Source: Hormiphora californensis
Taxonomy: Eukaryota > Animalia > Ctenophora
NCBI GenBank assembly: GCA_020137815.1
Contig: CM035355.1
Span: 8,308,001 to 8,372,000, forward strand
Direction of reading: 5' to 3'
Length of the DNA: 64,000 nucleotides
Of the stretch, positions 1 through 64,000 are shown one piece after another. Numbering within the stretch: the first letter of the stretch is position 1; each line of letters begins with the position of its first letter. The notes beneath the pieces are model-generated. The model was not told the DNA's origin. It worked only from the letters and a program-made list of their open reading frames with translations, and ran no database searches. Both the position numbers and the translations under genes were made by a program.

Positions 1-201
1 GTTTACAAAGAACATTGTACAAATGTTCCTGAACGTTTTGAAAGAAACATGACAGTACTGGCTAATGAGTTTTCTAATGGTCGACTTTACTAGAATGAAG
101 AATCGTGGTAAGAGTTGTCGAGTAAGCAGTGGACAACTACAAGAGACATGACATACAAGAGACATGATCGGACATGATCGGACAGGATTCACCCCCCACA
201 A

Positions 202-3200
202 TCACACCCATGACAATAGGAGTGTATAATACCTGATAACTATTTCTTGGAGGGTGTTGGTATTATTGTATCCTGGGTAGAGGAGTTTAACTTCACTCGT
301 TACACGAGTACCGGAGGCGTTGAAGTGAACTGTCTGATACATGTCCTGGGGTAATGTACATGTGAGTGGAGTGTGGATTAGTACATGTCCTGGGGTAATG
401 TACATGTGAGTGGAGTGTGGATTAGTCTGGTACATGTCCTGGGGTAATGTACATGTGAGTGGAGTGTGGATTAGTCTGGTACATGTCCTGGGTAATGTAC
501 ATGTGAGTGGAGTGTGGATTAGTCTGGTACATGTCCTGGGGTAATGTACATGTGAGTGGAGTGTGGATTAGTCTGGTACATGTCCTGGGGTAATGTACAT
601 GTGAGTGGAGTGTGGATTAGTCTGGTACATGTCCTGGGGTAATGTACATGTGAGTGGAGTGTGGATTAGTCTGGTACATGTCCTGGATAGGGGGGGGGGG
701 GGTAATGTACATGTGATGTACAATGTACATGGGGGTAATATAGTTTACCTTTCGAAGGAAAAGGTTTGGGAATATCAACTTTAAATTCTTCTTCTTTAGT
801 CTGATTGATAATTTCAACTAACTAATCAATACCTTTGATATCGTGTCTTCAGAAACACCATCATCCACAAACAGGAAGCCTGAAGCTGACTTATCAGCTG
901 CTAGATATACCTCCACTATGTAGTCCCCTGACTTCAGCCTGGGAGACAGAGAGGGGAGTTAGAGACAGAGAGGAGTTAGAGAAGGGGAGAGAGGGGAGTT
1001 AGAGAGGGGAGTTAGAGAAGGGGAGAGGGATTATAGACAGAGAACTACAAAGCATATTTAAACCAAGAAGCGGAACCCCAAAGGTTTCTCTAATAGTTTC
1101 TATGACTCACATTTCAGAGGTTGAGTTAGCGGTATTTAGATGCCTAACCACCACAGAACCGCCCCTTATAAAGGTAGGAATTGTCTCCATTGTTACCGAG
1201 ATATCCTTCTTCCCATTTCCAGATGTGCTCACTACAGCTCTTGTCTCACCGTCATACCAGAGGTTATCCACCCCACCAGGGAAGTACACCTCCCTCTTTG
1301 TAACTCCCTGAAATTGAATAGCAGTTGTTTGTAACTCCTTGGGGGAGGGTGAGTTTGTTACGGAGGAGAGGAAGGGGAGACCCCACCGGGGAAATACACC
1401 TCCCTCTTTGTAACTCCCTGGGAGGGGGGGGGGGGGATTTTGTTGTTACTAAACCATGTCACAATGGAGGGCATTCAAAATGAAACTGTAACTGTATGAA
1501 CTCAAGGATTTGTAAATGACATTCTACAGCTTGGAACAAGTGACTAAAGTAATTCCCTAACATGTCCCAAGATCACCCGCACCGGGGGAGGGAGAGAGCC
1601 GAGAGGTGTGTTTACCTTTATTGTTACAGGTGTCACCATGATAGCATCTCCCAACATAAACTGACTGACAATGTCCAGTGTTGAATTATCATCTAGATAA
1701 TCAAAGAAGAGTGGTTTAACAACCATAGCTCCAACAGTGTGAGCTAGATAGAACTGGGAGTAGAGGTAGGGGAGGAGCTTGTAACGAGTCTCAATTGATG
1801 TCTTGATACGGGCTGTTGCTTCAGCTGAGAATTCTGTATCCGGTGAGGTACCCTGGAAGGAATGGAGATTGGAGATATTGGAAAGGAATGGAGGTTATAT
1901 AAACAGTAGGGGGTGGTAGATTGGCTGGCTAGTGGACCTCAATTCATGAGAAAACTCAAAACTCCGTTTATAAAACTAACTTTACAATTAGAACTACATA
2001 ATTATAAAACTTTACAAATAATAATTTAGTAACGTACGGATGATGAGAATCTCTTTAGCGAAGGGGAAGTATGTGGCCAGCTGATACCATCTCACAGCAC
2101 AGTTCCTCGTCTACATGTTGCTCCATCTCCACAGATATTTGTTACCAACCAGGGGCATGCCAAAGAAGTTGTAGTTCAGGATAGCTATAGGGGCGGGGAA
2201 TCATTTTAGTTGTGTTACATAACATGACAAACTTCCCAATAAGCAATAATGGGATAATCAATAAATACATTTCATTAAACCCAGTTTTTATCAGTTTATT
2301 AAACCTGTAATAGAGCTGTTTAGACCCTGATATTATTATTATTATGAACCTGTAATAGAGCTGTTTAGTCCCTCCCAGGTAGAGGGTATATCCTGGATCC
2401 AGTGTCCTGAATGAACCCCTGATCCCACATAGGTAGATCGGGATAGAGTCAACCTTCTCTTCTTGTCCTCAGATAGTGACATTTGGACCCTGTGTAGGGG
2501 GAGAGAGGTGGGTTAGTGACTTCATGACGTAACACTGTGTAGAGAGAGAGAGAGATGGGTTAATATCTTCATGACATCAAATCGTGACGTCACACATGGT
2601 AGCACTCTCTCTGATCAAGTTAGAGATGTGTAATCGCATTAATTCTCGCTTTGTCTAGACGCTGGATGTGAAGATATAGAACAACAGATCGTTCCCTATT
2701 CGACCAGCTAGGTATGTCTGTCTGTCTGTTTGACCGTTTGACTGTTTCTAAGTGTGTCTGTTTCTATATGTTTCTCTGTTTCTAGGTTTGTTTCTTAGTT
2801 CGTCTGTCTCCCTTACTCTTGAGTGGTCTGGCTACTGGCCCATCCATATATATTGTGTACATCAGAGTGCCTGAGTCCCCCGTGTAACTTTGCACTGGGA
2901 CACAGAGTGTTCTGCTTCAGATCCTTGACGTGGAATAACGTGTAGAGAGGATTATCTAGAGTCTCGTCTGAGGGGGAACAACATAGGTTATAGAGATTTT
3001 GGAAGAATAGCAACCCCTACTAATGTCTATAGTGTATCGTGGTATTGTCCTTAAATGTACCCTAAACCTCTCATTCCCCACTACTAACCTGTACACCCAG
3101 TGGTACTTCCAGTGCTGTCTGTTCTTGGCTCATTCTCAGTCAGCAACAATCCAGAATGAGGGAGATCCAGGGAGAAGGCAGTGAGACCATCTTGAAACCA

Positions 3201-6200
3201 ATTCTTGGTAGAAGGGTGGAAGTAATCAGGAAACACCGTGTCCTTCCCATCAACCTAGTGTATTGGAAGTTGTTACATAACGTGACGTCACGACGTGACG
3301 TCATGACGTGACGTCACGACGTTATATTATCATGTGACGTTACGACGTTATTATAAATCCACTTCAAGGTTGTTATTATTAATGGTTGAGTTTCTTGAAT
3401 ATTCTAAAGTAGACCACTGGTATTTTAATCTTATCTTAGCAGGTGCTCTAAGAAACTTGAGAAGCTAAGGCAATAACATACTGTCACCCTAATAATAATA
3501 CTAGCAATAATACTGACAGTTGTCACTCTAATACTAGTATATAATACTAATCAGTAAGCTAAGGCAATCACCAATACTTACAGTAGAAATAATATCATTG
3601 CCTTGGCTGTCCTTGACAAATAATCCCGCTTTTTGTCCCGTCTTGTACCACTCACTACTATCTAGTACCTGTAGGGAAGTGTGCCATGATGTTAGTATGG
3701 GGAAGTGAGGACTGATGGTGGGGAAGGGACAACTGATCAGACCATCCAATTTGATAGAAGGAGATAAAGAGGGGGTAGTTGCACTGAGGGGCGGCAGTTA
3801 GTGGCACTGTTTGACAGATGTCAGGGTGTGTCCCCACCCGAGTTAAAAAGAGCATGTTAGTTACGGAGGGCTTCTGTGGGTGATAAGAAACACGGCCCTT
3901 TATTTTGTATGATTTTACAACTAATTTATTGATTCCATTGATTTCTACTGTATAATTTACTATATATTTTATTTTAAGGCCGATATTGGCCCCCCCCCCC
4001 CACTAAAAAAAATTTACTACTAATTTTAGTATAACTAGTCAAAAAAAAAATGAGAATAATAAGAAGTATAAAAGATCTTGTCGCTGGCATCATAGGGGGG
4101 GGGGGGGTGCAGCCCCAAAAAAATTCAAACTTTTTCCGAAACCCAGGGTATGGTTGGTTTTTTGGTCGTTTTTGGTTGAAATTTCTTTGATTTTTTTGGG
4201 TCGTTTTTGATTTTTTTTTGTCGTTTTTGATTTTTTTTAATCTTTTTTGATTTTTTTTTCATCGTTTTTGATTTTTTTTTGAATTTTTTTGATCGTTTTT
4301 GAATTTTTTTGATCGTTTTTGATTTTTTTAAATTGTTTAATGTTGAACAAAAAGTTCAAAAAAAATAAAAAACGATCAAATAAAATAAAAAACGATCAAA
4401 AAAATTCAAAAAAATTAAAAACGATCAAAAAAAATAAAAAAAGATCAAATAAAATCAAAGACGATCAAAAAAAATTCAAAAAAAAATCAAAAACGATAAA
4501 AAAAATAAAAATCCAGGGTATGGTTGGTTTTTTTTGGGCTGCACCCCCCCCCCCCCCATCATAATAATATCTCCCTAGCTCTATCACACTTTACTTATTG
4601 AATGGAGAGAGAGAGGGTCGAACAAGGTAAACTCACCCTGATAGCAGGAGTTGCATGGAACAGTAGATGTTTTCCCAAGTCCCCCAAGTCCCTGGAGATA
4701 TTACCCAGCCCTCCAAACTTGTCTGAATTCACAGTAAACTGAACCTCGTTCTCCCTAATGTTCTGTCCCAGCCAAATTCCGTCCTGTGGAGGGGCAGGTA
4801 ACTTAGTGAAGGCAGAGAGAGAGAGAGAGAGAGAGGGAGGAATAAACATTCCGTCCTGGGGAAATGTTGGTGAGGGTAGTAGGGAGGGTAGTAGGGGGGG
4901 GGGGGGTGAGGGAGAGAGACATCTCCTGTGAAAAGTGAAGGTATACTGAACAACACAATATGTTCTATACTACACAGCAGGTTGAGGCAATGTAATATTA
5001 TTAGATGTAGTTGTACATCTTGACAGCTAAACACTGCATGTTCTGTATGGCTAAAGGTCACCTTCTAAATAACACCACAATCCACATATACAGCAAGGTA
5101 TCATGGTATACAGTACTGTACCATGAAGTATTTTGATCCTTGTTTACTTTGTACCCAGTTTCCCTCTCCAGCTCCCTGCCCCCCTTTATTCTCTAGAAGG
5201 CACTACTCCTCTTTTGTCGCTACCGCAGACACATCAACAGGGTTATGTGTATAGCAACATGTCAGGTGTCAGGTATAATACTGGTAACAGGCGCTACCTA
5301 TCACCTGACAGCCGGGTCTAACCTGCATTTTATCTAGTTTAAACCACCTGACAGCCGGCATATATACTTTACTTAGCTTTACTTGACAGGTCCAACCTGC
5401 GTATTTATACTCTCTTTTTCCTTCTCTCTCTCTCTCTTCTCTAGAATTCTCTCTCTGTTTTTATTCCACTCTACTTATAACTCTACCACAAACAACACAT
5501 GTGTATAAGCCTGGTAATAACCGCTACCTGAATAGCCGTCTAACCTGCATACTATATTTACACTAACAGGTCATACCTGGGACAGGTTATGTCAACACAG
5601 GACACAGGTAGTTCAGTGTATTCACACGAATAACTTTGCGGTGGTGGAAGGTGTCAAAAACAACTGACGGTTGGTAACAGAACAATCGAGAACGAAAAGA
5701 AGTTGATATATGATATGTTGTGACATATGGAGAAAACACGGATAATAAAAACACTTACCAGCGGTATATCAATATCTTCTGCATCTCTAATCTGGTCAGA
5801 ACTCTCGTATTTTCCACTACCATAATGGTACCCCAGGGCCCAGAGGGGAGGAAGGAAGGGCGCACCAATCTATAGGGGGGGGTGAGGGGTGGAAGGAAGG
5901 GCGCACCAATCTACAGGGGGGTGAGGGGCGGTAGGAAGGGCGCACCAATCTAAAGGGGGGTGAGGGGTGGTAGGAAGGGCGCACCAATCTACAGGGGGGT
6001 GAGGGGTGGTAGGAAGGGCGCACCAATCTACAGGGGGTGAGGGGTGGTAGGAAGGGCGCACCAATCTACAGGGGGGTGAGGGGTGGTAGGAAGGGCGCAC
6101 CAATCTACAGGGGGGTGAGGGGTGGTAGGAAGGGCGCACCAATCTACAGGGGGGTGAGGGGTGGTAGGAAGGGCGCACCAATCTACAGGGGGGTGAGGGG

Positions 6201-9200
6201 TGGTAGGAAGGGCGCACCAATCTACAGGGGGGTGAGGGGTGGTAGGAAGGGCGCACCAATCTACAGGGGGTGAGGGGTGGGAAGAAGGGCGCACCAATCT
6301 ACAGGGGGTGAGGGGTGGTAGGAAGGGCGCACCAATCTACAGGGGGGTGAGGGGTGGTAGGAAGGGCGCACCAATCTACAGGGGGTGAGGGGCGGTAGGA
6401 AGGGCACACCAATCTATAGGGGGGGGGGGGGTGAGGAGTGGAAGGAAGGGTGCACCAATCTACAGGGGAGGGGTGGTAGGAAGGGCACACCAATCTACAG
6501 GGGGTGAGGGGCGGTAGGAAGGGCACACCAATCTACAGGGGGGGGGGGGGGGGGAGGGGTGGTAGGAAGGGCGCACCAATCTACAGGGGGGGGGGTGAGG
6601 GGTGGTAGGAAGGGCGCACCAATCTACAGGGGGTGAGGGGTGGTAGGAAGGGCGCACCAATCTACAGGGGGGGGGGGGTGAGGGGTGGAAGGAAGGGCGC
6701 ACCAATCTACAGGGGGGGTGAGGGGTGGAAGGAAGGGCGCACCAATCTACAGGGGGGGTGAGGGGTGGTAGGAAGGGCGCACCAATCTACAGGGGGGTGA
6801 GGGGTGGTAGGAAGGGCGCACCAATCTACAGGGGGGTGAGGGGTGGTAGGAAGGGCGCACCAATCTACAGGGGGGGGGGGGGTGGTAGGAAGGGCGATCT
6901 AATCTACAGGGGGGTGAGGGGCGGTAGGAAGGGCGCACCAATCTACAGGGGGGGGGGGGTGGTAGGAAGGGCGCACCAATCTACAGGGGGGGGGGTGAGG
7001 GGTGGAAGGAAGGGCGCACCAATCTACAGGGGGGGTGAGGGGTGGAAGGAAGGGCGCACCAATCTACAGGGGGGGTGAGGGGTGGTAGGAAGGGCGCACC
7101 AATCTACAGGGGGGTGAGGGGTGGTAGGAAGGGCGCACCAATCTACAGGGGGGTGAGGGGTGGTAGGAAGGGCGCACCAATCTACAGGGGGGGGGGGGGG
7201 GTGAGGGGTGGAAGGAAGGGCGCACCAATCTACAGGGGGGGTGAGGGGTGGAAGGAAGGGCGCACCAATCTACAGGGGGGGTGAGGGGTGGTAGGAAGGG
7301 CGCACCAATCTACAGGGGGGTGAGGGGTGGTAGGAAGGGCGCACCAATCTACAGGGGGGTGAGGGGTGGTAGGAAGGGCGCACCCATCTACATGGGGGTG
7401 AGGGGTGGAAGGAAGGGCGCACCAATCTACAGGGAGGGGGTGAGGGGTGGTAGGAAGGGCACACCAATCTACAGGGGGTGAGGGGCGGTAGGAAGGGCAC
7501 ACCAATCTACAGGGGGGGGGGGGGAGGGGTGGTAGGAAGGGCGCACCAATCTACAGGGGGGGGGTGAGGGGTGGTAGGAAGGGCGCACCAATCTACAGGG
7601 GGTGAGGGGTGGTAGGAAGGGCGCACCAATCTACAGGGGGGGGGGGGGTGAGGGGTGGAAGGAAGGGCGCACCAATCTACAGGGGGGGTGAGGGGTGGGA
7701 AGGAAGGGCGCACCAATCTACAGGGGGGGGTGAGGGGCGGTAGGAAGGGCGCACCAATCTACAGGGGGGTGAGGGGTGGGAGGAAGGGCGCACCAATCTA
7801 CAGGGGGGGGTGTGAGGGGTGGTAGGAAGGGCGCACCAATCTACAGGGGGGGTGAGGGGTGGTAGGAAGGGCGCACCAATCTACAGGGGGGGGGGGTGAG
7901 GGGTGGTAGGAAGGGCGCACCAATCTACAGGGGGGTGAGGGGTGGTAGGAAGGGCGCACCAATCTACAGGGGGGGGTGAGGGGTGGAAGGAAGGGCGCAC
8001 CAATCTACAGGGGGGGTGAGGGGTGGAAGGAAGGGCGCACCAATCTACAGGGGGGGGGTGAGGGGTGGTAGGAAGGGCGCACCAATCTACAGGGGGGTGA
8101 GGGGTGGGAGGAAGGGCGCACCAATCTACAGGGGGGGGGGTGAGGGGCGGTAGGAAGGGCGCACCAATCTACAGGGGGGTGAGGGGTGGGAGGAAGGGCG
8201 CACCAATCTACAGGGGGGGGTGTGAGGGGTGGTAGGAAGGGCGCACCAATCTACAGGGGGGGGGGGGGGGAGGGGTGGAAGGAAGGGCGCACCAATCTAC
8301 AGGGGGGTGAGGGGTGGTAGGAAGGGCGCACCAATCTACAGGGGGGGTGAGGGGTGGAAGGAAGGGCGCACCAATCTACAGGGGGGTGAGGGGTGGTAGG
8401 AAGGGCGCACCAATCTACAGGGGTGAGGGGTGGTAGGAAGGGCGCACCAATCTACAGGGGGGTGAGGGGTGGTAGGAAGGGCGCACCAATCTACAGGGGG
8501 GGGGGGGGTGGAAGGAAGGGCGCACCAATCTACAGGGGGGGGTGAGGGGTGGTAGGAAGGGCGCACCAATCTACAGGGGGGTGAGGGGTGGTAGGAAGGG
8601 CGCACCAATCTACAGGGGGTGTGAGGGGTGGTAGGAAGGGCGCACCAATCTACAGGGGGGGGGAGGGGTGGTAGGAAGGGCGCACCAATCTACAGGGGGG
8701 GTGAGGGGTGGTAGGAAGGGCGCACCAATCTACAGGGGGGGTGAGGGGTGGTAGGAAGGGCGCACCAATCTACAGGGGGGTGAGGGGTGGAAGGAAGGGC
8801 GCACCAATCTACAGGGGAGGGGGGTGGTAGGAAGGGCGCACCAATCTACAGGGGGGGGGAGGGGGGTGGTAGGAAGGGCGCACCAATCTACAGGGGGGGG
8901 TGAGGGGTGGTAGGAAGGGCGCACCAATCTACAGGGGGGGGGGGGTGGTAGGAAGGGCGCACCAATCTACAGGGGGGGGGGGGGTGGTAGGAAGGGCGCA
9001 CCAATCTACAGGGGGGGGGGTGGTAGGAAGGGCGCACCAATCTACAGGGGGGGGGGGGGTGGTAGGAAGGGCGCACCAATCTACAGGGGGGGGGGGGTGA
9101 GGGGTGGGAGGAAGGGCACACCAATCTACAGGGGGGTGAGGGGTGGTAGGAAGGGCACACCAATCTACAGGGGGGTGAGGGGGGTGAGGGGTGGTAGGAA

Positions 9201-12200
9201 GGGCGCACCAATCTACAGGGGTGAGGGGTGGTAGGAAGGGCGCACCAATCTACAGGGGGGTGAGGGGTGGGAGGAAGGGCGCACCAATCTACAGGGGGGT
9301 GAGGGGTGGTAGGAAGGGCGCACCAATCTACAGGGGGGTGAGGGGTGGTAGGAAGGGTGCACCAATCTACAGGGGGGTGAGGGGTGGTAGGAAGGGCGCA
9401 CCAATCTACAGGGGGGTGGTGGTAGGAAGGGTGCACCAATCTACAGGGGGGTGAGGGGTGGTAGGAAGGGCGCACCAATCTACAGGGGGGTGAGGGGTGG
9501 TAGGAAGGGCGCACCAATCTACAGGGGGGGTGAGGGGTGGTAGGAAGGGTGCACCAATCTACAGGGGGGGTGAGGGGTGGTAGGAAGGGCGCACCAATCT
9601 ACAGGGGGGTGAGGGGTGGTAGGAAGGGCGCACCAATCTACAGGGGGGTGAGGGGTGGAAGGAAGGGCGCACCAATCTACAGGGGGGGTGAGGGGTGGAA
9701 GGAAGGGCGCACCAATCTACAGGGGGGTGAGGGGTGGTAGGAAGGGCGCACCAATCTACAGGGGGTGAGGGGTGGTAGGAAGGGCGCACCAATCTACAGG
9801 GGGGGTGAGGGGTGGTAGGAAGGGCGCACCAATCTACAGGGGGGTGAGGGGTGGTAGGAAGGGCGCACCAATCTACAGGGGGGGGGGGGGTGAGGGGTGG
9901 TAGGAAGGGCGCACCAATCTACAGGGGGGGGGGGTGGTAGGAAGGGCGCACCAATCTACAGGGGGGGTGAGGGGTGGGAGGAAGGGCGCACCAATCTACA
10001 GGGGGGTGAGGGGTGGGAGGAAGGGCGCACCAATCTACAGGGGGGTGAGGGGTGGTAGGAAGGGCGCACCAATCTACAGGGGGGTGAGGGGTGGTAGGAA
10101 GGGCTGCACCAATCTACAGGGGGGTGAGGGGTGGTAGGAAGGGCGCACCAATCTACAGGGGGTGAGGGGTGGTAGGAAGGGCGCACCAATCTACAGGGGG
10201 GGGAGGGGTGGTAGGAAGGGCGCACCAATCTACAGGGGGTGAGGGGTGGTAGGAAGGGCGCACCAATCTACAGGGGTGAGGGGTGGTAGGAAGGTCGCAC
10301 CAATCTACAGGGGGGGTGAGGGGTGGTAGGAACGGCGCACCAATCTACAGGGGGGGTGAGGGGTGGAAGGAAGGGCGCACCAATCTACAGGGGGGTGAGG
10401 GGTGGTAGGAAGGGCGCACCAATCTACAGGGGGGTGAGGGGTGGTAGGAAGGGCGCACCAATCTACAGGGGGGGTGAGGGTGGAAGGAAGGTCGCACCAA
10501 TCTACAGGGGGGGTGAGGGGTGGTAGGAAGGGCGCACCAATCTACAGGGGGGGTGAGGGGTGGTAGGAAGGGCGCACCAATCTACAGGGGGGGTGAGGGG
10601 TGGTAGGAAGGGCGCACCAATCTACAGGGGGGGGTGAGGGGTGGAAGGAAGGGCGCACCAATCTACAGGGGGGTGAGGGGTGGGAGGAAGGGCGCACCAA
10701 TCTACAGGGGGGGTGAGGGGTGGTAGGAAGGGCGCACCAATCTACAGGGGGGGTGAGGGGTGGTAGGAAGGGCGCACCAATCTACAGGGGGGGGTGAGGG
10801 GTGGTAGGAAGGGCGCACCAATCTACAGGGGGGTGAGGGGTGGAAGGAAGGGCGCACCAATCTACAGGGGGGGGTGAGGGTGGTAGGAAGGGCGCACCAA
10901 TCTACAGGGGGGTGAGGGTGGAAGGAAGGGCGCACCAATCTACAGGGGGGTGAGGGGTGGTAGGAAGGGCGCACCAATCTACAGGGGGGGAGGGGTGGTA
11001 GGAAGGGCGCACCAATCTACAGGGGGGGGGGGGGTGGTAGGAAGGGCGATCTAATCTACAGGGGGGGGGTATTGGACTTTGGAGTTTGGGACAAGGGGTA
11101 ATGGTAATGGTATCATAGTGTACCATGGTTCCATTTATTTGTACATTACGTAGTGTCTAAAGAGTAACCTGAGATTCCTATATATACGCGACGATGAATT
11201 GTCGCGTATAGCAGGCAGCATGGTATAATACCAGCAGACCAGCAATGCAGATAACAACCAGCATAGATAAGACACTGTGTGGCATGTTGTAAAGCTTGGC
11301 AAAACTCCAGATCACACACACACAAGTTTTATAGGTTGATAGGTTGGTGGCAAGTGAGTATTAACTAGGCAACTATAAATTCCACACCGCGCGTTAGTTG
11401 CTACCAATTCCCACCAATATTTGAAACATGGCCCATGTTACCATGGTTACATGGGCCTCTTCCAAATCACTCACCTGTGCAGTAAACTGTTCTATAACGT
11501 TGGCAGGGGTTGGGCCCAGGAATATGTAGAAATCAAGGATACCTCCAGTAGTTCGGAACGATACAGCTGGGTACGGGTTGAGAACAATATCTGAGAGAAG
11601 GAGGGGTTAACAAGGGTCGCAGAACTGGTGGGGGGGGTTGAGCAGGGTGGGTGGGAGGAGGGTTAACAAGGGTCGCAGAACTGGGGGGAGGGGGGAGCAG
11701 GGTGAGATGAGGGAAGTGGGAGGAGGGGTTAACAAGGGTTGCAGAACTGGGGGACGAGGGGAGCAGGGTGAGATGAGGGAAGTGGGAGGAGGGTTAACAA
11801 GGGTCGCAGAACTGGGGGGAGGGGGGAGCAGGGTGAGATGAGGGAAGTGGGAGGAGGGGTTAACAAGGGTTGCAGAACTGGGGGGGGGGGAGGAGGGTGA
11901 GATGAGGGAAGTGGGAGGAGGGTTAACAAGGGTTGCAGAACTGGGGGACGAGGGGAGCAGGGTGAGATGAGGGAAGTGGGAGGAGGGTTAACAAGGGTCG
12001 CAGAACTGGGGGGAGGGGGGAGCAGGGTGAGATGAGGGAAGTGGGAGGAGGGGTTAACAAGGGTCGCAGAACTGGGGGGAGGGGGGAGCAGGGTGAGATG
12101 AGGGAAGTGGGAGGAGGGGTTAACAAGGGTTGCAGAACTGGGGGACGAGGGGAGCAGGGTGAGATGAGGGAAGTGGGAGGAGGGTTAACAAGGGTCGCAG

Positions 12201-14419
12201 AACTGGGGGGAGCAGGGACGCAGGGTGAGATGAGGATTAGGAGGGGTGTGGTTCAACCTATCTATAGCATATATAATATGTATAGAATCTAGATTTGAAT
12301 GAGGTGGGATGTGTTTCATCTAGTAGTGCCGCTTTGAGGAAGAATTATTGTCGGGAACTTTGAGGTGAAATTTTGAAGTTATGCGGGGGGGGGGGGCGTC
12401 ACTTTTTTTTGCCCATTGCCCATAATCCCAGCAAATTTTGGTTTTGCCCATATGGGAAAAATGGGCAAAAGTGGGCAAAAGTGGACAAAATGAAATTTTC
12501 AGTGTTATCAGGAATGGAACTGTAAGATCGAATGTGCTCATTTGGGAGGGGCGGGAGAGAAGACCGTATTATATTACATATTTTCATGATCACAGACATT
12601 ATGATTACGACTAATAAAGATAAAGAGAGAGAAGGATGAAGAGAAAAAGAGAGAGAAAGATAAAGAGAGAATAGTTTGGAAGTGACTGAGTTTGTTAGAA
12701 TTATTGAGAATATTTCCTGAGGGTTTAAATCAGACGACAAGGGGGACCTAGATAGCGGGATGCGTCTTATCGGTTGCTCAAATGGACCGTGACAGGCTCA
12801 ACTGGAGCGTGACGGGCTCTTTACTGGACCGTGACATCTTGCGTAGCCCACACTGTGAGAGTTCGGTAGATCAAGTGACTGGTGAAAGCTAGTTTAACAG
12901 CAGAGGGAGGGTTGGCTTTAACAGCGTCCCCCATGACTGGCAACTAGAGAAGACTGACCGGTCATGTGTCACCAAGTCTAAAACTACCCCTCCCCCCCCC
13001 GCAATCATTATAAATTTGATGTTCATCACACACCAAAACCACCAGAACACTCAAAACTAACCCATAGCGTCTGAGTTCTGTAGCAGATACCCACTGGCAT
13101 GCCCATCATGTTCCAGGTGCATAAAGAAGGGGTGGGCACCATGGTCCTTTCTAGCCCACAGAGACTGGGTGGTGTACTCCATTCTTCGTAGTAAACCATC
13201 GTACTGCAAACCATACACTTTACTGGGGAGAGGGGTGGGAGGTGGTTTACTACCTAGGAAGAGGGTTGGGAGTGGTTAGGAGGGGAGAAAATTGCAATTC
13301 AACACAATTCTTGCCTCCGCTAGGTCTCGTACTACGAGACTTGAACTGTAGTGTGTAGACTGTAGTTACACTACAAAAGACATCTAGTGGATCCCTTCTT
13401 ACTTGGTGGATAGCATCATGTTAAGTTGTATCAGCTGATCTGAGAATATCAGACCCTCCATAGACGTGTTGAAGATGGTAGAGCTGGCCTCGTGGGTCCT
13501 AGATACTGAGAATCCAAACAGATCATGTGTTGCAGTTAGAATGTATTGCATCCTGTGTCCTGCCTGTTCGTGGTGCTCACTCATCGGCACCTGGGGTGGG
13601 GGTTGTATTGGAACCTGGGGAGGGGTGGGGGCTGTGGTGGGGCGAGATTATTAGTAGACCATTAGTATTAAATTGGAGGGGTGTAGGAGTGACGAGAGGT
13701 TACGTCAGGTAGAATAGAGAATCTATCTACTAGAGAGATAATTAGATAGTCAACCCTTTAGATGAATTTACTAAGTAAAGCACTGTCACCACTCTTACCA
13801 CGTATCTGTCACGATCCTTAGGGTCAAATATCCTGACTCGCAGCCTGCTATCTGTCTCATAAGATATCACACACTTTAGTTGATCCACCTCAGTAGTGTA
13901 CATCTTAGGTATTTGTTCGTTTCGTACCAGATCAAACTCCATCCCAAACACTGTTACCGTGCTGTTTTCCACTCTGTAACCTGAGATGGGGAGGGAAGGT
14001 GATGTTACTGTGTAGAAATACACAGAAATATACAGATGCAGAAATGTCTGTACTGATGAATATACATTATGTATGCAACAAGTCAAAGAAGACAACTCGT
14101 AGGGGTAGTATTAGCCACTTGTTAGCTTAGTACCTAGAAAATATAACAAGTACAGTAATTTACCTCTTTTGTCAGCAAATGAGTAGTGACATTTGGGTGT
14201 AGGGAATACAGCGGTCCCGTCCCAACACCCGTTTATTGACCAGCAATCTGCCTCTGTTTTTACTAGGCCTAATGCTGCGTCAATTCTCTTGTACTTCTCC
14301 ACTGACCTACATTGCTGAAAACATGCACGGAGTTTAAAATGCTGTTATTCAAGCAAGGAGAGAGGGGAGAGAAGGAGAGATAGTGAGATGGGGGGGAGAG
14401 AGATAATGAGAGAGGGAGA

Positions 14420-14500
<81 letters not shown>

Positions 14501-14976
14501 GAGACACTTTGCTTAACAAACAGCTAGCAACTATGTATTTGCAGTGACTGACCTGTACATGTAATTCGAAGGGAGCTCTGCTTTTCTCAATACTGGCGTA
14601 TATGATGGAAATTAGGGATAAAAGAACTAAAGTAACAGCTACCTACAATCGATATCTTCTTCTCTTTTGACATTGAACTAATTTTCCCCATCATCGAATG
14701 AGAGTGAGCAGTGACCACCAGCACCATGAGAGTGCCCGTGCCCGTCTGCGTGGCTGTGCCCGTGCCCATCTGCGTGACTGTGTCCGTGCCCCCGGGTACC
14801 CTGAGAGGACAATATCTGTTACAAGTTGTAGTTCGTATGGAACCACAAAACACGGATGAATAATGACTGTTGTTCACACTCACGTGGCTATGTGAATGTG
14901 AGTTGACTTCTTCTACTGCTTCGTCTTCAAAGTTTGAATAGGGAAGACTCGTTAGCTGACGAAGATTATCTACCAT
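202..14976 (-). CDS. Multi-exon GH31 alpha-glucosidase-like gene (maltase-glucoamylase/sucrase-isomaltase/GAA type: N-terminal membrane anchor, trefoil-like Cys domain, GH31 barrel); probably catalytically inactive; 3' end uncertain
   Basis: Exons read manually with GT-AG ends: [13 protein letters not shown] (~14164-14307), [12 protein letters not shown] (~13402-13590), [28 protein letters not shown] (11475-11590), [16 protein letters not shown] (5759-5869), VFPDYFHP...[10 protein letters not shown] (3089-3254), HSDVHNIYG (~2816-2968), [15 protein letters not shown] (2350-2489), [12 protein letters not shown]...[13 protein letters not shown] (~1618-1852), YFPGG...WYD...IPTFIRGG (~1111-1308). 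A few apparent single-base frameshifts. Confidence 0.9.
334..686 (-). repeat. ~7 copies of a 49-bp tandem repeat made from a GH31 3' splice site plus exon start
   Basis: Minus-strand unit ...ctcacatgtacattaccccAG|GACATGTAC(cagac); the leftmost copy is the real acceptor (exon starts 345, [10 protein letters not shown]). Confidence 0.9.
4095..4556. mobile_element. Palindromic MITE-like element in a GH31 intron
   Basis: Ends G(n)TGCAGCCC... / ...GGGCTGCAC(n); T-rich GATCGTTTTT repeats mirrored by AAAAACGATC repeats; flanked by catcata on both sides (possible TSD). Confidence 0.55.
5850..11070 (-). repeat. ~5.2-kb array (~130 copies, ~39 bp) of a GH31 3' splice site plus first ~18 nt of exon
   Basis: Minus-strand unit accacccctcaccccccctgtAG|ATTGGTGCGCCCTTCCT; the terminal copy (ctatAG, exon starts 5869) continues as [13 protein letters not shown]. 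Confidence 0.95.
11600..12235 (-). repeat. ~10 copies of a ~65-bp intronic repeat abutting the acceptor of the IVLNPYP exon
   Basis: Minus-strand unit cccacttccctcatctcaccctgctccccctccccccagttctgcgacccttgttaacccctcct ends directly at the true pyrimidine tract tctctcAG (11591-11592). Confidence 0.9.
14410..14498. repeat. (GA)n microsatellite, intronic
   Basis: Direct reading. Confidence 0.95.
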
Positions 14977-15023
14977 TATTAAAGGAATCTAAAGCTAAAA
15001 TAGTTTGTGGTGATAGGGATTTT

Positions 15024-16696
15024 ATAATAATAATAATAATAATCAATACATTTAATATACCGCTTAATAGTGTTAAAAATAAATGGTTCACTACCGGGGT
15101 TAACGGATAAACGTTATACCATTTACCACTTTCTAAAGCGGTAGTTGCCTACCCAAAAGAAGAATGTTGTAGAACAGACTCCCCTCAGATAGGAACTATA
15201 TGCCAGTAGATAAGTGTGTGCATTGGCCATTGAGTTTTAAAAATATTTAATAAGAGAATAATTAATTAATTAATTTGATATGAGTAAATACTGTTAATTA
15301 ATAGTTTAATCAAGATAAAATCAGAGTTATATTGTACAGGTGATCAGATTAATTTAAAATAAGTCAGATAAGATTTACAGTTGGTATAAAAATAAATTAT
15401 AAAAATAAACTATGTTATGTATTAAAAAACAGCCCGTAAAAAACTAGAAAAGGTAAAAAAAATTACGTCAGGATAAAGTAAATTACTGAAGATGCTAACA
15501 GATGGGTGAGTGAAGTGAACGATGGAGACTAATATATACTGTGCTATCTAATTATAGACTTTATCGAAAAGGTGGGTCTTTAATCGCTTCTTAAACACTT
15601 CAGTAGAATCTGACTCTCGGATATCTCTAGGGAGGCTATTCCATAGTTTAGGAGCACAAATGCTAAATGCCTTAGTGGTGGATGAATACTTATGCCTGTG
15701 CGATATCTGAAGAAGTGTAGAGTCACTGTTGGCTCGAAGGGTCTTTGTCTTAGGCGTTCGAAGAGGAATGAGGTCACTGATGTAGCTTGGAGCGAGGCCA
15801 TTGATGCCTTTATAAGCCATGAGGCAAATCTTGAAGTGAATTCTGGATTTTATAGGCAAGAAGTGAAGATCTTTCCTCATCTGGGTGACTCCTCTGCGCT
15901 TCCGAGTTCCATAGATAAATCTCACAGCGCTGTTCTGGATCTTCTGCAGCCTGGAGATGTCTCGCTCAGTTATACCAAACAATAGAGCATTCCCGTAATC
16001 TAAACGAGAGTGAATCAAGGTGTGAACCAGCTTAATCTTCAGCTTTTTAGGTAACTTCTTAGCTATTCTCCAAAGGTTCAGTAACTGGATGTTACAGGCC
16101 TGAACTACCTTTGAGATATGGCTCGACATCGAGAGAAGTGGATCAAAATAAATTCCGAGGTTTCTTGCTGAGAAAGTGCACTTGATTCCCGTTTCAGTCG
16201 TGGTAGCTACAGGATCCTCATTAGGCTCGAGTATAATTGAAACAGGATTTGTTGATTTATCTGCCTTGTTGTTCAGAATGAGTACCTCCGTTTTTCCGGC
16301 GTTCAGCTTGAGGTAGTTCGATCTCATCCACAACTTGATGTCCTTTATGCAGTTCTGGAGTGTGGCAACGACTGTATTGAAACTGTTAGGTGTGAAGCTC
16401 GTATATATTTGAGTATCATCGGCAAAGAGATGAATATTGAGCCCGTGCTTTTCAGCGATCTTCTGCAGTTCTCTCGTATACATGATGAAGAGGATGGGGC
16501 CAAGTATACTTCCCTGAGGCACTCCTATTTCTACATCGATAGACTCTGACCTACAGTTTCCAATCTGAACCGAAGTAGACCTACCTCGTAGATATGAGCC
16601 GAACCAAGCTAGTACATTGCCTCTGATTCTGTACTGACTCTCGAGCTTGCGAAGCAGTGCAGCATGTGAGACCGTGTCGAACGCAGCGCTGAGATT
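15024..16696 (-). mobile_element. 5'-truncated non-LTR retrotransposon (L2/CR1-like LINE): C-terminal RT ORF, 3' UTR and (TTA)n tail
   Basis: LSAAFDTVSH...VPQGSILGPILF...HLFADDTQIY...LKLNAGKTE...SRLDYGNALL...LQKIQNSAVRFI...APKLWNSLP...FKKRLKTHLF; stop at 15548; tail (taa)n on + at ~15025-15041, just upstream of the GH31 ATG. Confidence 0.93.
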
Positions 16697-17295
16697 GGGC
16701 GTACTTCATACCTGGATCACCAAAAATTGCAAAATCTTTAGATTAACACCTTAATATATTTAAGAATTTAATGTGGTATTAAATACTATTCTTAAAGCTA
16801 AAAGAATACCGAAATTGACGAAGTAACTTCGTTCCTTTAAAAAAAAACCGTGATTTGAATTTTGAAAATAAAAAACGATTTCAAAAACTCGGCGTCCGAG
16901 TGTTTTTAATTAACAGAGCGCGCGCGGCGTTTAAATGTTTTGCGCAGGGCAGAGCATATTATCAAAATTACGCGCGTTACGTAGAATATCCAAGTCTGTT
17001 GGTTCCCACACTGGCCCCAGTGCGAAAGACAGCCTGTGTGACATAGTAAGGACCACCCTAATACCCATCGGTTAAGTTAAACAAGTGATAGAATATCGGA
17101 TATAGCTGTCAGGAAATGTTAAAGATAAATAAACACATTGCAAACAAACAAAATCTCAAATCACAAACAGAATATGATCTCTCCTAGCTCCTTCAAAAAC
17201 ATGTGTCGACTGCAAACACCGAAAAGCATGCATTACATTCTGATTTCCCACCGTATAACGTATATTCTATACAGTAAACATCAAATTAACAACTC

Positions 17296-20200
17296 CTAAT
17301 CTAAACCAACTAAAATCTGTCCGATAGTCCCATAACTAAACTTCTTATTTGTCAACAGGTTCTCGATATGTAGCTCTCCAATTTCCCACACTCCCGACTT
17401 GATGGGTAGGAGGTCCAATGTGACGTCAATAAATGAACAGGGGAATATCTCACCCACCACTTTCTTCGTATCACCTATCCAGATCACTCCTGTGGGAAGA
17501 AGAATTGAATTCATTGCAGTTTAGGGTGAACTGTGGAAATCACTGACAACTCATTAAAAAAATTATTTAGGACCTAACTACCCCCTATTGCTATTGTAAC
17601 AAGTTCCCACTAACCGGCGTTTGGTAGCTGAGAGAGGGTCAGGTGGAGGTTGTATTTCCTGTCTGTAGTGTTTCTTAGTCTCAGCAGTAGACTGAATTGT
17701 TTATTGGTTGTTATCAAGTGCGGCATACTCTGAACCGTCACCACCAACTCTCCTGTTATAGTGGGATTAGTTAGTTATAGTGGGGGTAGTTAGTCAGTTA
17801 AATAAAATGGTTAGAGCCTGGAGGTATGTTCTAGAATATCTGGGTACATTGGGGATGGATGTAACCACTAACCGCACTATAAATTACCTTGGGGCTGGAT
17901 AAGTCGTTGCAGCTGAGAAGATTGAATCCTTCCTTTCTCTCCAAAGTTACTTAACCACCCAATATCCAACTTGCCCACTGATGAAACACCCTGTGAAGTG
18001 ATTGTTGTTGTAATGTAGGGAATGGGACGAGTGTTCATAACATACTTTGTAACGCAGTGACCTAAGACCCTTCTCCTGGTATTTAGGAGCTACTACAAAA
18101 ACAAGTACTTCCATCATGTACAGAAACATTTTCTAAGTTAGGGTACTGGATACTGCCACATACCTTAACATTTGCTTTCTCGTGAGCATCTAGTTTGGGT
18201 GTCAATTTGAACACGTATTGCCACGTATCTTCAGGGTTAATGTAGTCACTCTCAGCAAATATAGAGTCCCCGCTGAAAGGGGGTGAAGGGTTGTTGAGTA
18301 AGGGGGTAATAAGCCTACAAACCCCCCTCCCGGGTAATACTTGAAAGGGGTAACTTTCAGGAGACTTCATCAGTGGACAAACAAGTTGTTGTCCCAACTC
18401 ACTTTTCTAGGAAGTTAAGATCGGTGACATTATAGATTGCTGAGGGTACCAGTGCCACTTTCTGCATGTGGAGTGAGTGAGGGGTTGTGTTGGTAACTGC
18501 TGCCTCTAGAAATATCTCATCATCCTGAGGAGACAATTACTCAATTAGTTGAGTAATTAATTAACTAGTTGAGTAATTCTTGACTTTGTATTTTAATTGG
18601 TAGCTTGGTACTACGAAACTGTCTGGCGGCGCCGAACCGATCTGAGCGCACTGTCCAGAATCAAAATAGGGCACCAGAGGGATGTGGGAGCTAGTAGCTA
18701 CGTCAAAAAAGTGGGAGCTATATTGTGTCAAACACGCAATTACCGGTGTAGGGAAGAACTTGGTTCTAATATCAAGTGGTTTCAGAACTTGGAACTTGTA
18801 GTACTTTCTAAACATAAGCTTCTCTCCTGATGTGTTGATGTAGCTGACAGAACACACCAGCCTGGTGGGGAGGTAATGAACAATATTATGGGAATTCGGG
18901 GGAAGGGAGGAACACACTAGCCTGGTGGAAGAGATAGGGATGGGTGAGGTGACTGGAGGCCTGGGAAAGAGAGGGAGGTCAGAGAGTGACCTGAGAAAGA
19001 GATGTGAGAAAGAGATGTGAGGGAGGGGGGTGAGGAAGATATAAGGGGGATTAGAAATGAGAATCATGTAACAGTAGGATAAGGTTTTGATATTTCTCGT
19101 CAAGAACTCACAATTGTCCACCCAATTCCTTCACTTCATGATTAATAACCTCACTGATATTGTCCCCTGGTACCAGTTTACTGACCATCGCCTGTCCGGT
19201 TGGATTACTAAGGGGCATCCTCTGGGAGGACGTCTGCAGGTCCGTCTGAGAGGGGATTAATTATGGGTTTATTTTTCCCTGGCCCCATTTTGATTTATAT
19301 ACCCTGAATCCTGATACAAATGAGACAGCGGCTACAAGGTAAGAGAGGAGAGAGGGGATGGATAGATAGAGGAAGAAGGAGAAGGAGAAGGATAAGGAAT
19401 AGAGTGCTACCATACCAATCCCCCTGCTATATGATTTATTTGACCTACCTTAAGGACAACATCTCTCACGGTTTGGTTGCTTTCATTTTGAACGTTTACA
19501 AAGGAAGAGAACGTCTCCCCCAGATATATACTACCACAGTTCTGGGGCACTGTTAGGATCTGAAGGGGGGGGGGGGGGGGCACTGTTAGGATCTGAGGGG
19601 GGGGGGGGGGGCACTGTTAGAATCTGAGGGGGGGGGGCACTGTTAGGATCTGGGGGGGGGGGGGCACTGTTAGGATCTGGGGGGGGGGGGGCACTGTTAG
19701 GATCTGAGGGGGGGGGGGGGGGGGGGGGGGCCCTTTGTTGGGGGGGGGGGGACTTTAGGATCGGGGGGGGGGGGGGGGAGAATTGGGGGGGGGGGGCCCA
19801 ATGGGAAATTGGGGGGGGGGGGGGCCCGGAAAGGGGGGGGGGGGCCCGTTAGGAGGGGGGGGGGGGGCCCTGTTAAACTGGGGAGGGGGGGGGGGCACGT
19901 TGTATAGGGGGGGGGGGGGGGGGGGGGGGGGGGCAATGTTAGGTCAGGGGGGGGGGGGGCACTGTTAGGTGGGGGGGGGGGGGGTTAGTCGGGGGGGGGG
20001 GAGGGGGGGGGGGGGGCAGTTGGGGGGGGGGGGGGGGGGTTAGGTTGGGGGGGGGGGGGGACGTTGGGTGGGGGGGGGGGGGGCGGGATTGGGGGGGGGG
20101 GTTTAGGGGGGGGGGGGGGGGCATTGTTAGGATCGGGGGGGGGGGGGCAGTGGAGGGGGGGGGGGGGGGTGGGGGGGGGGGGGGAAGTTGAGGGGGGGGG

Positions 20201-23200
20201 GGGGGGGGTGGACTGGGGGGGGGGGGCCGTTGAACTGGGGGGGGGGGGGGCAATTTAGGTTTGGGGGGGGGGGGGGGGCCGTTGGTTTGAGGGGGGGGGG
20301 GGCATTTTGGGGAGGGGGGGGGGAGGGTTGGATGGGGGGGGGGGGTTTGAGGGGGGGGGGGGGGCACTGTTAGGATCTGGGGGGGGGGGGGCACTGTAGG
20401 ATCTGGGGGGGGGGGGGCACTGTTGGATCTGGGGGGGGGGGGGCACATGTGAGGTTGGGGGGGGGGGGCATGTTAGGATCGGGGGGGGGAAAATGGTCTG
20501 GGGGGGGGGGGCGCAATGGGGGGGGGGGGGGAGGTTGGTGGGGGGGGGGGGGGGAAGTAGGTGGAGGGGGGGGGGGGGGGAGTGGGGGGGGGGGGGGGGG
20601 GGGCACTGTTGTCTGAGGGGGGGGGGGCACTGTTAGGATCTGGGGGGCGGGGGGGGCGCACTGTCAGGATCTGGGGGGGGGGGGGGGGACTGGGGGGGTT
20701 GGATCTGGGGGGGGGGGGGACTGTTAGGATTGGGGGGGGGGTGCCTGTTAGGGGGGGGGGGGGGGGGCATTGGGGGGGGGGGGGCGTTAGGATCTGGGGG
20801 GGGGGGGGCAGTGGATGGGGGGGGGGGGGGGGGCGGGAGGGGGGGGGGGGGCATAGATGGGATCGGGGGGGGGGCATGTTGGGTTTGGGGGGGGGGGGGG
20901 GGCCTGTGGCTGGGGGGGGGGGGGGGCGGGGATTGGGGGGGGGGGGGGACTGGGGATTGGGGGGGGGGGGGGGGGGGGCACGTGGATTGAGGGGGGGGGG
21001 GGGGCGTTAGGATGGGGGGGGGGGGGCGTGGATCTGGGGGGGGGGGGGACTGTCAGGGTGGGGGGGGGGGGGAGGTTGGACGGGGGGGGGGGGGGGTGAT
21101 TGAGGGGGGGGGGGGGTGGTTTGGGGGGGGGGGGGGGTGGGGGGGGGATTGGAGGGGGGGGGGGGGGGGGCAGTTAGGATTGAGGGGGGGGGGGTTGGAT
21201 GAGGGGGGGGGGGGCACGGTGGGGGGGGGGGGGGGGGGGGGGGGGGCCTGTTAGGGGGGGGGGGGGGGGGCACTGTAGGATCTGGGGGGGGGGGGCCTGT
21301 TAGGATTCTGGGGGGGGGGGGAGGGGGGGGGGGGGAATTTAGGATCTGGGGGGGGGGGCAAGTTAGGATCTGGGGGGGGGGGGGGGGTTAGGAGGGGGGG
21401 GGGGGGGGCCACTGGGTTAGGGGGGGGGGGGGGGCCTTCTGGATGGGGGGGGGGGGGGCACTGTTAGGATCGGGGGGGGGGGGGTGGCGTTAGGGTGGGG
21501 GGGGGGGGGGCGTTAGGATCGAGGGGGGGGGGCAGGTTAGATGGGGGGGGGGGGGGGGAAGTTAGGATCTGGGGGGGGGGGCGGGCATGGTTGGTGGGGG
21601 GGGGGGGCAAGTGATCTGGGGGGGGGGGGGGGGGGGGGGGAGGAGGGATTGGGGGGGGGGGGGGGGGTAGGATTGGGGGGGGGGGGGGGGCCCACTGTAG
21701 ATAGGATGGGGGGGGGGGGCCTGGGGGGGGGGGGGGGGTGGATTGGAGGGGGGGGGGGGGGCACTGTTAGGAGGGGGGGGGGCGTTGGTTGAGGGGGGGG
21801 GGGGGGGGCACTGGATTGAGGGGGGGAGGGGGGGGGGGGAGGGGGACTGTAGGATTGAGGGGGGGGGGGGAGGATCTGGGGGGGGGGGGGAGGGGTGGAG
21901 GGGGGGGGGGGACGGAGGGGGGGGGGGGGTTGGATGGGGGGGGGGGGGCACTGTTAGGATCTGAGGGGGGGGGGGACTGTTAGGATCTGAGGGGGGGGGG
22001 ACGGGGGGGGGGGGGGGGGCACTGTTGGCATTGAGGGGGGGGGGGGGAGGGGGGGGGGGGGCACGTTAGGATCTGAGGGGGGGGGGGGGCACTGTTAGGA
22101 TCTAGGGGGGGGGGGGGGAGGGGGGGCTGGGGGGGGGGGGGGGCACTGTTGGATTGGGGGGGGGGGGGCACTGTAGGATCGGGGGGGGGGGGGGTTGGTG
22201 GGGGGGGGGGGGGGGGGGGGGGGGGGGGATCGGAGGGGGGGGGACTGTTAGATCTGAGGGGGGGGGGGTGTTAGGATCTGAGGGGGGGGGGGAGGTTTGG
22301 AGGGGGGGGGGGGGGCCATGTTAGATCTGGGGGGGGGGGGGGGCGTTGGATCGGGGGGGGGGGGGCCTGTTGGTTGGGGGGGGGGGAGGGGGGGGTCGGG
22401 GGGGGGGGGACTGTTGGATTGGGGGGGGGGGCATGTAGGATCTGAGGGGGGGGGGCCTTTGGAGGGGGGGAGTGGAGGGGGGGCGTTAGGATCTGGGGGG
22501 GGGGGGGGCTGTTAGGATCTGAGGGGGGGGGGGGGGCACATTTGAATGGGGGGGGGGGGGGGTTGGGGGGGGGGGAGGAGCGGGGGGGGGGCCGTTGGAA
22601 CTGAGGGGGGGGGGGAGGCACTGTTAGGATCTGGGGGGGGGGGCACTGTTAGGATCTGGGGGGGGGGGGGCACTGTTAGTATCTGAGGGGGGGGGGGGCA
22701 TGTAGAATCTGAGGGGGGGGGGGGGCACTGTTAGGATTGAGGGGGGGGGGGGCACTGTTAGGATCTGGGGGGGGGGGGGCACTGTTAGGATCTGAGGGGG
22801 GGGGGGGGCACTGTTAGGATCTGGGGGGGGGGGCACTGTTAGGATCTGAGGGGGGGGGGGCACTGTTAGGATCTGAGGGGGGGGGGGGCACTGTTAGGAT
22901 CTGAGGGGGGGGGGGGCACTGTTAGGATCTGAGGGGGGGGGGCACTGTTAGGATCTGGGGGGGGGGGCACTGTTAGTATCTGAGGGGGGGGGGGCACATG
23001 TTAGGATCTGAGGGGGGGGGGGCACGTTAGGATCTTGGGGGGGGGCACCTGTTAGGATCTGAGGGGGGGGGGGCACGGTTAGGATCTGAGGGGGGGGGGG
23101 CCACTGTTAGGATCGGAGGGGGGGGGCAGGTCCACTGTTAGGACTGGCGGGGAGGGGGGCACTGTTAGGATCTGGGGCGGGGGGGGGGAACTGTTAGGAT

Positions 23201-26200
23201 CTGAGGGGGGGGCACTGTGTTTAGGACTTGAGGTGGGGGGGGCATGTTAGGATCTGGGGGGGGGGGGCACTGGTTAGGATCTGAAGGGGGGGGGGGGGGG
23301 CACTGTTAGGATCTGAGGGGGGGGGGGCACTGTTAGGATCTGGGGGGGGGGGGGGGGGCACTGTTAGGATCTGGGGGGGGGGGGGGGCACTGTTAGGATC
23401 TGGGGGGGGGGGGGGGGCACTGTTAGGATCTGAGGGGGGGGGTGCACTGTTAGGATCGGGGGGGGGGGGGGCACTGTTAGGATCTGGGGGGGGGGGCACT
23501 GTTAGGATCTGGGGGGGGGGGGGGGCACTGTTAGGATCTGGGGGGGGGGGCACTGTTAGGATCTGGGGGGGAGGGGGGCACTGTTAGGATCTGAGGGGGG
23601 GGGGGGCACTGTTAGGATCTGGGGGGGGGGGCACTGTTAGGATCTGGGGGGGGGGGGGGGCACTGTTAGGATCTGGGGGGGGGGGCACTGTTAGGATCTG
23701 ATGGGGGGGGGCACTGTTAGGATCTGAGGGGGGGGGGGGGGGGCACTGTTAGGATCTGAGGGGGGGGGGGGGGCACTGTTAGGATCTGAGGGGGGGGGGC
23801 ACTGTTAGGATCTGGGGGGGGGGGGCACTGTTAGGATCTGAGGGGGGGGGGGGGGGCACTGTTAGGATCTGGGGGGGGGGGGCACCGTCAGGATCTGAGG
23901 GGGGGGGGTGCACTGTTAGGATCTGGGGCGCGACACATACATTAAACTATTGTCAAGATGAATTTCAGATCAAATCAGGATGTTGTATCCGGTTGTATGT
24001 GGTAAATGGTGAAATAAATGGTAAAATAATGATCCGACTGATCTACCTCTCCAAAAGGGAAGTTCTCTATCTTTGGGAGGACGGCAATATCTTTCTCTCT
24101 CAGTGCCATTAGTTCCTCTCCGCAACAGTCTTTAGGTTCAACCTGCCAACAGATGGATGAGTATTTAGACAGAAAGAGAGACTGAGAGACAGAGAGACAT
24201 AAGGAGAGACAGACAAACAGACAGACAGCTACATACCTGTAAGGGCCAGCTGGGTATGACAGACAGCTACCTACCTGTAAAGGCCAGCTGGGTATGATGG
24301 CAGGTTTTGATATACAAACAGACAGACAGCTACCTGTAAGGGCCAGCTGGGTATGATGGCAGGTTTTGATATACAAACAGACAGACAGCTACCTGTAAAG
24401 GCCAGCTGGGTATGATGGCAGGTTTTGATATACAAACAAACAGACAGACAGCTATACCTGTAAAGGCCAGCTCGGAATGATGGCAGGTTTAGATATACAA
24501 ACAGACAGACAGCTATACCTGTAAAGGCCAGCTGGGAATGATGGCAGGTTTTGATATACAAACAGACAGACAGCTACCTGTAAGGGCCAGCTGGGTATGA
24601 TGGCAGGTTTTGATATACAAACAGACAGACAGCTACCTGTAAAGGCCAGCTGGGTATGATGGCAGGTTTTGATATACAAACAGACAGACAGCTATACCTG
24701 TAAGGGCCAGCTGGGAATGATGGCAGGTTTTGATATACAAACAGACAGACAGCTACATACCTGTAAAGGCCAGCTGGGTATGATGGCAGGTTTTGATATA
24801 CAAACAGACAGACAGCTACATACCTGTAAAGGCCAGCTGGGTATGATGGCAGGTTTTGATATACAAACAGACAGACAGCTACCTGTAAGGGCCAGCTGGG
24901 TATGATGGCAGGTTTTGATATACAAACAGACAGACAGCTACCTGTAAAGGCCAGCTGGGTATGATGGCAGGTTTTGATATACAAACAGACAGACAGCTAC
25001 CTGTAAAGGCCAGCTGGGTATGATGGCAGGTTTTGATATACAAACAGACAGACAGCTACATACCTGTAAAGGCCAGCTGGGAATGATGGCAGGTTTTGCT
25101 ATACAGACAGACATGACAGCTACCTGTAAAGGCCAGCTGGGTATGATGGCAGGTTTTGATATACAAACAGACAGACAGCTATACCTGTAAAGGCCAGCTG
25201 GGTATGATGGCAGGTTTTGATATACAAACAGACAGACAGCTACATACCTGTAAAGGCCAGCTGGGAATGATGGCAGGTTTTGATATACAGACAGACAGAC
25301 AGCTACCTGTAAAGGCCAGCTGGGAATGATGGCAGGTTTTGATATACAAACAGACAGACAGCTACATACCTGTAAAGGCCAGCTGGGTATGACAGACAGA
25401 CAAGCAGACAGACAGACAGCTACATACCTGTAAAGGCCAGCTGGGTATGATGGCAGGTTTTGATATACAAACAGACAGACAGCTACCTGTAAAGGCCAGC
25501 TGGGTATGATGGCAGGTTTTGATATACAAACAGACAGACAGCTACCTGTAAGGGCCAGCTGGGTATGATGGCAGGTTTTGATATACAAACAGACAGACAG
25601 CTACCTGTAAGGGCCAGCTGGGTATGATGGCAGGTTTTGATATACAAACAGACAGACAGCTACCTGTAAGGGCCAGCTGGGTATGATGGCAGGTTTTGAT
25701 ATACAAACAGACAGACAGCTACCTGTAAGGGCCAGCTGGGAATGATGGCAGGTTTTGATATACAAACAGACAGACAGCTACCTGTAAGGGCCAGCTGGGA
25801 ATGATGACAGGTTTTGATATACAAACAGACAGACAGCTACCTGTAAAGGCCAGCTGGGAATGATGGCAGGTTTTGATATACAAACAGACAGACAGCTACC
25901 TGTAAAGGCCAGCTGGGTATGATGGCAGGTTTTGATATACAAACAGACAGACAGCTACATACCTGTAAAGGCCAGCTGGGAATGATGGCAGGTTTTGATA
26001 TACAGACAGACAGACAGCTACCTGTAAAGGCCAGCTGGGAATGATGGCAGGTTTTGATATACAGACAGACAGACAGCTACCTGTAAAGGCCAGCTCGGAA
26101 TGATGGCAGGTTTTGATATACAAACAGACATGACAGCTATACCTGTAAGGGCCAGCTGGGTATGATGGCAGGTTTTGATATACAGACAGACAGACAGCTA

Positions 26201-29200
26201 TACCTGTAAAGGCCAGCTGGGTATGATGGCAGGTTTTGATATACAAACAGACAGACAGCTACATACCTGTAAAGGCCAGCTGGGAATGATGGCAGGTTTT
26301 GATATACAAACAGACAGACAGCTACCTGTAAGGGCCAGCTGGGAATGATGGCAGGTTTTGATATACAAACAGACAGACAGCTACCTGTAAGGGCCAGCTG
26401 GGTATGATGGCAGGTTTTGATATACAAACAGACAGACAGCTACCTGTAAAGGCCAGCTGGGTATGATGGCAGGTTTTGATATACAAACAGACATGACAGC
26501 TATACCTGTAAAGGCCAGCTGGGTATGATGGCAGGTTTAGACAGACAGACAGACAGACAGACAGCTATACCTGTAAAGGCCAACTGGGTATGATGGCAGG
26601 TTTTGATATACAAACAGACAGACAGCTATACCTGTAAGGGCCAGCTGGGTATGATGGCAGGTTTTGATATACAGACAGACAGACAGCTACCTGTAAGGGC
26701 CAGCTGGGTATGATGGCAGGTTTTGATATACAAACAGACAGACAGCTACCTGTAAAGGCCAGCTCGGAATGATGGCAGGTTTTGATATACAAACAGACAG
26801 ACAGCTACCTGTAAGGGCCAGCTGGGTATGATGGCAGGTTTTGACATACAAACAGACAGACAGCTACCTGTAAGGGCCAGCTGGGTATGATGGCAGGTTT
26901 TGATATACAGACAGACAGACAGCTACCTGTAAAGGCCAGCTGGGTATGATGGCAGGTTTTGATATACAGACAGACAGACAGCTATACCTGTAAAGGCCAG
27001 CTGGGTATGATGGCAGGTTTTGATATACAAACAGACATGACAGCTATACCTGTAAAGGCCAGCTGGGTATGATGGCAGGTTTAGACAGACAGACAGACAG
27101 ACAGACAGCTATACCTGTAAAGGCCAACTGGGTATGATGGCAGGTTTTGATATACAAACAGACAGACAGCTATACCTGTAAAGGCCAGCTGGGTATGATG
27201 GCAGGTTTTGATATACAAACAGACAGACAGCTACCTGTAAGGGCCAGCTGGGAATGATGGCAGGTTTTGATATACAAACAGACAGACAGCTACATACCTG
27301 TAAAGGCCAGCTGGGAATGATGGCAGGTTTTGATATACAGACAGACAGACAGCTACCTGTAAAGGCCAGCTGGGTATGATGGCAGGTTTTGATATACAAA
27401 CAGACAGACAGCTACCTGTAAGGGCCAGCTGGGTATGATGGCAGGTTTTGATATACAAACAGACAGACAGCTATACCTGTAAAGGCCAGCTCGGAATGAT
27501 GGCAGGTTTTGATATACAAACAGACAGACAGCTACATACCTGTAAAGGCCAGCTGGGTATGACAGACATGACAGCTACCTGTAAGGGCCAGCTGGGTATG
27601 ATGGCAGGTTTTGATATACATACAGACAGACAGCTATACCTGTAAGGGCCAGCTGGGTATGATGGCAGGTTTTGATATACAGACAGACAGACAGCTACCT
27701 GTAAAGGCCAGCTGGGAATGATGGCAGGTTTTGATATACAAACAGACAGACAGCTACATACCTGTAAAGGCCAGCTAGGAATGATGGCAGACAGATACAG
27801 ACAGACATGACAGCTATACCTGTAAGGGCCAGCTGGGTATGATGGCAGGTTTTGATATACAGACAGACAGACAGCTACCTGTAAAGGCCAGCTGGGAATG
27901 ATGGCAGGTTTTGATATACAAACAGACAGACAGCTACATACCTGTAAAGGCCAGCTGGGAATGATGGCAGGTTTTGATATACAAACAGACAGACAGCTAC
28001 ATACCTGTAAAGGCCAGCTGGGTATGATGGCAGGTTTTGATATACAGACAGACAGACAGCTACCTGTAAAGGCCAGCTGGGAATGATGGCAGGTTTTGAT
28101 ATACAGACAGACAGACAGCTACATACCTGTAAAGGCCAGCTAGGAATGATGGCAGACAGATACAGACAGACATGACAGCTACATACCTGTAAAGGCCAGC
28201 TGGGTATGATGGCAGGTTTTGATATACAAACAGACAGCTACATACCTGTAAAGGCCAGCTGGGTATGATGGCAGGTTTTGATATACAAACAGACAGACAG
28301 CTACCTGTAAAGGCCAGCTGGGTATGATGGCAGGTTTTGATATACAAACAGACAGACAGCTACCTGTAAAGGCCAGCTGGGAATGATGGCAGGTTTTGAT
28401 ATACAAACAGACAGACAGCTATACCTGTAAAGGCCAGCTGGGTATGATGGCAGGTTTTGATATACAAACAGACAGACAGCTACCTGTAAAGGCCAGCTGG
28501 GAATGATGGCAGGTTTTGATATACAAACAGACAGACAGCTACCTGTAAGGGCCAGCTGGGTATGATGGCAGGTTTTGATATACAAACAGACAGACAGCTA
28601 CATACCTGTAAAGGCCAGCTGGGAATGATGGCAGGTTTTGATATACAAACAGACAGACAGCTACCTGTAAAGGCCAGCTGGGAATGATGGCAGGTTTTGA
28701 TATACAGACAGACAGACAGCTACATACCTGTAAAGGCCAGCTGGGTATGACAGACAGACAAGCAGACAGACAGACAGCTACATACCTGTAAAGGCCAGCT
28801 GGGTATGATGGCAGGTTTTGATATACAAACAGACAGACAGCTACCTGTAAAGGCCAGCTGGGAATGATGGCAGGTTTTGATATACAGACAGACAGACAGC
28901 TACCTGTAAAGGCCAGCTGGGTATGATGGCAGGTTTTGATATACAAACAGACAGACAGCTATACCTGTAAAGGCCAGCTGGGAATGATGGCAGGTTTTGA
29001 TATACAAACAGACAGACAGCTATACCTGTAAGGGCCAGCTGGGAATGATGGCAGGTTTTGATATACAAACAGACAGACAGACAGCTATACCTGTAAGGGC
29101 CAGCTGGGTATGATGGCAGGTTTTGATATACAAACAGACAGACAGCTACCTGTAAGGGCCAGCTGGGTATGATGGCAGGTTTTGATATACAAACAGACAG

Positions 29201-30522
29201 ACAGCTACCTGTAAGGGCCAGCTGGGTATGATGGCAGGTTTTGATATACAAACAGACAGACAGCTATACCTGTAAAGGCCAGCTGGGAATGATGGCAGGT
29301 TTTGATATACAGACAGACAGACAGCTACATACCTGTAAAGGCCAGCTGGGTATGATGGCAGGTTTTGATATACAAACAGACAGACAGACAGCTATACCTG
29401 TAAAGGCCAGCTGGGAATGATGGCAGGTTTTGATATACAAACAGACAGACAGCTACCTGTAAGGGCCAGCTGGGTATGATGGCAGGTTTTGATATACAAA
29501 CAGACAGACAGCTATACCTGTAAGGGCCAGCTAGGAATGATGGCAGGTTTTGATATACAAACAGACAGACAGCTATACCTGTAAAGGCCAGCTGGGTATG
29601 ATGGCAGGTTTTGATATACAGACAGACAGACAGCTATACCTGTAAAGGCCAGCTGGGTATGATGGCAGGTTTTGATATACAAACAGACAGACAGACAGCT
29701 ATACCTGTAAAGGCCAGCTGGGTATGATGGCAGGTTTTGATATACAAACAGACAGACAGCTACCTGTAAAGGCCAGCTAGGTATGATGGCAGGTTTTGAT
29801 ATACAAACAGACAGACAGCTACCTGTAAGGGCCAGCTGGGTATGATGGCAGGTTTTGATATACAAACAGACAGACAGCTACCTGTAAAGGCCAGCTGGTA
29901 TGATGGCAGGTTTTGATATACAGACAGACAGACAGCTACCTGTAAAGGCCAGCTGGGTATGATGGCAGGTTTTGATATACAAACAGACAGACAGCTATAC
30001 CTGTAAGGGCCAGCTGGGTATGATGGCAGGTTTTGATATACAAACAGACAGACAGCTACCTGTAAAGGCCAGCTGGGTATGATGGCAGGTTTTGATATAC
30101 AAACAGACAGACAGCTATACCTGTAAAGGCCAGCTGGGTATGATGGCAGGTTTTGATATACAAACAGACAGACAGCTATACCTGTAAAGGCCAGCTAGGA
30201 ATGACAGACAGACAGACAGACACGACAGACAGACATGACAGCTATACCTGTAAAGGCCAGCTGGGTATGATGGCAGGTTTTGATATACAAACAGACAGAC
30301 AGCTACCTGTAAGGGCCAGCTGGGTATGATGGCAGGTTTTGATATACAAACAGACAGACAGCTATACCTGTAAAGGCCAGCTGGGTATGATGGCAGGTTT
30401 TGATATACAAACAGACAGACAGCTACCTGTAAGGGCCAGCTGGGTATGATGGCAGGTTTTGATAGCTTCATAACTTTCAAAGAGAGAGCATGGGCTGATG
30501 TTGAAGTAGTACTGGAATCCAT
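17296..30522 (-). CDS. TRAPPC13: Trafficking protein particle complex subunit 13, ~10 exons
   Basis: Exons: [13 protein letters not shown] (30427-30522), VEPKDCC..FGE (24047-24142), [25 protein letters not shown] (19449-19559), TDLQTSSQR...HEVKELG, LVCSVSY...[64 protein letters not shown], terminal exon to 17296. Confidence 0.93.
19545..23927 (-). repeat. ~4.4-kb G/C-run array (~28-bp unit) of the TRAPPC13 exon-3 acceptor plus first ~15 nt of exon; centre very noisy
   Basis: Minus-strand unit C(n)tcAG|ATCCTAACAGTGCCC; the terminal copy (exon starts 19559) continues CAGAACTGTGGT = ILTVPQNCG. Confidence 0.9.
24215..30463 (-). repeat. ~6.2-kb array (~100 copies, 59-63 bp) of the TRAPPC13 exon-1 end plus 5' splice site
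   Basis: Minus-strand unit TCAAAACCTGCCATCATACCCAGCTGGCCTTTACAG|gtagctgtctgtctgtttgtata; the first copy encodes [12 protein letters not shown] of exon 1 (donor at 30426). Confidence 0.95.
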
Positions 30523-31042
30523 TTTATAGGGTGTTTATAATAGGACACTTGCAGTTCTCCGAGTCTTTATTTCCTGGGTGTTTTCTTTATATTTCCCGGA
30601 TTACCACTGACCTCTCTTACATTGCTAGAACGGTGGTAAAAGGGTGTTTTCAGAATGTGTACATTACTTGGACGGGGGTGAGGGGAGTTGGGCTGGAATA
30701 ACTCGGCACATTTTAGTTTTTTGAGAAATAGAAACTGTTTCCAGAGTCAATAAATATTTTAATAAATATGTTAAAAAAGCGTTTATAATTGTCTAACACA
30801 CACACTAACATGTTTGCCAGGATTTACCTGGCAAATAAAGATACATCTTCTCTTTAAAAAGGAGAGAGCCAATTTCAATAAGAGGGAGATTGAAAAGACT
30901 CACTTTACAAGAACAAAAGTTCCGTGGCAGAGTTTAAAATTTCAATCACCAAGACTGATAATTCACCTACCGAGGCATGCAGTGTCTACAGAGAAAGTTC
31001 CGGCACCATAGCAATCACTGCATTACAGCAATATAATACGAT

Positions 31043-33580
31043 CTACGTTCCACTTCGTTGAAGGAAGGTATCTCGGATCTTATCTGGCAACACATCAAGG
31101 ATCTCAGTTGAGAGTTCCTCTGTCTGAGACCCCAGCGACAGGATCAGGGAGTCCAATGCCTCTCCCCAAACTGGATACAACCGAGATAGGAGGGTGAAGG
31201 AGCGGACAGAGGGGGTTGTGAAGACTGACCCAGCACGGGATAAGAGAGAAGTTTTACCAGCTAGAGCAGCGAGAGTGAAGAAAGAGATGAAATCGTTAGG
31301 ATACTGGTTGGTTTCTGTCAGATCTGAGATTTGTAACAAGTTACTTTCCAGGAGGGGTGTGATAAAGTTTAACACATTCCCCCACTCCCTATCTGACCTG
31401 ATCTGTAGTGTTATGAACGCCTCGAACACCCCATGTGCATCCACTTCCCTTGTTATTGTAAGAGGGGTAGTTAGAAACCTGCTAATCATCAATACCCCAT
31501 CCCAGATCCCTCCCTTACCCTCCCCAACTGTCCATGTCACCCTAGGGTGGACCACTACAAGACTCAGATCCGCTCCATCCCACCACCGAGGAACTCTAGA
31601 CACCTCCCCCAACACCTCACAGAACCTGGCACGTGTTCGCCACCCACACTTGTCTACAACCACATTCCACAGACTGTCCTTCTCTTTAGCGGGGATACAT
31701 TGTAACCATGTCTCTAATAAACCCCTGTCATCTAACAAAGCCAGAGTGGTGCTATCCTCTTGGTCTAGTGCGGACCAGGTCCTGATCAGCTCGTAGCAGA
31801 GAGGGAAGGTGTAGAAGATATCACTCTGGAGATGTAGGATCAGGTTTAGTGTGGCCCCAGGGTTGGAGTTGATGGAGGGTTGGAGGATGTGTTTCACTAG
31901 GTTTTGTGGTGTCAGATTGGGCTTCAAGGCGGATAGAAACCCTCCAAACTGCTGGATCTGTTTTAGAGTTGCATCAGATTTCAACTCTGAAGTGATGGTG
32001 TCGTAGACAAGTCGTGAGAGGGGTGAGGGTCCTTGGAGTGAGAACGGTAGGTACCCTTTTAACAACTCACAAACAGGACCAGTCAGAGCCTTGTTCCTGG
32101 CTCCCTGGGACACTAATTGTGTTGCTGTGCTGGTTGGCATGGAAACGAAGGAAACAAGAAGAGTCTGGAACAGTTTGTCTTTGTTAGAGTTAGAACCTGC
32201 AAGTTGGTTGATAGCTCTTGTAACGACTAGAGCAGGTGTCGTGACTGTGGAAAGGCAGGAGAAATCAAATCCCTGGTCACAGTACAGAACTCTCAGGAAG
32301 GATGCGATGTCCCGTGGTGAACACTTGGCTAACCGTTCTCGAATCTTATTGGCTAGTGAGTCCCTGAGGTCCCGTCTGATTGGCCGTAGCTCATTAGTTA
32401 CAGTGTAACACCGTGCAAACAGCCCTGCTAGTTGTGTCATATCTAATACCCCCACCATAGTCAGACAATCACTAGCTCTATCCTCGTCTAGAACCTCAAC
32501 TCTGAGAATTCTCTGGAAACTACCCGGACCTCCCTCCATCTCCCCCACCACCCTCTCAACTAGCTCGGACCATGAAGCTGTAGCTACCACATAATTGTGT
32601 AGTTTGTAGTACCGCTCCCCGGCTAGAATCTGCCGATATTCCTCCCCAACACCCTCTAGTAGAGAGGAAATGTAGTCAGCATGTGAGGGTAGGTAGCTCT
32701 CACTGTTTCTGACAAGAGCGGTGCCCAGGGTATATGGGACTATCAGGTTATACAGGGTGCTGGAAGTGGAGCACATAACAAACAAGGTGTCAAGGAAATA
32801 CCGACACGCGGGGTAGAGATCCTCTGAGAGGGAGGCAAAGTGCTGTGAGAGGTTGGGGAGTTTTATAAAGGAGCAGCATGACAACTTCCCTTGGTGATAC
32901 TCCTCTAGGACTGTATTGGAGGGTGGAACACGATTCAACACAGTTTTATCTGGTGTATGTTGTCTGATGTGGTTCAGAGCCTGACAAGGACCACGGGTAT
33001 CACTGATAATGATATCTGATCCCGTGTACGATATCAGGTGTAATACCTGCCATATAATCACACTAATATCTCCTATCAGGTTGGGGAATGTGACTACCTT
33101 GTGAAGATTCTCCGTTATGTGATCTAATAGTTTTTGGAGGCATCTGCCATTTGACACCCCCGTTTGACATCTGACCAGGTCTGAGGACAGAACACGCGGG
33201 ATGACATCAAATAGATCTGGGGATTTTACTAGGACATCAGTGAACACTTCAAATACTATCCCAGTAGCACTGTCTGGTAGTGATCTCAGCTCCACTTCTA
33301 ACTCATCTCCCAAGTCAAACTTCTGAACAGCCTGCAGGTACTCCAGAATGGTTATGGAGAGCTGATCCGAGAAGCCATGTCTATCCAACCAGAGATTAGT
33401 GAAGATGGCCCGGCGGGAGGAAGGTAGGGTGTGGAGGAGGGAGGAGAGGAAGAGTTGGGAGTGACAAGATGACACTGCGGCTGGGGTGGATAGAGTTAGT
33501 ATTTCCTTGAATGCTGGGGTTATTATAGGAGGGGTGTCCTCTAGTGTTAGAGAGTTCCATAGTGATTCAAATCCTATCAT
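31043..33580 (-). CDS. Single-exon ~845-aa Leu-rich, probably alpha-helical protein; weak resemblance to Gemin4
   Basis: Long uninterrupted ORF; likely start MIGFESLW (ATG 33580) after an acceptor-like tract. Segment RAINQL...SMPTSTATQLVSQGARNKALTGPVCELL loosely recalls Gemin4. Coding status is solid, identity is a guess. Confidence 0.75.
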   Translation of the reverse strand: MIGFESLWNSLTLEDTPPIITPAFKEILTLSTPAAVSSCHSQLFLSSLLHTLPSSRRAIFTNLWLDRHGFSDQLSITILEYLQAVQKFDLGDELEVELRSLPDSATGIVFEVFTDVLVKSPDLFDVIPRVLSSDLVRCQTGVSNGRCLQKLLDHITENLHKVVTFPNLIGDISVIIWQVLHLISYTGSDIIISDTRGPCQALNHIRQHTPDKTVLNRVPPSNTVLEEYHQGKLSCCSFIKLPNLSQHFASLSEDLYPACRYFLDTLFVMCSTSSTLYNLIVPYTLGTALVRNSESYLPSHADYISSLLEGVGEEYRQILAGERYYKLHNYVVATASWSELVERVVGEMEGGPGSFQRILRVEVLDEDRASDCLTMVGVLDMTQLAGLFARCYTVTNELRPIRRDLRDSLANKIRERLAKCSPRDIASFLRVLYCDQGFDFSCLSTVTTPALVVTRAINQLAGSNSNKDKLFQTLLVSFVSMPTSTATQLVSQGARNKALTGPVCELLKGYLPFSLQGPSPLSRLVYDTITSELKSDATLKQIQQFGGFLSALKPNLTPQNLVKHILQPSINSNPGATLNLILHLQSDIFYTFPLCYELIRTWSALDQEDSTTLALLDDRGLLETWLQCIPAKEKDSLWNVVVDKCGWRTRARFCEVLGEVSRVPRWWDGADLSLVVVHPRVTWTVGEGKGGIWDGVLMISRFLTTPLTITREVDAHGVFEAFITLQIRSDREWGNVLNFITPLLESNLLQISDLTETNQYPNDFISFFTLAALAGKTSLLSRAGSVFTTPSVRSFTLLSRLYPVWGEALDSLILSLGSQTEELSTEILDVLPDKIRDTFLQRSGT

Positions 33581-34136
33581 TGTAACAACACTGCAGACCC
33601 TATAGTGGGATAGAGAGAGAGGTAATAAGTAGTAGGAGCTTGGTGGTGTTTTGGAGATGCAGGGCTCTCTAAACAATAAAATTCGGAAGGTTTAGTGATT
33701 TTAAAGAAGAAATTAATAAAACCTAAAGAATTCCAAGGATCAAGATTCTTTTCATTATGAAAAACAGATATCGGGGACACACTCGAATAATCAGCGCAAT
33801 ATAAAAACAACAGTCTCAAGACTCCGCAAGTCTCAATCTAAAAACGATATTTGCATATTTCAGTGATCTAAGAAAGGATTAGATCACCACACAGAACTTG
33901 TGGAGATATTAGCTTGACAAATACACAAAACTTGGAATGCTTTTGATGAGCTGCAACGGACTTATCGTATAGAGGAAGTAGCTGAGTTTTTGATAAGTTT
34001 TCGGGTCACGCAGCAGGTAGCAGATATATGGCATGTTTCTCTTGTTTCACCCATCTACCAAGGTACTGAGTACTGACTTTACCATTCCACCATCCTCATC
34101 AAAGCAATACCAAATGAACATCCAATACTCCTCCAA

Positions 34137-35396
34137 TCAGAGTTTGTGTACAGCAAATGCAGTTCCTAGACCACCCCCAGCACACCCACTAACCACCCCC
34201 AACCGTCCCTCCTCACTCTCTAGTCTTCCAACTGTGTGAAGTAGTAGCCTCAGTCCAGTAGCCCCAAAGGGGTGACCTAACCCAATAGTACCGCCCCACT
34301 TGTTAACCCTTGTAGTATCTATCTCCACTACGGGGGTGTCTGAATTCAGGTAGTTATCCGCAAACTCAGAACTCCTGAGAGCTTTGAACTGAGAGAGGAT
34401 CTCCCCTGCAAACCCCTCGTATATCTCCCAAACATCCACAGTGGAGAGATCCACACCCTGGGTAGATTTGAGTTTATGAAGAGAGTGAGTGGTGCCAAGG
34501 AGTAGGTCATTAACAGGTGAACACGCAGCAAAACACGCAGAACCAACCCTTGCCTGGGGATTTAGATTGAACTTCTCTGCTGCAGTTTCTGATGCTAACA
34601 AACACACAGCGGCCCCGTCACACGGCTGATTAGCAGTTGCTATGGTAACTGTCCCTCCTCGCAACACAGATCTCAACTCAGACATGCCCTTCTGACTCCA
34701 CTCCCTGAGAGTACTGTCACTGGTAATGTTCATATCTGTAGCGGGGTTGTGAACAGGGCAGATGAAGTTGAACTTCCCACCCCGGGCTGCAGAGGAGGAG
34801 AGGGTGTGGGACCTGTAACCATATTCATCTTGTTCAGACCGAGTTATACCGAACCTCCTGGAGATCTTGTCTCCATTGGCAACGAATGTCTCCTGGGTCT
34901 GGAACTCAACCACTTTCAGTACATCTGGGTTCAGATCACGGGGTTTTATCTTGGCTAATAGTGCCAACTTCTCCCTCCTGTTCTCGGTTCTCCTGACTTT
35001 CAACAGTGTCTTTCTCATCTTCTCATTGACTCTAATAGGCAGGTCTGACAAGTACTCCACGCCACCTACTAGCACTACATCTGAATACCCATTGTTTATC
35101 ATCTCCACTCCCTTTGCTAGTGCTGCCTGACCACTGATACACGCCATGGATATAGAGTGACAGGGGACAGTTAGACCTGCCTTTAAACACGCACTTGCAG
35201 CCATGTTAGGACTCTCTGCCTCATGAAACACGTTGCCAACTATCACGTGGTTAATCTCCCCCTTGTCTAGCTGTACACGTGATAACAGCTTCCTAATGGC
35301 AGTGGAGAGAAGGTTGGACCCTGACATGTTATAGTAGCCGGTGTGGGGCAGTTGGAAGGGCGTCCTGAGTCCGTCTATAAACAAGGCTCGAGACAT
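34137..35396 (-). CDS. Intronless thiolase, trifunctional enzyme beta subunit (HADHB)-like
   Basis: FIDGLRTPF, ISMACISG (nucleophile Cys), GGVEYLSDLPI, NKWGGTIGLGHPFGATG (His), GCAGGGLG (Cys). Confidence 0.9.
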   Translation of the reverse strand: MSRALFIDGLRTPFQLPHTGYYNMSGSNLLSTAIRKLLSRVQLDKGEINHVIVGNVFHEAESPNMAASACLKAGLTVPCHSISMACISGQAALAKGVEMINNGYSDVVLVGGVEYLSDLPIRVNEKMRKTLLKVRRTENRREKLALLAKIKPRDLNPDVLKVVEFQTQETFVANGDKISRRFGITRSEQDEYGYRSHTLSSSAARGGKFNFICPVHNPATDMNITSDSTLREWSQKGMSELRSVLRGGTVTIATANQPCDGAAVCLLASETAAEKFNLNPQARVGSACFAACSPVNDLLLGTTHSLHKLKSTQGVDLSTVDVWEIYEGFAGEILSQFKALRSSEFADNYLNSDTPVVEIDTTRVNKWGGTIGLGHPFGATGLRLLLHTVGRLESEEGRLGVVSGCAGGGLGTAFAVHKL

Positions 35397-35995
35397 GGTG
35401 CGTGGGAGAGAGAGAAGAGATAGTACAGGGACCGGTGTAGAGAGTGGTCACGGAGGTTCAACCACGATGTTGAGGATAGTGTAGTGAAGGGGACCTGCAG
35501 ATACAGAGAGGGTCGGAGGGAGCCTCCCTTACATAATACCCTAGGATCCTATAAACATGGATGTACTTGAGTTAGACAAAATCGCTCTTTCGTTCCAATA
35601 TAAAACAGTGTAAACACATTGGACACTGGACAGTAAAAGACTGAAAAGGTAGGAACTAAATGTAAAACAGGATCACACTCAACAAAACCGGTTTAGAAAA
35701 GGTATGGACATGAAACATATTATTAGTCCCTAGCTTGTGAAGAGGGAAGAGGAAGAGGTAGAGGAGGGGGAAGAGGAAGAGGAGGGGGAGGGGGTATGCT
35801 GCAACATGATACCAAGAGTCCTAGTCCAGGACACATGTGTCTTGTACTGCAGAACTGTCAACTGAGAATGTAATATGTGAATAATATCAGGGGGTGCACT
35901 TCAAACTAAACACACAGACACAGACACACACAATAAATACTCACACTGACAAACAACTCACTCTAAAAACTAACAAATCTATAAAACTTCCCTTC

Positions 35996-36724
35996 CTAGA
36001 TATCCACAATCACATAAAGATCATATCCCCGATCATGTTTCACTATCTGCATGGCGCTATAAGTGATTAGCCTTTACCTCTGTACCCTGGGGGTGTTTGT
36101 CTAGAGAGAATGGTTCACCATACCCCTCACACCTAATCCTCCACCCTCCTCCTCCTTCTGCTCCTTCATCAAACTCTTCAATGTTAATTTCGTTAGGAAC
36201 AAAGAAGGGCTCCACTGAAAATGCGTATAACCACTCATCTAGAAAGTGGAATAGTAACGACTTCTAAATCATCTCCCTCTAGCCTCAAGTTCAAAGGTGT
36301 CTGTTGCCTCTACCTTTACTCAGATCAGTCATTAATTCCAAACATTCCAATACAACACTCCTCAAACTGCCTCCCTGAGGATCTGATCCCCAGCTGTGTA
36401 CCTGGATATCAGCAGTATGGTCAGCAAGTACTCGTAGCCCCGACCTGGCCGGGATGGGTCTGTGTGGGCGGTGTGCGGCAAGTCTGTATCATAGTTATCT
36501 CGCATCGCATCAGGAACTATAGAATTAGATGCGTGGGAGGCATCAGGCACTATGTCAGCAGTGGGTAAAGTGCCGTGAAGTGACGATACGTCACAAGAAA
36601 GAGCCGGGCCATTAGGAACTGTTATCGGGTCGGTGGTAGCCGCTGAATCGCCAGGGGAGAGACGTTTCTCCGGGGGCTGGGTATCTGCATCTTGAGGAAG
36701 GGTGCGTTTGGGTTGTCTAATCAT
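35996..36724 (-). CDS. ZBTB8OS: Archease (ZBTB8OS-like RtcB cofactor) with low-complexity N-terminal extension; broken by ~8 small insertions in this sequence
   Basis: Frame-hopping translation gives GYEYL-DHTADIQVHSWG...FEECCIGMFG-MTD...SLLFHFLDEWLYAFS..FFVP...GEPFSLDKHPQGTEVKA-ITYSAMQI...LYVIVDI*, matching archease motifs end to end. The ORF track shows only its N-terminal part. Confidence 0.88.
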
Positions 36725-37004
36725 ATCACATAACAGAGCTATAATAGAAGGGGGTGGAATAAAGAAGACATGGAGATCAGGTACAGGTTGGGAATGAGAC
36801 AAATAAATAAGGGGGCTAGTAAATAAATAGTTGGTAAAAACATGGATAAAATGAAATGTATTATTGGATTTCAAACACAGAGAGAGAGAGAGAGAGTTCA
36901 TCTGGCAAATCCTTTTTTCTGTATCTAAAAGTCCCAAAACAATAGAAATTGTCGAAACGACTCACGGGTGAGCAGATCTCATTGTATCATTAGATCACAT
37001 CACA

Positions 37005-40000
37005 TCATCCCACCGCTTCCTCCAGGGGTCTCATCACACGGAAGAACATCTCTCGACCGATATCACCAAACTTCTGCTCGTAGTCATCAACACTGAGGAG
37101 AGGGAGGGGTTGTTAGAAGGGTATAGTCTGGGGGACCAGGGGGGAGCAAGGGATGTACCTGAGTACACCCCCTTGTTGTTGTTGGGGATAATCTGGGGGA
37201 GGGAGGGTTGTTGTTAGTAGGGGATAATCTGGGGGGAGGGAGGGGTAGTTGGGGGATGTTAATTGGGGGATAGGACCTCCAGTTAGAATGCATACCTGAG
37301 CAGGTCTGGCATGTGTTCTTGAACTACGTCGGCACACTTCTGTACCAGTAATGCCTTTATCTTCTCCTTAGCATGTCTGTCTATTGGGTCCTGGGATGTG
37401 GCACACTTCAACTCTACCCTCCTGTAGTACAAGGGGGGGGGGGGGGGGTCATTAGTTTACCTTGCCGACCCTCTTTTACAAAAGCAAGTTTGTTCAAGGA
37501 ATTGGCCGGATACCGAAATGGCGTTTCATGCACACATAAGTACCTGTATATGTTTCTAATTTCAGGTAGTACAATGGTGTTGATGGTCATGGGGCCCAGC
37601 TCACACAAACCAGCTGCAGGAATAGAGAGAGGGAGAGGGATTAGTGGAAGAGGATGCCATCATATCAACTGAAACTGCAAATTCCGAACTTTGACAAGAG
37701 GTATCATGAAATAAAGTTGCTACTTACCCAAGACACCGAATGAGGTGACTAGTCCACTATTCTGCTTATCAAGGGCATGATGTAACATCCTTATCACCCT
37801 ACTTTGTAGCTGGTTCGTACCCAGGGAGTGGGATCTGACCAGACCTGCTAATACACTTGCTGCTGTTCGCCTCACTGCCCAGTGGTCCTGTTCCAGAGGC
37901 CGGGCTGAAAGAGGGGTTGGGGTAGTGAACAAAGAGGGAGAGTTAATTTCAATATATAGAACCCTGGTCTTCCAACCATGGTCACTTACTATATATCTCA
38001 TCTAGTATAGACCCCCCCCCTTGTTCCGCCACCCAGTACTTACTACATATCTGAGCGCACACCATGCAGCTGATGACACTAGGAATCAAGTCATGAAGGA
38101 ACTTCTCCAATCTTATTGCCCTGTTTTGAAGGAGTTGTTCCAGCATACTCAATACGTATTGTATGTAGTACATCTTGCTCTCTCCCAGTCCTACCTGTGG
38201 GAGAGGGGGATCAGCTGTGGGGGTCAGTGGGGGTGGGACGAGAAGGGAGATAGCGGCTTGTGGGATAGAAACGAGTAGTGTAGACTTGTGTATCTACTAA
38301 ACTTTTAGTACATATCTATTGCAATTTGGCTAAGCTTACCCGAATCCCCTCTATCATAAAGACAGAAAGACGAGGTATAATAGCGGCAAGTCCTGTATCT
38401 GTGGACAGAGAGTTCACTGCTTCGTCTCTACTGTCACATCCTTAGATATACACTTTGAAGTGAGTTCCCTGAGATTTAGTTACCAGTTAGTAGAGAATTA
38501 CTTAGTAATCAGTTTGATAACTTTAAGCTGGCTATATCGACTTCTGGGAAGTTAGGGGAAACTCTAACTGAACCGCGCGTCATTAATGGGATGCCATCAA
38601 TTGCAAAAGTCTAACCAGTGATGAAGCACAATAATGGACACACAACGCGCGGATGAGACTATTCCTATGACCGCGCGCGTTACGTACACTACTGGTCTAG
38701 GTTTGCTGTCCAGTGTTTCCCGCGGAACGCTCTTTTACAAACTTAAAGAAGGGAAATTGCCCCGGCCGTGGTGTTCGAATTGCCCCGGCCTACATTCAAA
38801 CCAATTTAAAACCCAGGGAATCTCAAAACACAGTAGTTCACCAAGTTTGCAACACAAAGTTCATCATTTACACATTCACGCATCACAGAGATTCATAAAT
38901 ACGATCATGTCAAAAGTCAGGGACGGTCGATCACACAGACGAGACTCACACACGATGTTCAGTGGTGGGAGAGAGAGACGAACCCCGAGAGAGAAGAATC
39001 TCTCCTCTGCCTCTCTTCACTTCTGCTTAAATATCCCGTCAACAAAAAAGTCACGTGACAGAAACAACAGGGGTACTATCAAAGTTTGCGACACGCTCTC
39101 CAGACTAGAACTGTTAACACAGTCAGTATGGCGGCCTATTCAGATTCATAGATCTGGATAACTTTCCCTATGTCAATAACATTCACATGTCAATAAGCAC
39201 CAGGTCATATCTAGAACTACGGTAAGGAGACGGGGTAGACTTAGAGGTACGGGGAACATGGGTATCTCTCATATCCCACATTTGGAAAACATTATTTCCT
39301 TCATATAAAAATACTAAACAATTCATTCATTTGCCATCACAAATAGTAGTCTCTGGGTGAAAATGAGATCGCATCGGACAAGGTAGATCCGTTAACAAAC
39401 AAGTTGTGACATCCAATGCCTCTTCATTTGCTTTATCTCCGTCACTGTGGATACTGCAGGGATTTAAATGTAAGTTATCTGAATTATTTCGGTTTGATCA
39501 TAGCACTGGCAAGTGCCCCTGGCCCAAAAGGGGAGTTGTGGGGGCACCCGACACAGCCCCCACCTTATAAATACCCAAAACAAAAGAGATAAAGCGAGTG
39601 AGAGACACACAATAATCCACAATACTGAGATTTACCACTTCAAGACGAAAGACTTCCACACTAAATGGTGAAAACCTGCCATTGCTACTATTATTGGAAC
39701 AAGATCTTCTCTGGCTGTTATACTCACTATCTCTCTCACACATACACGCCCTACTGCAGTACAACAGTGGAGGGGAACATACAGCTACAGCGGGCAGATC
39801 ACGGTTGTGGAAGAATGGTTTGCACATTTCGGGGCCGGATTTTTGATGCTTTAAAAAGCATCTTCCAGATTCGAAATTCCTATCTCATCAGAAACGACCT
39901 TCTCAATCAGATAGAATTGTCAATATCGGAAGTTTGGTTGTGAAACATTAATGGTGGCATTGAAAACCAACTTCCCAATGAGCCACCTCCTAATGAGTCA

Positions 40001-43000
40001 TGTTTAAGGGGGATGGGGTGAGTTTGGTTTATATTCAGGTCGGGGGGGGGGGGGGGCTTGCCAGGCCCCGAACCTATTGTATGTAATAATAATAATTAAT
40101 GTACAGTGTACACCAAAAAGGATAGAAATTTAGTCCAAAAAGCAATTAAACAAATTAGTTTCGATGCCCGGGCCCATGTCGTGTCACTGGGTTCACATCT
40201 TTAATATCATAAATTATCGATATAGGGAGATATCAGGAGCACATTGTGCACAAGAAAGTGGGATGAAGTCTGAGATATCAAGAAAGACAGAGATAGAGAG
40301 CAAATAAGAAGAGGGAGAGAGAGGGAGAGGGAGAGTGAGGGGGAAAGAGAGAGAGACCGAGAGAGAGAGAAGAGAGAGAGAGAGATAGAGAGGGAGAGAG
40401 AAGAACGAAGAAAGAGAGAGAACAGAGAGAGACAGAGAGATAGAGAGAGAGATAGAGAGAGAGGAGATTAGTAGAGCTCAAATCTGCCAGCTCGATCGCT
40501 GCTCGTCGATCTCTTCTACTGACCCCACCCTAGATCCTGCTCTCCCTCTCTCGCTCCTCCCCCTCTCTCTCCGTAGCCTAAAGATATTACCCCTGTGACA
40601 CAACGTGGGCCCCACCGGGCATCCAAACATTTATTTAATTGGTTTTTGGAGTAAATTATAATTATTTTATTCCTTGGATTGGAAAATATATTCTCAAATC
40701 CACCCTTGAATACAAAGAATACTACTATCGATCAAATTTGTGACATGTAACTTACATATGATTTCCTTATTCGTTCTTGCTTATCCTCGCCCAATTTTTT
40801 GGCCTTTGCCATTGCTCTGCGCTTAGCGCCAAAATCCAATGGGTCTTCATCACTTTGATCAAGATCACTTTGATCATCCTGGTCACTTTCAGTCTCTCTA
40901 GAAATATCGTCATCAATCAGCAGGTTATGTAGCCTACAACATGCGGAGATGACTTGCACAGAAAAGTCAACTTCATAAAACGGCAGCTGTACATAAAGCA
41001 CCTTGAAACTGAAAAAGAATAAGTAGTATTAGAATATTGTACATAGCTACATATATCTTATAATATGGAAAGACTAATTTAGAGCAAAAACCAATTGAAA
41101 TTAGTTCGCCGGAAAGCTGGCCCATTTTGTTCTCACTCTTTCATTTGCGTCAGGCTTCAAAGACATTGAGGTATCCGTATATTTTTCCACCTTCAACTCA
41201 AAGGTGACGTAAATGAAGGATTAAGTTCAAACATGTGGTTCTCAAAATATGGGGAGGATGTGGTTGAGGTTTGGAGTTGGGGGGGTTTTGAGTTAAAAAC
41301 GGGGTGAGGGTTGGGTAAAACTATAATTTTATATCGATCACGGGAAGATACGTGTGAAATTTTTTATTTAGTTAGTTAGATTGTTTTGTTGCACCGTTTA
41401 GGTGGTGGGGGGGCTGGAAGGAAAATTGTTCGAAGCGGGGAAGCGGTTATTGTTCGGGATAAGTGTCTAGAGGCTGGGGGTGGGCCACCTTTCCATCGAC
41501 TAATGTCAATTAGTTTTTGTCTAAATTTGTACGATTTTTGTACTATTTTTAGCGTTAAAATGCAGTTGAGCTAGCTACTTCAAATTTTTACTGTCAGTAG
41601 AGCTCTATGTGAAGCTTCTTAGTACAGTCGGAACCCGATTTACCGGGATGCTCGGGGGAAAGGGTTTTGCCCGGTAAATCGGGTGCCGTATATCGGGGTC
41701 AAATACTATTAATTTCCTATATCGGGGGAAGATTATCCTCCGACTGTACCAAATTTCAGCCTCCTAGCTCATCTCGTTTCGGAGTTAGGAGGGGTCGAAA
41801 AGTGCCAAAATGGGCTAAAAATTGTTATATATACGCTGTCGGCAAGCGGGCCCACTTTTTCGGGAAAAGTTCAGAGGGAGGGGATGGGGCCACCTTTGCG
41901 CTTGCCAGCGCATTGATATGTTAGATATAGGTAGAATGTTAATTTCACCAATACCTGTTTTTCAGCTTCCCAAAACACCTTTCATTATGTCATCTCCGTC
42001 TTGGAGAGATTGTGTTGAAAGTTCTTTTCCCATCGCGAGGTTTAGGGTTGTGTTTGTACTGGGTCTGTAGCCATTCACAGGAGTGGGAAGGCAACTTGCT
42101 CCAGAATATGCCATCCCTTTGTAGATTTTTTTCAAGGTATGGCCCCAATCCACGGTTGTGTGAATACCCCACAGTCCCCAACATGCTCCCAGTCCACCAA
42201 CATGAGCAAAGGTCAGCTTCATGTCCGCTAGGCAATGCTGTAAAGATTTTTGTATTAATTTTATTATATATGTATCTTCTTGATATGTTCCTCTCTGTTC
42301 TCCCATTAATTGGTAAAAATGTCAATTTTTTAACGTTTGTTCTAAAAACACAATTTATTAACTCGTTTCCATTTGTCCCACGTGAACCACTTGTGCCCCA
42401 GAGAGGGTGAACCACTTTGCCCCAGTTTGACTAATTTGAAATTAAATAAACACTTTGGTGAGTTTTTTGAAAAAATTTTATACCAAGTTTTAGAAGGAAA
42501 AAACGTACCTTTTGTGATTAAATTAAACTGGCAGTTTTTGCAAATTAAAATCGGCCAACTCAAACAGAAATTACACAAGCGTTTTAAAAAAGCAAATTCG
42601 GAACAGAACGACCGGTCTCCGCTGGAGAAAGTCACGTGACTACACGTTAACTAGACCTTTTGCCCCTAACTGTGCCAACTTTGCCCCGTGGACCATTTTA
42701 CCCCAGTCTACCTACTACAGTCCGTTCAGATAAAATTTGAAATAAATAGAGAGGAAGGTTAATAATCTGTTATACCATTCCGCTTATGTCTAGTCTCGCT
42801 GTACGTACCTAAAATTACAGAGGTGAACCCTGTAACCACAGTTTTCTCTTTCCAGAGCTCTGACGGGAATGTGGGTCCCATCGATTGCTCCCACTGCTCC
42901 CTGAAAATATTGTAGTGTCGTTTAGTTTGTAATATAATCTCTATTATAATTTGGAGATGTCGCGTCGAAGTGGTCGTTTTGGGTAGCCGTTGTTTTGCTC

Positions 43001-46000
43001 TGTTGGTAGTTAGTGATCATTTCTGAACATAGTTTAGCAATTGATAGTTACCGATTCAGTTGCCATGGCACCCATTGATTGGTATCAAATTGGGAAAAAG
43101 GGCCACCCGGCGAAGCCGGGTTGTGTGTCAAACCCCTTACTTGAGCCCCACCCGCTGGGTGCGCTAGTTATATATATATATATATATATATAAATAATAT
43201 ACAATAAGTGTTTAATTGTGTGCGGTAGATCGATTAGTTACCTGAATTCCACCCATGGAGTTAAAGTCTTTAACAATCCCTCCTCTAGTTCTGCCTCCTT
43301 GAATTGCGGAAAGGTAGCATGGTTGTCAGCATGGCAATGCCTTCGTCAATCGCATACCTTGTTGATGTAATCGACACACCCCAAGACTCACAAGACACTT
43401 GTGGGCCCCCTTTGCTAATCCACCGCATACATATAGCCAGGCCCTTTCGTTTCGTTATTCCTTTTTTTAGTTAGTTGTCCTTGTGTAGGGCATGTGCTCT
43501 GCCATACGTCAAACAGACGGCGTGGCAACCCGGAATTTCGACTGAAATTTCTTTTCTGTCAAGTCCTGCTCGTATGTCCACCACGTTGCGGTCCGGGCGG
43601 GTTTGGCCCTTTTTTTAATTCAGGTGCCCTGTTGCTAGATGCCCAACTCAATGGCAGCTGCCAAATGTGTATTCGTGTCGATGTTGCTGTTTGGCAGGCT
43701 GCAGAGCCTTCACCTATAGCCTGATGATAAGAAATTCGTCCCCAGAATCAGATGACGATGAGCTCGACGAACTGTCAGAGAGGACATATCGATTTGTCAT
43801 GATAATGACACAATTAGCCGTATATTATGCACTATGGCTGCAGGACTCACAACCACACATCACCCCACACACATGATATTGATCAAGCCTGAACAACAGG
43901 TTTGAATCAAGTCGAACCGTTCAACGGTACGAGGTGCCATCACTGATTTCGTGCAGTTGATCCGAGGATCACGAATTCAATTAATATGTCGTGATTACTG
44001 TTTAATGCCCCACTGGTCATTCCGAAAATCAATACAAACACATTAATGGCTGCACGTATATGAGTTACTCCAACCCTCCAGTTTCAATTGCTTGTTTAAC
44101 GAAGGAAGTAACCAAGCGATCCACTGGATTCGATATATCTAGGCGCATATCATATGCCACAGTACTGATGATTAGCACTATCTTTTATCGGATATCTCGA
44201 ACAGCAACATCCTTGTTTTAAACAGGGTTTTGCTTTCTAAACCAGTTAGGCGTATTAAACAGGCACATGTTATCTGCACGGCTCACATATCATGATAATG
44301 AACTACATTACATTAGCCGTAGTATTATGCCTATGCTGCAGGGACATCACACACACACATCACCCACACACATGATATTGATCAAGCCTGAACAACATTT
44401 TATTGAACAATCGACCGTTCAACGGTACGAGGTGCCATCACTGATTTCGTGCAGTGGATCCGAGGATCACGAATTCAATTAATGGTCGTGATTACTGTTT
44501 AATAGCCCAACTGGTCATTCCGAAAAATCGATACAAACACATTAATGTGCTGCACTGTATATGAGTTACTCCAACCTCCAGTTTCAATGCTTGTTTAAAG
44601 CGAGAAGTAACCAAGCGATCCACTGGATTCGATATATCTAGGCGCATATCATATTGCCACAGTACTGATGTATTAGCACTATCTTTATTCGGATATCTCG
44701 AACCAGCAACAATCCTTGTATTTAAACAGGGTTCTTCTGCTTTCTAACCAGTTAGGCGTATTAAACAGGGCACATGTTATCTCAGCGCTCACATATCATG
44801 ATAATGAACTACATTAGCCTAGTATTATGCACTATGCTGCAGGGACATCACACACACACATCACCCACACACATGATATTGATCAACCTGAACAACAGTT
44901 ATTGAATCAATCGACCGTTCAACGGTACGAGGTGCTCACCTGATTTCGTTGCAGTTGATCCGAGGATCACGATTTCAATTATATGTCGTGATTACTGTTT
45001 AATAGCCCACGGTCATTCCGAAAAATCAGAACAAACACATAATGTGCTGCCACTGTATATGAGTTTACTCCAACCCTCCAGTTTCAATGCTTGTTTAACG
45101 AAGGAGTAACCAAGCGCATCCACTGTTTCGATATATCTATAGCGCATATCATATTGCCACAGTACTGAGTATTAGCACTATCTTGATATCGGAATATCTC
45201 AACAGCAACAATCCTTGTATTAAAACAGGGTTCTTGCTTTCTAACCAGTTAGGCTATTTAAACAGGGCACATGTTACTGCCAGCGCTCACATATCATGAT
45301 ATTGAACTACATAGCCGTAGTATTATGCACTATGCTGCAGGGACATCACACACACACATCACCCACACACATGATATTGATCAAGCCTGAACAACAGGTA
45401 TTGAATCACGACCGTTCCACGGTACGAGGTGCCATCACTGATTTCGTGCAGTTGATCCGAGGATCACGAATTCAATTATATGTCGTGATTACTGTTTAAT
45501 AGCCCAACTGGTCATTCCGAAAAATCAGATACAAACACATTAATGTGCTGCACTGTATATGAGTTACTCCAACCCTCCAGTTCTCATGCTTGTTAAACGA
45601 AGGAAGTAACCAAGCGATCCACTGTTCATATTCTAGGCGCATATCATATTGCCACAGTACTGATGTATAGCACATCTTTATATCGTATATCTCGAACAGC
45701 ACCAATCCTTGAATTTAAACAGGGTTCTTGCTTTCTAACCTTAGCGTATAACAGGGCACATGTTATCTGCAGCGCTCACATATCATGATAATGAACTACA
45801 TTAGCCTTAGTATTATGCACTATGCTGCAGGGACATCACAACACACACACTCACCCACACACATGATATTGATCAAGCCTGAACAACAGTTATTGAATCA
45901 ATCGACCGTTCAACGGTACGAGGGGCCATCACTGATTTCGTGCAGTTGATCCGAGGATCACGAATTCAATTAATATGTCGTGATTACTGTTTAATAGCCC

Positions 46001-49000
46001 AACTGGTCATTCCGAAAAATCAGATACAAACACATTAAGGTGCTGCACTGTATATGAGTTACTCCAACCCTCCAGTTTCAATGCTTGTTTAACGAAGGAA
46101 GTAACCAGCGATCCACTGGATTCGATAATCTAGGCGCATATCATATGCCACAGTACTGATGTTTAGCACTATCTTTATATCGGATATCTCGAACAGCAAC
46201 AATCCTTGTATTTAACAGGGTTCTGCTTTCTAAACAGTTAGGCTATTAAACAGGGCACATGTTATCTGCAACATCGCTCACATATCATGATATGAACTAC
46301 ATTAGCCGTAGTATTAGCACTATGCTGCGGGGACATCACAACACACACATCACCCACACACTGATATTGATCAAGCCTGAAACAGGTTATTGAATCAATC
46401 GACCGTTCAACGGTACGAGGTGCCATCACTGATTTCGTGCAGTTGATCCGAGATCACGAATTCAATTATTGTCGTGATTACTGTTATAGATAGCCCAACT
46501 GGTCATTCGAAAAATCAGATACAAACACATTATGTGCTGCACTGTATATAGTTACTCTCCAACCTCCAGTTTCAATGCTTGTTTAACGAAAGAGATACCA
46601 AGCGATCCACTGGTTCGATATTCTAGGCGCATATCATATTGCCACAGTACTGATGTATTAGCACTATCTTTATATCGGATATCTCGAACACAACAATCCT
46701 TGTATTTACAGGTTCTTGCTTTCTAACCAGTTAGGCTATAACAGGCACATTTTATCTGCAGCGCTCACATTCAGGATAATGAACTACATTAGCCGTAGTA
46801 TTATGCACTATCTGCTGGACATCACAACACACATCACCCACACACATGATATTATGATCAAGCCTGAACAACAGTTATTTGAATCATCGACCGTTCAACG
46901 GTACGAGGTGCCATCACTGATTTCGTGCAGTTGATCCGAGGAGGGTTGGAGTACTCATATACAGTGCAGCACATAATGTGTTTTGTATCTGATTTTTCGG
47001 AATGACCGTTGGGCTATTAAACAGTAATCAGACATATTAATTGAATTCGTGATCCTCGGATCAACTGCACGAAATCAGTGATGGCACCTCGTACCGTTGA
47101 ACGGTCGATTGATTCAATAACCTGTTGTGTTCAGGCTTGATCATATCATGTGTTGGTGATGTGTGTGTGTGATGTCCCGCCCATAGTCATAATACTACGG
47201 CTAATGTAGTTCATTATCATGATAGTGAGCGCTGCAGATAACAGTGTGCCCTGTTTAATACGCCTAACTGGTTAGAAAGCAAGAACCCTGTTTAAATACA
47301 AGGATTGTGTGCTGTTCGAGATATCCGATAAAAGATGTGCTAATACATCAGTACTGTGGCAATATGATATGCGCCTAGAATATCGATCCAGTGGATCGCT
47401 TGTTACTTCTCTTCCTGTTAACAAGATTGAAACTGGAGGGTTGGAGTACTCATATACAGTGGCCACATTAATGTGTTTGTATTCTGATTTTTCGGAAATG
47501 ACCAGTTGGGCTATTAAACAGTAATCACGACATATAATTGAATTCGTGATCCTCGATCAACTGCACGAAATCATGATGGCACCTCGTACCGTTGAACGGT
47601 CGATTGATTCAATAACCGTTGTTCAGGCTGATCAATATCATGTGTGTGGGTGATGTGTGTGTGTGATGTCCCTGCATCATAGTGCATAATAACTACGTCT
47701 AATGTAGTTCATTATCATGATATGTGAGCGCTGCATAACATGTGCCCTGTTTAATACGCCTAACTGGTTAGAAAGCAAGAACCCTGTTTAAATACAAGGA
47801 TTGTTGCTGTTCGAGATATCCGATATAAAGATAGTGCTAATACACCCAGTGGCAGGAAGATGATTGGTGCATCAGATACATCAATTTAGCAACCTCCAAG
47901 TGCATCTTTCCAGTTGTGGCCGAAGGCCCAATTTTGCAACCCAACGCGACGGCAGTGGGTCTGTGGGTCATTTTGGGGTATTTTTATTTCAGATATAGTC
48001 TTAAACAGTCATAAACGTGGTCTATGAACATATTTAGCCTATAGGAAACCTGAAATTTAAGAAAAATTCGATTTGAAAAAATGATGCACTGATGCACTTA
48101 GATAACGCGCCAAAATACTATGACCAAATTTGGCAAGTTTGGGGTATTTTTTATTTCAAGATATAGTCTTTCAACAGTCATACAACTGGTCTATGAACCA
48201 TATTTAGCCTGTAGGAAACCGTAAAATTTAAAGAAAAAACTCGATTTGAAAAAAAAGATGCACTGATCAGCTTATAGAACACGCAAAATACTCGAGTATT
48301 TTGCCGTATCTAAATGTACGGGGCATCTTTTGACAAAACACAACTTAAACCGATTTTGACAAAAAAGCTACCACTAGAAATGCCCCGGACTATTTTTAGA
48401 GCTTCTCTTGATATTTCCTAAAAATTTTGGTTGATCAGTCAACCTCGATGTTGCATCATGATGCAAGTCATTTCTTTCTTCTTTCTTCATCACAAGTGCA
48501 TCAGTATAAATACTCAATACTCATCTTTCTGCCACTGGGCTAATACATCAGTACTGTGGCAATGATATGCGCCTAATATATCGAATCCATTGGTCGCTTG
48601 GGTTACTTCCTTCGTTAAAACAAGCATTGAACTGGAGGGTTGGAGTACTCATATACAGTGCAGCACATTATGTGTTTGTATCTGATTTTTTCGGAATGAC
48701 CAGTTTTGGGCTATTACACAGTAATCACGACATATTAATTGAATTCGTGATCCTCGGATCAACTGCACGAAATCAGTGATGGCACCTCGTACCGTTGAAC
48801 GGTCGATTGATTCAATAACCTGTTGTTCAGGCTTGATCAATATCATGTGTGTGGTGATGTGTGTGTGTGATGTCCCTGCAGCATAGTGCATATACTACGT
48901 GCTAATGTAGTTCATTATCATGATATGGAGCGCTGCAGATAACATGTGCCCTGTTTAATACGCCTAACTGGTTAGAAAGCAAGAACCCTGTTAAATACAA

Positions 49001-52000
49001 GGATTGTTGCTGTTCGAGATATCCGAATAAAGATAGTGCTAATACATCAGTACTGTGGCAATATGATATGCGCCTAGATATATCGAATCCGTGGATCGGC
49101 TGGTTACTTCCTTCGTTAAACAAGCATTGAAACTGGGGGTTTGGAGTAACTCATATACAGTGCAGCAATTAATGTGTTTGTATCTGATTTTTCGGAATGA
49201 GACCATTGGGCTATTAAACAGTAATCACGACTATTATTGAATTCGTGATCCTCGATCAACTGCCTAAATCAGTGATGGCAACCTCGTACCGTTGAACGTG
49301 TCGATTGGATTCAATACCTGTTGTTCAGGCTTGATCAATATCATGTGTGTGGGTGATGTTGTGTGTGTGTCCCTGCAGCATAGTGCATAATACTACGGCT
49401 ACTGTAGTTCATTATCATGATATGTGAGGCGCTGCAGATAACATGTGCCCTGTTTAATACGCCTAACTGGTTAGAAAGCAAGAACCCTGTTTAAATAACA
49501 AGGATTGTTGCTGTTGTCGAGATATCCGATATAAAGATAGTGCTAATACTCATACTGTGGCAATATGATATGCGCCTGCTAATCGAATCCATTGGATCGC
49601 GTTGTTACTTCCTTCGTTAAACAAGCATTGAAACTGGAGGGTTGGAGTAACTCATATACAGTGCAGCACATTAATGTTTTGTATCTGATTTTTCGGAATG
49701 ACCAGTTGGGCTATTAAACAGTAACTCACGACATATTAATTGAATTCGTGATCCTCGGAATCAACTGCAGAATCACGTGATGGCACCTCGGGACCTGTGA
49801 ACGGTCGATTGATTCATAACCTGTTGTTTCACTTGAGCAATACATGTGTGGGAGGTGATAATATGTTTTGAGTCATGGGCTTGATGTGTGTGTGATGTCC
49901 CTCAGCATAGTGCATATACTACGCTAATGTAGTTGCATTATCATGATATTAGCGCTGCAGATACTGTGCCCTGTTTAATACGCCTACTGTTAGAAGCAGA
50001 ACCCTTTTAAATACAAGGATTGTTGCTTCAGATATCCGATATAAATAGTGCTAATCCCAGTACTGTGCAATCTAATCGCCTGAGTATAATCGAATCCATG
50101 GATCGCTTGGTTACTTCCTTTCGTTAACGCATTTAACGGAGTGATACTCAAACGTGCAACTTAAGTACTGATTTTACGATGACCAGTTGGGCTAGAACAG
50201 TATCACGCATATGATCGTGTCGATCAACTGCAACAGTGTGGCACCTACCGTGAACGGTGATTGATTCACTTTGTCAGCTGATATCTGTGTGTGGGGATGT
50301 GGTTGATTCCTGTCATGTGCTATCACTACGGTAGAGTCATTCAGATTGAGCGCTCAGTCTGTGCCTGTCCTAACTGTAAAGCAAGCCTGTTATACATTTC
50401 TAATCGATCTAAAGTAGTCTAATACATCAGTCGAATTATACGTAGATTTCGATCGTGATGTTGGTTATTCGTACAGCATTACTGGAGGGAATAACTATAT
50501 ACAGTGCAGCACATTAATGGTTTGTATCTGATTTTTCGCGAGACCAGTTGGGCTATTAAACGTAACACGCTATTATTGAATTCGTGCTCCTCGGATCACT
50601 GCACGAAATCAGTGATGGCACTCGTACCGTTGACGGTCGATGATTCAATAACCGTGGTTCAGGCTTGATCAATATCATGTGTGTGGGGTGATGTGTGTGT
50701 GTGTTGTCCCTGCAGCATAGTGTCAATACTCACGGCTATGTAGTCTTATCATTATATTGTGAGCGCTGCAGATAACATGTGCCCTGTTTAATACCCGTAA
50801 CTGTTAGAAAGCAAGAACCCTGTTTAAATACAAGGATTGTTGCTGTTCGAATATCCGATATAAAGATAGTGCTAATACATCAGTACTGTGGCAATAGGAA
50901 TATGCGCCTAGATATATCGAATCCATGGATCGCTTGTTTACTTCCTTCGTTAAACAAGCATTGAAACTGGAGGGTTGGAGTAACTCATATACAGCGTCCA
51001 CACTTAATGTGTTGGATCTGATTTTCGGAATGACCAGTTGGGCTATAAAACAGTAATCACGACATATTAATTGAATTCGTGATCCTCGGATCAACTGCAC
51101 GAAATCAGTGATGGCACCTCGTACCGTTGAACGGTCGATTGATTCAATAACCTGTTGTTCAGGCTTGATCAATATCATGTGTGTGGTGATGTGTGTGTGT
51201 GATGTCCCTGCAGCATAGTGCATAATACTACGGCTATTATTTCATACCATGATAGTGAGCGCTGCAGATAACATGTGCCCTGTTTAATACGCCTAACTGG
51301 TTAGAAAGCAAGAACCCTGTTTAAATCAAAGGATTGTTGCTGTTCGAGATATCCGATATAAGATAGTGCTAATACACAGTACTGTGGCAATATGATATGC
51401 GCCTAGATATATCGAATCCATTGGATCGCTTGGTTACTTCCTTCGTTAACAAGCATTGAAACTGGAGGGTTTGGAGTAACTCATATACAGTGCAGCACAT
51501 ATGTGTTTGTATCTGATTTTTCGGAATGACCAGTTGGGCTATTAAACAGTAATCACACATATTAATATTGATTTTGCTTAGAAACTATAAGAATGTCAAG
51601 TGAATTGTGTACCAAAGAAATTGTACGGTCAAAATTAACGTCCCTAAAAAGAGAGTTATGCTGAGTAGTTCTACTCGATCAGTAATTTTTTGGAACTTCC
51701 TAACCCAAAGTCAAAGGGCCATAAACATATTTAGAGCGAAAAAAAAACTGAATAAAGTGATGAAATTTTTCTGGTTTGGATTTCTCTCTGAATCGATCGC
51801 GCGCTTGCTCGCGCCGGCGCACCGTTTGTAAATCTTCGCGTTATTTTTTATAGCACTGTGATCGGATTTTGTTGTTTCAAGAATTTTAAAAAATTTTTCG
51901 CGGTGAATGAGTTTTTGAAAACGAAAAGCTTCTGCAAACCATTCCAGATGTTATCCTTCACCCATCTGCAAACACTGCTCCTTAGATAGCAAACAACACT

Positions 52001-55000
52001 AAATTTAGCGCGAAAGCTGAGATCTCAACCGCGAAAAACTATTTTTGACTGAGAAATCATTTGCATCGTGTTTTCATTTTGAAAAGCTTTGCCTTATCCC
52101 GCGCTAATCGGGGGCCAGCAACGTTTGCCAAGGTTTCATTTGTCCATACGAGTCAACTTCACGGTTTAAATTACTTTTAGATGAATTTGGACAGCTTTGA
52201 AATTGACTAAGTATGGATAGTGAACACTCGAGGCTCGAGCTGTACCAGGAAAGAATTAGCCTACTGTGTTTTGAAATTTTGACTTTTGTTTCCGCTCATC
52301 TTATACCATCAAGTTTCCAATCCTGTATCCTTTATAGGTGAATGCCACGTCAACTAACTTCCGACCAATACACCGGGGTATCGTTCGAGTCGATACCCCT
52401 CGCAGACACACAATCTGATGCCAATGTGTGGCCAATGGAGAAACATTGAAAAAAGAGACAGATTAGTAAAATCAGCACAAAAAACATACCTTGGTCGTTC
52501 CAGTCCACTGCATCCCTACTCGTCCACGACGAGGAAGAAGAAAACTCTAACGTCAGTGGATCTTCTAGGAGGGAAAAAGGAAAATCATAACAAGGGCGAA
52601 AACCTCAGATCCTGTTAAACACTCCACCCCACCTCATCTAATCACCCAAACGTGTTAAGCTTCAGCTTAAGTCCTATAGCTAGTGGATCTACGGACAAAG
52701 CAACTAAAAAAAAGGCTCTAAAAAGATCTCAGGAGCCTCACATCAACAGAATTGACCAGTTACAGCATGTTTATAAATTCAGTTGAGGCACTTTCAGTAA
52801 ATCTTGGCAGTTTCTAAAGACACTGGCAGCGGTTAAAACAGAACTACCAGTAAAAAAAATGAACCACTAAAGGAGTGAACTTGTTCCTAAAGAACACAGA
52901 GGTCGGCGGTAGCAGTTACGAATCGCTTTCAGAAGAGGATCAGCAAACTACAGCACACCATCAACATCAAGCGGAAAGGTTCGGAAAAGCCCTAGGGGTT
53001 GTAAAACCGCACCTTTAAAGCGGCTGCGTTGGCCAGTCTTAGCACCCCGTCTTCCCCAGTGGGGTGAAATCCATGTTAAAGAGGCAGCCGTAGTAAACCT
53101 TCAAAAATTCCTGTCCGAAAAGTTTCAAAACGACCATAATTTAGACAATGTAAGAGCCCTTGAATATCCGGCAGAAACAAGGACGAAGGGCCGTTGCATC
53201 TGGCCCATCTAGTGGACAGGTTGGCCGGTTTAAGGCATCTGTCGTGGACAACCTAAGGGCCTTAAGAAGCCACACCCTTCACCAGGTTTAAACTCCAAAA
53301 AGCTGTTAAATTTTTCAACCCGAACTCACCCCAGTTGTTTGCAGTTGAACAGAAGAGAGGCAACGACTGGAGTGTAGCTGAAACGAGCGAGTTTTTGGGC
53401 CTCCTTTATCACCCTATGATACAGAACGTGATAAATGACACACCGTCTGCCGAAGGAAAAACGAAAGTATTGGAGTATCTCTCAAGGCAGATTGAACACC
53501 ACAGTTCGGAGTCCAGAGATCCATTGCAGCATTACGTGCAAACATGCCGAACTCCTGAAAACATTCAAGCAAGTATTTTCGCCATTCATCAGGAGCGAGT
53601 TCAGATGAATTGAATCGCATCCGAGAAGTATTCCCGTTTATTTCGATCTTATGAAAAACATTGTCCCATTGGTGTGAATCTAGAACCGAACATCCAGGAT
53701 TCCCGTAACAAAAAGAAAGAGGCTGTTCCACTTCCTAGGGTCAAGACCGTGCTAAACTAAGGTTGAGAACATACAAAACTGTGTCACAAGGGGAACAACT
53801 GGTGCGGATTAGCATTCAAATGGCTGAAATTGAAGCAGAAAAAGGATGATAGATGAACGATTTGTCGACTAGCGGCGAATCGAGAAAGGCGGAAACAAAG
53901 AATGGGAAGGAGGCGAGACGAGAAAGGAGGGACCGGGCTTTAGTTTACAACAGGTGAGAATTATAAAGGTATGAGAAAATGTGAATGTAAACGAGTGCAT
54001 ATAATGGAACTACATTTTTTATACAATGTATATCCTCAGGTCTGAAATTGTTTTTAACTTGTTTTGAAATGCGACAGATGAAATACTTTAATCCAACGTA
54101 ATAACTCACTGAAATTGTTCCATTCACATTTCACAAAATGCCTTTATCATCATCTTTAGACCCCCTGCTGCCCCCTTGTCCTGAGTTGTCCACTGGTACC
54201 TGTCACATGACCCCCTTTTTGTGAATCACCAAGAACCTCACTCATGATTGATGAATTTCAATCTCTTTTTAAAATGTACAAGGTGGCCCAGAAAGTTGGA
54301 TCCACTTAGAGATAACTAATGTGTCAATACATTTGCTCTACGATGTACACGAGATGTACAGAGATGTACTAGAAAAAGTGTCCCCTGAGGATTGAGATCC
54401 TAACAAATTATCACTAAGTGGCTCCACTTTCTGGCCACCCTGTAATTATCTCGTCACTACACCCACTAAAATGCACACATATATTATTTCTTATACATGG
54501 AGGATAGGAATTAATATAACGGTAATCACTAAAATGTGGAACTATAATAGCTCCGGCCCCGTTCGAGATACAGCTCTGGTGAACTACTATACATACTTTG
54601 GTGTAGCAAAAGAGATGCTACAATTATAATACAGTCGGACCCCGATTTAGGGACACCCTCGGGGGAAAGGCTCTTGTCCACTAAATCGGGGTTCCACTAA
54701 TCGGGGTCAAATAGGGTTAATTTCCTATATCGGGGGAAAAAAACCTGTCCCTAAATCGGGGTGCCACTAAATCGGGGGCCCCTGAATCGGGGTCCGACTG
54801 TATACCGATGAAAATGAACTTGTTACTCTATATAGCTATATTCCCTATTCAAAATTGATTGAAAAGTCGTTCAATTACTGTCCCAAAGCTGTCTCTCAAA
54901 CAAGGTCGGCGGTGCAGCTCACAGATAAATTCCAGATTTGTGGTCATCACCCGTTAGTACTATATTTATTTCCATATCAAATTTAGATAAAGATTCCACT

Positions 55001-55095
55001 AAATTAGACTTTTATTAAGAGTGTAGCACTAGAGACCTCACACCGCTATAAAGCTCCAAACACAACCTAATCCCTACCTACCCATCCCCCCCCCC

Positions 55096-55151
<56 letters not shown>

Positions 55152-57783
55152 GTAGGTATTTGGTTATTATTGAGTCACGGTTATTTTACACTGAAACAGT
55201 TTATCAAGAACGGTGTTCCTGTCTCAAAATCGAGGTAGGAGACTCAAGCTGGCTCACTTTTGTTTATTGGACAGATAGTGTGCGTTTTTAACCTTCAGTA
55301 GTCGTGCGACATGGATAGAAACACTCCTTTAGACTTGAGGTAACCCCTCCCTCCCCTTCAGGTTATAATAAGCTGATTGAATGGACTGTATTTGTGATGC
55401 AGTGGGTTAACGATATAAGATCCTAGCAGTTATCTAGCATTCTAGGTGGTGTTGGACCCATGCACTCATTTATTCAGGTTAGTTAAAATCTAAGTCATTC
55501 CGGAATTAGATCGGGCATAACTTTGGCAGGTGAGAAGAAGCCCGACCGGTTAAGGGACCCTTTAAGGGACCCTTTTAGGGACCCTTAAGGAACCTAGAAA
55601 GTTAAGGGACCCTTTAAGGGACCCTAGGAAGTTAAGGGACCCTTTAATGAGGTAGAACGAATCGTGAGCAGTACCCTCGTATCAGTTCACATTGTAAGCG
55701 GTTCCGTCGCGTCGCTAATGAGGTACACCGAATCGTGAGCACTGAGCAGTGAGCAGTACCGTGTATCGGTTTACATCTCTGTCTCTCCCTCTGTCTCTGT
55801 CTCCCCCTCTGTGTCTGACTCTGTCCCTCTCTATGGCTCTCCCTCTGTCTCTGTCTCCCCCTCTGTCTCTGTCTCTGTCTTTGTCTCTGTCTCTGTCTCT
55901 GTCGCTCCCTCTGTCTCTGTCTCCCCCTCTGTCTCTGTCCCTCTCTCTGTCTCTGTCTCAGTCTCTGTATCTCTCTCTCCCTCTGTCTCTGCCTCTTTCG
56001 CTCGCTTTCTCTCTTACAATGTGAACTGATACGAGGGTACTGCTCACGATTCGTTCTACCTCATTAAAGGGTCCCTTAACTTCCTAAGGTCCCTTAAAGG
56101 GTCCCTTAACTTTCTAGGGTCCCTTAAAGGGTCCCTTAACCGGTCAGGCTTCTTCTCACCTGCCATAACTTTTATCAGATACATTCTAACCCCACCCTCA
56201 TCATCTCAGTTATTCTCTAGCGTGGTAGACCTAGTTTACCTGCCAGTCCAGCTGTACACCTACACTCTACAGAGGGGTGCTAACAGTTTCACTCTCTTAC
56301 AACTTACCACTAAACTCTTCGCCAGTATTCAGGTTTGGTGATGCTTGATTATCAAACATTGATAAACTTTGATAAATGTATGATTGATGTCTTTTCAAAA
56401 ACCCTTAATCCTTAATTCATAGGTATTTTCAAAATTTCAGTCCCCCTAACTCCCCCTAATTCCCCTCCCCTCACAGTGACTCACTGTAACAACCCATCAT
56501 CTCTCACAGAGCGTTACCGAGGTGAAATATGACCTGGCATCACCCGCCCAAATCAGAAGGGACTCCCTCAAACACCACGCAGACATGAGATAGGGACTGG
56601 TTTACCAGGTCAGAACCCCATATTTCAACACGAATTTTCAGTTCGTATCTCATATATAATAATCAATAAACCCGGGTTATATGTAGCGGGTCACCTGCAA
56701 GGGTGATTCGCTACACCAGGCACCCCACAGAAGAAGATGAATGGTGATTCGCTACACCATATACTGTCCTACCTGCGAAGGAGCTCAGGGAGGGTGGTAT
56801 ATGGTATAAAACCCGACCAAAGGGAGGGTTTATACTTTCTATAAGCAAGGATTTATTGATTATAAGTTTTAGCGGCAGAGACATTTATGCTTTTTATAGC
56901 GGCTGGGAGAGGGGGATGGTCATCTTTACACTTGCCACTGGGGTTTTTAATTTAAATAACTGACCCCCATCTCCCCTCTCGCTAGGTATATCGTGGAAAA
57001 TTTAAACGATAAAAGAATTTCGTGACCAAACCTAAATCAAACATTGGCTAGTGGCTACATATTGACTCAGGTTTGTGTGGTCCTTCATTGTACAAGTCAT
57101 ATTGGATAACTAGTAACTCTTTTCTTTTATCACTCTCCCCTTTGCAGATAACCAAAAGATGAAGTTGTTCGCCCATACCACGAATTTCGTGACCGAACCT
57201 AAATCAAACATTCGCTACTTATTGACTCAGGTTTGTGTGGTCCTTTATTGTACAAGTCATATTGGATAACTAGTAACTCTTTTGTTTTATCACTCTCCCC
57301 TTTGCAGATAACCGAAAGATGAAGTTGTTGGCCCATACCACGAATTTCTGTGTAACCATCCTACCTGAAAATGTAATCATCCCCCTGAAAATGTATCTAT
57401 CTAATTATTTAATCGAAAGAAACCATCACAGACTTTCTCTCAGAGTGAGTTATATTTTGTCGCAGTCAGATTGACTACTATTATTACTCCAACAAACACA
57501 CTTTTATAACCAAACAAATCACCTTTGTTTTATCTTGTTTTTGTTTGAAATTTGACATTGGTTTGAATGTATCATGTCCTGCAATTTAGCGGTTGTCGCT
57601 CCCTAGTGTACACTGTACCGGGTACCCCCTCCTCTCTTCCTCTCTCTCTCCCTCTCTCTTTCTCTCTCTCTCTCTCTCCTCATCTCTCTCTCTTTCTCCC
57701 TCTCATCTCTCTCCCTCTCTCTCTCTCTCCTCTCTCTCTCTCCTCTCTCATCTCGTCTCTCTCTATCTCTCTCCTATCTCTCT

Positions 57784-57823
<40 letters not shown>

Positions 57824-59655
57824 CTCTCTCCTCATTTCTCTTCTCCTCTCTCTATACTCTTATCGTCTCTCTCTCTCGTATCTCTCTCGTTCTTGTCATC
57901 ATCTCTGTGACGCTTGTCAGAGCGCTACAAGAGGAACCGAGGAACTTGCATCTCCACAGTTTGGTGGCAACTTTGTCGCAAATTTTGCTAGGATACTCCA
58001 TAACGTAACGCGCGCGGTCATAGGAATAGTCTCATCCGCGCGTTGTGTGTCCATTATTGTGCTTCATCACTGGTTAGACTTTTGCAATTGATGGCATCCC
58101 ATTAATGACGCGCGGTTCAGTTAGAGTTTCCCCTTACTACAGATACCTAAATCACAAATCTTCGCCTGGGAAGTTACTTCTAAAAACTATTACAAAACTG
58201 CTCAGGGGTGGGACTACTCACTTGAAGTAGAGTTGTTGTTCTCTGGATATTTCGTGGGCACTGACCCCATTCACTGCGTCCACATCTCCAATGAAATAGT
58301 TGGGGCATCTAAAAAGTGAAATAAAGTATACTGAAACCCGCTATGTTGCCAGTGTTGTCAGTAAATAGCAACACAATGAATATTCAATCTACTGGATAAT
58401 ATATGAGAACAATAATATATGAGAACAATAAACAATACAAACATCCACTACCCTACCTAGTATACAACTGTACAAGTATTCACTACCTCTACACTATTAC
58501 AAGACACATGTACTACCTAGTATAAGTTGATTCTCCTCCAGTGCAGGATTATCAGGTATGGCAGGCATTTGACCCTCAATAGTTAGCCAGTGAATCTTGA
58601 CTTGTACATCCAGGGGTACCTGCAGCAACATGAAATTAGATCTTAGAATCCTTATTGTTGTTGGCATGTACACAAACTGTGTACAATGTACATTCAGTCC
58701 GTTATGCACGCTGTGTCTGAGGGAGCTATGTATTCCCGCGCGTCCGACCCCGAATTAGACACCGCGCGCTACAGACACTTCACTGGAAAGTGTGTCACAG
58801 AGTCAGGGCCACATGGACCCAGATGTTCCAGAGAATGGTCTTCCTCATTCCTGCACGTGCAAGATGCCGCGCGTTTCATTTCCGTTCTCTTGTCCTTGTG
58901 TGGTTGTTACCTTTGGAGGGGGAGCATTAATGAGAGCGTCTAGATCAAGCTCTTCATCCTTTGGGGCGTATATCTCTCTTCCCCTGCTGGACACCATCGC
59001 ATACCTGAGTGGGGGGAGAGTAAACCATCATATTCTTAAATCCGGGTGTGGGAGAGTACCGGGGTGGGATCTACTGCTGTAGATGGGGGAAGCTAGATAG
59101 TATTGGGACCGGGTTTCAACTTGTGTAGCTCATACTGCACTATGAGGTCGGCAGGGCAACTATAAACTCACTTTCTTGGTTTCTGTATGGTCGACACGTA
59201 AAGTGGTATGGGCCTCTTGCTAGCTCTCTCCAGGTGTTCTTGTCTTAGCTCAGTAGAGTTTGACATCAACTTGAATTTTAGGGCATCTCGTACCAATGTT
59301 CGACACTGAAATGCACAGGGCTAGCTAAAAGGGGTTGAGAATGGTGTGCGAAAAGGGTGGGAAATGTGAGATTCAAATTGTTCTGGAAATGGTAAACAGA
59401 GAATTATTGGACAAGAGAGAAAGGTGGGTTGAGGTACCTGATCCTAAAATGAGACAACACAATTTACCTGGAGAACACGTCATGATTACCTGGAGAAGGC
59501 ATGCCAGGGGGAAGCTATCATAACTTTACCTGTAGAAGTGCCTGTGTAGCCAGATAGTTGGTACAATCAGGTTTCAAGTCCCGTATACCAATACTCTCTG
59601 CTATACACTTGATACTCTCAGCACTGAGCTCGTTCTCACACTCCCCATCAGCCAT
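37005..59655 (-). CDS. TAF6: TFIID subunit 6, ~11 exons, with a 19.75-kb intron (38469-58221)
   Basis: ESIKCIAESIGI (histone fold), [123 protein letters not shown]; stop ~37005. One or two phase problems suggest sequence errors or a missed micro-exon. Confidence 0.93.
38555..38685 (+). repeat. Left terminal inverted repeat (131 bp)
   Basis: Exact reverse complement of 58003-58133 by manual comparison. Confidence 0.95.
40732..43800 (-). pseudogene. Degenerate, intron-containing Harbinger (HARBI1/DDE_Tnp_4-like) transposase
   Basis: MTNRYVLSDSSSSSSSDSGDEF (ATG 43800); WWTYEQDLTEKKFQSKFRV; KGLAICMRWISKG; IVKDFNSMGGIQ|GAVGAIDGTHIPVRA (exon 42809-42900, first catalytic Asp); C-terminal exon VQVISACCRLHNLL (40732-~41009). 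Exons for the second Asp and the Glu were not found. Confidence 0.85.
41625..41746. mobile_element. Tc1/mariner-type MITE (short relative of 54632-54800)
   Basis: TA-CAGTCGGA...TCCGACTG-TA; shared internal aatttcctatatcggggg. Confidence 0.7.
43798..51570. repeat. ~500-bp satellite array, ~6 copies forward then ~8 copies inverted (switch at ~46940)
   Basis: Unit contains catgataatgaactacattagccgtag...accgttcaacggtacgaggtgcc...ttctaaccagttaggcg; copies differ mainly by scattered indels; no persistent ORF. Confidence 0.92.
47845..48539. mobile_element. Non-autonomous TIR element with 8-bp TSD inserted into a satellite unit
   Basis: TIR CCCAGTGGCAG(G/A)AAGATGA at both ends; TSD CTAATACA at 47837-47844 and 48540-48547; the satellite unit resumes in register. 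Confidence 0.85.
53335..53940 (+). pseudogene. Myb/SANT-like DNA-binding protein remnant (Harbinger second ORF)
   Basis: NDWSVAETSEFLGLLY...KVLEYLSRQI...CRTPENIQ resembles the W-x3-ET-x2-L helix of Myb/SANT-like trihelix domains; followed by a frameshifted charged tail (ERKAETKNGKEARRERRDRAL); divergent to the transposase. Confidence 0.6.
54279..54442. mobile_element. Tc1/mariner-type MITE
   Basis: TA-CAAGGTGGCCCAGAAAGT...ACTTTCTGGCCACCCTG-TA, imperfect ~35-bp TIRs. Confidence 0.7.
54632..54800. mobile_element. Tc1/mariner-type MITE
   Basis: TA-CAGTCGGACCCCGATT...AATCGGGGTCCGACTG-TA. Confidence 0.85.
55156..56608 (+). pseudogene. ATG2: Four-exon fragment of an ATG2 gene (C-terminal region) with in-frame stops, inside the Harbinger element
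   Basis: Exons 55156-55234, 55362-55477 (QWVNDIRS*QLSSILGGVGPMHSFIQ), 56210-56332 (LFSSVVDLVYLPVQLY..LQRGANSF..LQLTTKLFASIQ), 56510-56608 (SVTEVKYDLASP...ADMR*GL), all with AG/GT ends; matches the ATG2 motif EWLNDI..QLPGILGGVGPMHSLVQL..DL.WLP...QRGA.SF. Confidence 0.82.
55525..56164. mobile_element. MITE with GG termini, long TIRs and 8-bp TSD (Merlin-like) in an intron of the ATG2 fragment
   Basis: GGCAGGTGAGAAGAAGCC...GGCTTCTTCTCACCTGCC; TSD ATAACTTT at 55517-55524 and 56165-56172; subterminal AAGGGACCC repeats. Confidence 0.82.
57016..57347 (+). repeat. Tandem duplication of a ~165-bp exon-intron-like unit
   Basis: Two copies of gaatttcgtgacc...attgactcag|gtttgt...ctcccctttgcag|ataacc...ccataccac. 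Confidence 0.8.
58003..58133 (-). repeat. Right terminal inverted repeat (131 bp)
   Basis: Reverse complement of 38555-38685, followed by TTA. Confidence 0.95.
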
Positions 59656-59989
59656 GATTGCTATGAGAGAGGGAATTGAGAGGGAGTTGAGAGGGAATTG
59701 AGAGGGAGTAGGAGGACGGGGCTAGTGAAATTGGGCCAATTGAGGGGTGTTGTGGTTGGGGTTTGAGGAATACAAATTACTCCAGCCCAAATAACCCTCT
59801 GTTATTAACTAGATGGAGTGGTAAGAAGGTGACCAGGTGTTTCAATAGCTCCTACTAGAGAATAATTAAAGGTACACCCCCGCCCCCAATTTAAATAGTT
59901 TCACAATACCTCTCAGTTAAACTCTGCACACACCGGTTTGGAAGAAGGAGGGGGTTGGAGAGAGATGTGACACAAAGGTGCAAAACACA

Positions 59990-60080
59990 CCTGCTTATAC
60001 CCAGTCACGTGACTTTAAATACTGGCTTCCTATTGGTTGAACCGTGGACAAACATCACGTCCCCTATAATATATTGGGTG
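59990..60080. promoter_or_regulatory. Candidate bidirectional promoter between TAF6 and the TM2-domain gene
   Basis: Palindromic E-box GTCACGTGAC (60004-60013) and two ATTGG (reverse CCAAT) motifs between divergent start codons. Confidence 0.35.
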
Positions 60081-60302
60081 GCAATCTATAGATTCTTTAG
60101 TTATACACCTTAGCAACTTGTAGCTCTGGTAGCTGACAACAGGTGTGTGCGTGTGTGTAATAGAGAGAGGGAGAGATCAGGGAAAGGGGTGTCACTTAGT
60201 GCGTGGACATTGTGTAGTTTGAGTTGAGTTGACTGGACATTATTAATTTAGTGTCTATTACTATTACTATTAGTGTCTAAAGTTAACTACTATTGTAGTT
60301 AA

Positions 60303-60753
60303 AGGTTGACAAGATACCTAAAACTTTTCGTATATCGTCTTATTTTGATTTATCATTAATTTTCAGCATTTTTTCAGAATTTTTTGTCGGCTAGAAATAT
60401 GTGCAAAATAGGGGGTCTACTGACAAATGAGTGTGCCTTTTTTTAAAATTGATAACGTAATATCTCCGGTTCCTGATGAGATACAGAAACCGTTTTGGTA
60501 GCGTTGGAAAGGTCTTATTGAGACCAATCCAACGCAACCAAGATCAAGTCTTTATCTTTTGAGGAACCGGAAACGTGAATTTCAATTTGCGAGACGCAGT
60601 GAGTGTGCCCAGTAAAACCAGTGCTGACAATATCGGTAGACCCCCTATTTCGAATTTTTTTCTAGCCGACAAAAAATTCTGAAAAAATGCTGAAAATTAA
60701 TGATAAATCAAAATAAGACGATATACGAAAAGTTTTAGGTATCTTGTCAACCT
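60303..60753. mobile_element. Kolobok-like MITE
   Basis: TTAA-AGGTTGACAAGATACC...GGTATCTTGTCAACCT-TTAA; ~95-bp near-perfect TIRs; purine-purine 5' terminus with TTAA TSD. Confidence 0.85.
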
Positions 60754-60836
60754 TTAACTTTAGTTGATAGTGTTGATTAATTAGTTAAACAGTTACTACA
60801 GTGTGATAACCTATTACCAATACACCCGATAGTATA

Positions 60837-61127
60837 ATGATGGAGGGTAAAGTGTTTACTGATAGCGACAGTGGAGATGAAGACGCTACTGAAAACAAGA
60901 AACAGTACTCCGTGGTCAAGGCTTACTTATGGTACTTATTATAGTGATTGAAGTTATCCAATTTCTAATAACTTTTAGCATTATCAAGTTTGTCCCTCAC
61001 TAAAGATCCTCCTTTCTATCCTGCAGGTTTGTGTTTACTGGGTTTATGGGTGGACATCACATGTACCTAGGAAGGGATTATCACGCAGTTCTAACAATCA
61101 CCACAGTAGCAGGACTCTATGGACTAG
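60837..61127 (+). CDS. First two exons of a TM2-domain membrane protein gene (DNAJC22-like); remainder not seen in window
   Basis: Exons 60837-60931 and 61027-61127 splice to MMEGK...YSVVKAYLWFVFTGFMGGHHMYLGRDYHAVLTITTVAGLYGLG, cf. DNAJC22 N-terminus GLHHLYLGRDSHALLW..TLGG.GLG. Confidence 0.75.
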
Positions 61128-61694
61128 GTGAGAATCGGATTACAGTTGTCTTACAATTTGTAGTGTGCAGTTGATACATTCAATCGGTGCCGGGTTAGGG
61201 CCGGGTAACGTTAGGGCCAAGTAGAGGGGGATGGGGAAAGGGCACTGGGTGGATAGGGGTTGGTCAAGAAAATCACAGGAATCGCCATAAAACTCTTCTG
61301 TTAAGAAGAAAAACATTTATAAATAATGGTAGGCGTAGATAGTACGCTGTAAAATAATAACAAATGTCAACTAACTAATAGTTAGTAACTGATCTGATTT
61401 AATTAAATCATCCGCTAAGGATGTTATCTTATATTTCGAGAGTTACTCGCTTCAATGTCAATCTTCATATAAATAGTCAAACAAACCGGACCTCGTTCCC
61501 ACCGAGTCCAGTAATTGGAAGACCATTAATTGTCAGTTAGTCAGCTTGGCTCACATAGGAAGAGAAAGAGAGAGATGATCTGGCTGCAATATATCCCAAT
61601 AAAACACAGAACTCTGTCCAGGGGGATCTGTCCTCTCACGCAGGACAAGAGAGAAAGTGATGTCCCAATAAAACACAGTTCAACTGTGATCTCC

Positions 61695-63002
61695 CTAAAC
61701 CCTATCTCCGGGGTCATCCTCCTCTACTTTCCTTCTCTTGCAGTCCCTCCTCTGTTCTCTCTCACTATCTGGTAACTTCCTAAACCCGAACACCATATAA
61801 CAATTGATAACCTCCCACTCCTCTCTAGAGATAGTCCCCTGACTATTCAACCCCCTCGTCTTGCTAACCACATCGACCTCCTTCATCTTCCCATCATTAT
61901 CATAGATGTACTCAGAGAAGGGTGCCTCTAACACACACTCACACCCCTCAGCCTCCAACATTGTCTTCAGAAGGGGGAAGTGGATCAGGTACTCAGGAAG
62001 GGTCTCTACAGCTCCGTCCAGATAGAACACATATTTAGATGAGAACAGAGGGAAGTTGGTTATACCTGGCTGTGTGAAGTCTACGTGAAACACACCATTA
62101 CCAAACCTTGTATCACCCCCTGTCAGTGTCTTGTATCGCTTAACAAAGTAATCTGATCGGGGAATTGTACCAAAGAAGAAGCAGTTTGGTTTTAATCTGC
62201 TGGTAGCATTTTTAATCATCCTGACTGCTTGGGCCTGACTCTCGAAGGCGTAGTGAAGTGCGAACTGGCAGGATACAAGATCAAACTCTACATCGTGTAT
62301 CTGGTGTTCTGTATACTTATCAGATAAGTTGTCCCTAGTACAGTCTGACACTATGAAGTTAGCTTTGAATGTCAACTCTCTAGGTCTCTCCTCGTATCTA
62401 GTTTTACACTGGGCTATACTGACATCTGCAATATCAACACACACCACGTGGGATGGCTTAGCTAGTCCCCACTTCCTCAGATCACCACCCTTACCACACG
62501 CCAGGTCCAGTATAACAGCTCCCCTATCTCCAAGGGGTCCTATCCTGGCCCGGAAATCATTCATGACCAGGCTCTTCACGTAGTTGTTGAATCCTCTGAG
62601 GTTAGCTATGCGGCTGTCACCTCGCTGGGCCAGGGATACTTGTTCTAACTTATTGTAGTGTTGCCTGGCTAGCTCAGCGTTCTCGTGGTTAGGTGGTTTA
62701 GTGACCTCGTTGTTAGGTGGTTTAGTATCGTCAGTAGTAGATTTGGAGGTCTGCACTTCTGAGCAGGGGATTGTCTCTGATGTTTGGTCGGTCTTGGAGT
62801 AGGAGTCGGTCTTGGAGTAGGAGTCTGTAGATTTTGAAGGGGAAGACTCCCGAGATGAAGACGCTTTAGATTTGGAAGACAGTTTGGGTATTTTAGGAAA
62901 CTTTGGTAGTTTAACAGAGGCCAGGAAGGGTTTTTTAGTTGGTTTTGGATCGGGGGTTTCTTCATCTTGAGAGAGGTCTTCAAATGTCTGGGAGCGTTTC
63001 AT
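61695..63002 (-). CDS. RNMT: mRNA cap guanine-N7 methyltransferase, intronless
   Basis: HYNKL...SRIANLRGFNNYVKS, ILDLACGKGGDLRKW, FDLVSCQFALHYAFES, LPEYLIHFP, ISREEWEVINCYMVFGFRK. Confidence 0.96.
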   Translation of the reverse strand: MKRSQTFEDLSQDEETPDPKPTKKPFLASVKLPKFPKIPKLSSKSKASSSRESSPSKSTDSYSKTDSYSKTDQTSETIPCSEVQTSKSTTDDTKPPNNEVTKPPNHENAELARQHYNKLEQVSLAQRGDSRIANLRGFNNYVKSLVMNDFRARIGPLGDRGAVILDLACGKGGDLRKWGLAKPSHVVCVDIADVSIAQCKTRYEERPRELTFKANFIVSDCTRDNLSDKYTEHQIHDVEFDLVSCQFALHYAFESQAQAVRMIKNATSRLKPNCFFFGTIPRSDYFVKRYKTLTGGDTRFGNGVFHVDFTQPGITNFPLFSSKYVFYLDGAVETLPEYLIHFPLLKTMLEAEGCECVLEAPFSEYIYDNDGKMKEVDVVSKTRGLNSQGTISREEWEVINCYMVFGFRKLPDSEREQRRDCKRRKVEEDDPGDRV

Positions 63003-63252
63003 TTCGTAAACTATAATGGAAGGGAGAGGGGTTATTAGGAGAGAAGTAAACTAGAATGGAAGGGAGAGTAGGGGTTAGAGACTATAAAGGAGAGGGTTAG
63101 TGGCAGAGAAGGGGCTAGAAACTAATAGGAATTTAGGGATCACTCTTCAAAAGAAGGCATATAATTTTCGCCTCAGTTTCGGCATAAATGATGTGAAAAT
63201 AAAACATGTAATAATTATTAACAACACAAATTAATGTATTCTCTCCGAATGT

Positions 63253-63937
63253 TTAAAATGTTTCATTCTCTAATGTGTAGCAAGACAAATGGTAGGCCTT
63301 GTCCATGCTAGCGAAATCCCTTCTAACAGGGGGCATTAGTTTATCTTTCTCTGTCTCGTCACTCAGAATCTTCCCACACCCCGCACAAGGCTGAGAATAT
63401 AAGTTCTGGTAATAACTCAGCCACACAAAGAATTTACTAGCGTTCTGGAAATGGAGGGATGCTGCATTAGCCACCTCGGTTAAACGGTTAAAAACTGTAA
63501 ACTTGGAGGGCGGCCAGAGGTTATCATTGAGCGTCTCCTCGTTGAAGGAATGCACTATAATCCTCTCTACTACCCCGCCCTGCATTACTGCACAGGCCTT
63601 CAGAACCTTCCCAACTATTGCCTTTAGCATGGTGCCACTATGACTGGGCATTATCTGGAGTTTCAGGGAGTACTGGCTGCTGCCCAGACCAAACTTGGTA
63701 TTCATCTGGGCCACAAAACTCTCAATAACTGTCCTCTCTACATAGATATGAGGAGAGTTCAACTCAGGATCTAGCTCCGCTAGGTTCCTTATCTTGATAT
63801 TCCGTGTGACTTGGTTGAATAGTATCTGACTGTTATCTGTGATACGTGCTGCTCTTGTGTACCCCTCCTGGATGTCCTCGTGAGCCTTGTGGGATTGAAG
63901 GTCATCTGCAGCCAGGGAGAGCTGGTGGAATCCAATA
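63253..63937 (-). CDS. MED27: Mediator subunit 27, terminal exon (gene continues beyond window)
   Basis: LWPPSKFTVFNRLTEVANAASLHF...FFVWLSYYQNLYSQPCAGCGKIL...PPVRRDF...AYHLSC matches the MED27 C-terminal Zn-binding region; acceptor ctctctcAG at ~63938. Confidence 0.88.
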
Positions 63938-64000
63938 CTGAGAGAGGGAGGGGGAGGGTTACTACTACAGGGGGAGGTCATCGCACTGACCCTTTCTTAC

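What the first reader, a model, noticed from the sequence alone, without database searches (positions are those of the whole stretch)
334..30463. Intronic satellites are systematically seeded on the host gene's own splice junctions
Seen: four unrelated arrays in two genes (334-686, 5850-11070, 19545-23927, 24215-30463) each have a unit that straddles a real exon/intron boundary (splice site plus 9-36 nt of coding sequence). In every case the functional junction is the terminal copy and the array extends into the intron. A fifth array (11600-12235) amplifies the sequence just before an acceptor. Inference: this repeated placement suggests a junction-focused duplication process (for example co-transcriptional R-loop/G4 slippage at C-rich tracts or RNA-templated repair). 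It also implies the spliceosome handles ~100 near-identical decoy sites. Survivorship contributes, because expansion into exons would be purged, but it does not explain why units include the junction. I do not know of a description of this as a genome-wide system.
Basis: partly seen in the sequence, partly recalled or inferred. Interest (0 to 1): 0.85.

Follow-up and report, generated by a model that had tools for sequence, protein, structure and literature searches.

The report
Comb-jelly splice-junction "mirage" minisatellites
In two neighbouring comb-jelly genes, four exon edges are copied head-to-tail 8 to about 130 times into the adjoining intron, a repeat type already described in lancelets, chickens and human genes; the copies differ from the working exon mostly at silent positions, so they are likely fed by out-of-register exchange between very different alleles.

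Summary
The window is from a pleurobrachiid comb jelly; the hosts are a GH31 alpha-glucosidase and TRAPPC13. Four arrays span a splice junction (3 acceptors, 1 donor); the fifth stops short of its acceptor. The two arrays tested are present in short-read contigs, and one is polymorphic: a ~117-nt intron in one allele, 4,487 nt here. This is a known class (amphioxus 'mirages', human F7/CBS VNTRs, chicken 'exon stuttering', the last surveyed genome-wide), and this scan noted it before in other genomes. 9 of 30 introns carry a copy of their own junction (swap control 0 of 870). Short introns plus survival explain much of that: 9 of 22 duplications span a junction against 5.0-6.5 expected. R-loop and RNA-templated origins are disfavoured. 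Less ordinary: copies differ from the live exon at synonymous sites (17 of 21 variant types, about 6 expected), as alleles do (30 of 30), and two-copy cases carry a different intron tail. This points to exchange between homologues anchored on exon sequence; the scan noted this before elsewhere in this genome. Which copy is spliced was not seen in RNA of this species.

The parts
233..14314 (-). GH31 alpha-glucosidase host gene, exons 2-17 as modelled (first exon ends at 14553; last exon lies left of the window)
   Evidence: P0122: PF01055, PF21365; exons 2-12 and 14-17 stop-free
17299..30522 (-). TRAPPC13 host gene, 10 exons, 406 codons
   Evidence: PF06159/PF23647/PF23643; gapless alignment to L001
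332..686 (-). Array 1: 49-nt unit = 35 nt intron tail + AG + 14 nt exon head; live acceptor at 346/345; 7 decoys
   Evidence: P0122 reads across at the terminal copy
5843..11066 (-). Array 2: ~39-nt unit = C-tract + AG + 27 nt exon head; live acceptor at 5870/5869; 128 decoys, none in frame and stop-free
11600..12235 (-). Array 5: 66-nt unit from the pyrimidine tract before the acceptor at 11591/11590; does not include the junction
19544..23928 (-). Array 3: ~27-nt unit = poly-C + AG + 16 nt exon head; live acceptor at 19560/19559; absent from another allele (intron ~117 nt)
24215..30464 (-). Array 4: 59-65-nt unit = 38 nt exon end + GT + intron start; live donor at 30427/30426; 103 decoys; every unit runs GT...CAG
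1380..1420 (-). Single copy of the acceptor at 1307 (38 nt exon head, silent differences, different intron tail)
2302..2328 (-). Single copy of the donor at 2350 (24 nt exon end)
4848..4862 (-). Single short copy of the acceptor at 4783
18910..18928 (-). Single copy of the acceptor at 18861; matched by a short-read contig; absent from other alleles
37984..37998 (-).

Best explanation
These are 'mirage'-type minisatellites: exon edges copied in tandem into short introns, likely tolerated because splicing would use the copy next to the exon, and likely seeded and refreshed by out-of-register exchange between homologous chromosomes whose exons align but whose introns do not. Shown: arrays, intact decoy AG/GT, length polymorphism, silent-site bias, unlike tails, very divergent alleles. 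Inferred steps: (1) repair or crossover between two alleles pairs in the exon and rejoins slightly out of register at the exon edge, giving [tail A + exon edge A][tail B + exon B]; (2) duplications that damage the exon are purged, so the live junction is always terminal; (3) two copies then expand by unequal exchange and slippage, helped in arrays 2, 3 and 5 by G-runs on the template strand; (4) further exchanges with live exon edges bring other alleles' silent variants into the array.
For: Recurrent differences in the exon-derived part of copies are synonymous in the host frame: 17 of 21 variant types vs 5.5-6.2 expected (P about 1e-6); away from unit edges 12 of 14, against 0 of 14 and 1 of 14 in the other two frames; among-copy variants alone 8 of 9 (P 3e-4), which evolution of the live exon cannot produce. 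All 30 allelic exon differences that I took are synonymous; one allele differs at 6 of 32 codons of exon 2. Introns of other alleles skip or replace 36-167 nt. In 5 of 5 two-copy cases the exon part matches over 8-38 nt but the intron side over only 1-5 nt beyond the AG/GT. All four combinations of linked variants occur among array 4 units. Other alleles carry junction-spanning duplications where this haplotype has none (18233-18286 in X6; 17743-17776 in X5), and an array-free allele of intron 2 exists. Inter-allelic mutation is the usual process at human minisatellites (PMC2599865, search listing only).
Against: I did not show that the array variants occur as live alleles. Counts are small and partly non-independent (9 of 11 by site; P 0.015 against a null in which the live exon also evolves); unit boundaries were set by eye; variants in fewer than 3 copies were left out and include non-synonymous ones (far end of array 2) as well as silent ones (far end of array 3). 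Enrichment over geometry is only 1.4-1.8-fold and not significant under one null (P 0.16). The data cannot separate 'born between alleles' from 'born within one allele and later recombined'. The assembly is noisy here (middle of array 3; four extra bases in GH31 exon 13 against P0122), so the GH31 haplotype could be broken.
Confidence: 0.6

Rival explanations
1. Ordinary slippage or break-repair duplication within one chromatid, seeded by C/G-runs and microsatellites near intron ends, filtered by purifying selection, then VNTR expansion; no role for the other allele.
For: 13 of 22 local duplications do not span a junction, 8 of them within 60 nt of the 3' end; geometry predicts 5.0-6.5 of the 9 spanning cases; G4Hunter means of 1.4-2.3 on the template strand for arrays 2, 3, 5; X6's 54-nt duplication is a plain step back.
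Against: Does not predict the synonymous bias among copies (8 of 9) or unlike tails in 5 of 5 two-copy cases; arrays 1 and 4 have no canonical G4 motif.
Confidence: 0.22
2. One reading: a co-transcriptional, junction-targeted process (R-loop or RNA-templated repair) creates the units.
For: Some excess over geometry; events lean to the 3' end of introns (14 vs 5, P 0.06).
Against: Transcripts are C-rich at the arrays, the orientation that disfavours R-loops (PMC5580657 passage); 1 of 30 spliced-junction 16-mers matched, and that match is the live TAF6 acceptor itself, so no mRNA-derived insert was seen; acceptor vs donor 6:3, P 0.51. Repair from unspliced pre-mRNA was not testable.
Confidence: 0.07
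3. The decoys matter for splicing: they are used at some rate (tuning output through NMD, or recursive removal of array 4, whose units run GT...CAG and regenerate the exon end), or array-bearing alleles are mis-spliced and tolerated in heterozygotes.
For: Decoy dinucleotides are intact; 21 internal donors of array 4 score higher than the live one (10.3 vs 4.3 on a matrix from the 30 introns); nearly all decoy use would shift the frame or stop (0 of 128, 1 of 59, 1 of 7, 2 of 103 harmless).
Against: Presence/absence polymorphism argues against a needed function; human F7 uses only the first donor even against stronger downstream sites (PMC1557585 passages); mirages were reported not to disturb splicing (PMC3087553, PMC3902484 passages).
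Confidence: 0.08
4. Assembly artefact of noisy long reads.
For: Middle of array 3 is degraded; stray indels elsewhere in the window.
Against: Units of arrays 3 and 4 are in short-read contigs of two samples at summed depths far above the exon between them (array 4: 16.6k vs 35 in X3, 195k vs ~600 in X4, 437k vs ~250 in X5, 87k vs 322 in X6; not copy numbers); an X4 contig matches 18828-19234 with one difference. Exact lengths remain unverified.
Confidence: 0.03

Closest known systems
Amphioxus 'mirages' (Adh3, globins BflGb6/BflGb9, troponin C, PGBD5; PMC3087553 and PMC3902484, matching passages read)
   Same: Tandem units spanning either boundary, AG/GT retained, several unrelated loci, copy number differs between haplotypes, splicing reported normal.
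   Different: Here a ctenophore; arrays reach 103-131 copies and 4-6 kb against 2-7 copies in the globin and PGBD5 cases; the passages read report no synonymous bias and call the mechanism unclear.
Chicken dot-chromosome 'exon stuttering' (PMC12954441; abstract, passages, section 7 part 2 and section 9 read; supplements not read)
   Same: Exon-edge copies in adjacent introns (median 36 bp exon part, >90% at the border), strong length polymorphism; G4 and meiotic strand-invasion errors proposed.
   Different: 236 introns genome-wide, 3.4% of dot-chromosome introns, 1-44 copies; here 9 of 30 introns in a window chosen for the feature, in a genome of about 44% GC outside the arrays.
Human junction-spanning VNTRs (F7 IVS7, CBS IVS13, 6-16, LMNB2, PDGF; PMC1557585 passages)
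   Same: First unit spans the donor; downstream pseudo-donors mostly silent; matches array 4.
   Different: Isolated loci, all donors, 5-25 copies; here three of four arrays are acceptor arrays that need the LAST AG to be chosen.
Intron gain by duplication of an AG/GT proto-splice site (Rogers model, as cited in PMC3087553)
   Same: Array 4 units run GT...CAG and could be removed as introns.
   Different: No new intron or exon is made; TRAPPC13 aligns without gaps to a relative.

Membership tests
mirage / exon-stuttering minisatellite | Tandem unit spans an exon-intron boundary of the host gene | tested here: met
   Arrays 1-4; array 5 not met
mirage / exon-stuttering minisatellite | Array lies in the adjacent intron; exon unchanged | tested here: met
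   Stop-free TRAPPC13, gapless to L001; P0122 across array 1
mirage / exon-stuttering minisatellite | Splice dinucleotides reiterated in the copies | tested here: met
mirage / exon-stuttering minisatellite | Length polymorphism between alleles or individuals | tested here: met
   Array 3 absent from an allele in X3; small copies vary; arrays 1, 2, 4, 5 not tested for length
mirage / exon-stuttering minisatellite | Local, unrelated units at several loci | tested here: met
   Swap control 0 of 870; exon-internal control 0 of 156
mirage / exon-stuttering minisatellite | Normal splicing at the exon-adjacent copy in the array-bearing allele | tested here: inconclusive
   Only indirect (L001 from a relative, gene models P0121/P0122); no RNA of this species laid
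mirage / exon-stuttering minisatellite | Somatic length instability (reported for Adh3) | not testable with these tools
   Only contigs available
RNA-templated (mRNA-derived) insertion | Unit contains a spliced exon-exon join | tested here: not met
G4-driven minisatellite | G4-forming unit | tested here: inconclusive
   Predicted for arrays 2, 3, 5 (template strand), not for 1 and 4; folding not measured
Recursive-splicing ratchet array (array 4) | AG|GT sites used in nascent RNA | not testable with these tools
   Sequence form present; needs nascent-RNA reads

The most novel reading that the evidence does not exclude
In hyper-heterozygous genomes exons are the only places where homologues can align, so exon edges become recombination-anchored birthplaces of minisatellites, and the arrays act as archives of functional alleles that can exchange with the live exon. 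This would give mirages and exon stuttering one cause, and would show that a comb jelly picks the last of ~130 identical acceptors by exon definition.
Probability: 0.35. Interest if true: 0.7.

Novelty: new member of a known kind. Interest (0 to 1): 0.42.

Why it matters
The repeat class is known, but the papers read call its mechanism unclear. Here the copies carry a testable fingerprint (silent-site variation like that of alleles, foreign intron tails) that points to exchange between homologues. The locus is also a natural splicing test in an early-branching animal: a 117-nt versus a 4.5-kb allele of the same intron, and up to 128 decoy acceptors upstream of the live one.

Tried and rejected
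No whole genome was held, so no genome-wide enrichment test. No RNA holder listed; the one run guessed to be RNA laid 0 contigs: no evidence either way. 24171-24238 was skipped by the read tool, so an array-free allele of array 4 could not be seen. A first, stricter junction detector found 5 acceptor and 2 donor cases and missed two clear ones; the looser one was calibrated on swaps (10 cases at score 9, 9 at score 10). Acceptor bias of junction copies: rejected (6:3, P 0.51; 8:3 with other alleles, P 0.23). mRNA-templated origin: rejected. G4 as a general cause: rejected. Literature searches for a ctenophore description and for the synonymous signature found none; these cover open-access full text only, and supplements of PMC12954441 and PMC3087553 were not read. 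PMC8527503 (passages) reports high heterozygosity and indel-rich introns in a relative but no junction repeats in the passages seen. The Adh3 and troponin C originals were seen only as cited.

Full report
Setting. The window is eukaryotic. Its single-exon thiolase hits an EukProt 'sb/' model at 95% and Bolinopsis at 65%; I recall 'sb' ids as Pleurobrachia bachei models, so a pleurobrachiid comb jelly is likely. No whole genome was held. Three intron-containing minus-strand genes were modelled by hand and by tblastn: a GH31 alpha-glucosidase (16 introns), TRAPPC13 (9) and part of TAF6 (5); Pfam confirms the families. Genes right of 54 kb were not modelled. The 30 introns have a median of 182 nt once arrays are collapsed.

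Observation. TRF gives the five arrays at the stated places. Arrays 1-3 hold intron tail + AG + 14, 27, 16 exon nt; array 4 holds 38 exon nt + GT + intron start; array 5 stops before its acceptor. Decoy AG/GT are intact. With terminal copies TRAPPC13 is a stop-free 406-codon frame aligning gaplessly at 308/405 to L001, an intron-free contig from a relative; P0121 joins exons 1-2-3 the same way and P0122 crosses array 1. For array 2 the support is the open frame and adjacent tblastn segments of P0123. Decoy use would almost always break the frame: harmless cases are 1 of 7, 0 of 128, 1 of 59 and 2 of 103.

Real and polymorphic. In short-read contigs of two samples, units of arrays 3 and 4 have summed depths far above the exon between them (X3 shows only about 5-fold for array 3; these are not copy numbers). 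One 352-nt contig in X3 runs exon 2 to exon 3 through about 117 nt with a single junction copy, against 4,487 nt here. Over 17280-19556 other alleles skip or replace 36-167 nt of introns, lack this haplotype's copy at 18910-18928, or carry junction-spanning duplications that it lacks (18233-18286 in X6, 17743-17776 in X5). Both outputs were cut to the best-supported rows.

More than chance? 9 of 30 introns hold a copy of their own junction at score 10 or more (6 acceptors, 3 donors); junctions swapped between introns gave 0 of 870, exon-internal AG words 0 of 156. That shows local duplication, not targeting. Of 22 local duplications (shuffled contexts 0 of 72), 9 span a junction. Uniform placement with loss of exonic events predicts 5.0 (all introns) or 6.5 (introns up to 500 nt): P 0.03 and 0.16; for the five large arrays 4 vs 1.2-1.6, P 0.01-0.03, but the window was picked for them. 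So there is at most about a two-fold excess overall, and no acceptor bias among spanning events.

Mechanism. Template-strand G4 potential is high for arrays 2, 3, 5 and absent for 1, 4. Here 17 of 21 recurrent variant types in exon-derived parts are synonymous against 5.5-6.2 expected (variants in under 3 copies of large arrays were dropped as likely errors). Away from unit edges it is 12 of 14, with 0 and 1 of 14 in the other frames; by site 9 of 11; among-copy variants 8 of 9. All 30 allelic exon differences that I took from the visible rows are synonymous. In 5 of 5 two-copy cases the intron side differs while still looking like a splice signal. One far-end unit of array 3 has two silent changes that X4 contigs carry at about single-copy depth; far-end units of array 2 have non-silent ones. 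Non-coding copies cannot be selected for silence, so import from working alleles is the simplest reading. I infer out-of-register exchange between homologues anchored on exon homology, then ordinary minisatellite expansion; all four combinations of two variants among array 4 units fit continued exchange. Not shown: that these variants are live alleles, or whether exchange creates or only reshapes the first copy.

Splicing. Array 4 fits the F7 rule that the first donor wins (PMC1557585), though 21 internal donors score higher; its units run GT...CAG, so a wrong choice could be re-spliced (inference). Arrays 1-3 need the last AG, which implies exon definition (inference). No RNA of this species was available.

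Known systems. Amphioxus mirages, human F7/CBS/6-16/LMNB2/PDGF VNTRs and chicken exon stuttering, screened genome-wide, share the defining features tested here. This scan has 10 earlier findings of the same kind in at least 7 genomes and the allele reading in this and two other windows; these are unchecked notes. I found no ctenophore case or synonymous-bias report in print.

Verdict. Real, polymorphic, a new member of a known kind, with unusually large arrays and a useful mechanistic fingerprint. Interest 0.42.

Noticed in passing
window 2038-2184: GH31 exon 13 has four more bases than model P0122 implies and breaks frame; frame breaks also appear near the GH31 start (~14640) and in a TAF6 exon (~38430). 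Likely long-read insertion errors, not checked in reads.
   Followed up: partly
window 43797-51566: ~499-nt satellite in blocks of both orientations, with many stray indels.
   Followed up: no
window 15551-16705: Reverse-transcriptase (RVT_1) fragment between TRAPPC13 and GH31.
   Followed up: partly
window 18572-18723: Intronic element end with contig depth of 100,000-330,000 in three runs, a very high-copy repeat or MITE.
   Followed up: no
window 4090-4560: Palindrome-like T-rich/A-rich element with inverted ends inside GH31 intron 8.
   Followed up: no
window 57015-57348: 160-nt tandem duplication that appears to hold a donor, a short intron and an acceptor of an unmodelled plus-strand gene.
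   Followed up: partly
window 59465-59500: Apparent two-copy donor duplication in an unmodelled minus-strand gene.
   Followed up: partly
window 31046-33691: 882-codon intron-free ORF with no Pfam match, next to the intron-free thiolase at 34140-35396.
   Followed up: partly
window 24047-24142: Very high silent diversity: 9 variable third positions in 32 codons across four runs, 6 in one allele of sample S1.
   Followed up: yes
window 14690-14800: Acceptor-like site followed by a short repeat that reads His/Gly-rich in one frame, just upstream of the GH31 start; possibly 5' UTR or a trans-splice site.
   Followed up: no

Follow-up and report, generated by a model that had tools for sequence, protein, structure and literature searches.

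A heterozygous, 19.6-kb cargo-bearing PIF/Harbinger element in a TAF6 intron of the ctenophore Hormiphora californensis

Results

An intron of the TAF6 gene of Hormiphora californensis carries a real, young and unusually large cargo-bearing PIF/Harbinger element, which measures 19,579 bp (19.6 kb) between and including its terminal inverted repeats (TIRs); Pack-type Harbingers as such were already known. The element was analysed in a window of 64,000 nucleotides, by which we mean the whole stretch of DNA studied (Table 1). In the reading that we prefer, to which we assign a probability of about 0.5, the element would have entered TAF6 by a recent cut-and-paste event that brought most of its cargo along, using its own transposase or that of a sister copy, with the cargo situated outside the exons and with frameshifts that are mostly read errors.

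Ends of the element and the host gene

Sequence comparison recovered two identical TIRs and the target site duplication (TSD) that flanks them. The TWA target of PIF/Harbinger elements occurs as TTA at both sides here and as TTA/TAA at a second site described below. Together with homology of the transposase to DDE_Tnp_4, these ends agree with the assignment to Harbinger and with the identical 131-bp TIRs and TTA TSD that had been proposed in a sequence-only reading of the same DNA. A search of the window identified no third, internal copy of the TIR between the two ends, and the TIR pattern had 0 matches when searched in metagenome_contigs. Each TIR contains three CGCGCG-core motifs, which are possible Myb-binding sites.

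TAF6 is encoded on the minus strand, and was identified by Pfam matches to TAF (E 6.5e-6) and TAF6_C (E 1.5e-9 and 3.9e-10). Splice motifs place the host intron at 38469-58221, and subtraction of the element and one TSD (19,753 - 19,579 - 3) gives an empty intron of 171 bp, the same insertion and the same length as previously proposed. We considered whether TAF6 might be a pseudogene and ruled this out: TAF6 is intact, because the frameshifts in both exons that border the host intron (at 38428 and 58284) are missing bases that the contigs carry.

The TAF6 intron adjoining the host intron has three further CGCGCG motifs (at 58737, 58763 and 58868), and 9 of the 13 such motifs in the window are in the TIRs or in this adjoining intron. 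The motifs at 58737-58868 could be left over from a related element, or could tether a Myb-like protein.

Table 1. Features of the element and of the adjoining TAF6 exons, in window coordinates.
Feature	Position	Strand	Remarks
TAF6 exon downstream of host intron	38340..38468	-	base missing at 38428, supplied by all covering contigs
Left TSD, TTA	38552..38554		single TTA in empty allele
Left TIR, 131 bp	38555..38685	+	identical to right TIR
Left arm	38686..40056		contains parts of high-copy repeats; contigs 38656-38840 and 39253-39815 match with 0 differences at ~3.5-4x the depth of one haplotype
Nested MITE A	40128..40655		imperfect arms of ~75-90 bp, (GA)n core
Transposase exon 4	40735..41008	-	without frameshift or stop; 55-66% identity to relatives
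Nested MITE B	41073..41530		imperfect arms; in transposase intron 3
Nested MITE C	41625..41746		TA flanks; in transposase intron 3
Transposase exon 3	41955..42237	-	free of stops and with 6 single-base frameshifts when aligned to P0025
Transposase exon 2, first catalytic Asp motif	42809..42900	-	one frameshift, ~10 bases missing
Transposase exon 1, from ATG	43242..43800	-	3 frameshifts and 1 stop in aligned part
506-bp array, ~6.3 forward units	43787..46942	+	starts at transposase start codon
506-bp array, inverted block of ~8 units	46940..51574	-	breakpoints fit in-place inversion with ~10 bp lost
Nested element D, hAT-like	47845..48539		8-bp TSD CTAATACA; inside one array unit
Candidate Myb/SANT-like partner gene	52339..53960	+	by eye; head-to-head with transposase, heavily frameshifted; trihelix-like core ~53370-53690
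Nested MITE E	54279..54442		TA flanks
Nested MITE F	54632..54800		TA flanks; same family as MITE C
Captured genomic ATG2 fragment	55153..56608	+	exon at ~55361-55479 confirmed by search, the remainder inferred; introns of GT-AG type; TAG stops in frame
Nested element G, hAT-like	55525..56164		8-bp TSD ATAACTTT; in ATG2 intron
160-bp tandem duplication	57015..57348		sequence repeat
(CT)n tract	57632..57909		window letters differ from all four runs compared; assembly error
Right TIR	58003..58133	-	junction contig 58105-58190 with 0 differences
Right TSD, TTA	58134..58136		flanks right TIR
TAF6 exon upstream of host intron	58222..58308	-	base missing at 58284, supplied by contigs

Short-read contigs and copies of the element

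The flanks, TIRs and arms (57895-58560, and the left arm to 40056) were compared with seven short-read runs, all in the form of contigs, four of them from sample S1 and two, with part of the flank, from sample S2. Run X7 contributed 0 contigs, which has no bearing on expression or splicing. S1 is perhaps the sample from which the window itself was assembled, in which case the S1 junction contigs are not independent evidence.

In the S1 runs X1 and X3, the right junction was crossed by a contig (depth 23.9 and 40.1, respectively), and the left junction was present as a loose contig end. The same two runs also contained an empty allele in which the left flank was joined to 58134 through one TTA. 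As both junctions and the empty allele occur in the same sample, the S1 animal is heterozygous; the TAF6 insertion is heterozygous and young, which bears out the recent insertion suggested earlier. The stretch 58285-58353, overlapping the 5' end of an exon, is one across which the other S1 TAF6 haplotype does not align.

The TAF6 contig of the S2 run X5 ended at 58134 with no depth-adding junction contig beside it among the pieces compared, and S2 is likely to be without the element at TAF6. In X6, also from S2, the loose contig ends at 58134 and 58137 are consistent with a single additional TTA site for the TIR, located inside a short (~32-bp) tandem repeat, so that the ends of the element, as distinct from its interior, were found at another location. 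A loose end at 58141 in X3 represents one more flank behind the TIR, in that single run, and is either a further site or an artefact.

Inward of the TIR, the contigs continued as the left arm or the right arm only, and no short derivative element with the same TIRs was seen in them. In single contigs of X1/X3, depth rose from about 20/38 for one haplotype to 36/81 (right arm), 74/135 (left arm) and 129/257 (TIR). Depth is not equal to copy number, and these values translate only roughly into arm counts of ~2 (right) and 3.5-4 (left) and a TIR count of 6 in S1. Since the TIR depth is ~6 times that of one haplotype and the choice of arm is just left or right, any master element with the same TIRs is, on this rough count, among ~3 elements. 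The greater depth of the left arm (~3.5-4x) than of the right arm (~2x) in S1 means that some copies are truncated or differently built.

Both the left arm to 40056 and the right 123 bp were multi-copy and identical among contigs. The left arm was free of differences over 542-563 bp in S1 and, in S2, over stretches of 314 and 174 bp, and the identity extended across the borders of nested high-copy repeats. The two TAF6 haplotypes, unlike the arms, differ at many sites; because the arm copies are identical, the arm would appear to have spread more recently than the TAF6 alleles diverged. At 38870-39083 the letters of the window are in none of the contigs compared, the covering contig (depth 172, X1) differing by 7 letters and 11 gap letters, which may be due to a paralogue, filter loss or assembly error.

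A full-length transposase gene

Inside the element, on the minus strand, is a full-length Harbinger transposase gene of four exons. A profile of 22 Harbinger transposases aligned from position 56 to near the end through all four exons, with a score of 297 compared with 30-37 in three shuffles, and the exons are joined by three GT-AG introns whose six canonical splice sites are intact. A library-wide protein search gave 63 matches, 3 of which were on the last exon of the transposase, two of these being DDE_Tnp_4 proteins. The homologue P0025, itself assigned to PF13359 (DDE_Tnp_4, E 4.6e-26), aligned with 78 of 130 residues identical (60%), its six single-base frameshifts all falling in exon 3. 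The closest relative of the transposase was from Pleurobrachia bachei. Pfam searches of 122 interior ORFs produced none above the curated cut-off (5 weak matches), and 75 Harbinger loci (27-48% identity) had no DNA in common with either the element or its array unit. The protein P0007, from another genome, reads 41078-41125 and 41759-41916 as one joined piece with their order reversed, which would fit a tandem or circular arrangement of the related element in that genome.

The profile path has ten lesions, with three frameshifts and one stop in exon 1, one frameshift in exon 2, three frameshifts and two stops in exon 3, and none in exon 4, a skew away from exon 4 with a p of about 0.03-0.04. 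The two stops in exon 3 vanish when the closer homologue P0025 is used; the absence of stops from this exon has a P of 0.15-0.62 under decay, and hence is compatible with decay. Of the DDE triad, the first Asp and Glu can be read, and the second Asp, in exon 3, cannot. Nested insertions within the transposase gene are in introns only (p about 0.01-0.06 for three independent events, a rough value that assumes an original intron size).

The candidate partner gene

The second gene of the element is a probable Myb-like partner, judged by eye from a helix that begins with Trp, an aromatic motif further along and, after it, a charged tail. These features are typical of trihelix partners. The divergent Myb/SANT-like ORF of the sequence-only reading did not gain support from Pfam, PDB, homologue, profile or fold searches of the region 52.3-54.0 kb. 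The best match of a Myb-like profile (53422-53669) scored 34.8 against a null mean of 33.3, and with two purpose-built Myb profiles (of 2 and 8 sequences) and a codon-usage test the region was not separable from noise. A homologue search with the ORF returned 46 candidates, none of which scored, and a PDB search gave no meaningful match. The predicted model was helical (pLDDT 65), and a fold search with it found no match (best Z 5.8).

The 506-bp array and the quality of the central region

An array of about 14 units of 506 bp with an internal inversion (43787-51574) is positioned between the two element genes, and the ATG2 fragment lies beyond the second gene. The 7.8-kb satellite noted earlier is therefore present, and it starts at the ATG of the transposase. 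Because the unit abuts that ATG, contains no open frame longer than 51 codons and is found nowhere else in the 64-kb window, the array is likely to be the element's own DNA from upstream of the transposase, amplified in tandem, rather than a captured host satellite. Unit position ~172 marks the end of the forward block, and ~178 the start of the far end of the inverted block, as expected for an inversion in place. Read fold-back was considered as the source of the inversion and ruled out, as the breakpoints are asymmetric.

Comparison of 13 array units with their consensus showed 251 deletions and 105 insertions (356 indels, 287 of them single-base) and 69 substitutions (59 transversions). Most variants were singletons (293 of 343), and local density ranged from 2 to 16 events per 100 bp. 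An indel-dominated, singleton-rich error profile is that of raw long reads. The direct repeat of element D had 13 single-base gaps in 158 columns and the arms of element E two homopolymer slips in 44 columns, compared with 0 gaps in 161 columns for the arms of element G. Based on these comparisons, we consider the central ~12 kb (~41.9-54.3 kb) to be at raw long-read quality. Outside the element, a 59-bp array had 137 mismatches and 17 gaps and the G-rich 39-bp array at 5843-11066 had 140 mismatches and 110 gaps; indel noise is thus not specific to the element.

The noisy zone covers transposase exons 1-3, with all ten aligned lesions, and the Myb-like gene, and leaves exon 4 and the ATG2 exons, none with a frameshift, outside. 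Most frameshifts in the centre would then be assembly read errors rather than decay, and the damage to the transposase likely owes much to sequencing error, so that the element may still be able to mobilise itself. Some observations point toward real decay, specifically the loss of ~10 bases of a conserved exon 2 motif, the stop in exon 1 and the unreadable second Asp, and a single true frameshift would kill the copy in the TAF6 intron.

These data bear on three statements of the sequence-only reading. The decayed interior that it described is, from the array indels and the contrast between the repeats of elements D and G, largely long-read error; its dead transposase has lesions only where the letters are of raw-read quality; and its non-autonomous element mobilised in trans sits poorly with the intact exon 4 and splice sites and with nested insertions placed in introns. 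Death of the element and its movement in trans are thus not established, and autonomy of the family has about the same likelihood.

Nested elements and captured ATG2 DNA

At least 7 nested TIR elements (A-G) were mapped, 5 with clear TSDs, consistent with the at least five nested MITEs counted previously. The TA-flank pattern of MITE C is presumably Tc1/mariner-like. About 59 of the 63 matches in the library search were to the family of MITE C and were spurious ORFs from other genomes, including Pleurobrachia; a MITE-derived protein among the matches comes from Pleurobrachia bachei.

Host-gene fragments had been reported in the plural, and ATG2 is the sole gene that we identified. The exon at ~55361-55479 matched Pfam ATG2_CAD (E 7.9e-6, below the whole-protein cut-off) and residues 1729-1758 of human ATG2A (E 0.002), and ATG2_CAD was the sole credible match when 24 read-through frames were searched with Pfam. 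The exon at ~56210-56331 was coding-like in the codon-usage test (z 4.0), and we take the GT-AG-bounded pieces within 55153-56608 to be the continuation of ATG2. The element probably holds several ATG2 exons in all, one of them confirmed. A PDB search with the second ATG2 exon gave no meaningful match, and a homologue search with the ATG2 exon for a candidate parental gene was blank. Since the introns were kept, capture at the DNA level would be expected. The ATG2 exons have stops and no frameshift, and the in-frame TAG stops suggest that this cargo, in a region free of the central noise, is truly decayed.

A stretch of 29 residues on the minus strand at 54139-54225 was coding-like (z 3.5) and is perhaps a second captured exon. 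It was dropped as an identified exon, its PDB matches being at the level of chance (E 0.097 or worse).

Discussion

Our preferred reading involves a series of steps. ATG2 genomic DNA would have been copied into the element by template switching or gap repair, and ~500 bp in front of the transposase gene would have been amplified in tandem to form the array. Cargo would have accumulated outside the exons of the two element genes as those genes stayed under selection; the position of the insertions in introns, of the array between the genes and of ATG2 beyond them points to selection on working genes. The element then would have inserted recently at a TTA on one chromosome copy, likely with most of its cargo moving along, mobilised by a transposase and Myb-like partner that came from the copy now in the TAF6 intron or from a sister copy with the same arms. 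TAF6 would survive through splicing-out of the element, and the other allele is empty. We infer that the whole 19.6 kb moved as one unit. We hold only tentatively the more ambitious version, an autonomous, active Harbinger that moves ~15 kb of passenger DNA (ATG2, seven MITEs and an amplified promoter array) in one cut-and-paste step and whose middle has been garbled by long-read assembly.

In the main alternative, both element genes, transposase and Myb-like, have really lost their function, and the 19.6-kb composite owes its movement to another Harbinger that acted in trans, recognising the same ends. This is less likely in our estimation than the preferred reading. In its favour are ten lesions in the profile alignment, including the ~10-base loss and a stop; no Pfam match above the cut-off among the 122 interior ORFs; real stops in the ATG2 cargo, from which the composite is not new; and trans mobilisation of partial Harbingers as described in C. 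inopinata (PMC13668399). The confinement of the lesions to the raw-quality zone, the clean exon 4, intact splice sites and exclusively intronic insertions argue against it, as do the small number of TIR copies and the lack of short derivatives among the contigs.

An improbable reading, in our view, is that a shorter element of ~12 kb or less inserted and that the array grew and inverted later on site, or that its length and inversion are assembly artefacts. The true array units are probably near-identical, and hence very young, the centre resembles one or a few unpolished reads, and neither the TIR nor the array can be spanned by short-read contigs; against this, the inversion breakpoints (~172 and ~178) are coherent, and element D, with its own TSD inside one unit, indicates a structured array. 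We regard it as very improbable that the TIRs come from separate elements or that the arms were joined by misassembly. The arm depths in S1 are unequal and no single record spans the element, yet TTA matches on both sides and is single in the empty allele, there is no internal TIR, and the transposase and partner candidate are head-to-head between the TIRs. That the TIRs might belong to two separate short elements is also unlikely from the contigs, in which only a left or a right arm runs inward.

Autonomous PIF/Harbinger elements are usually a few kb in length. Autonomous elements have two genes, a DDE transposase and a Myb/SANT-like partner, and a 3-bp TWA TSD (PMC9179366, PMC13668399); their Myb-like partners are strongly divergent (PMC9179366). 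The element described here is similar in having a 3-bp TWA TSD, TIRs, a DDE_Tnp_4 transposase and a probable second gene. It differs in its length of 19.6 kb, in TIRs of 131 bp compared with the usual 25-50 bp (PMC9179366) and in about 15 kb of non-core DNA; a Harbinger family of C. inopinata ranges from 180 to 2,752 bp (PMC13668399).

Among 370 animal Pack-TIRs, Tan et al. listed 21 PIF-Harbinger cases, of about 0.35-1.1 kb, from frogs and an alligator; the median captured size of animal Pack-TIRs was 224 bp and only 4 cases were multicopy (PMC8277862). The TAF6 element resembles these in carrying host genomic DNA between TIRs, and the multicopy cases move with their cargo (PMC8277862). It differs from the animal Pack-Harbingers in having a full-length transposase gene, in being ~18 times longer and in being polymorphic, and the unusual size noted in the sequence-only reading is evident from 19,579 bp against the lengths listed. 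Plant Pack-PIFs, of the same superfamily and likewise capturing gene fragments, are defined as non-autonomous, and the worked example in maize averages 402-535 bp (PMC8903248).

Elements of similar size are on record elsewhere: in Chondrus crispus, En/Spm (CACTA) elements reach 16-20 kb, enlarged by extra ORFs (reviewed in PMC6431247). Those are also cut-and-paste TIR elements, but of another superfamily and without enlargement by decayed cargo or an array. In the Tetris foldback element of Drosophila virilis, tandem repeats grow to kb-size arrays (PMC4079207); these repeats are in the TIRs of a non-autonomous element, whereas the 506-bp unit is between two element genes. Natural cut-and-paste elements are considered limited to small cargoes: efficiency falls above about 6 kb, and Pack-MULEs are under 7 kb (PMC6431247). 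The literature searched, which had Repbase and most subscription papers outside its range, yielded neither a Harbinger that was giant or cargo-laden nor any Harbinger of ctenophore origin.

A segregating 19.6-kb Harbinger implies that the superfamily is able to carry far more than small cargoes, and that it can bring fragments of genes, as well as tandem arrays, into the intron of a core transcription gene. Should the transposase prove intact, the element would represent an active transposon native to a ctenophore and with a high cargo load. The central region is also a reminder that, in long-read assemblies, an unpolished centre alone can give a heterozygous insertion the look of an old and dead one.

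Other features of the window

An intronless ORF of 882 aa on the minus strand (31043-33691), with no Pfam match, is located beside an intronless thiolase. In addition to the array at 5843-11066 (39-bp units), further multi-kb tandem arrays occupy 19544-23928 (~27-bp G-rich units, which look heavily garbled) and 24259-30464 (59-bp units). A MITE-like inverted repeat at 60297-60759 has 127-bp arms that are 95% complementary, and ORFs for RNMT and Med27 are on the other side of TAF6.
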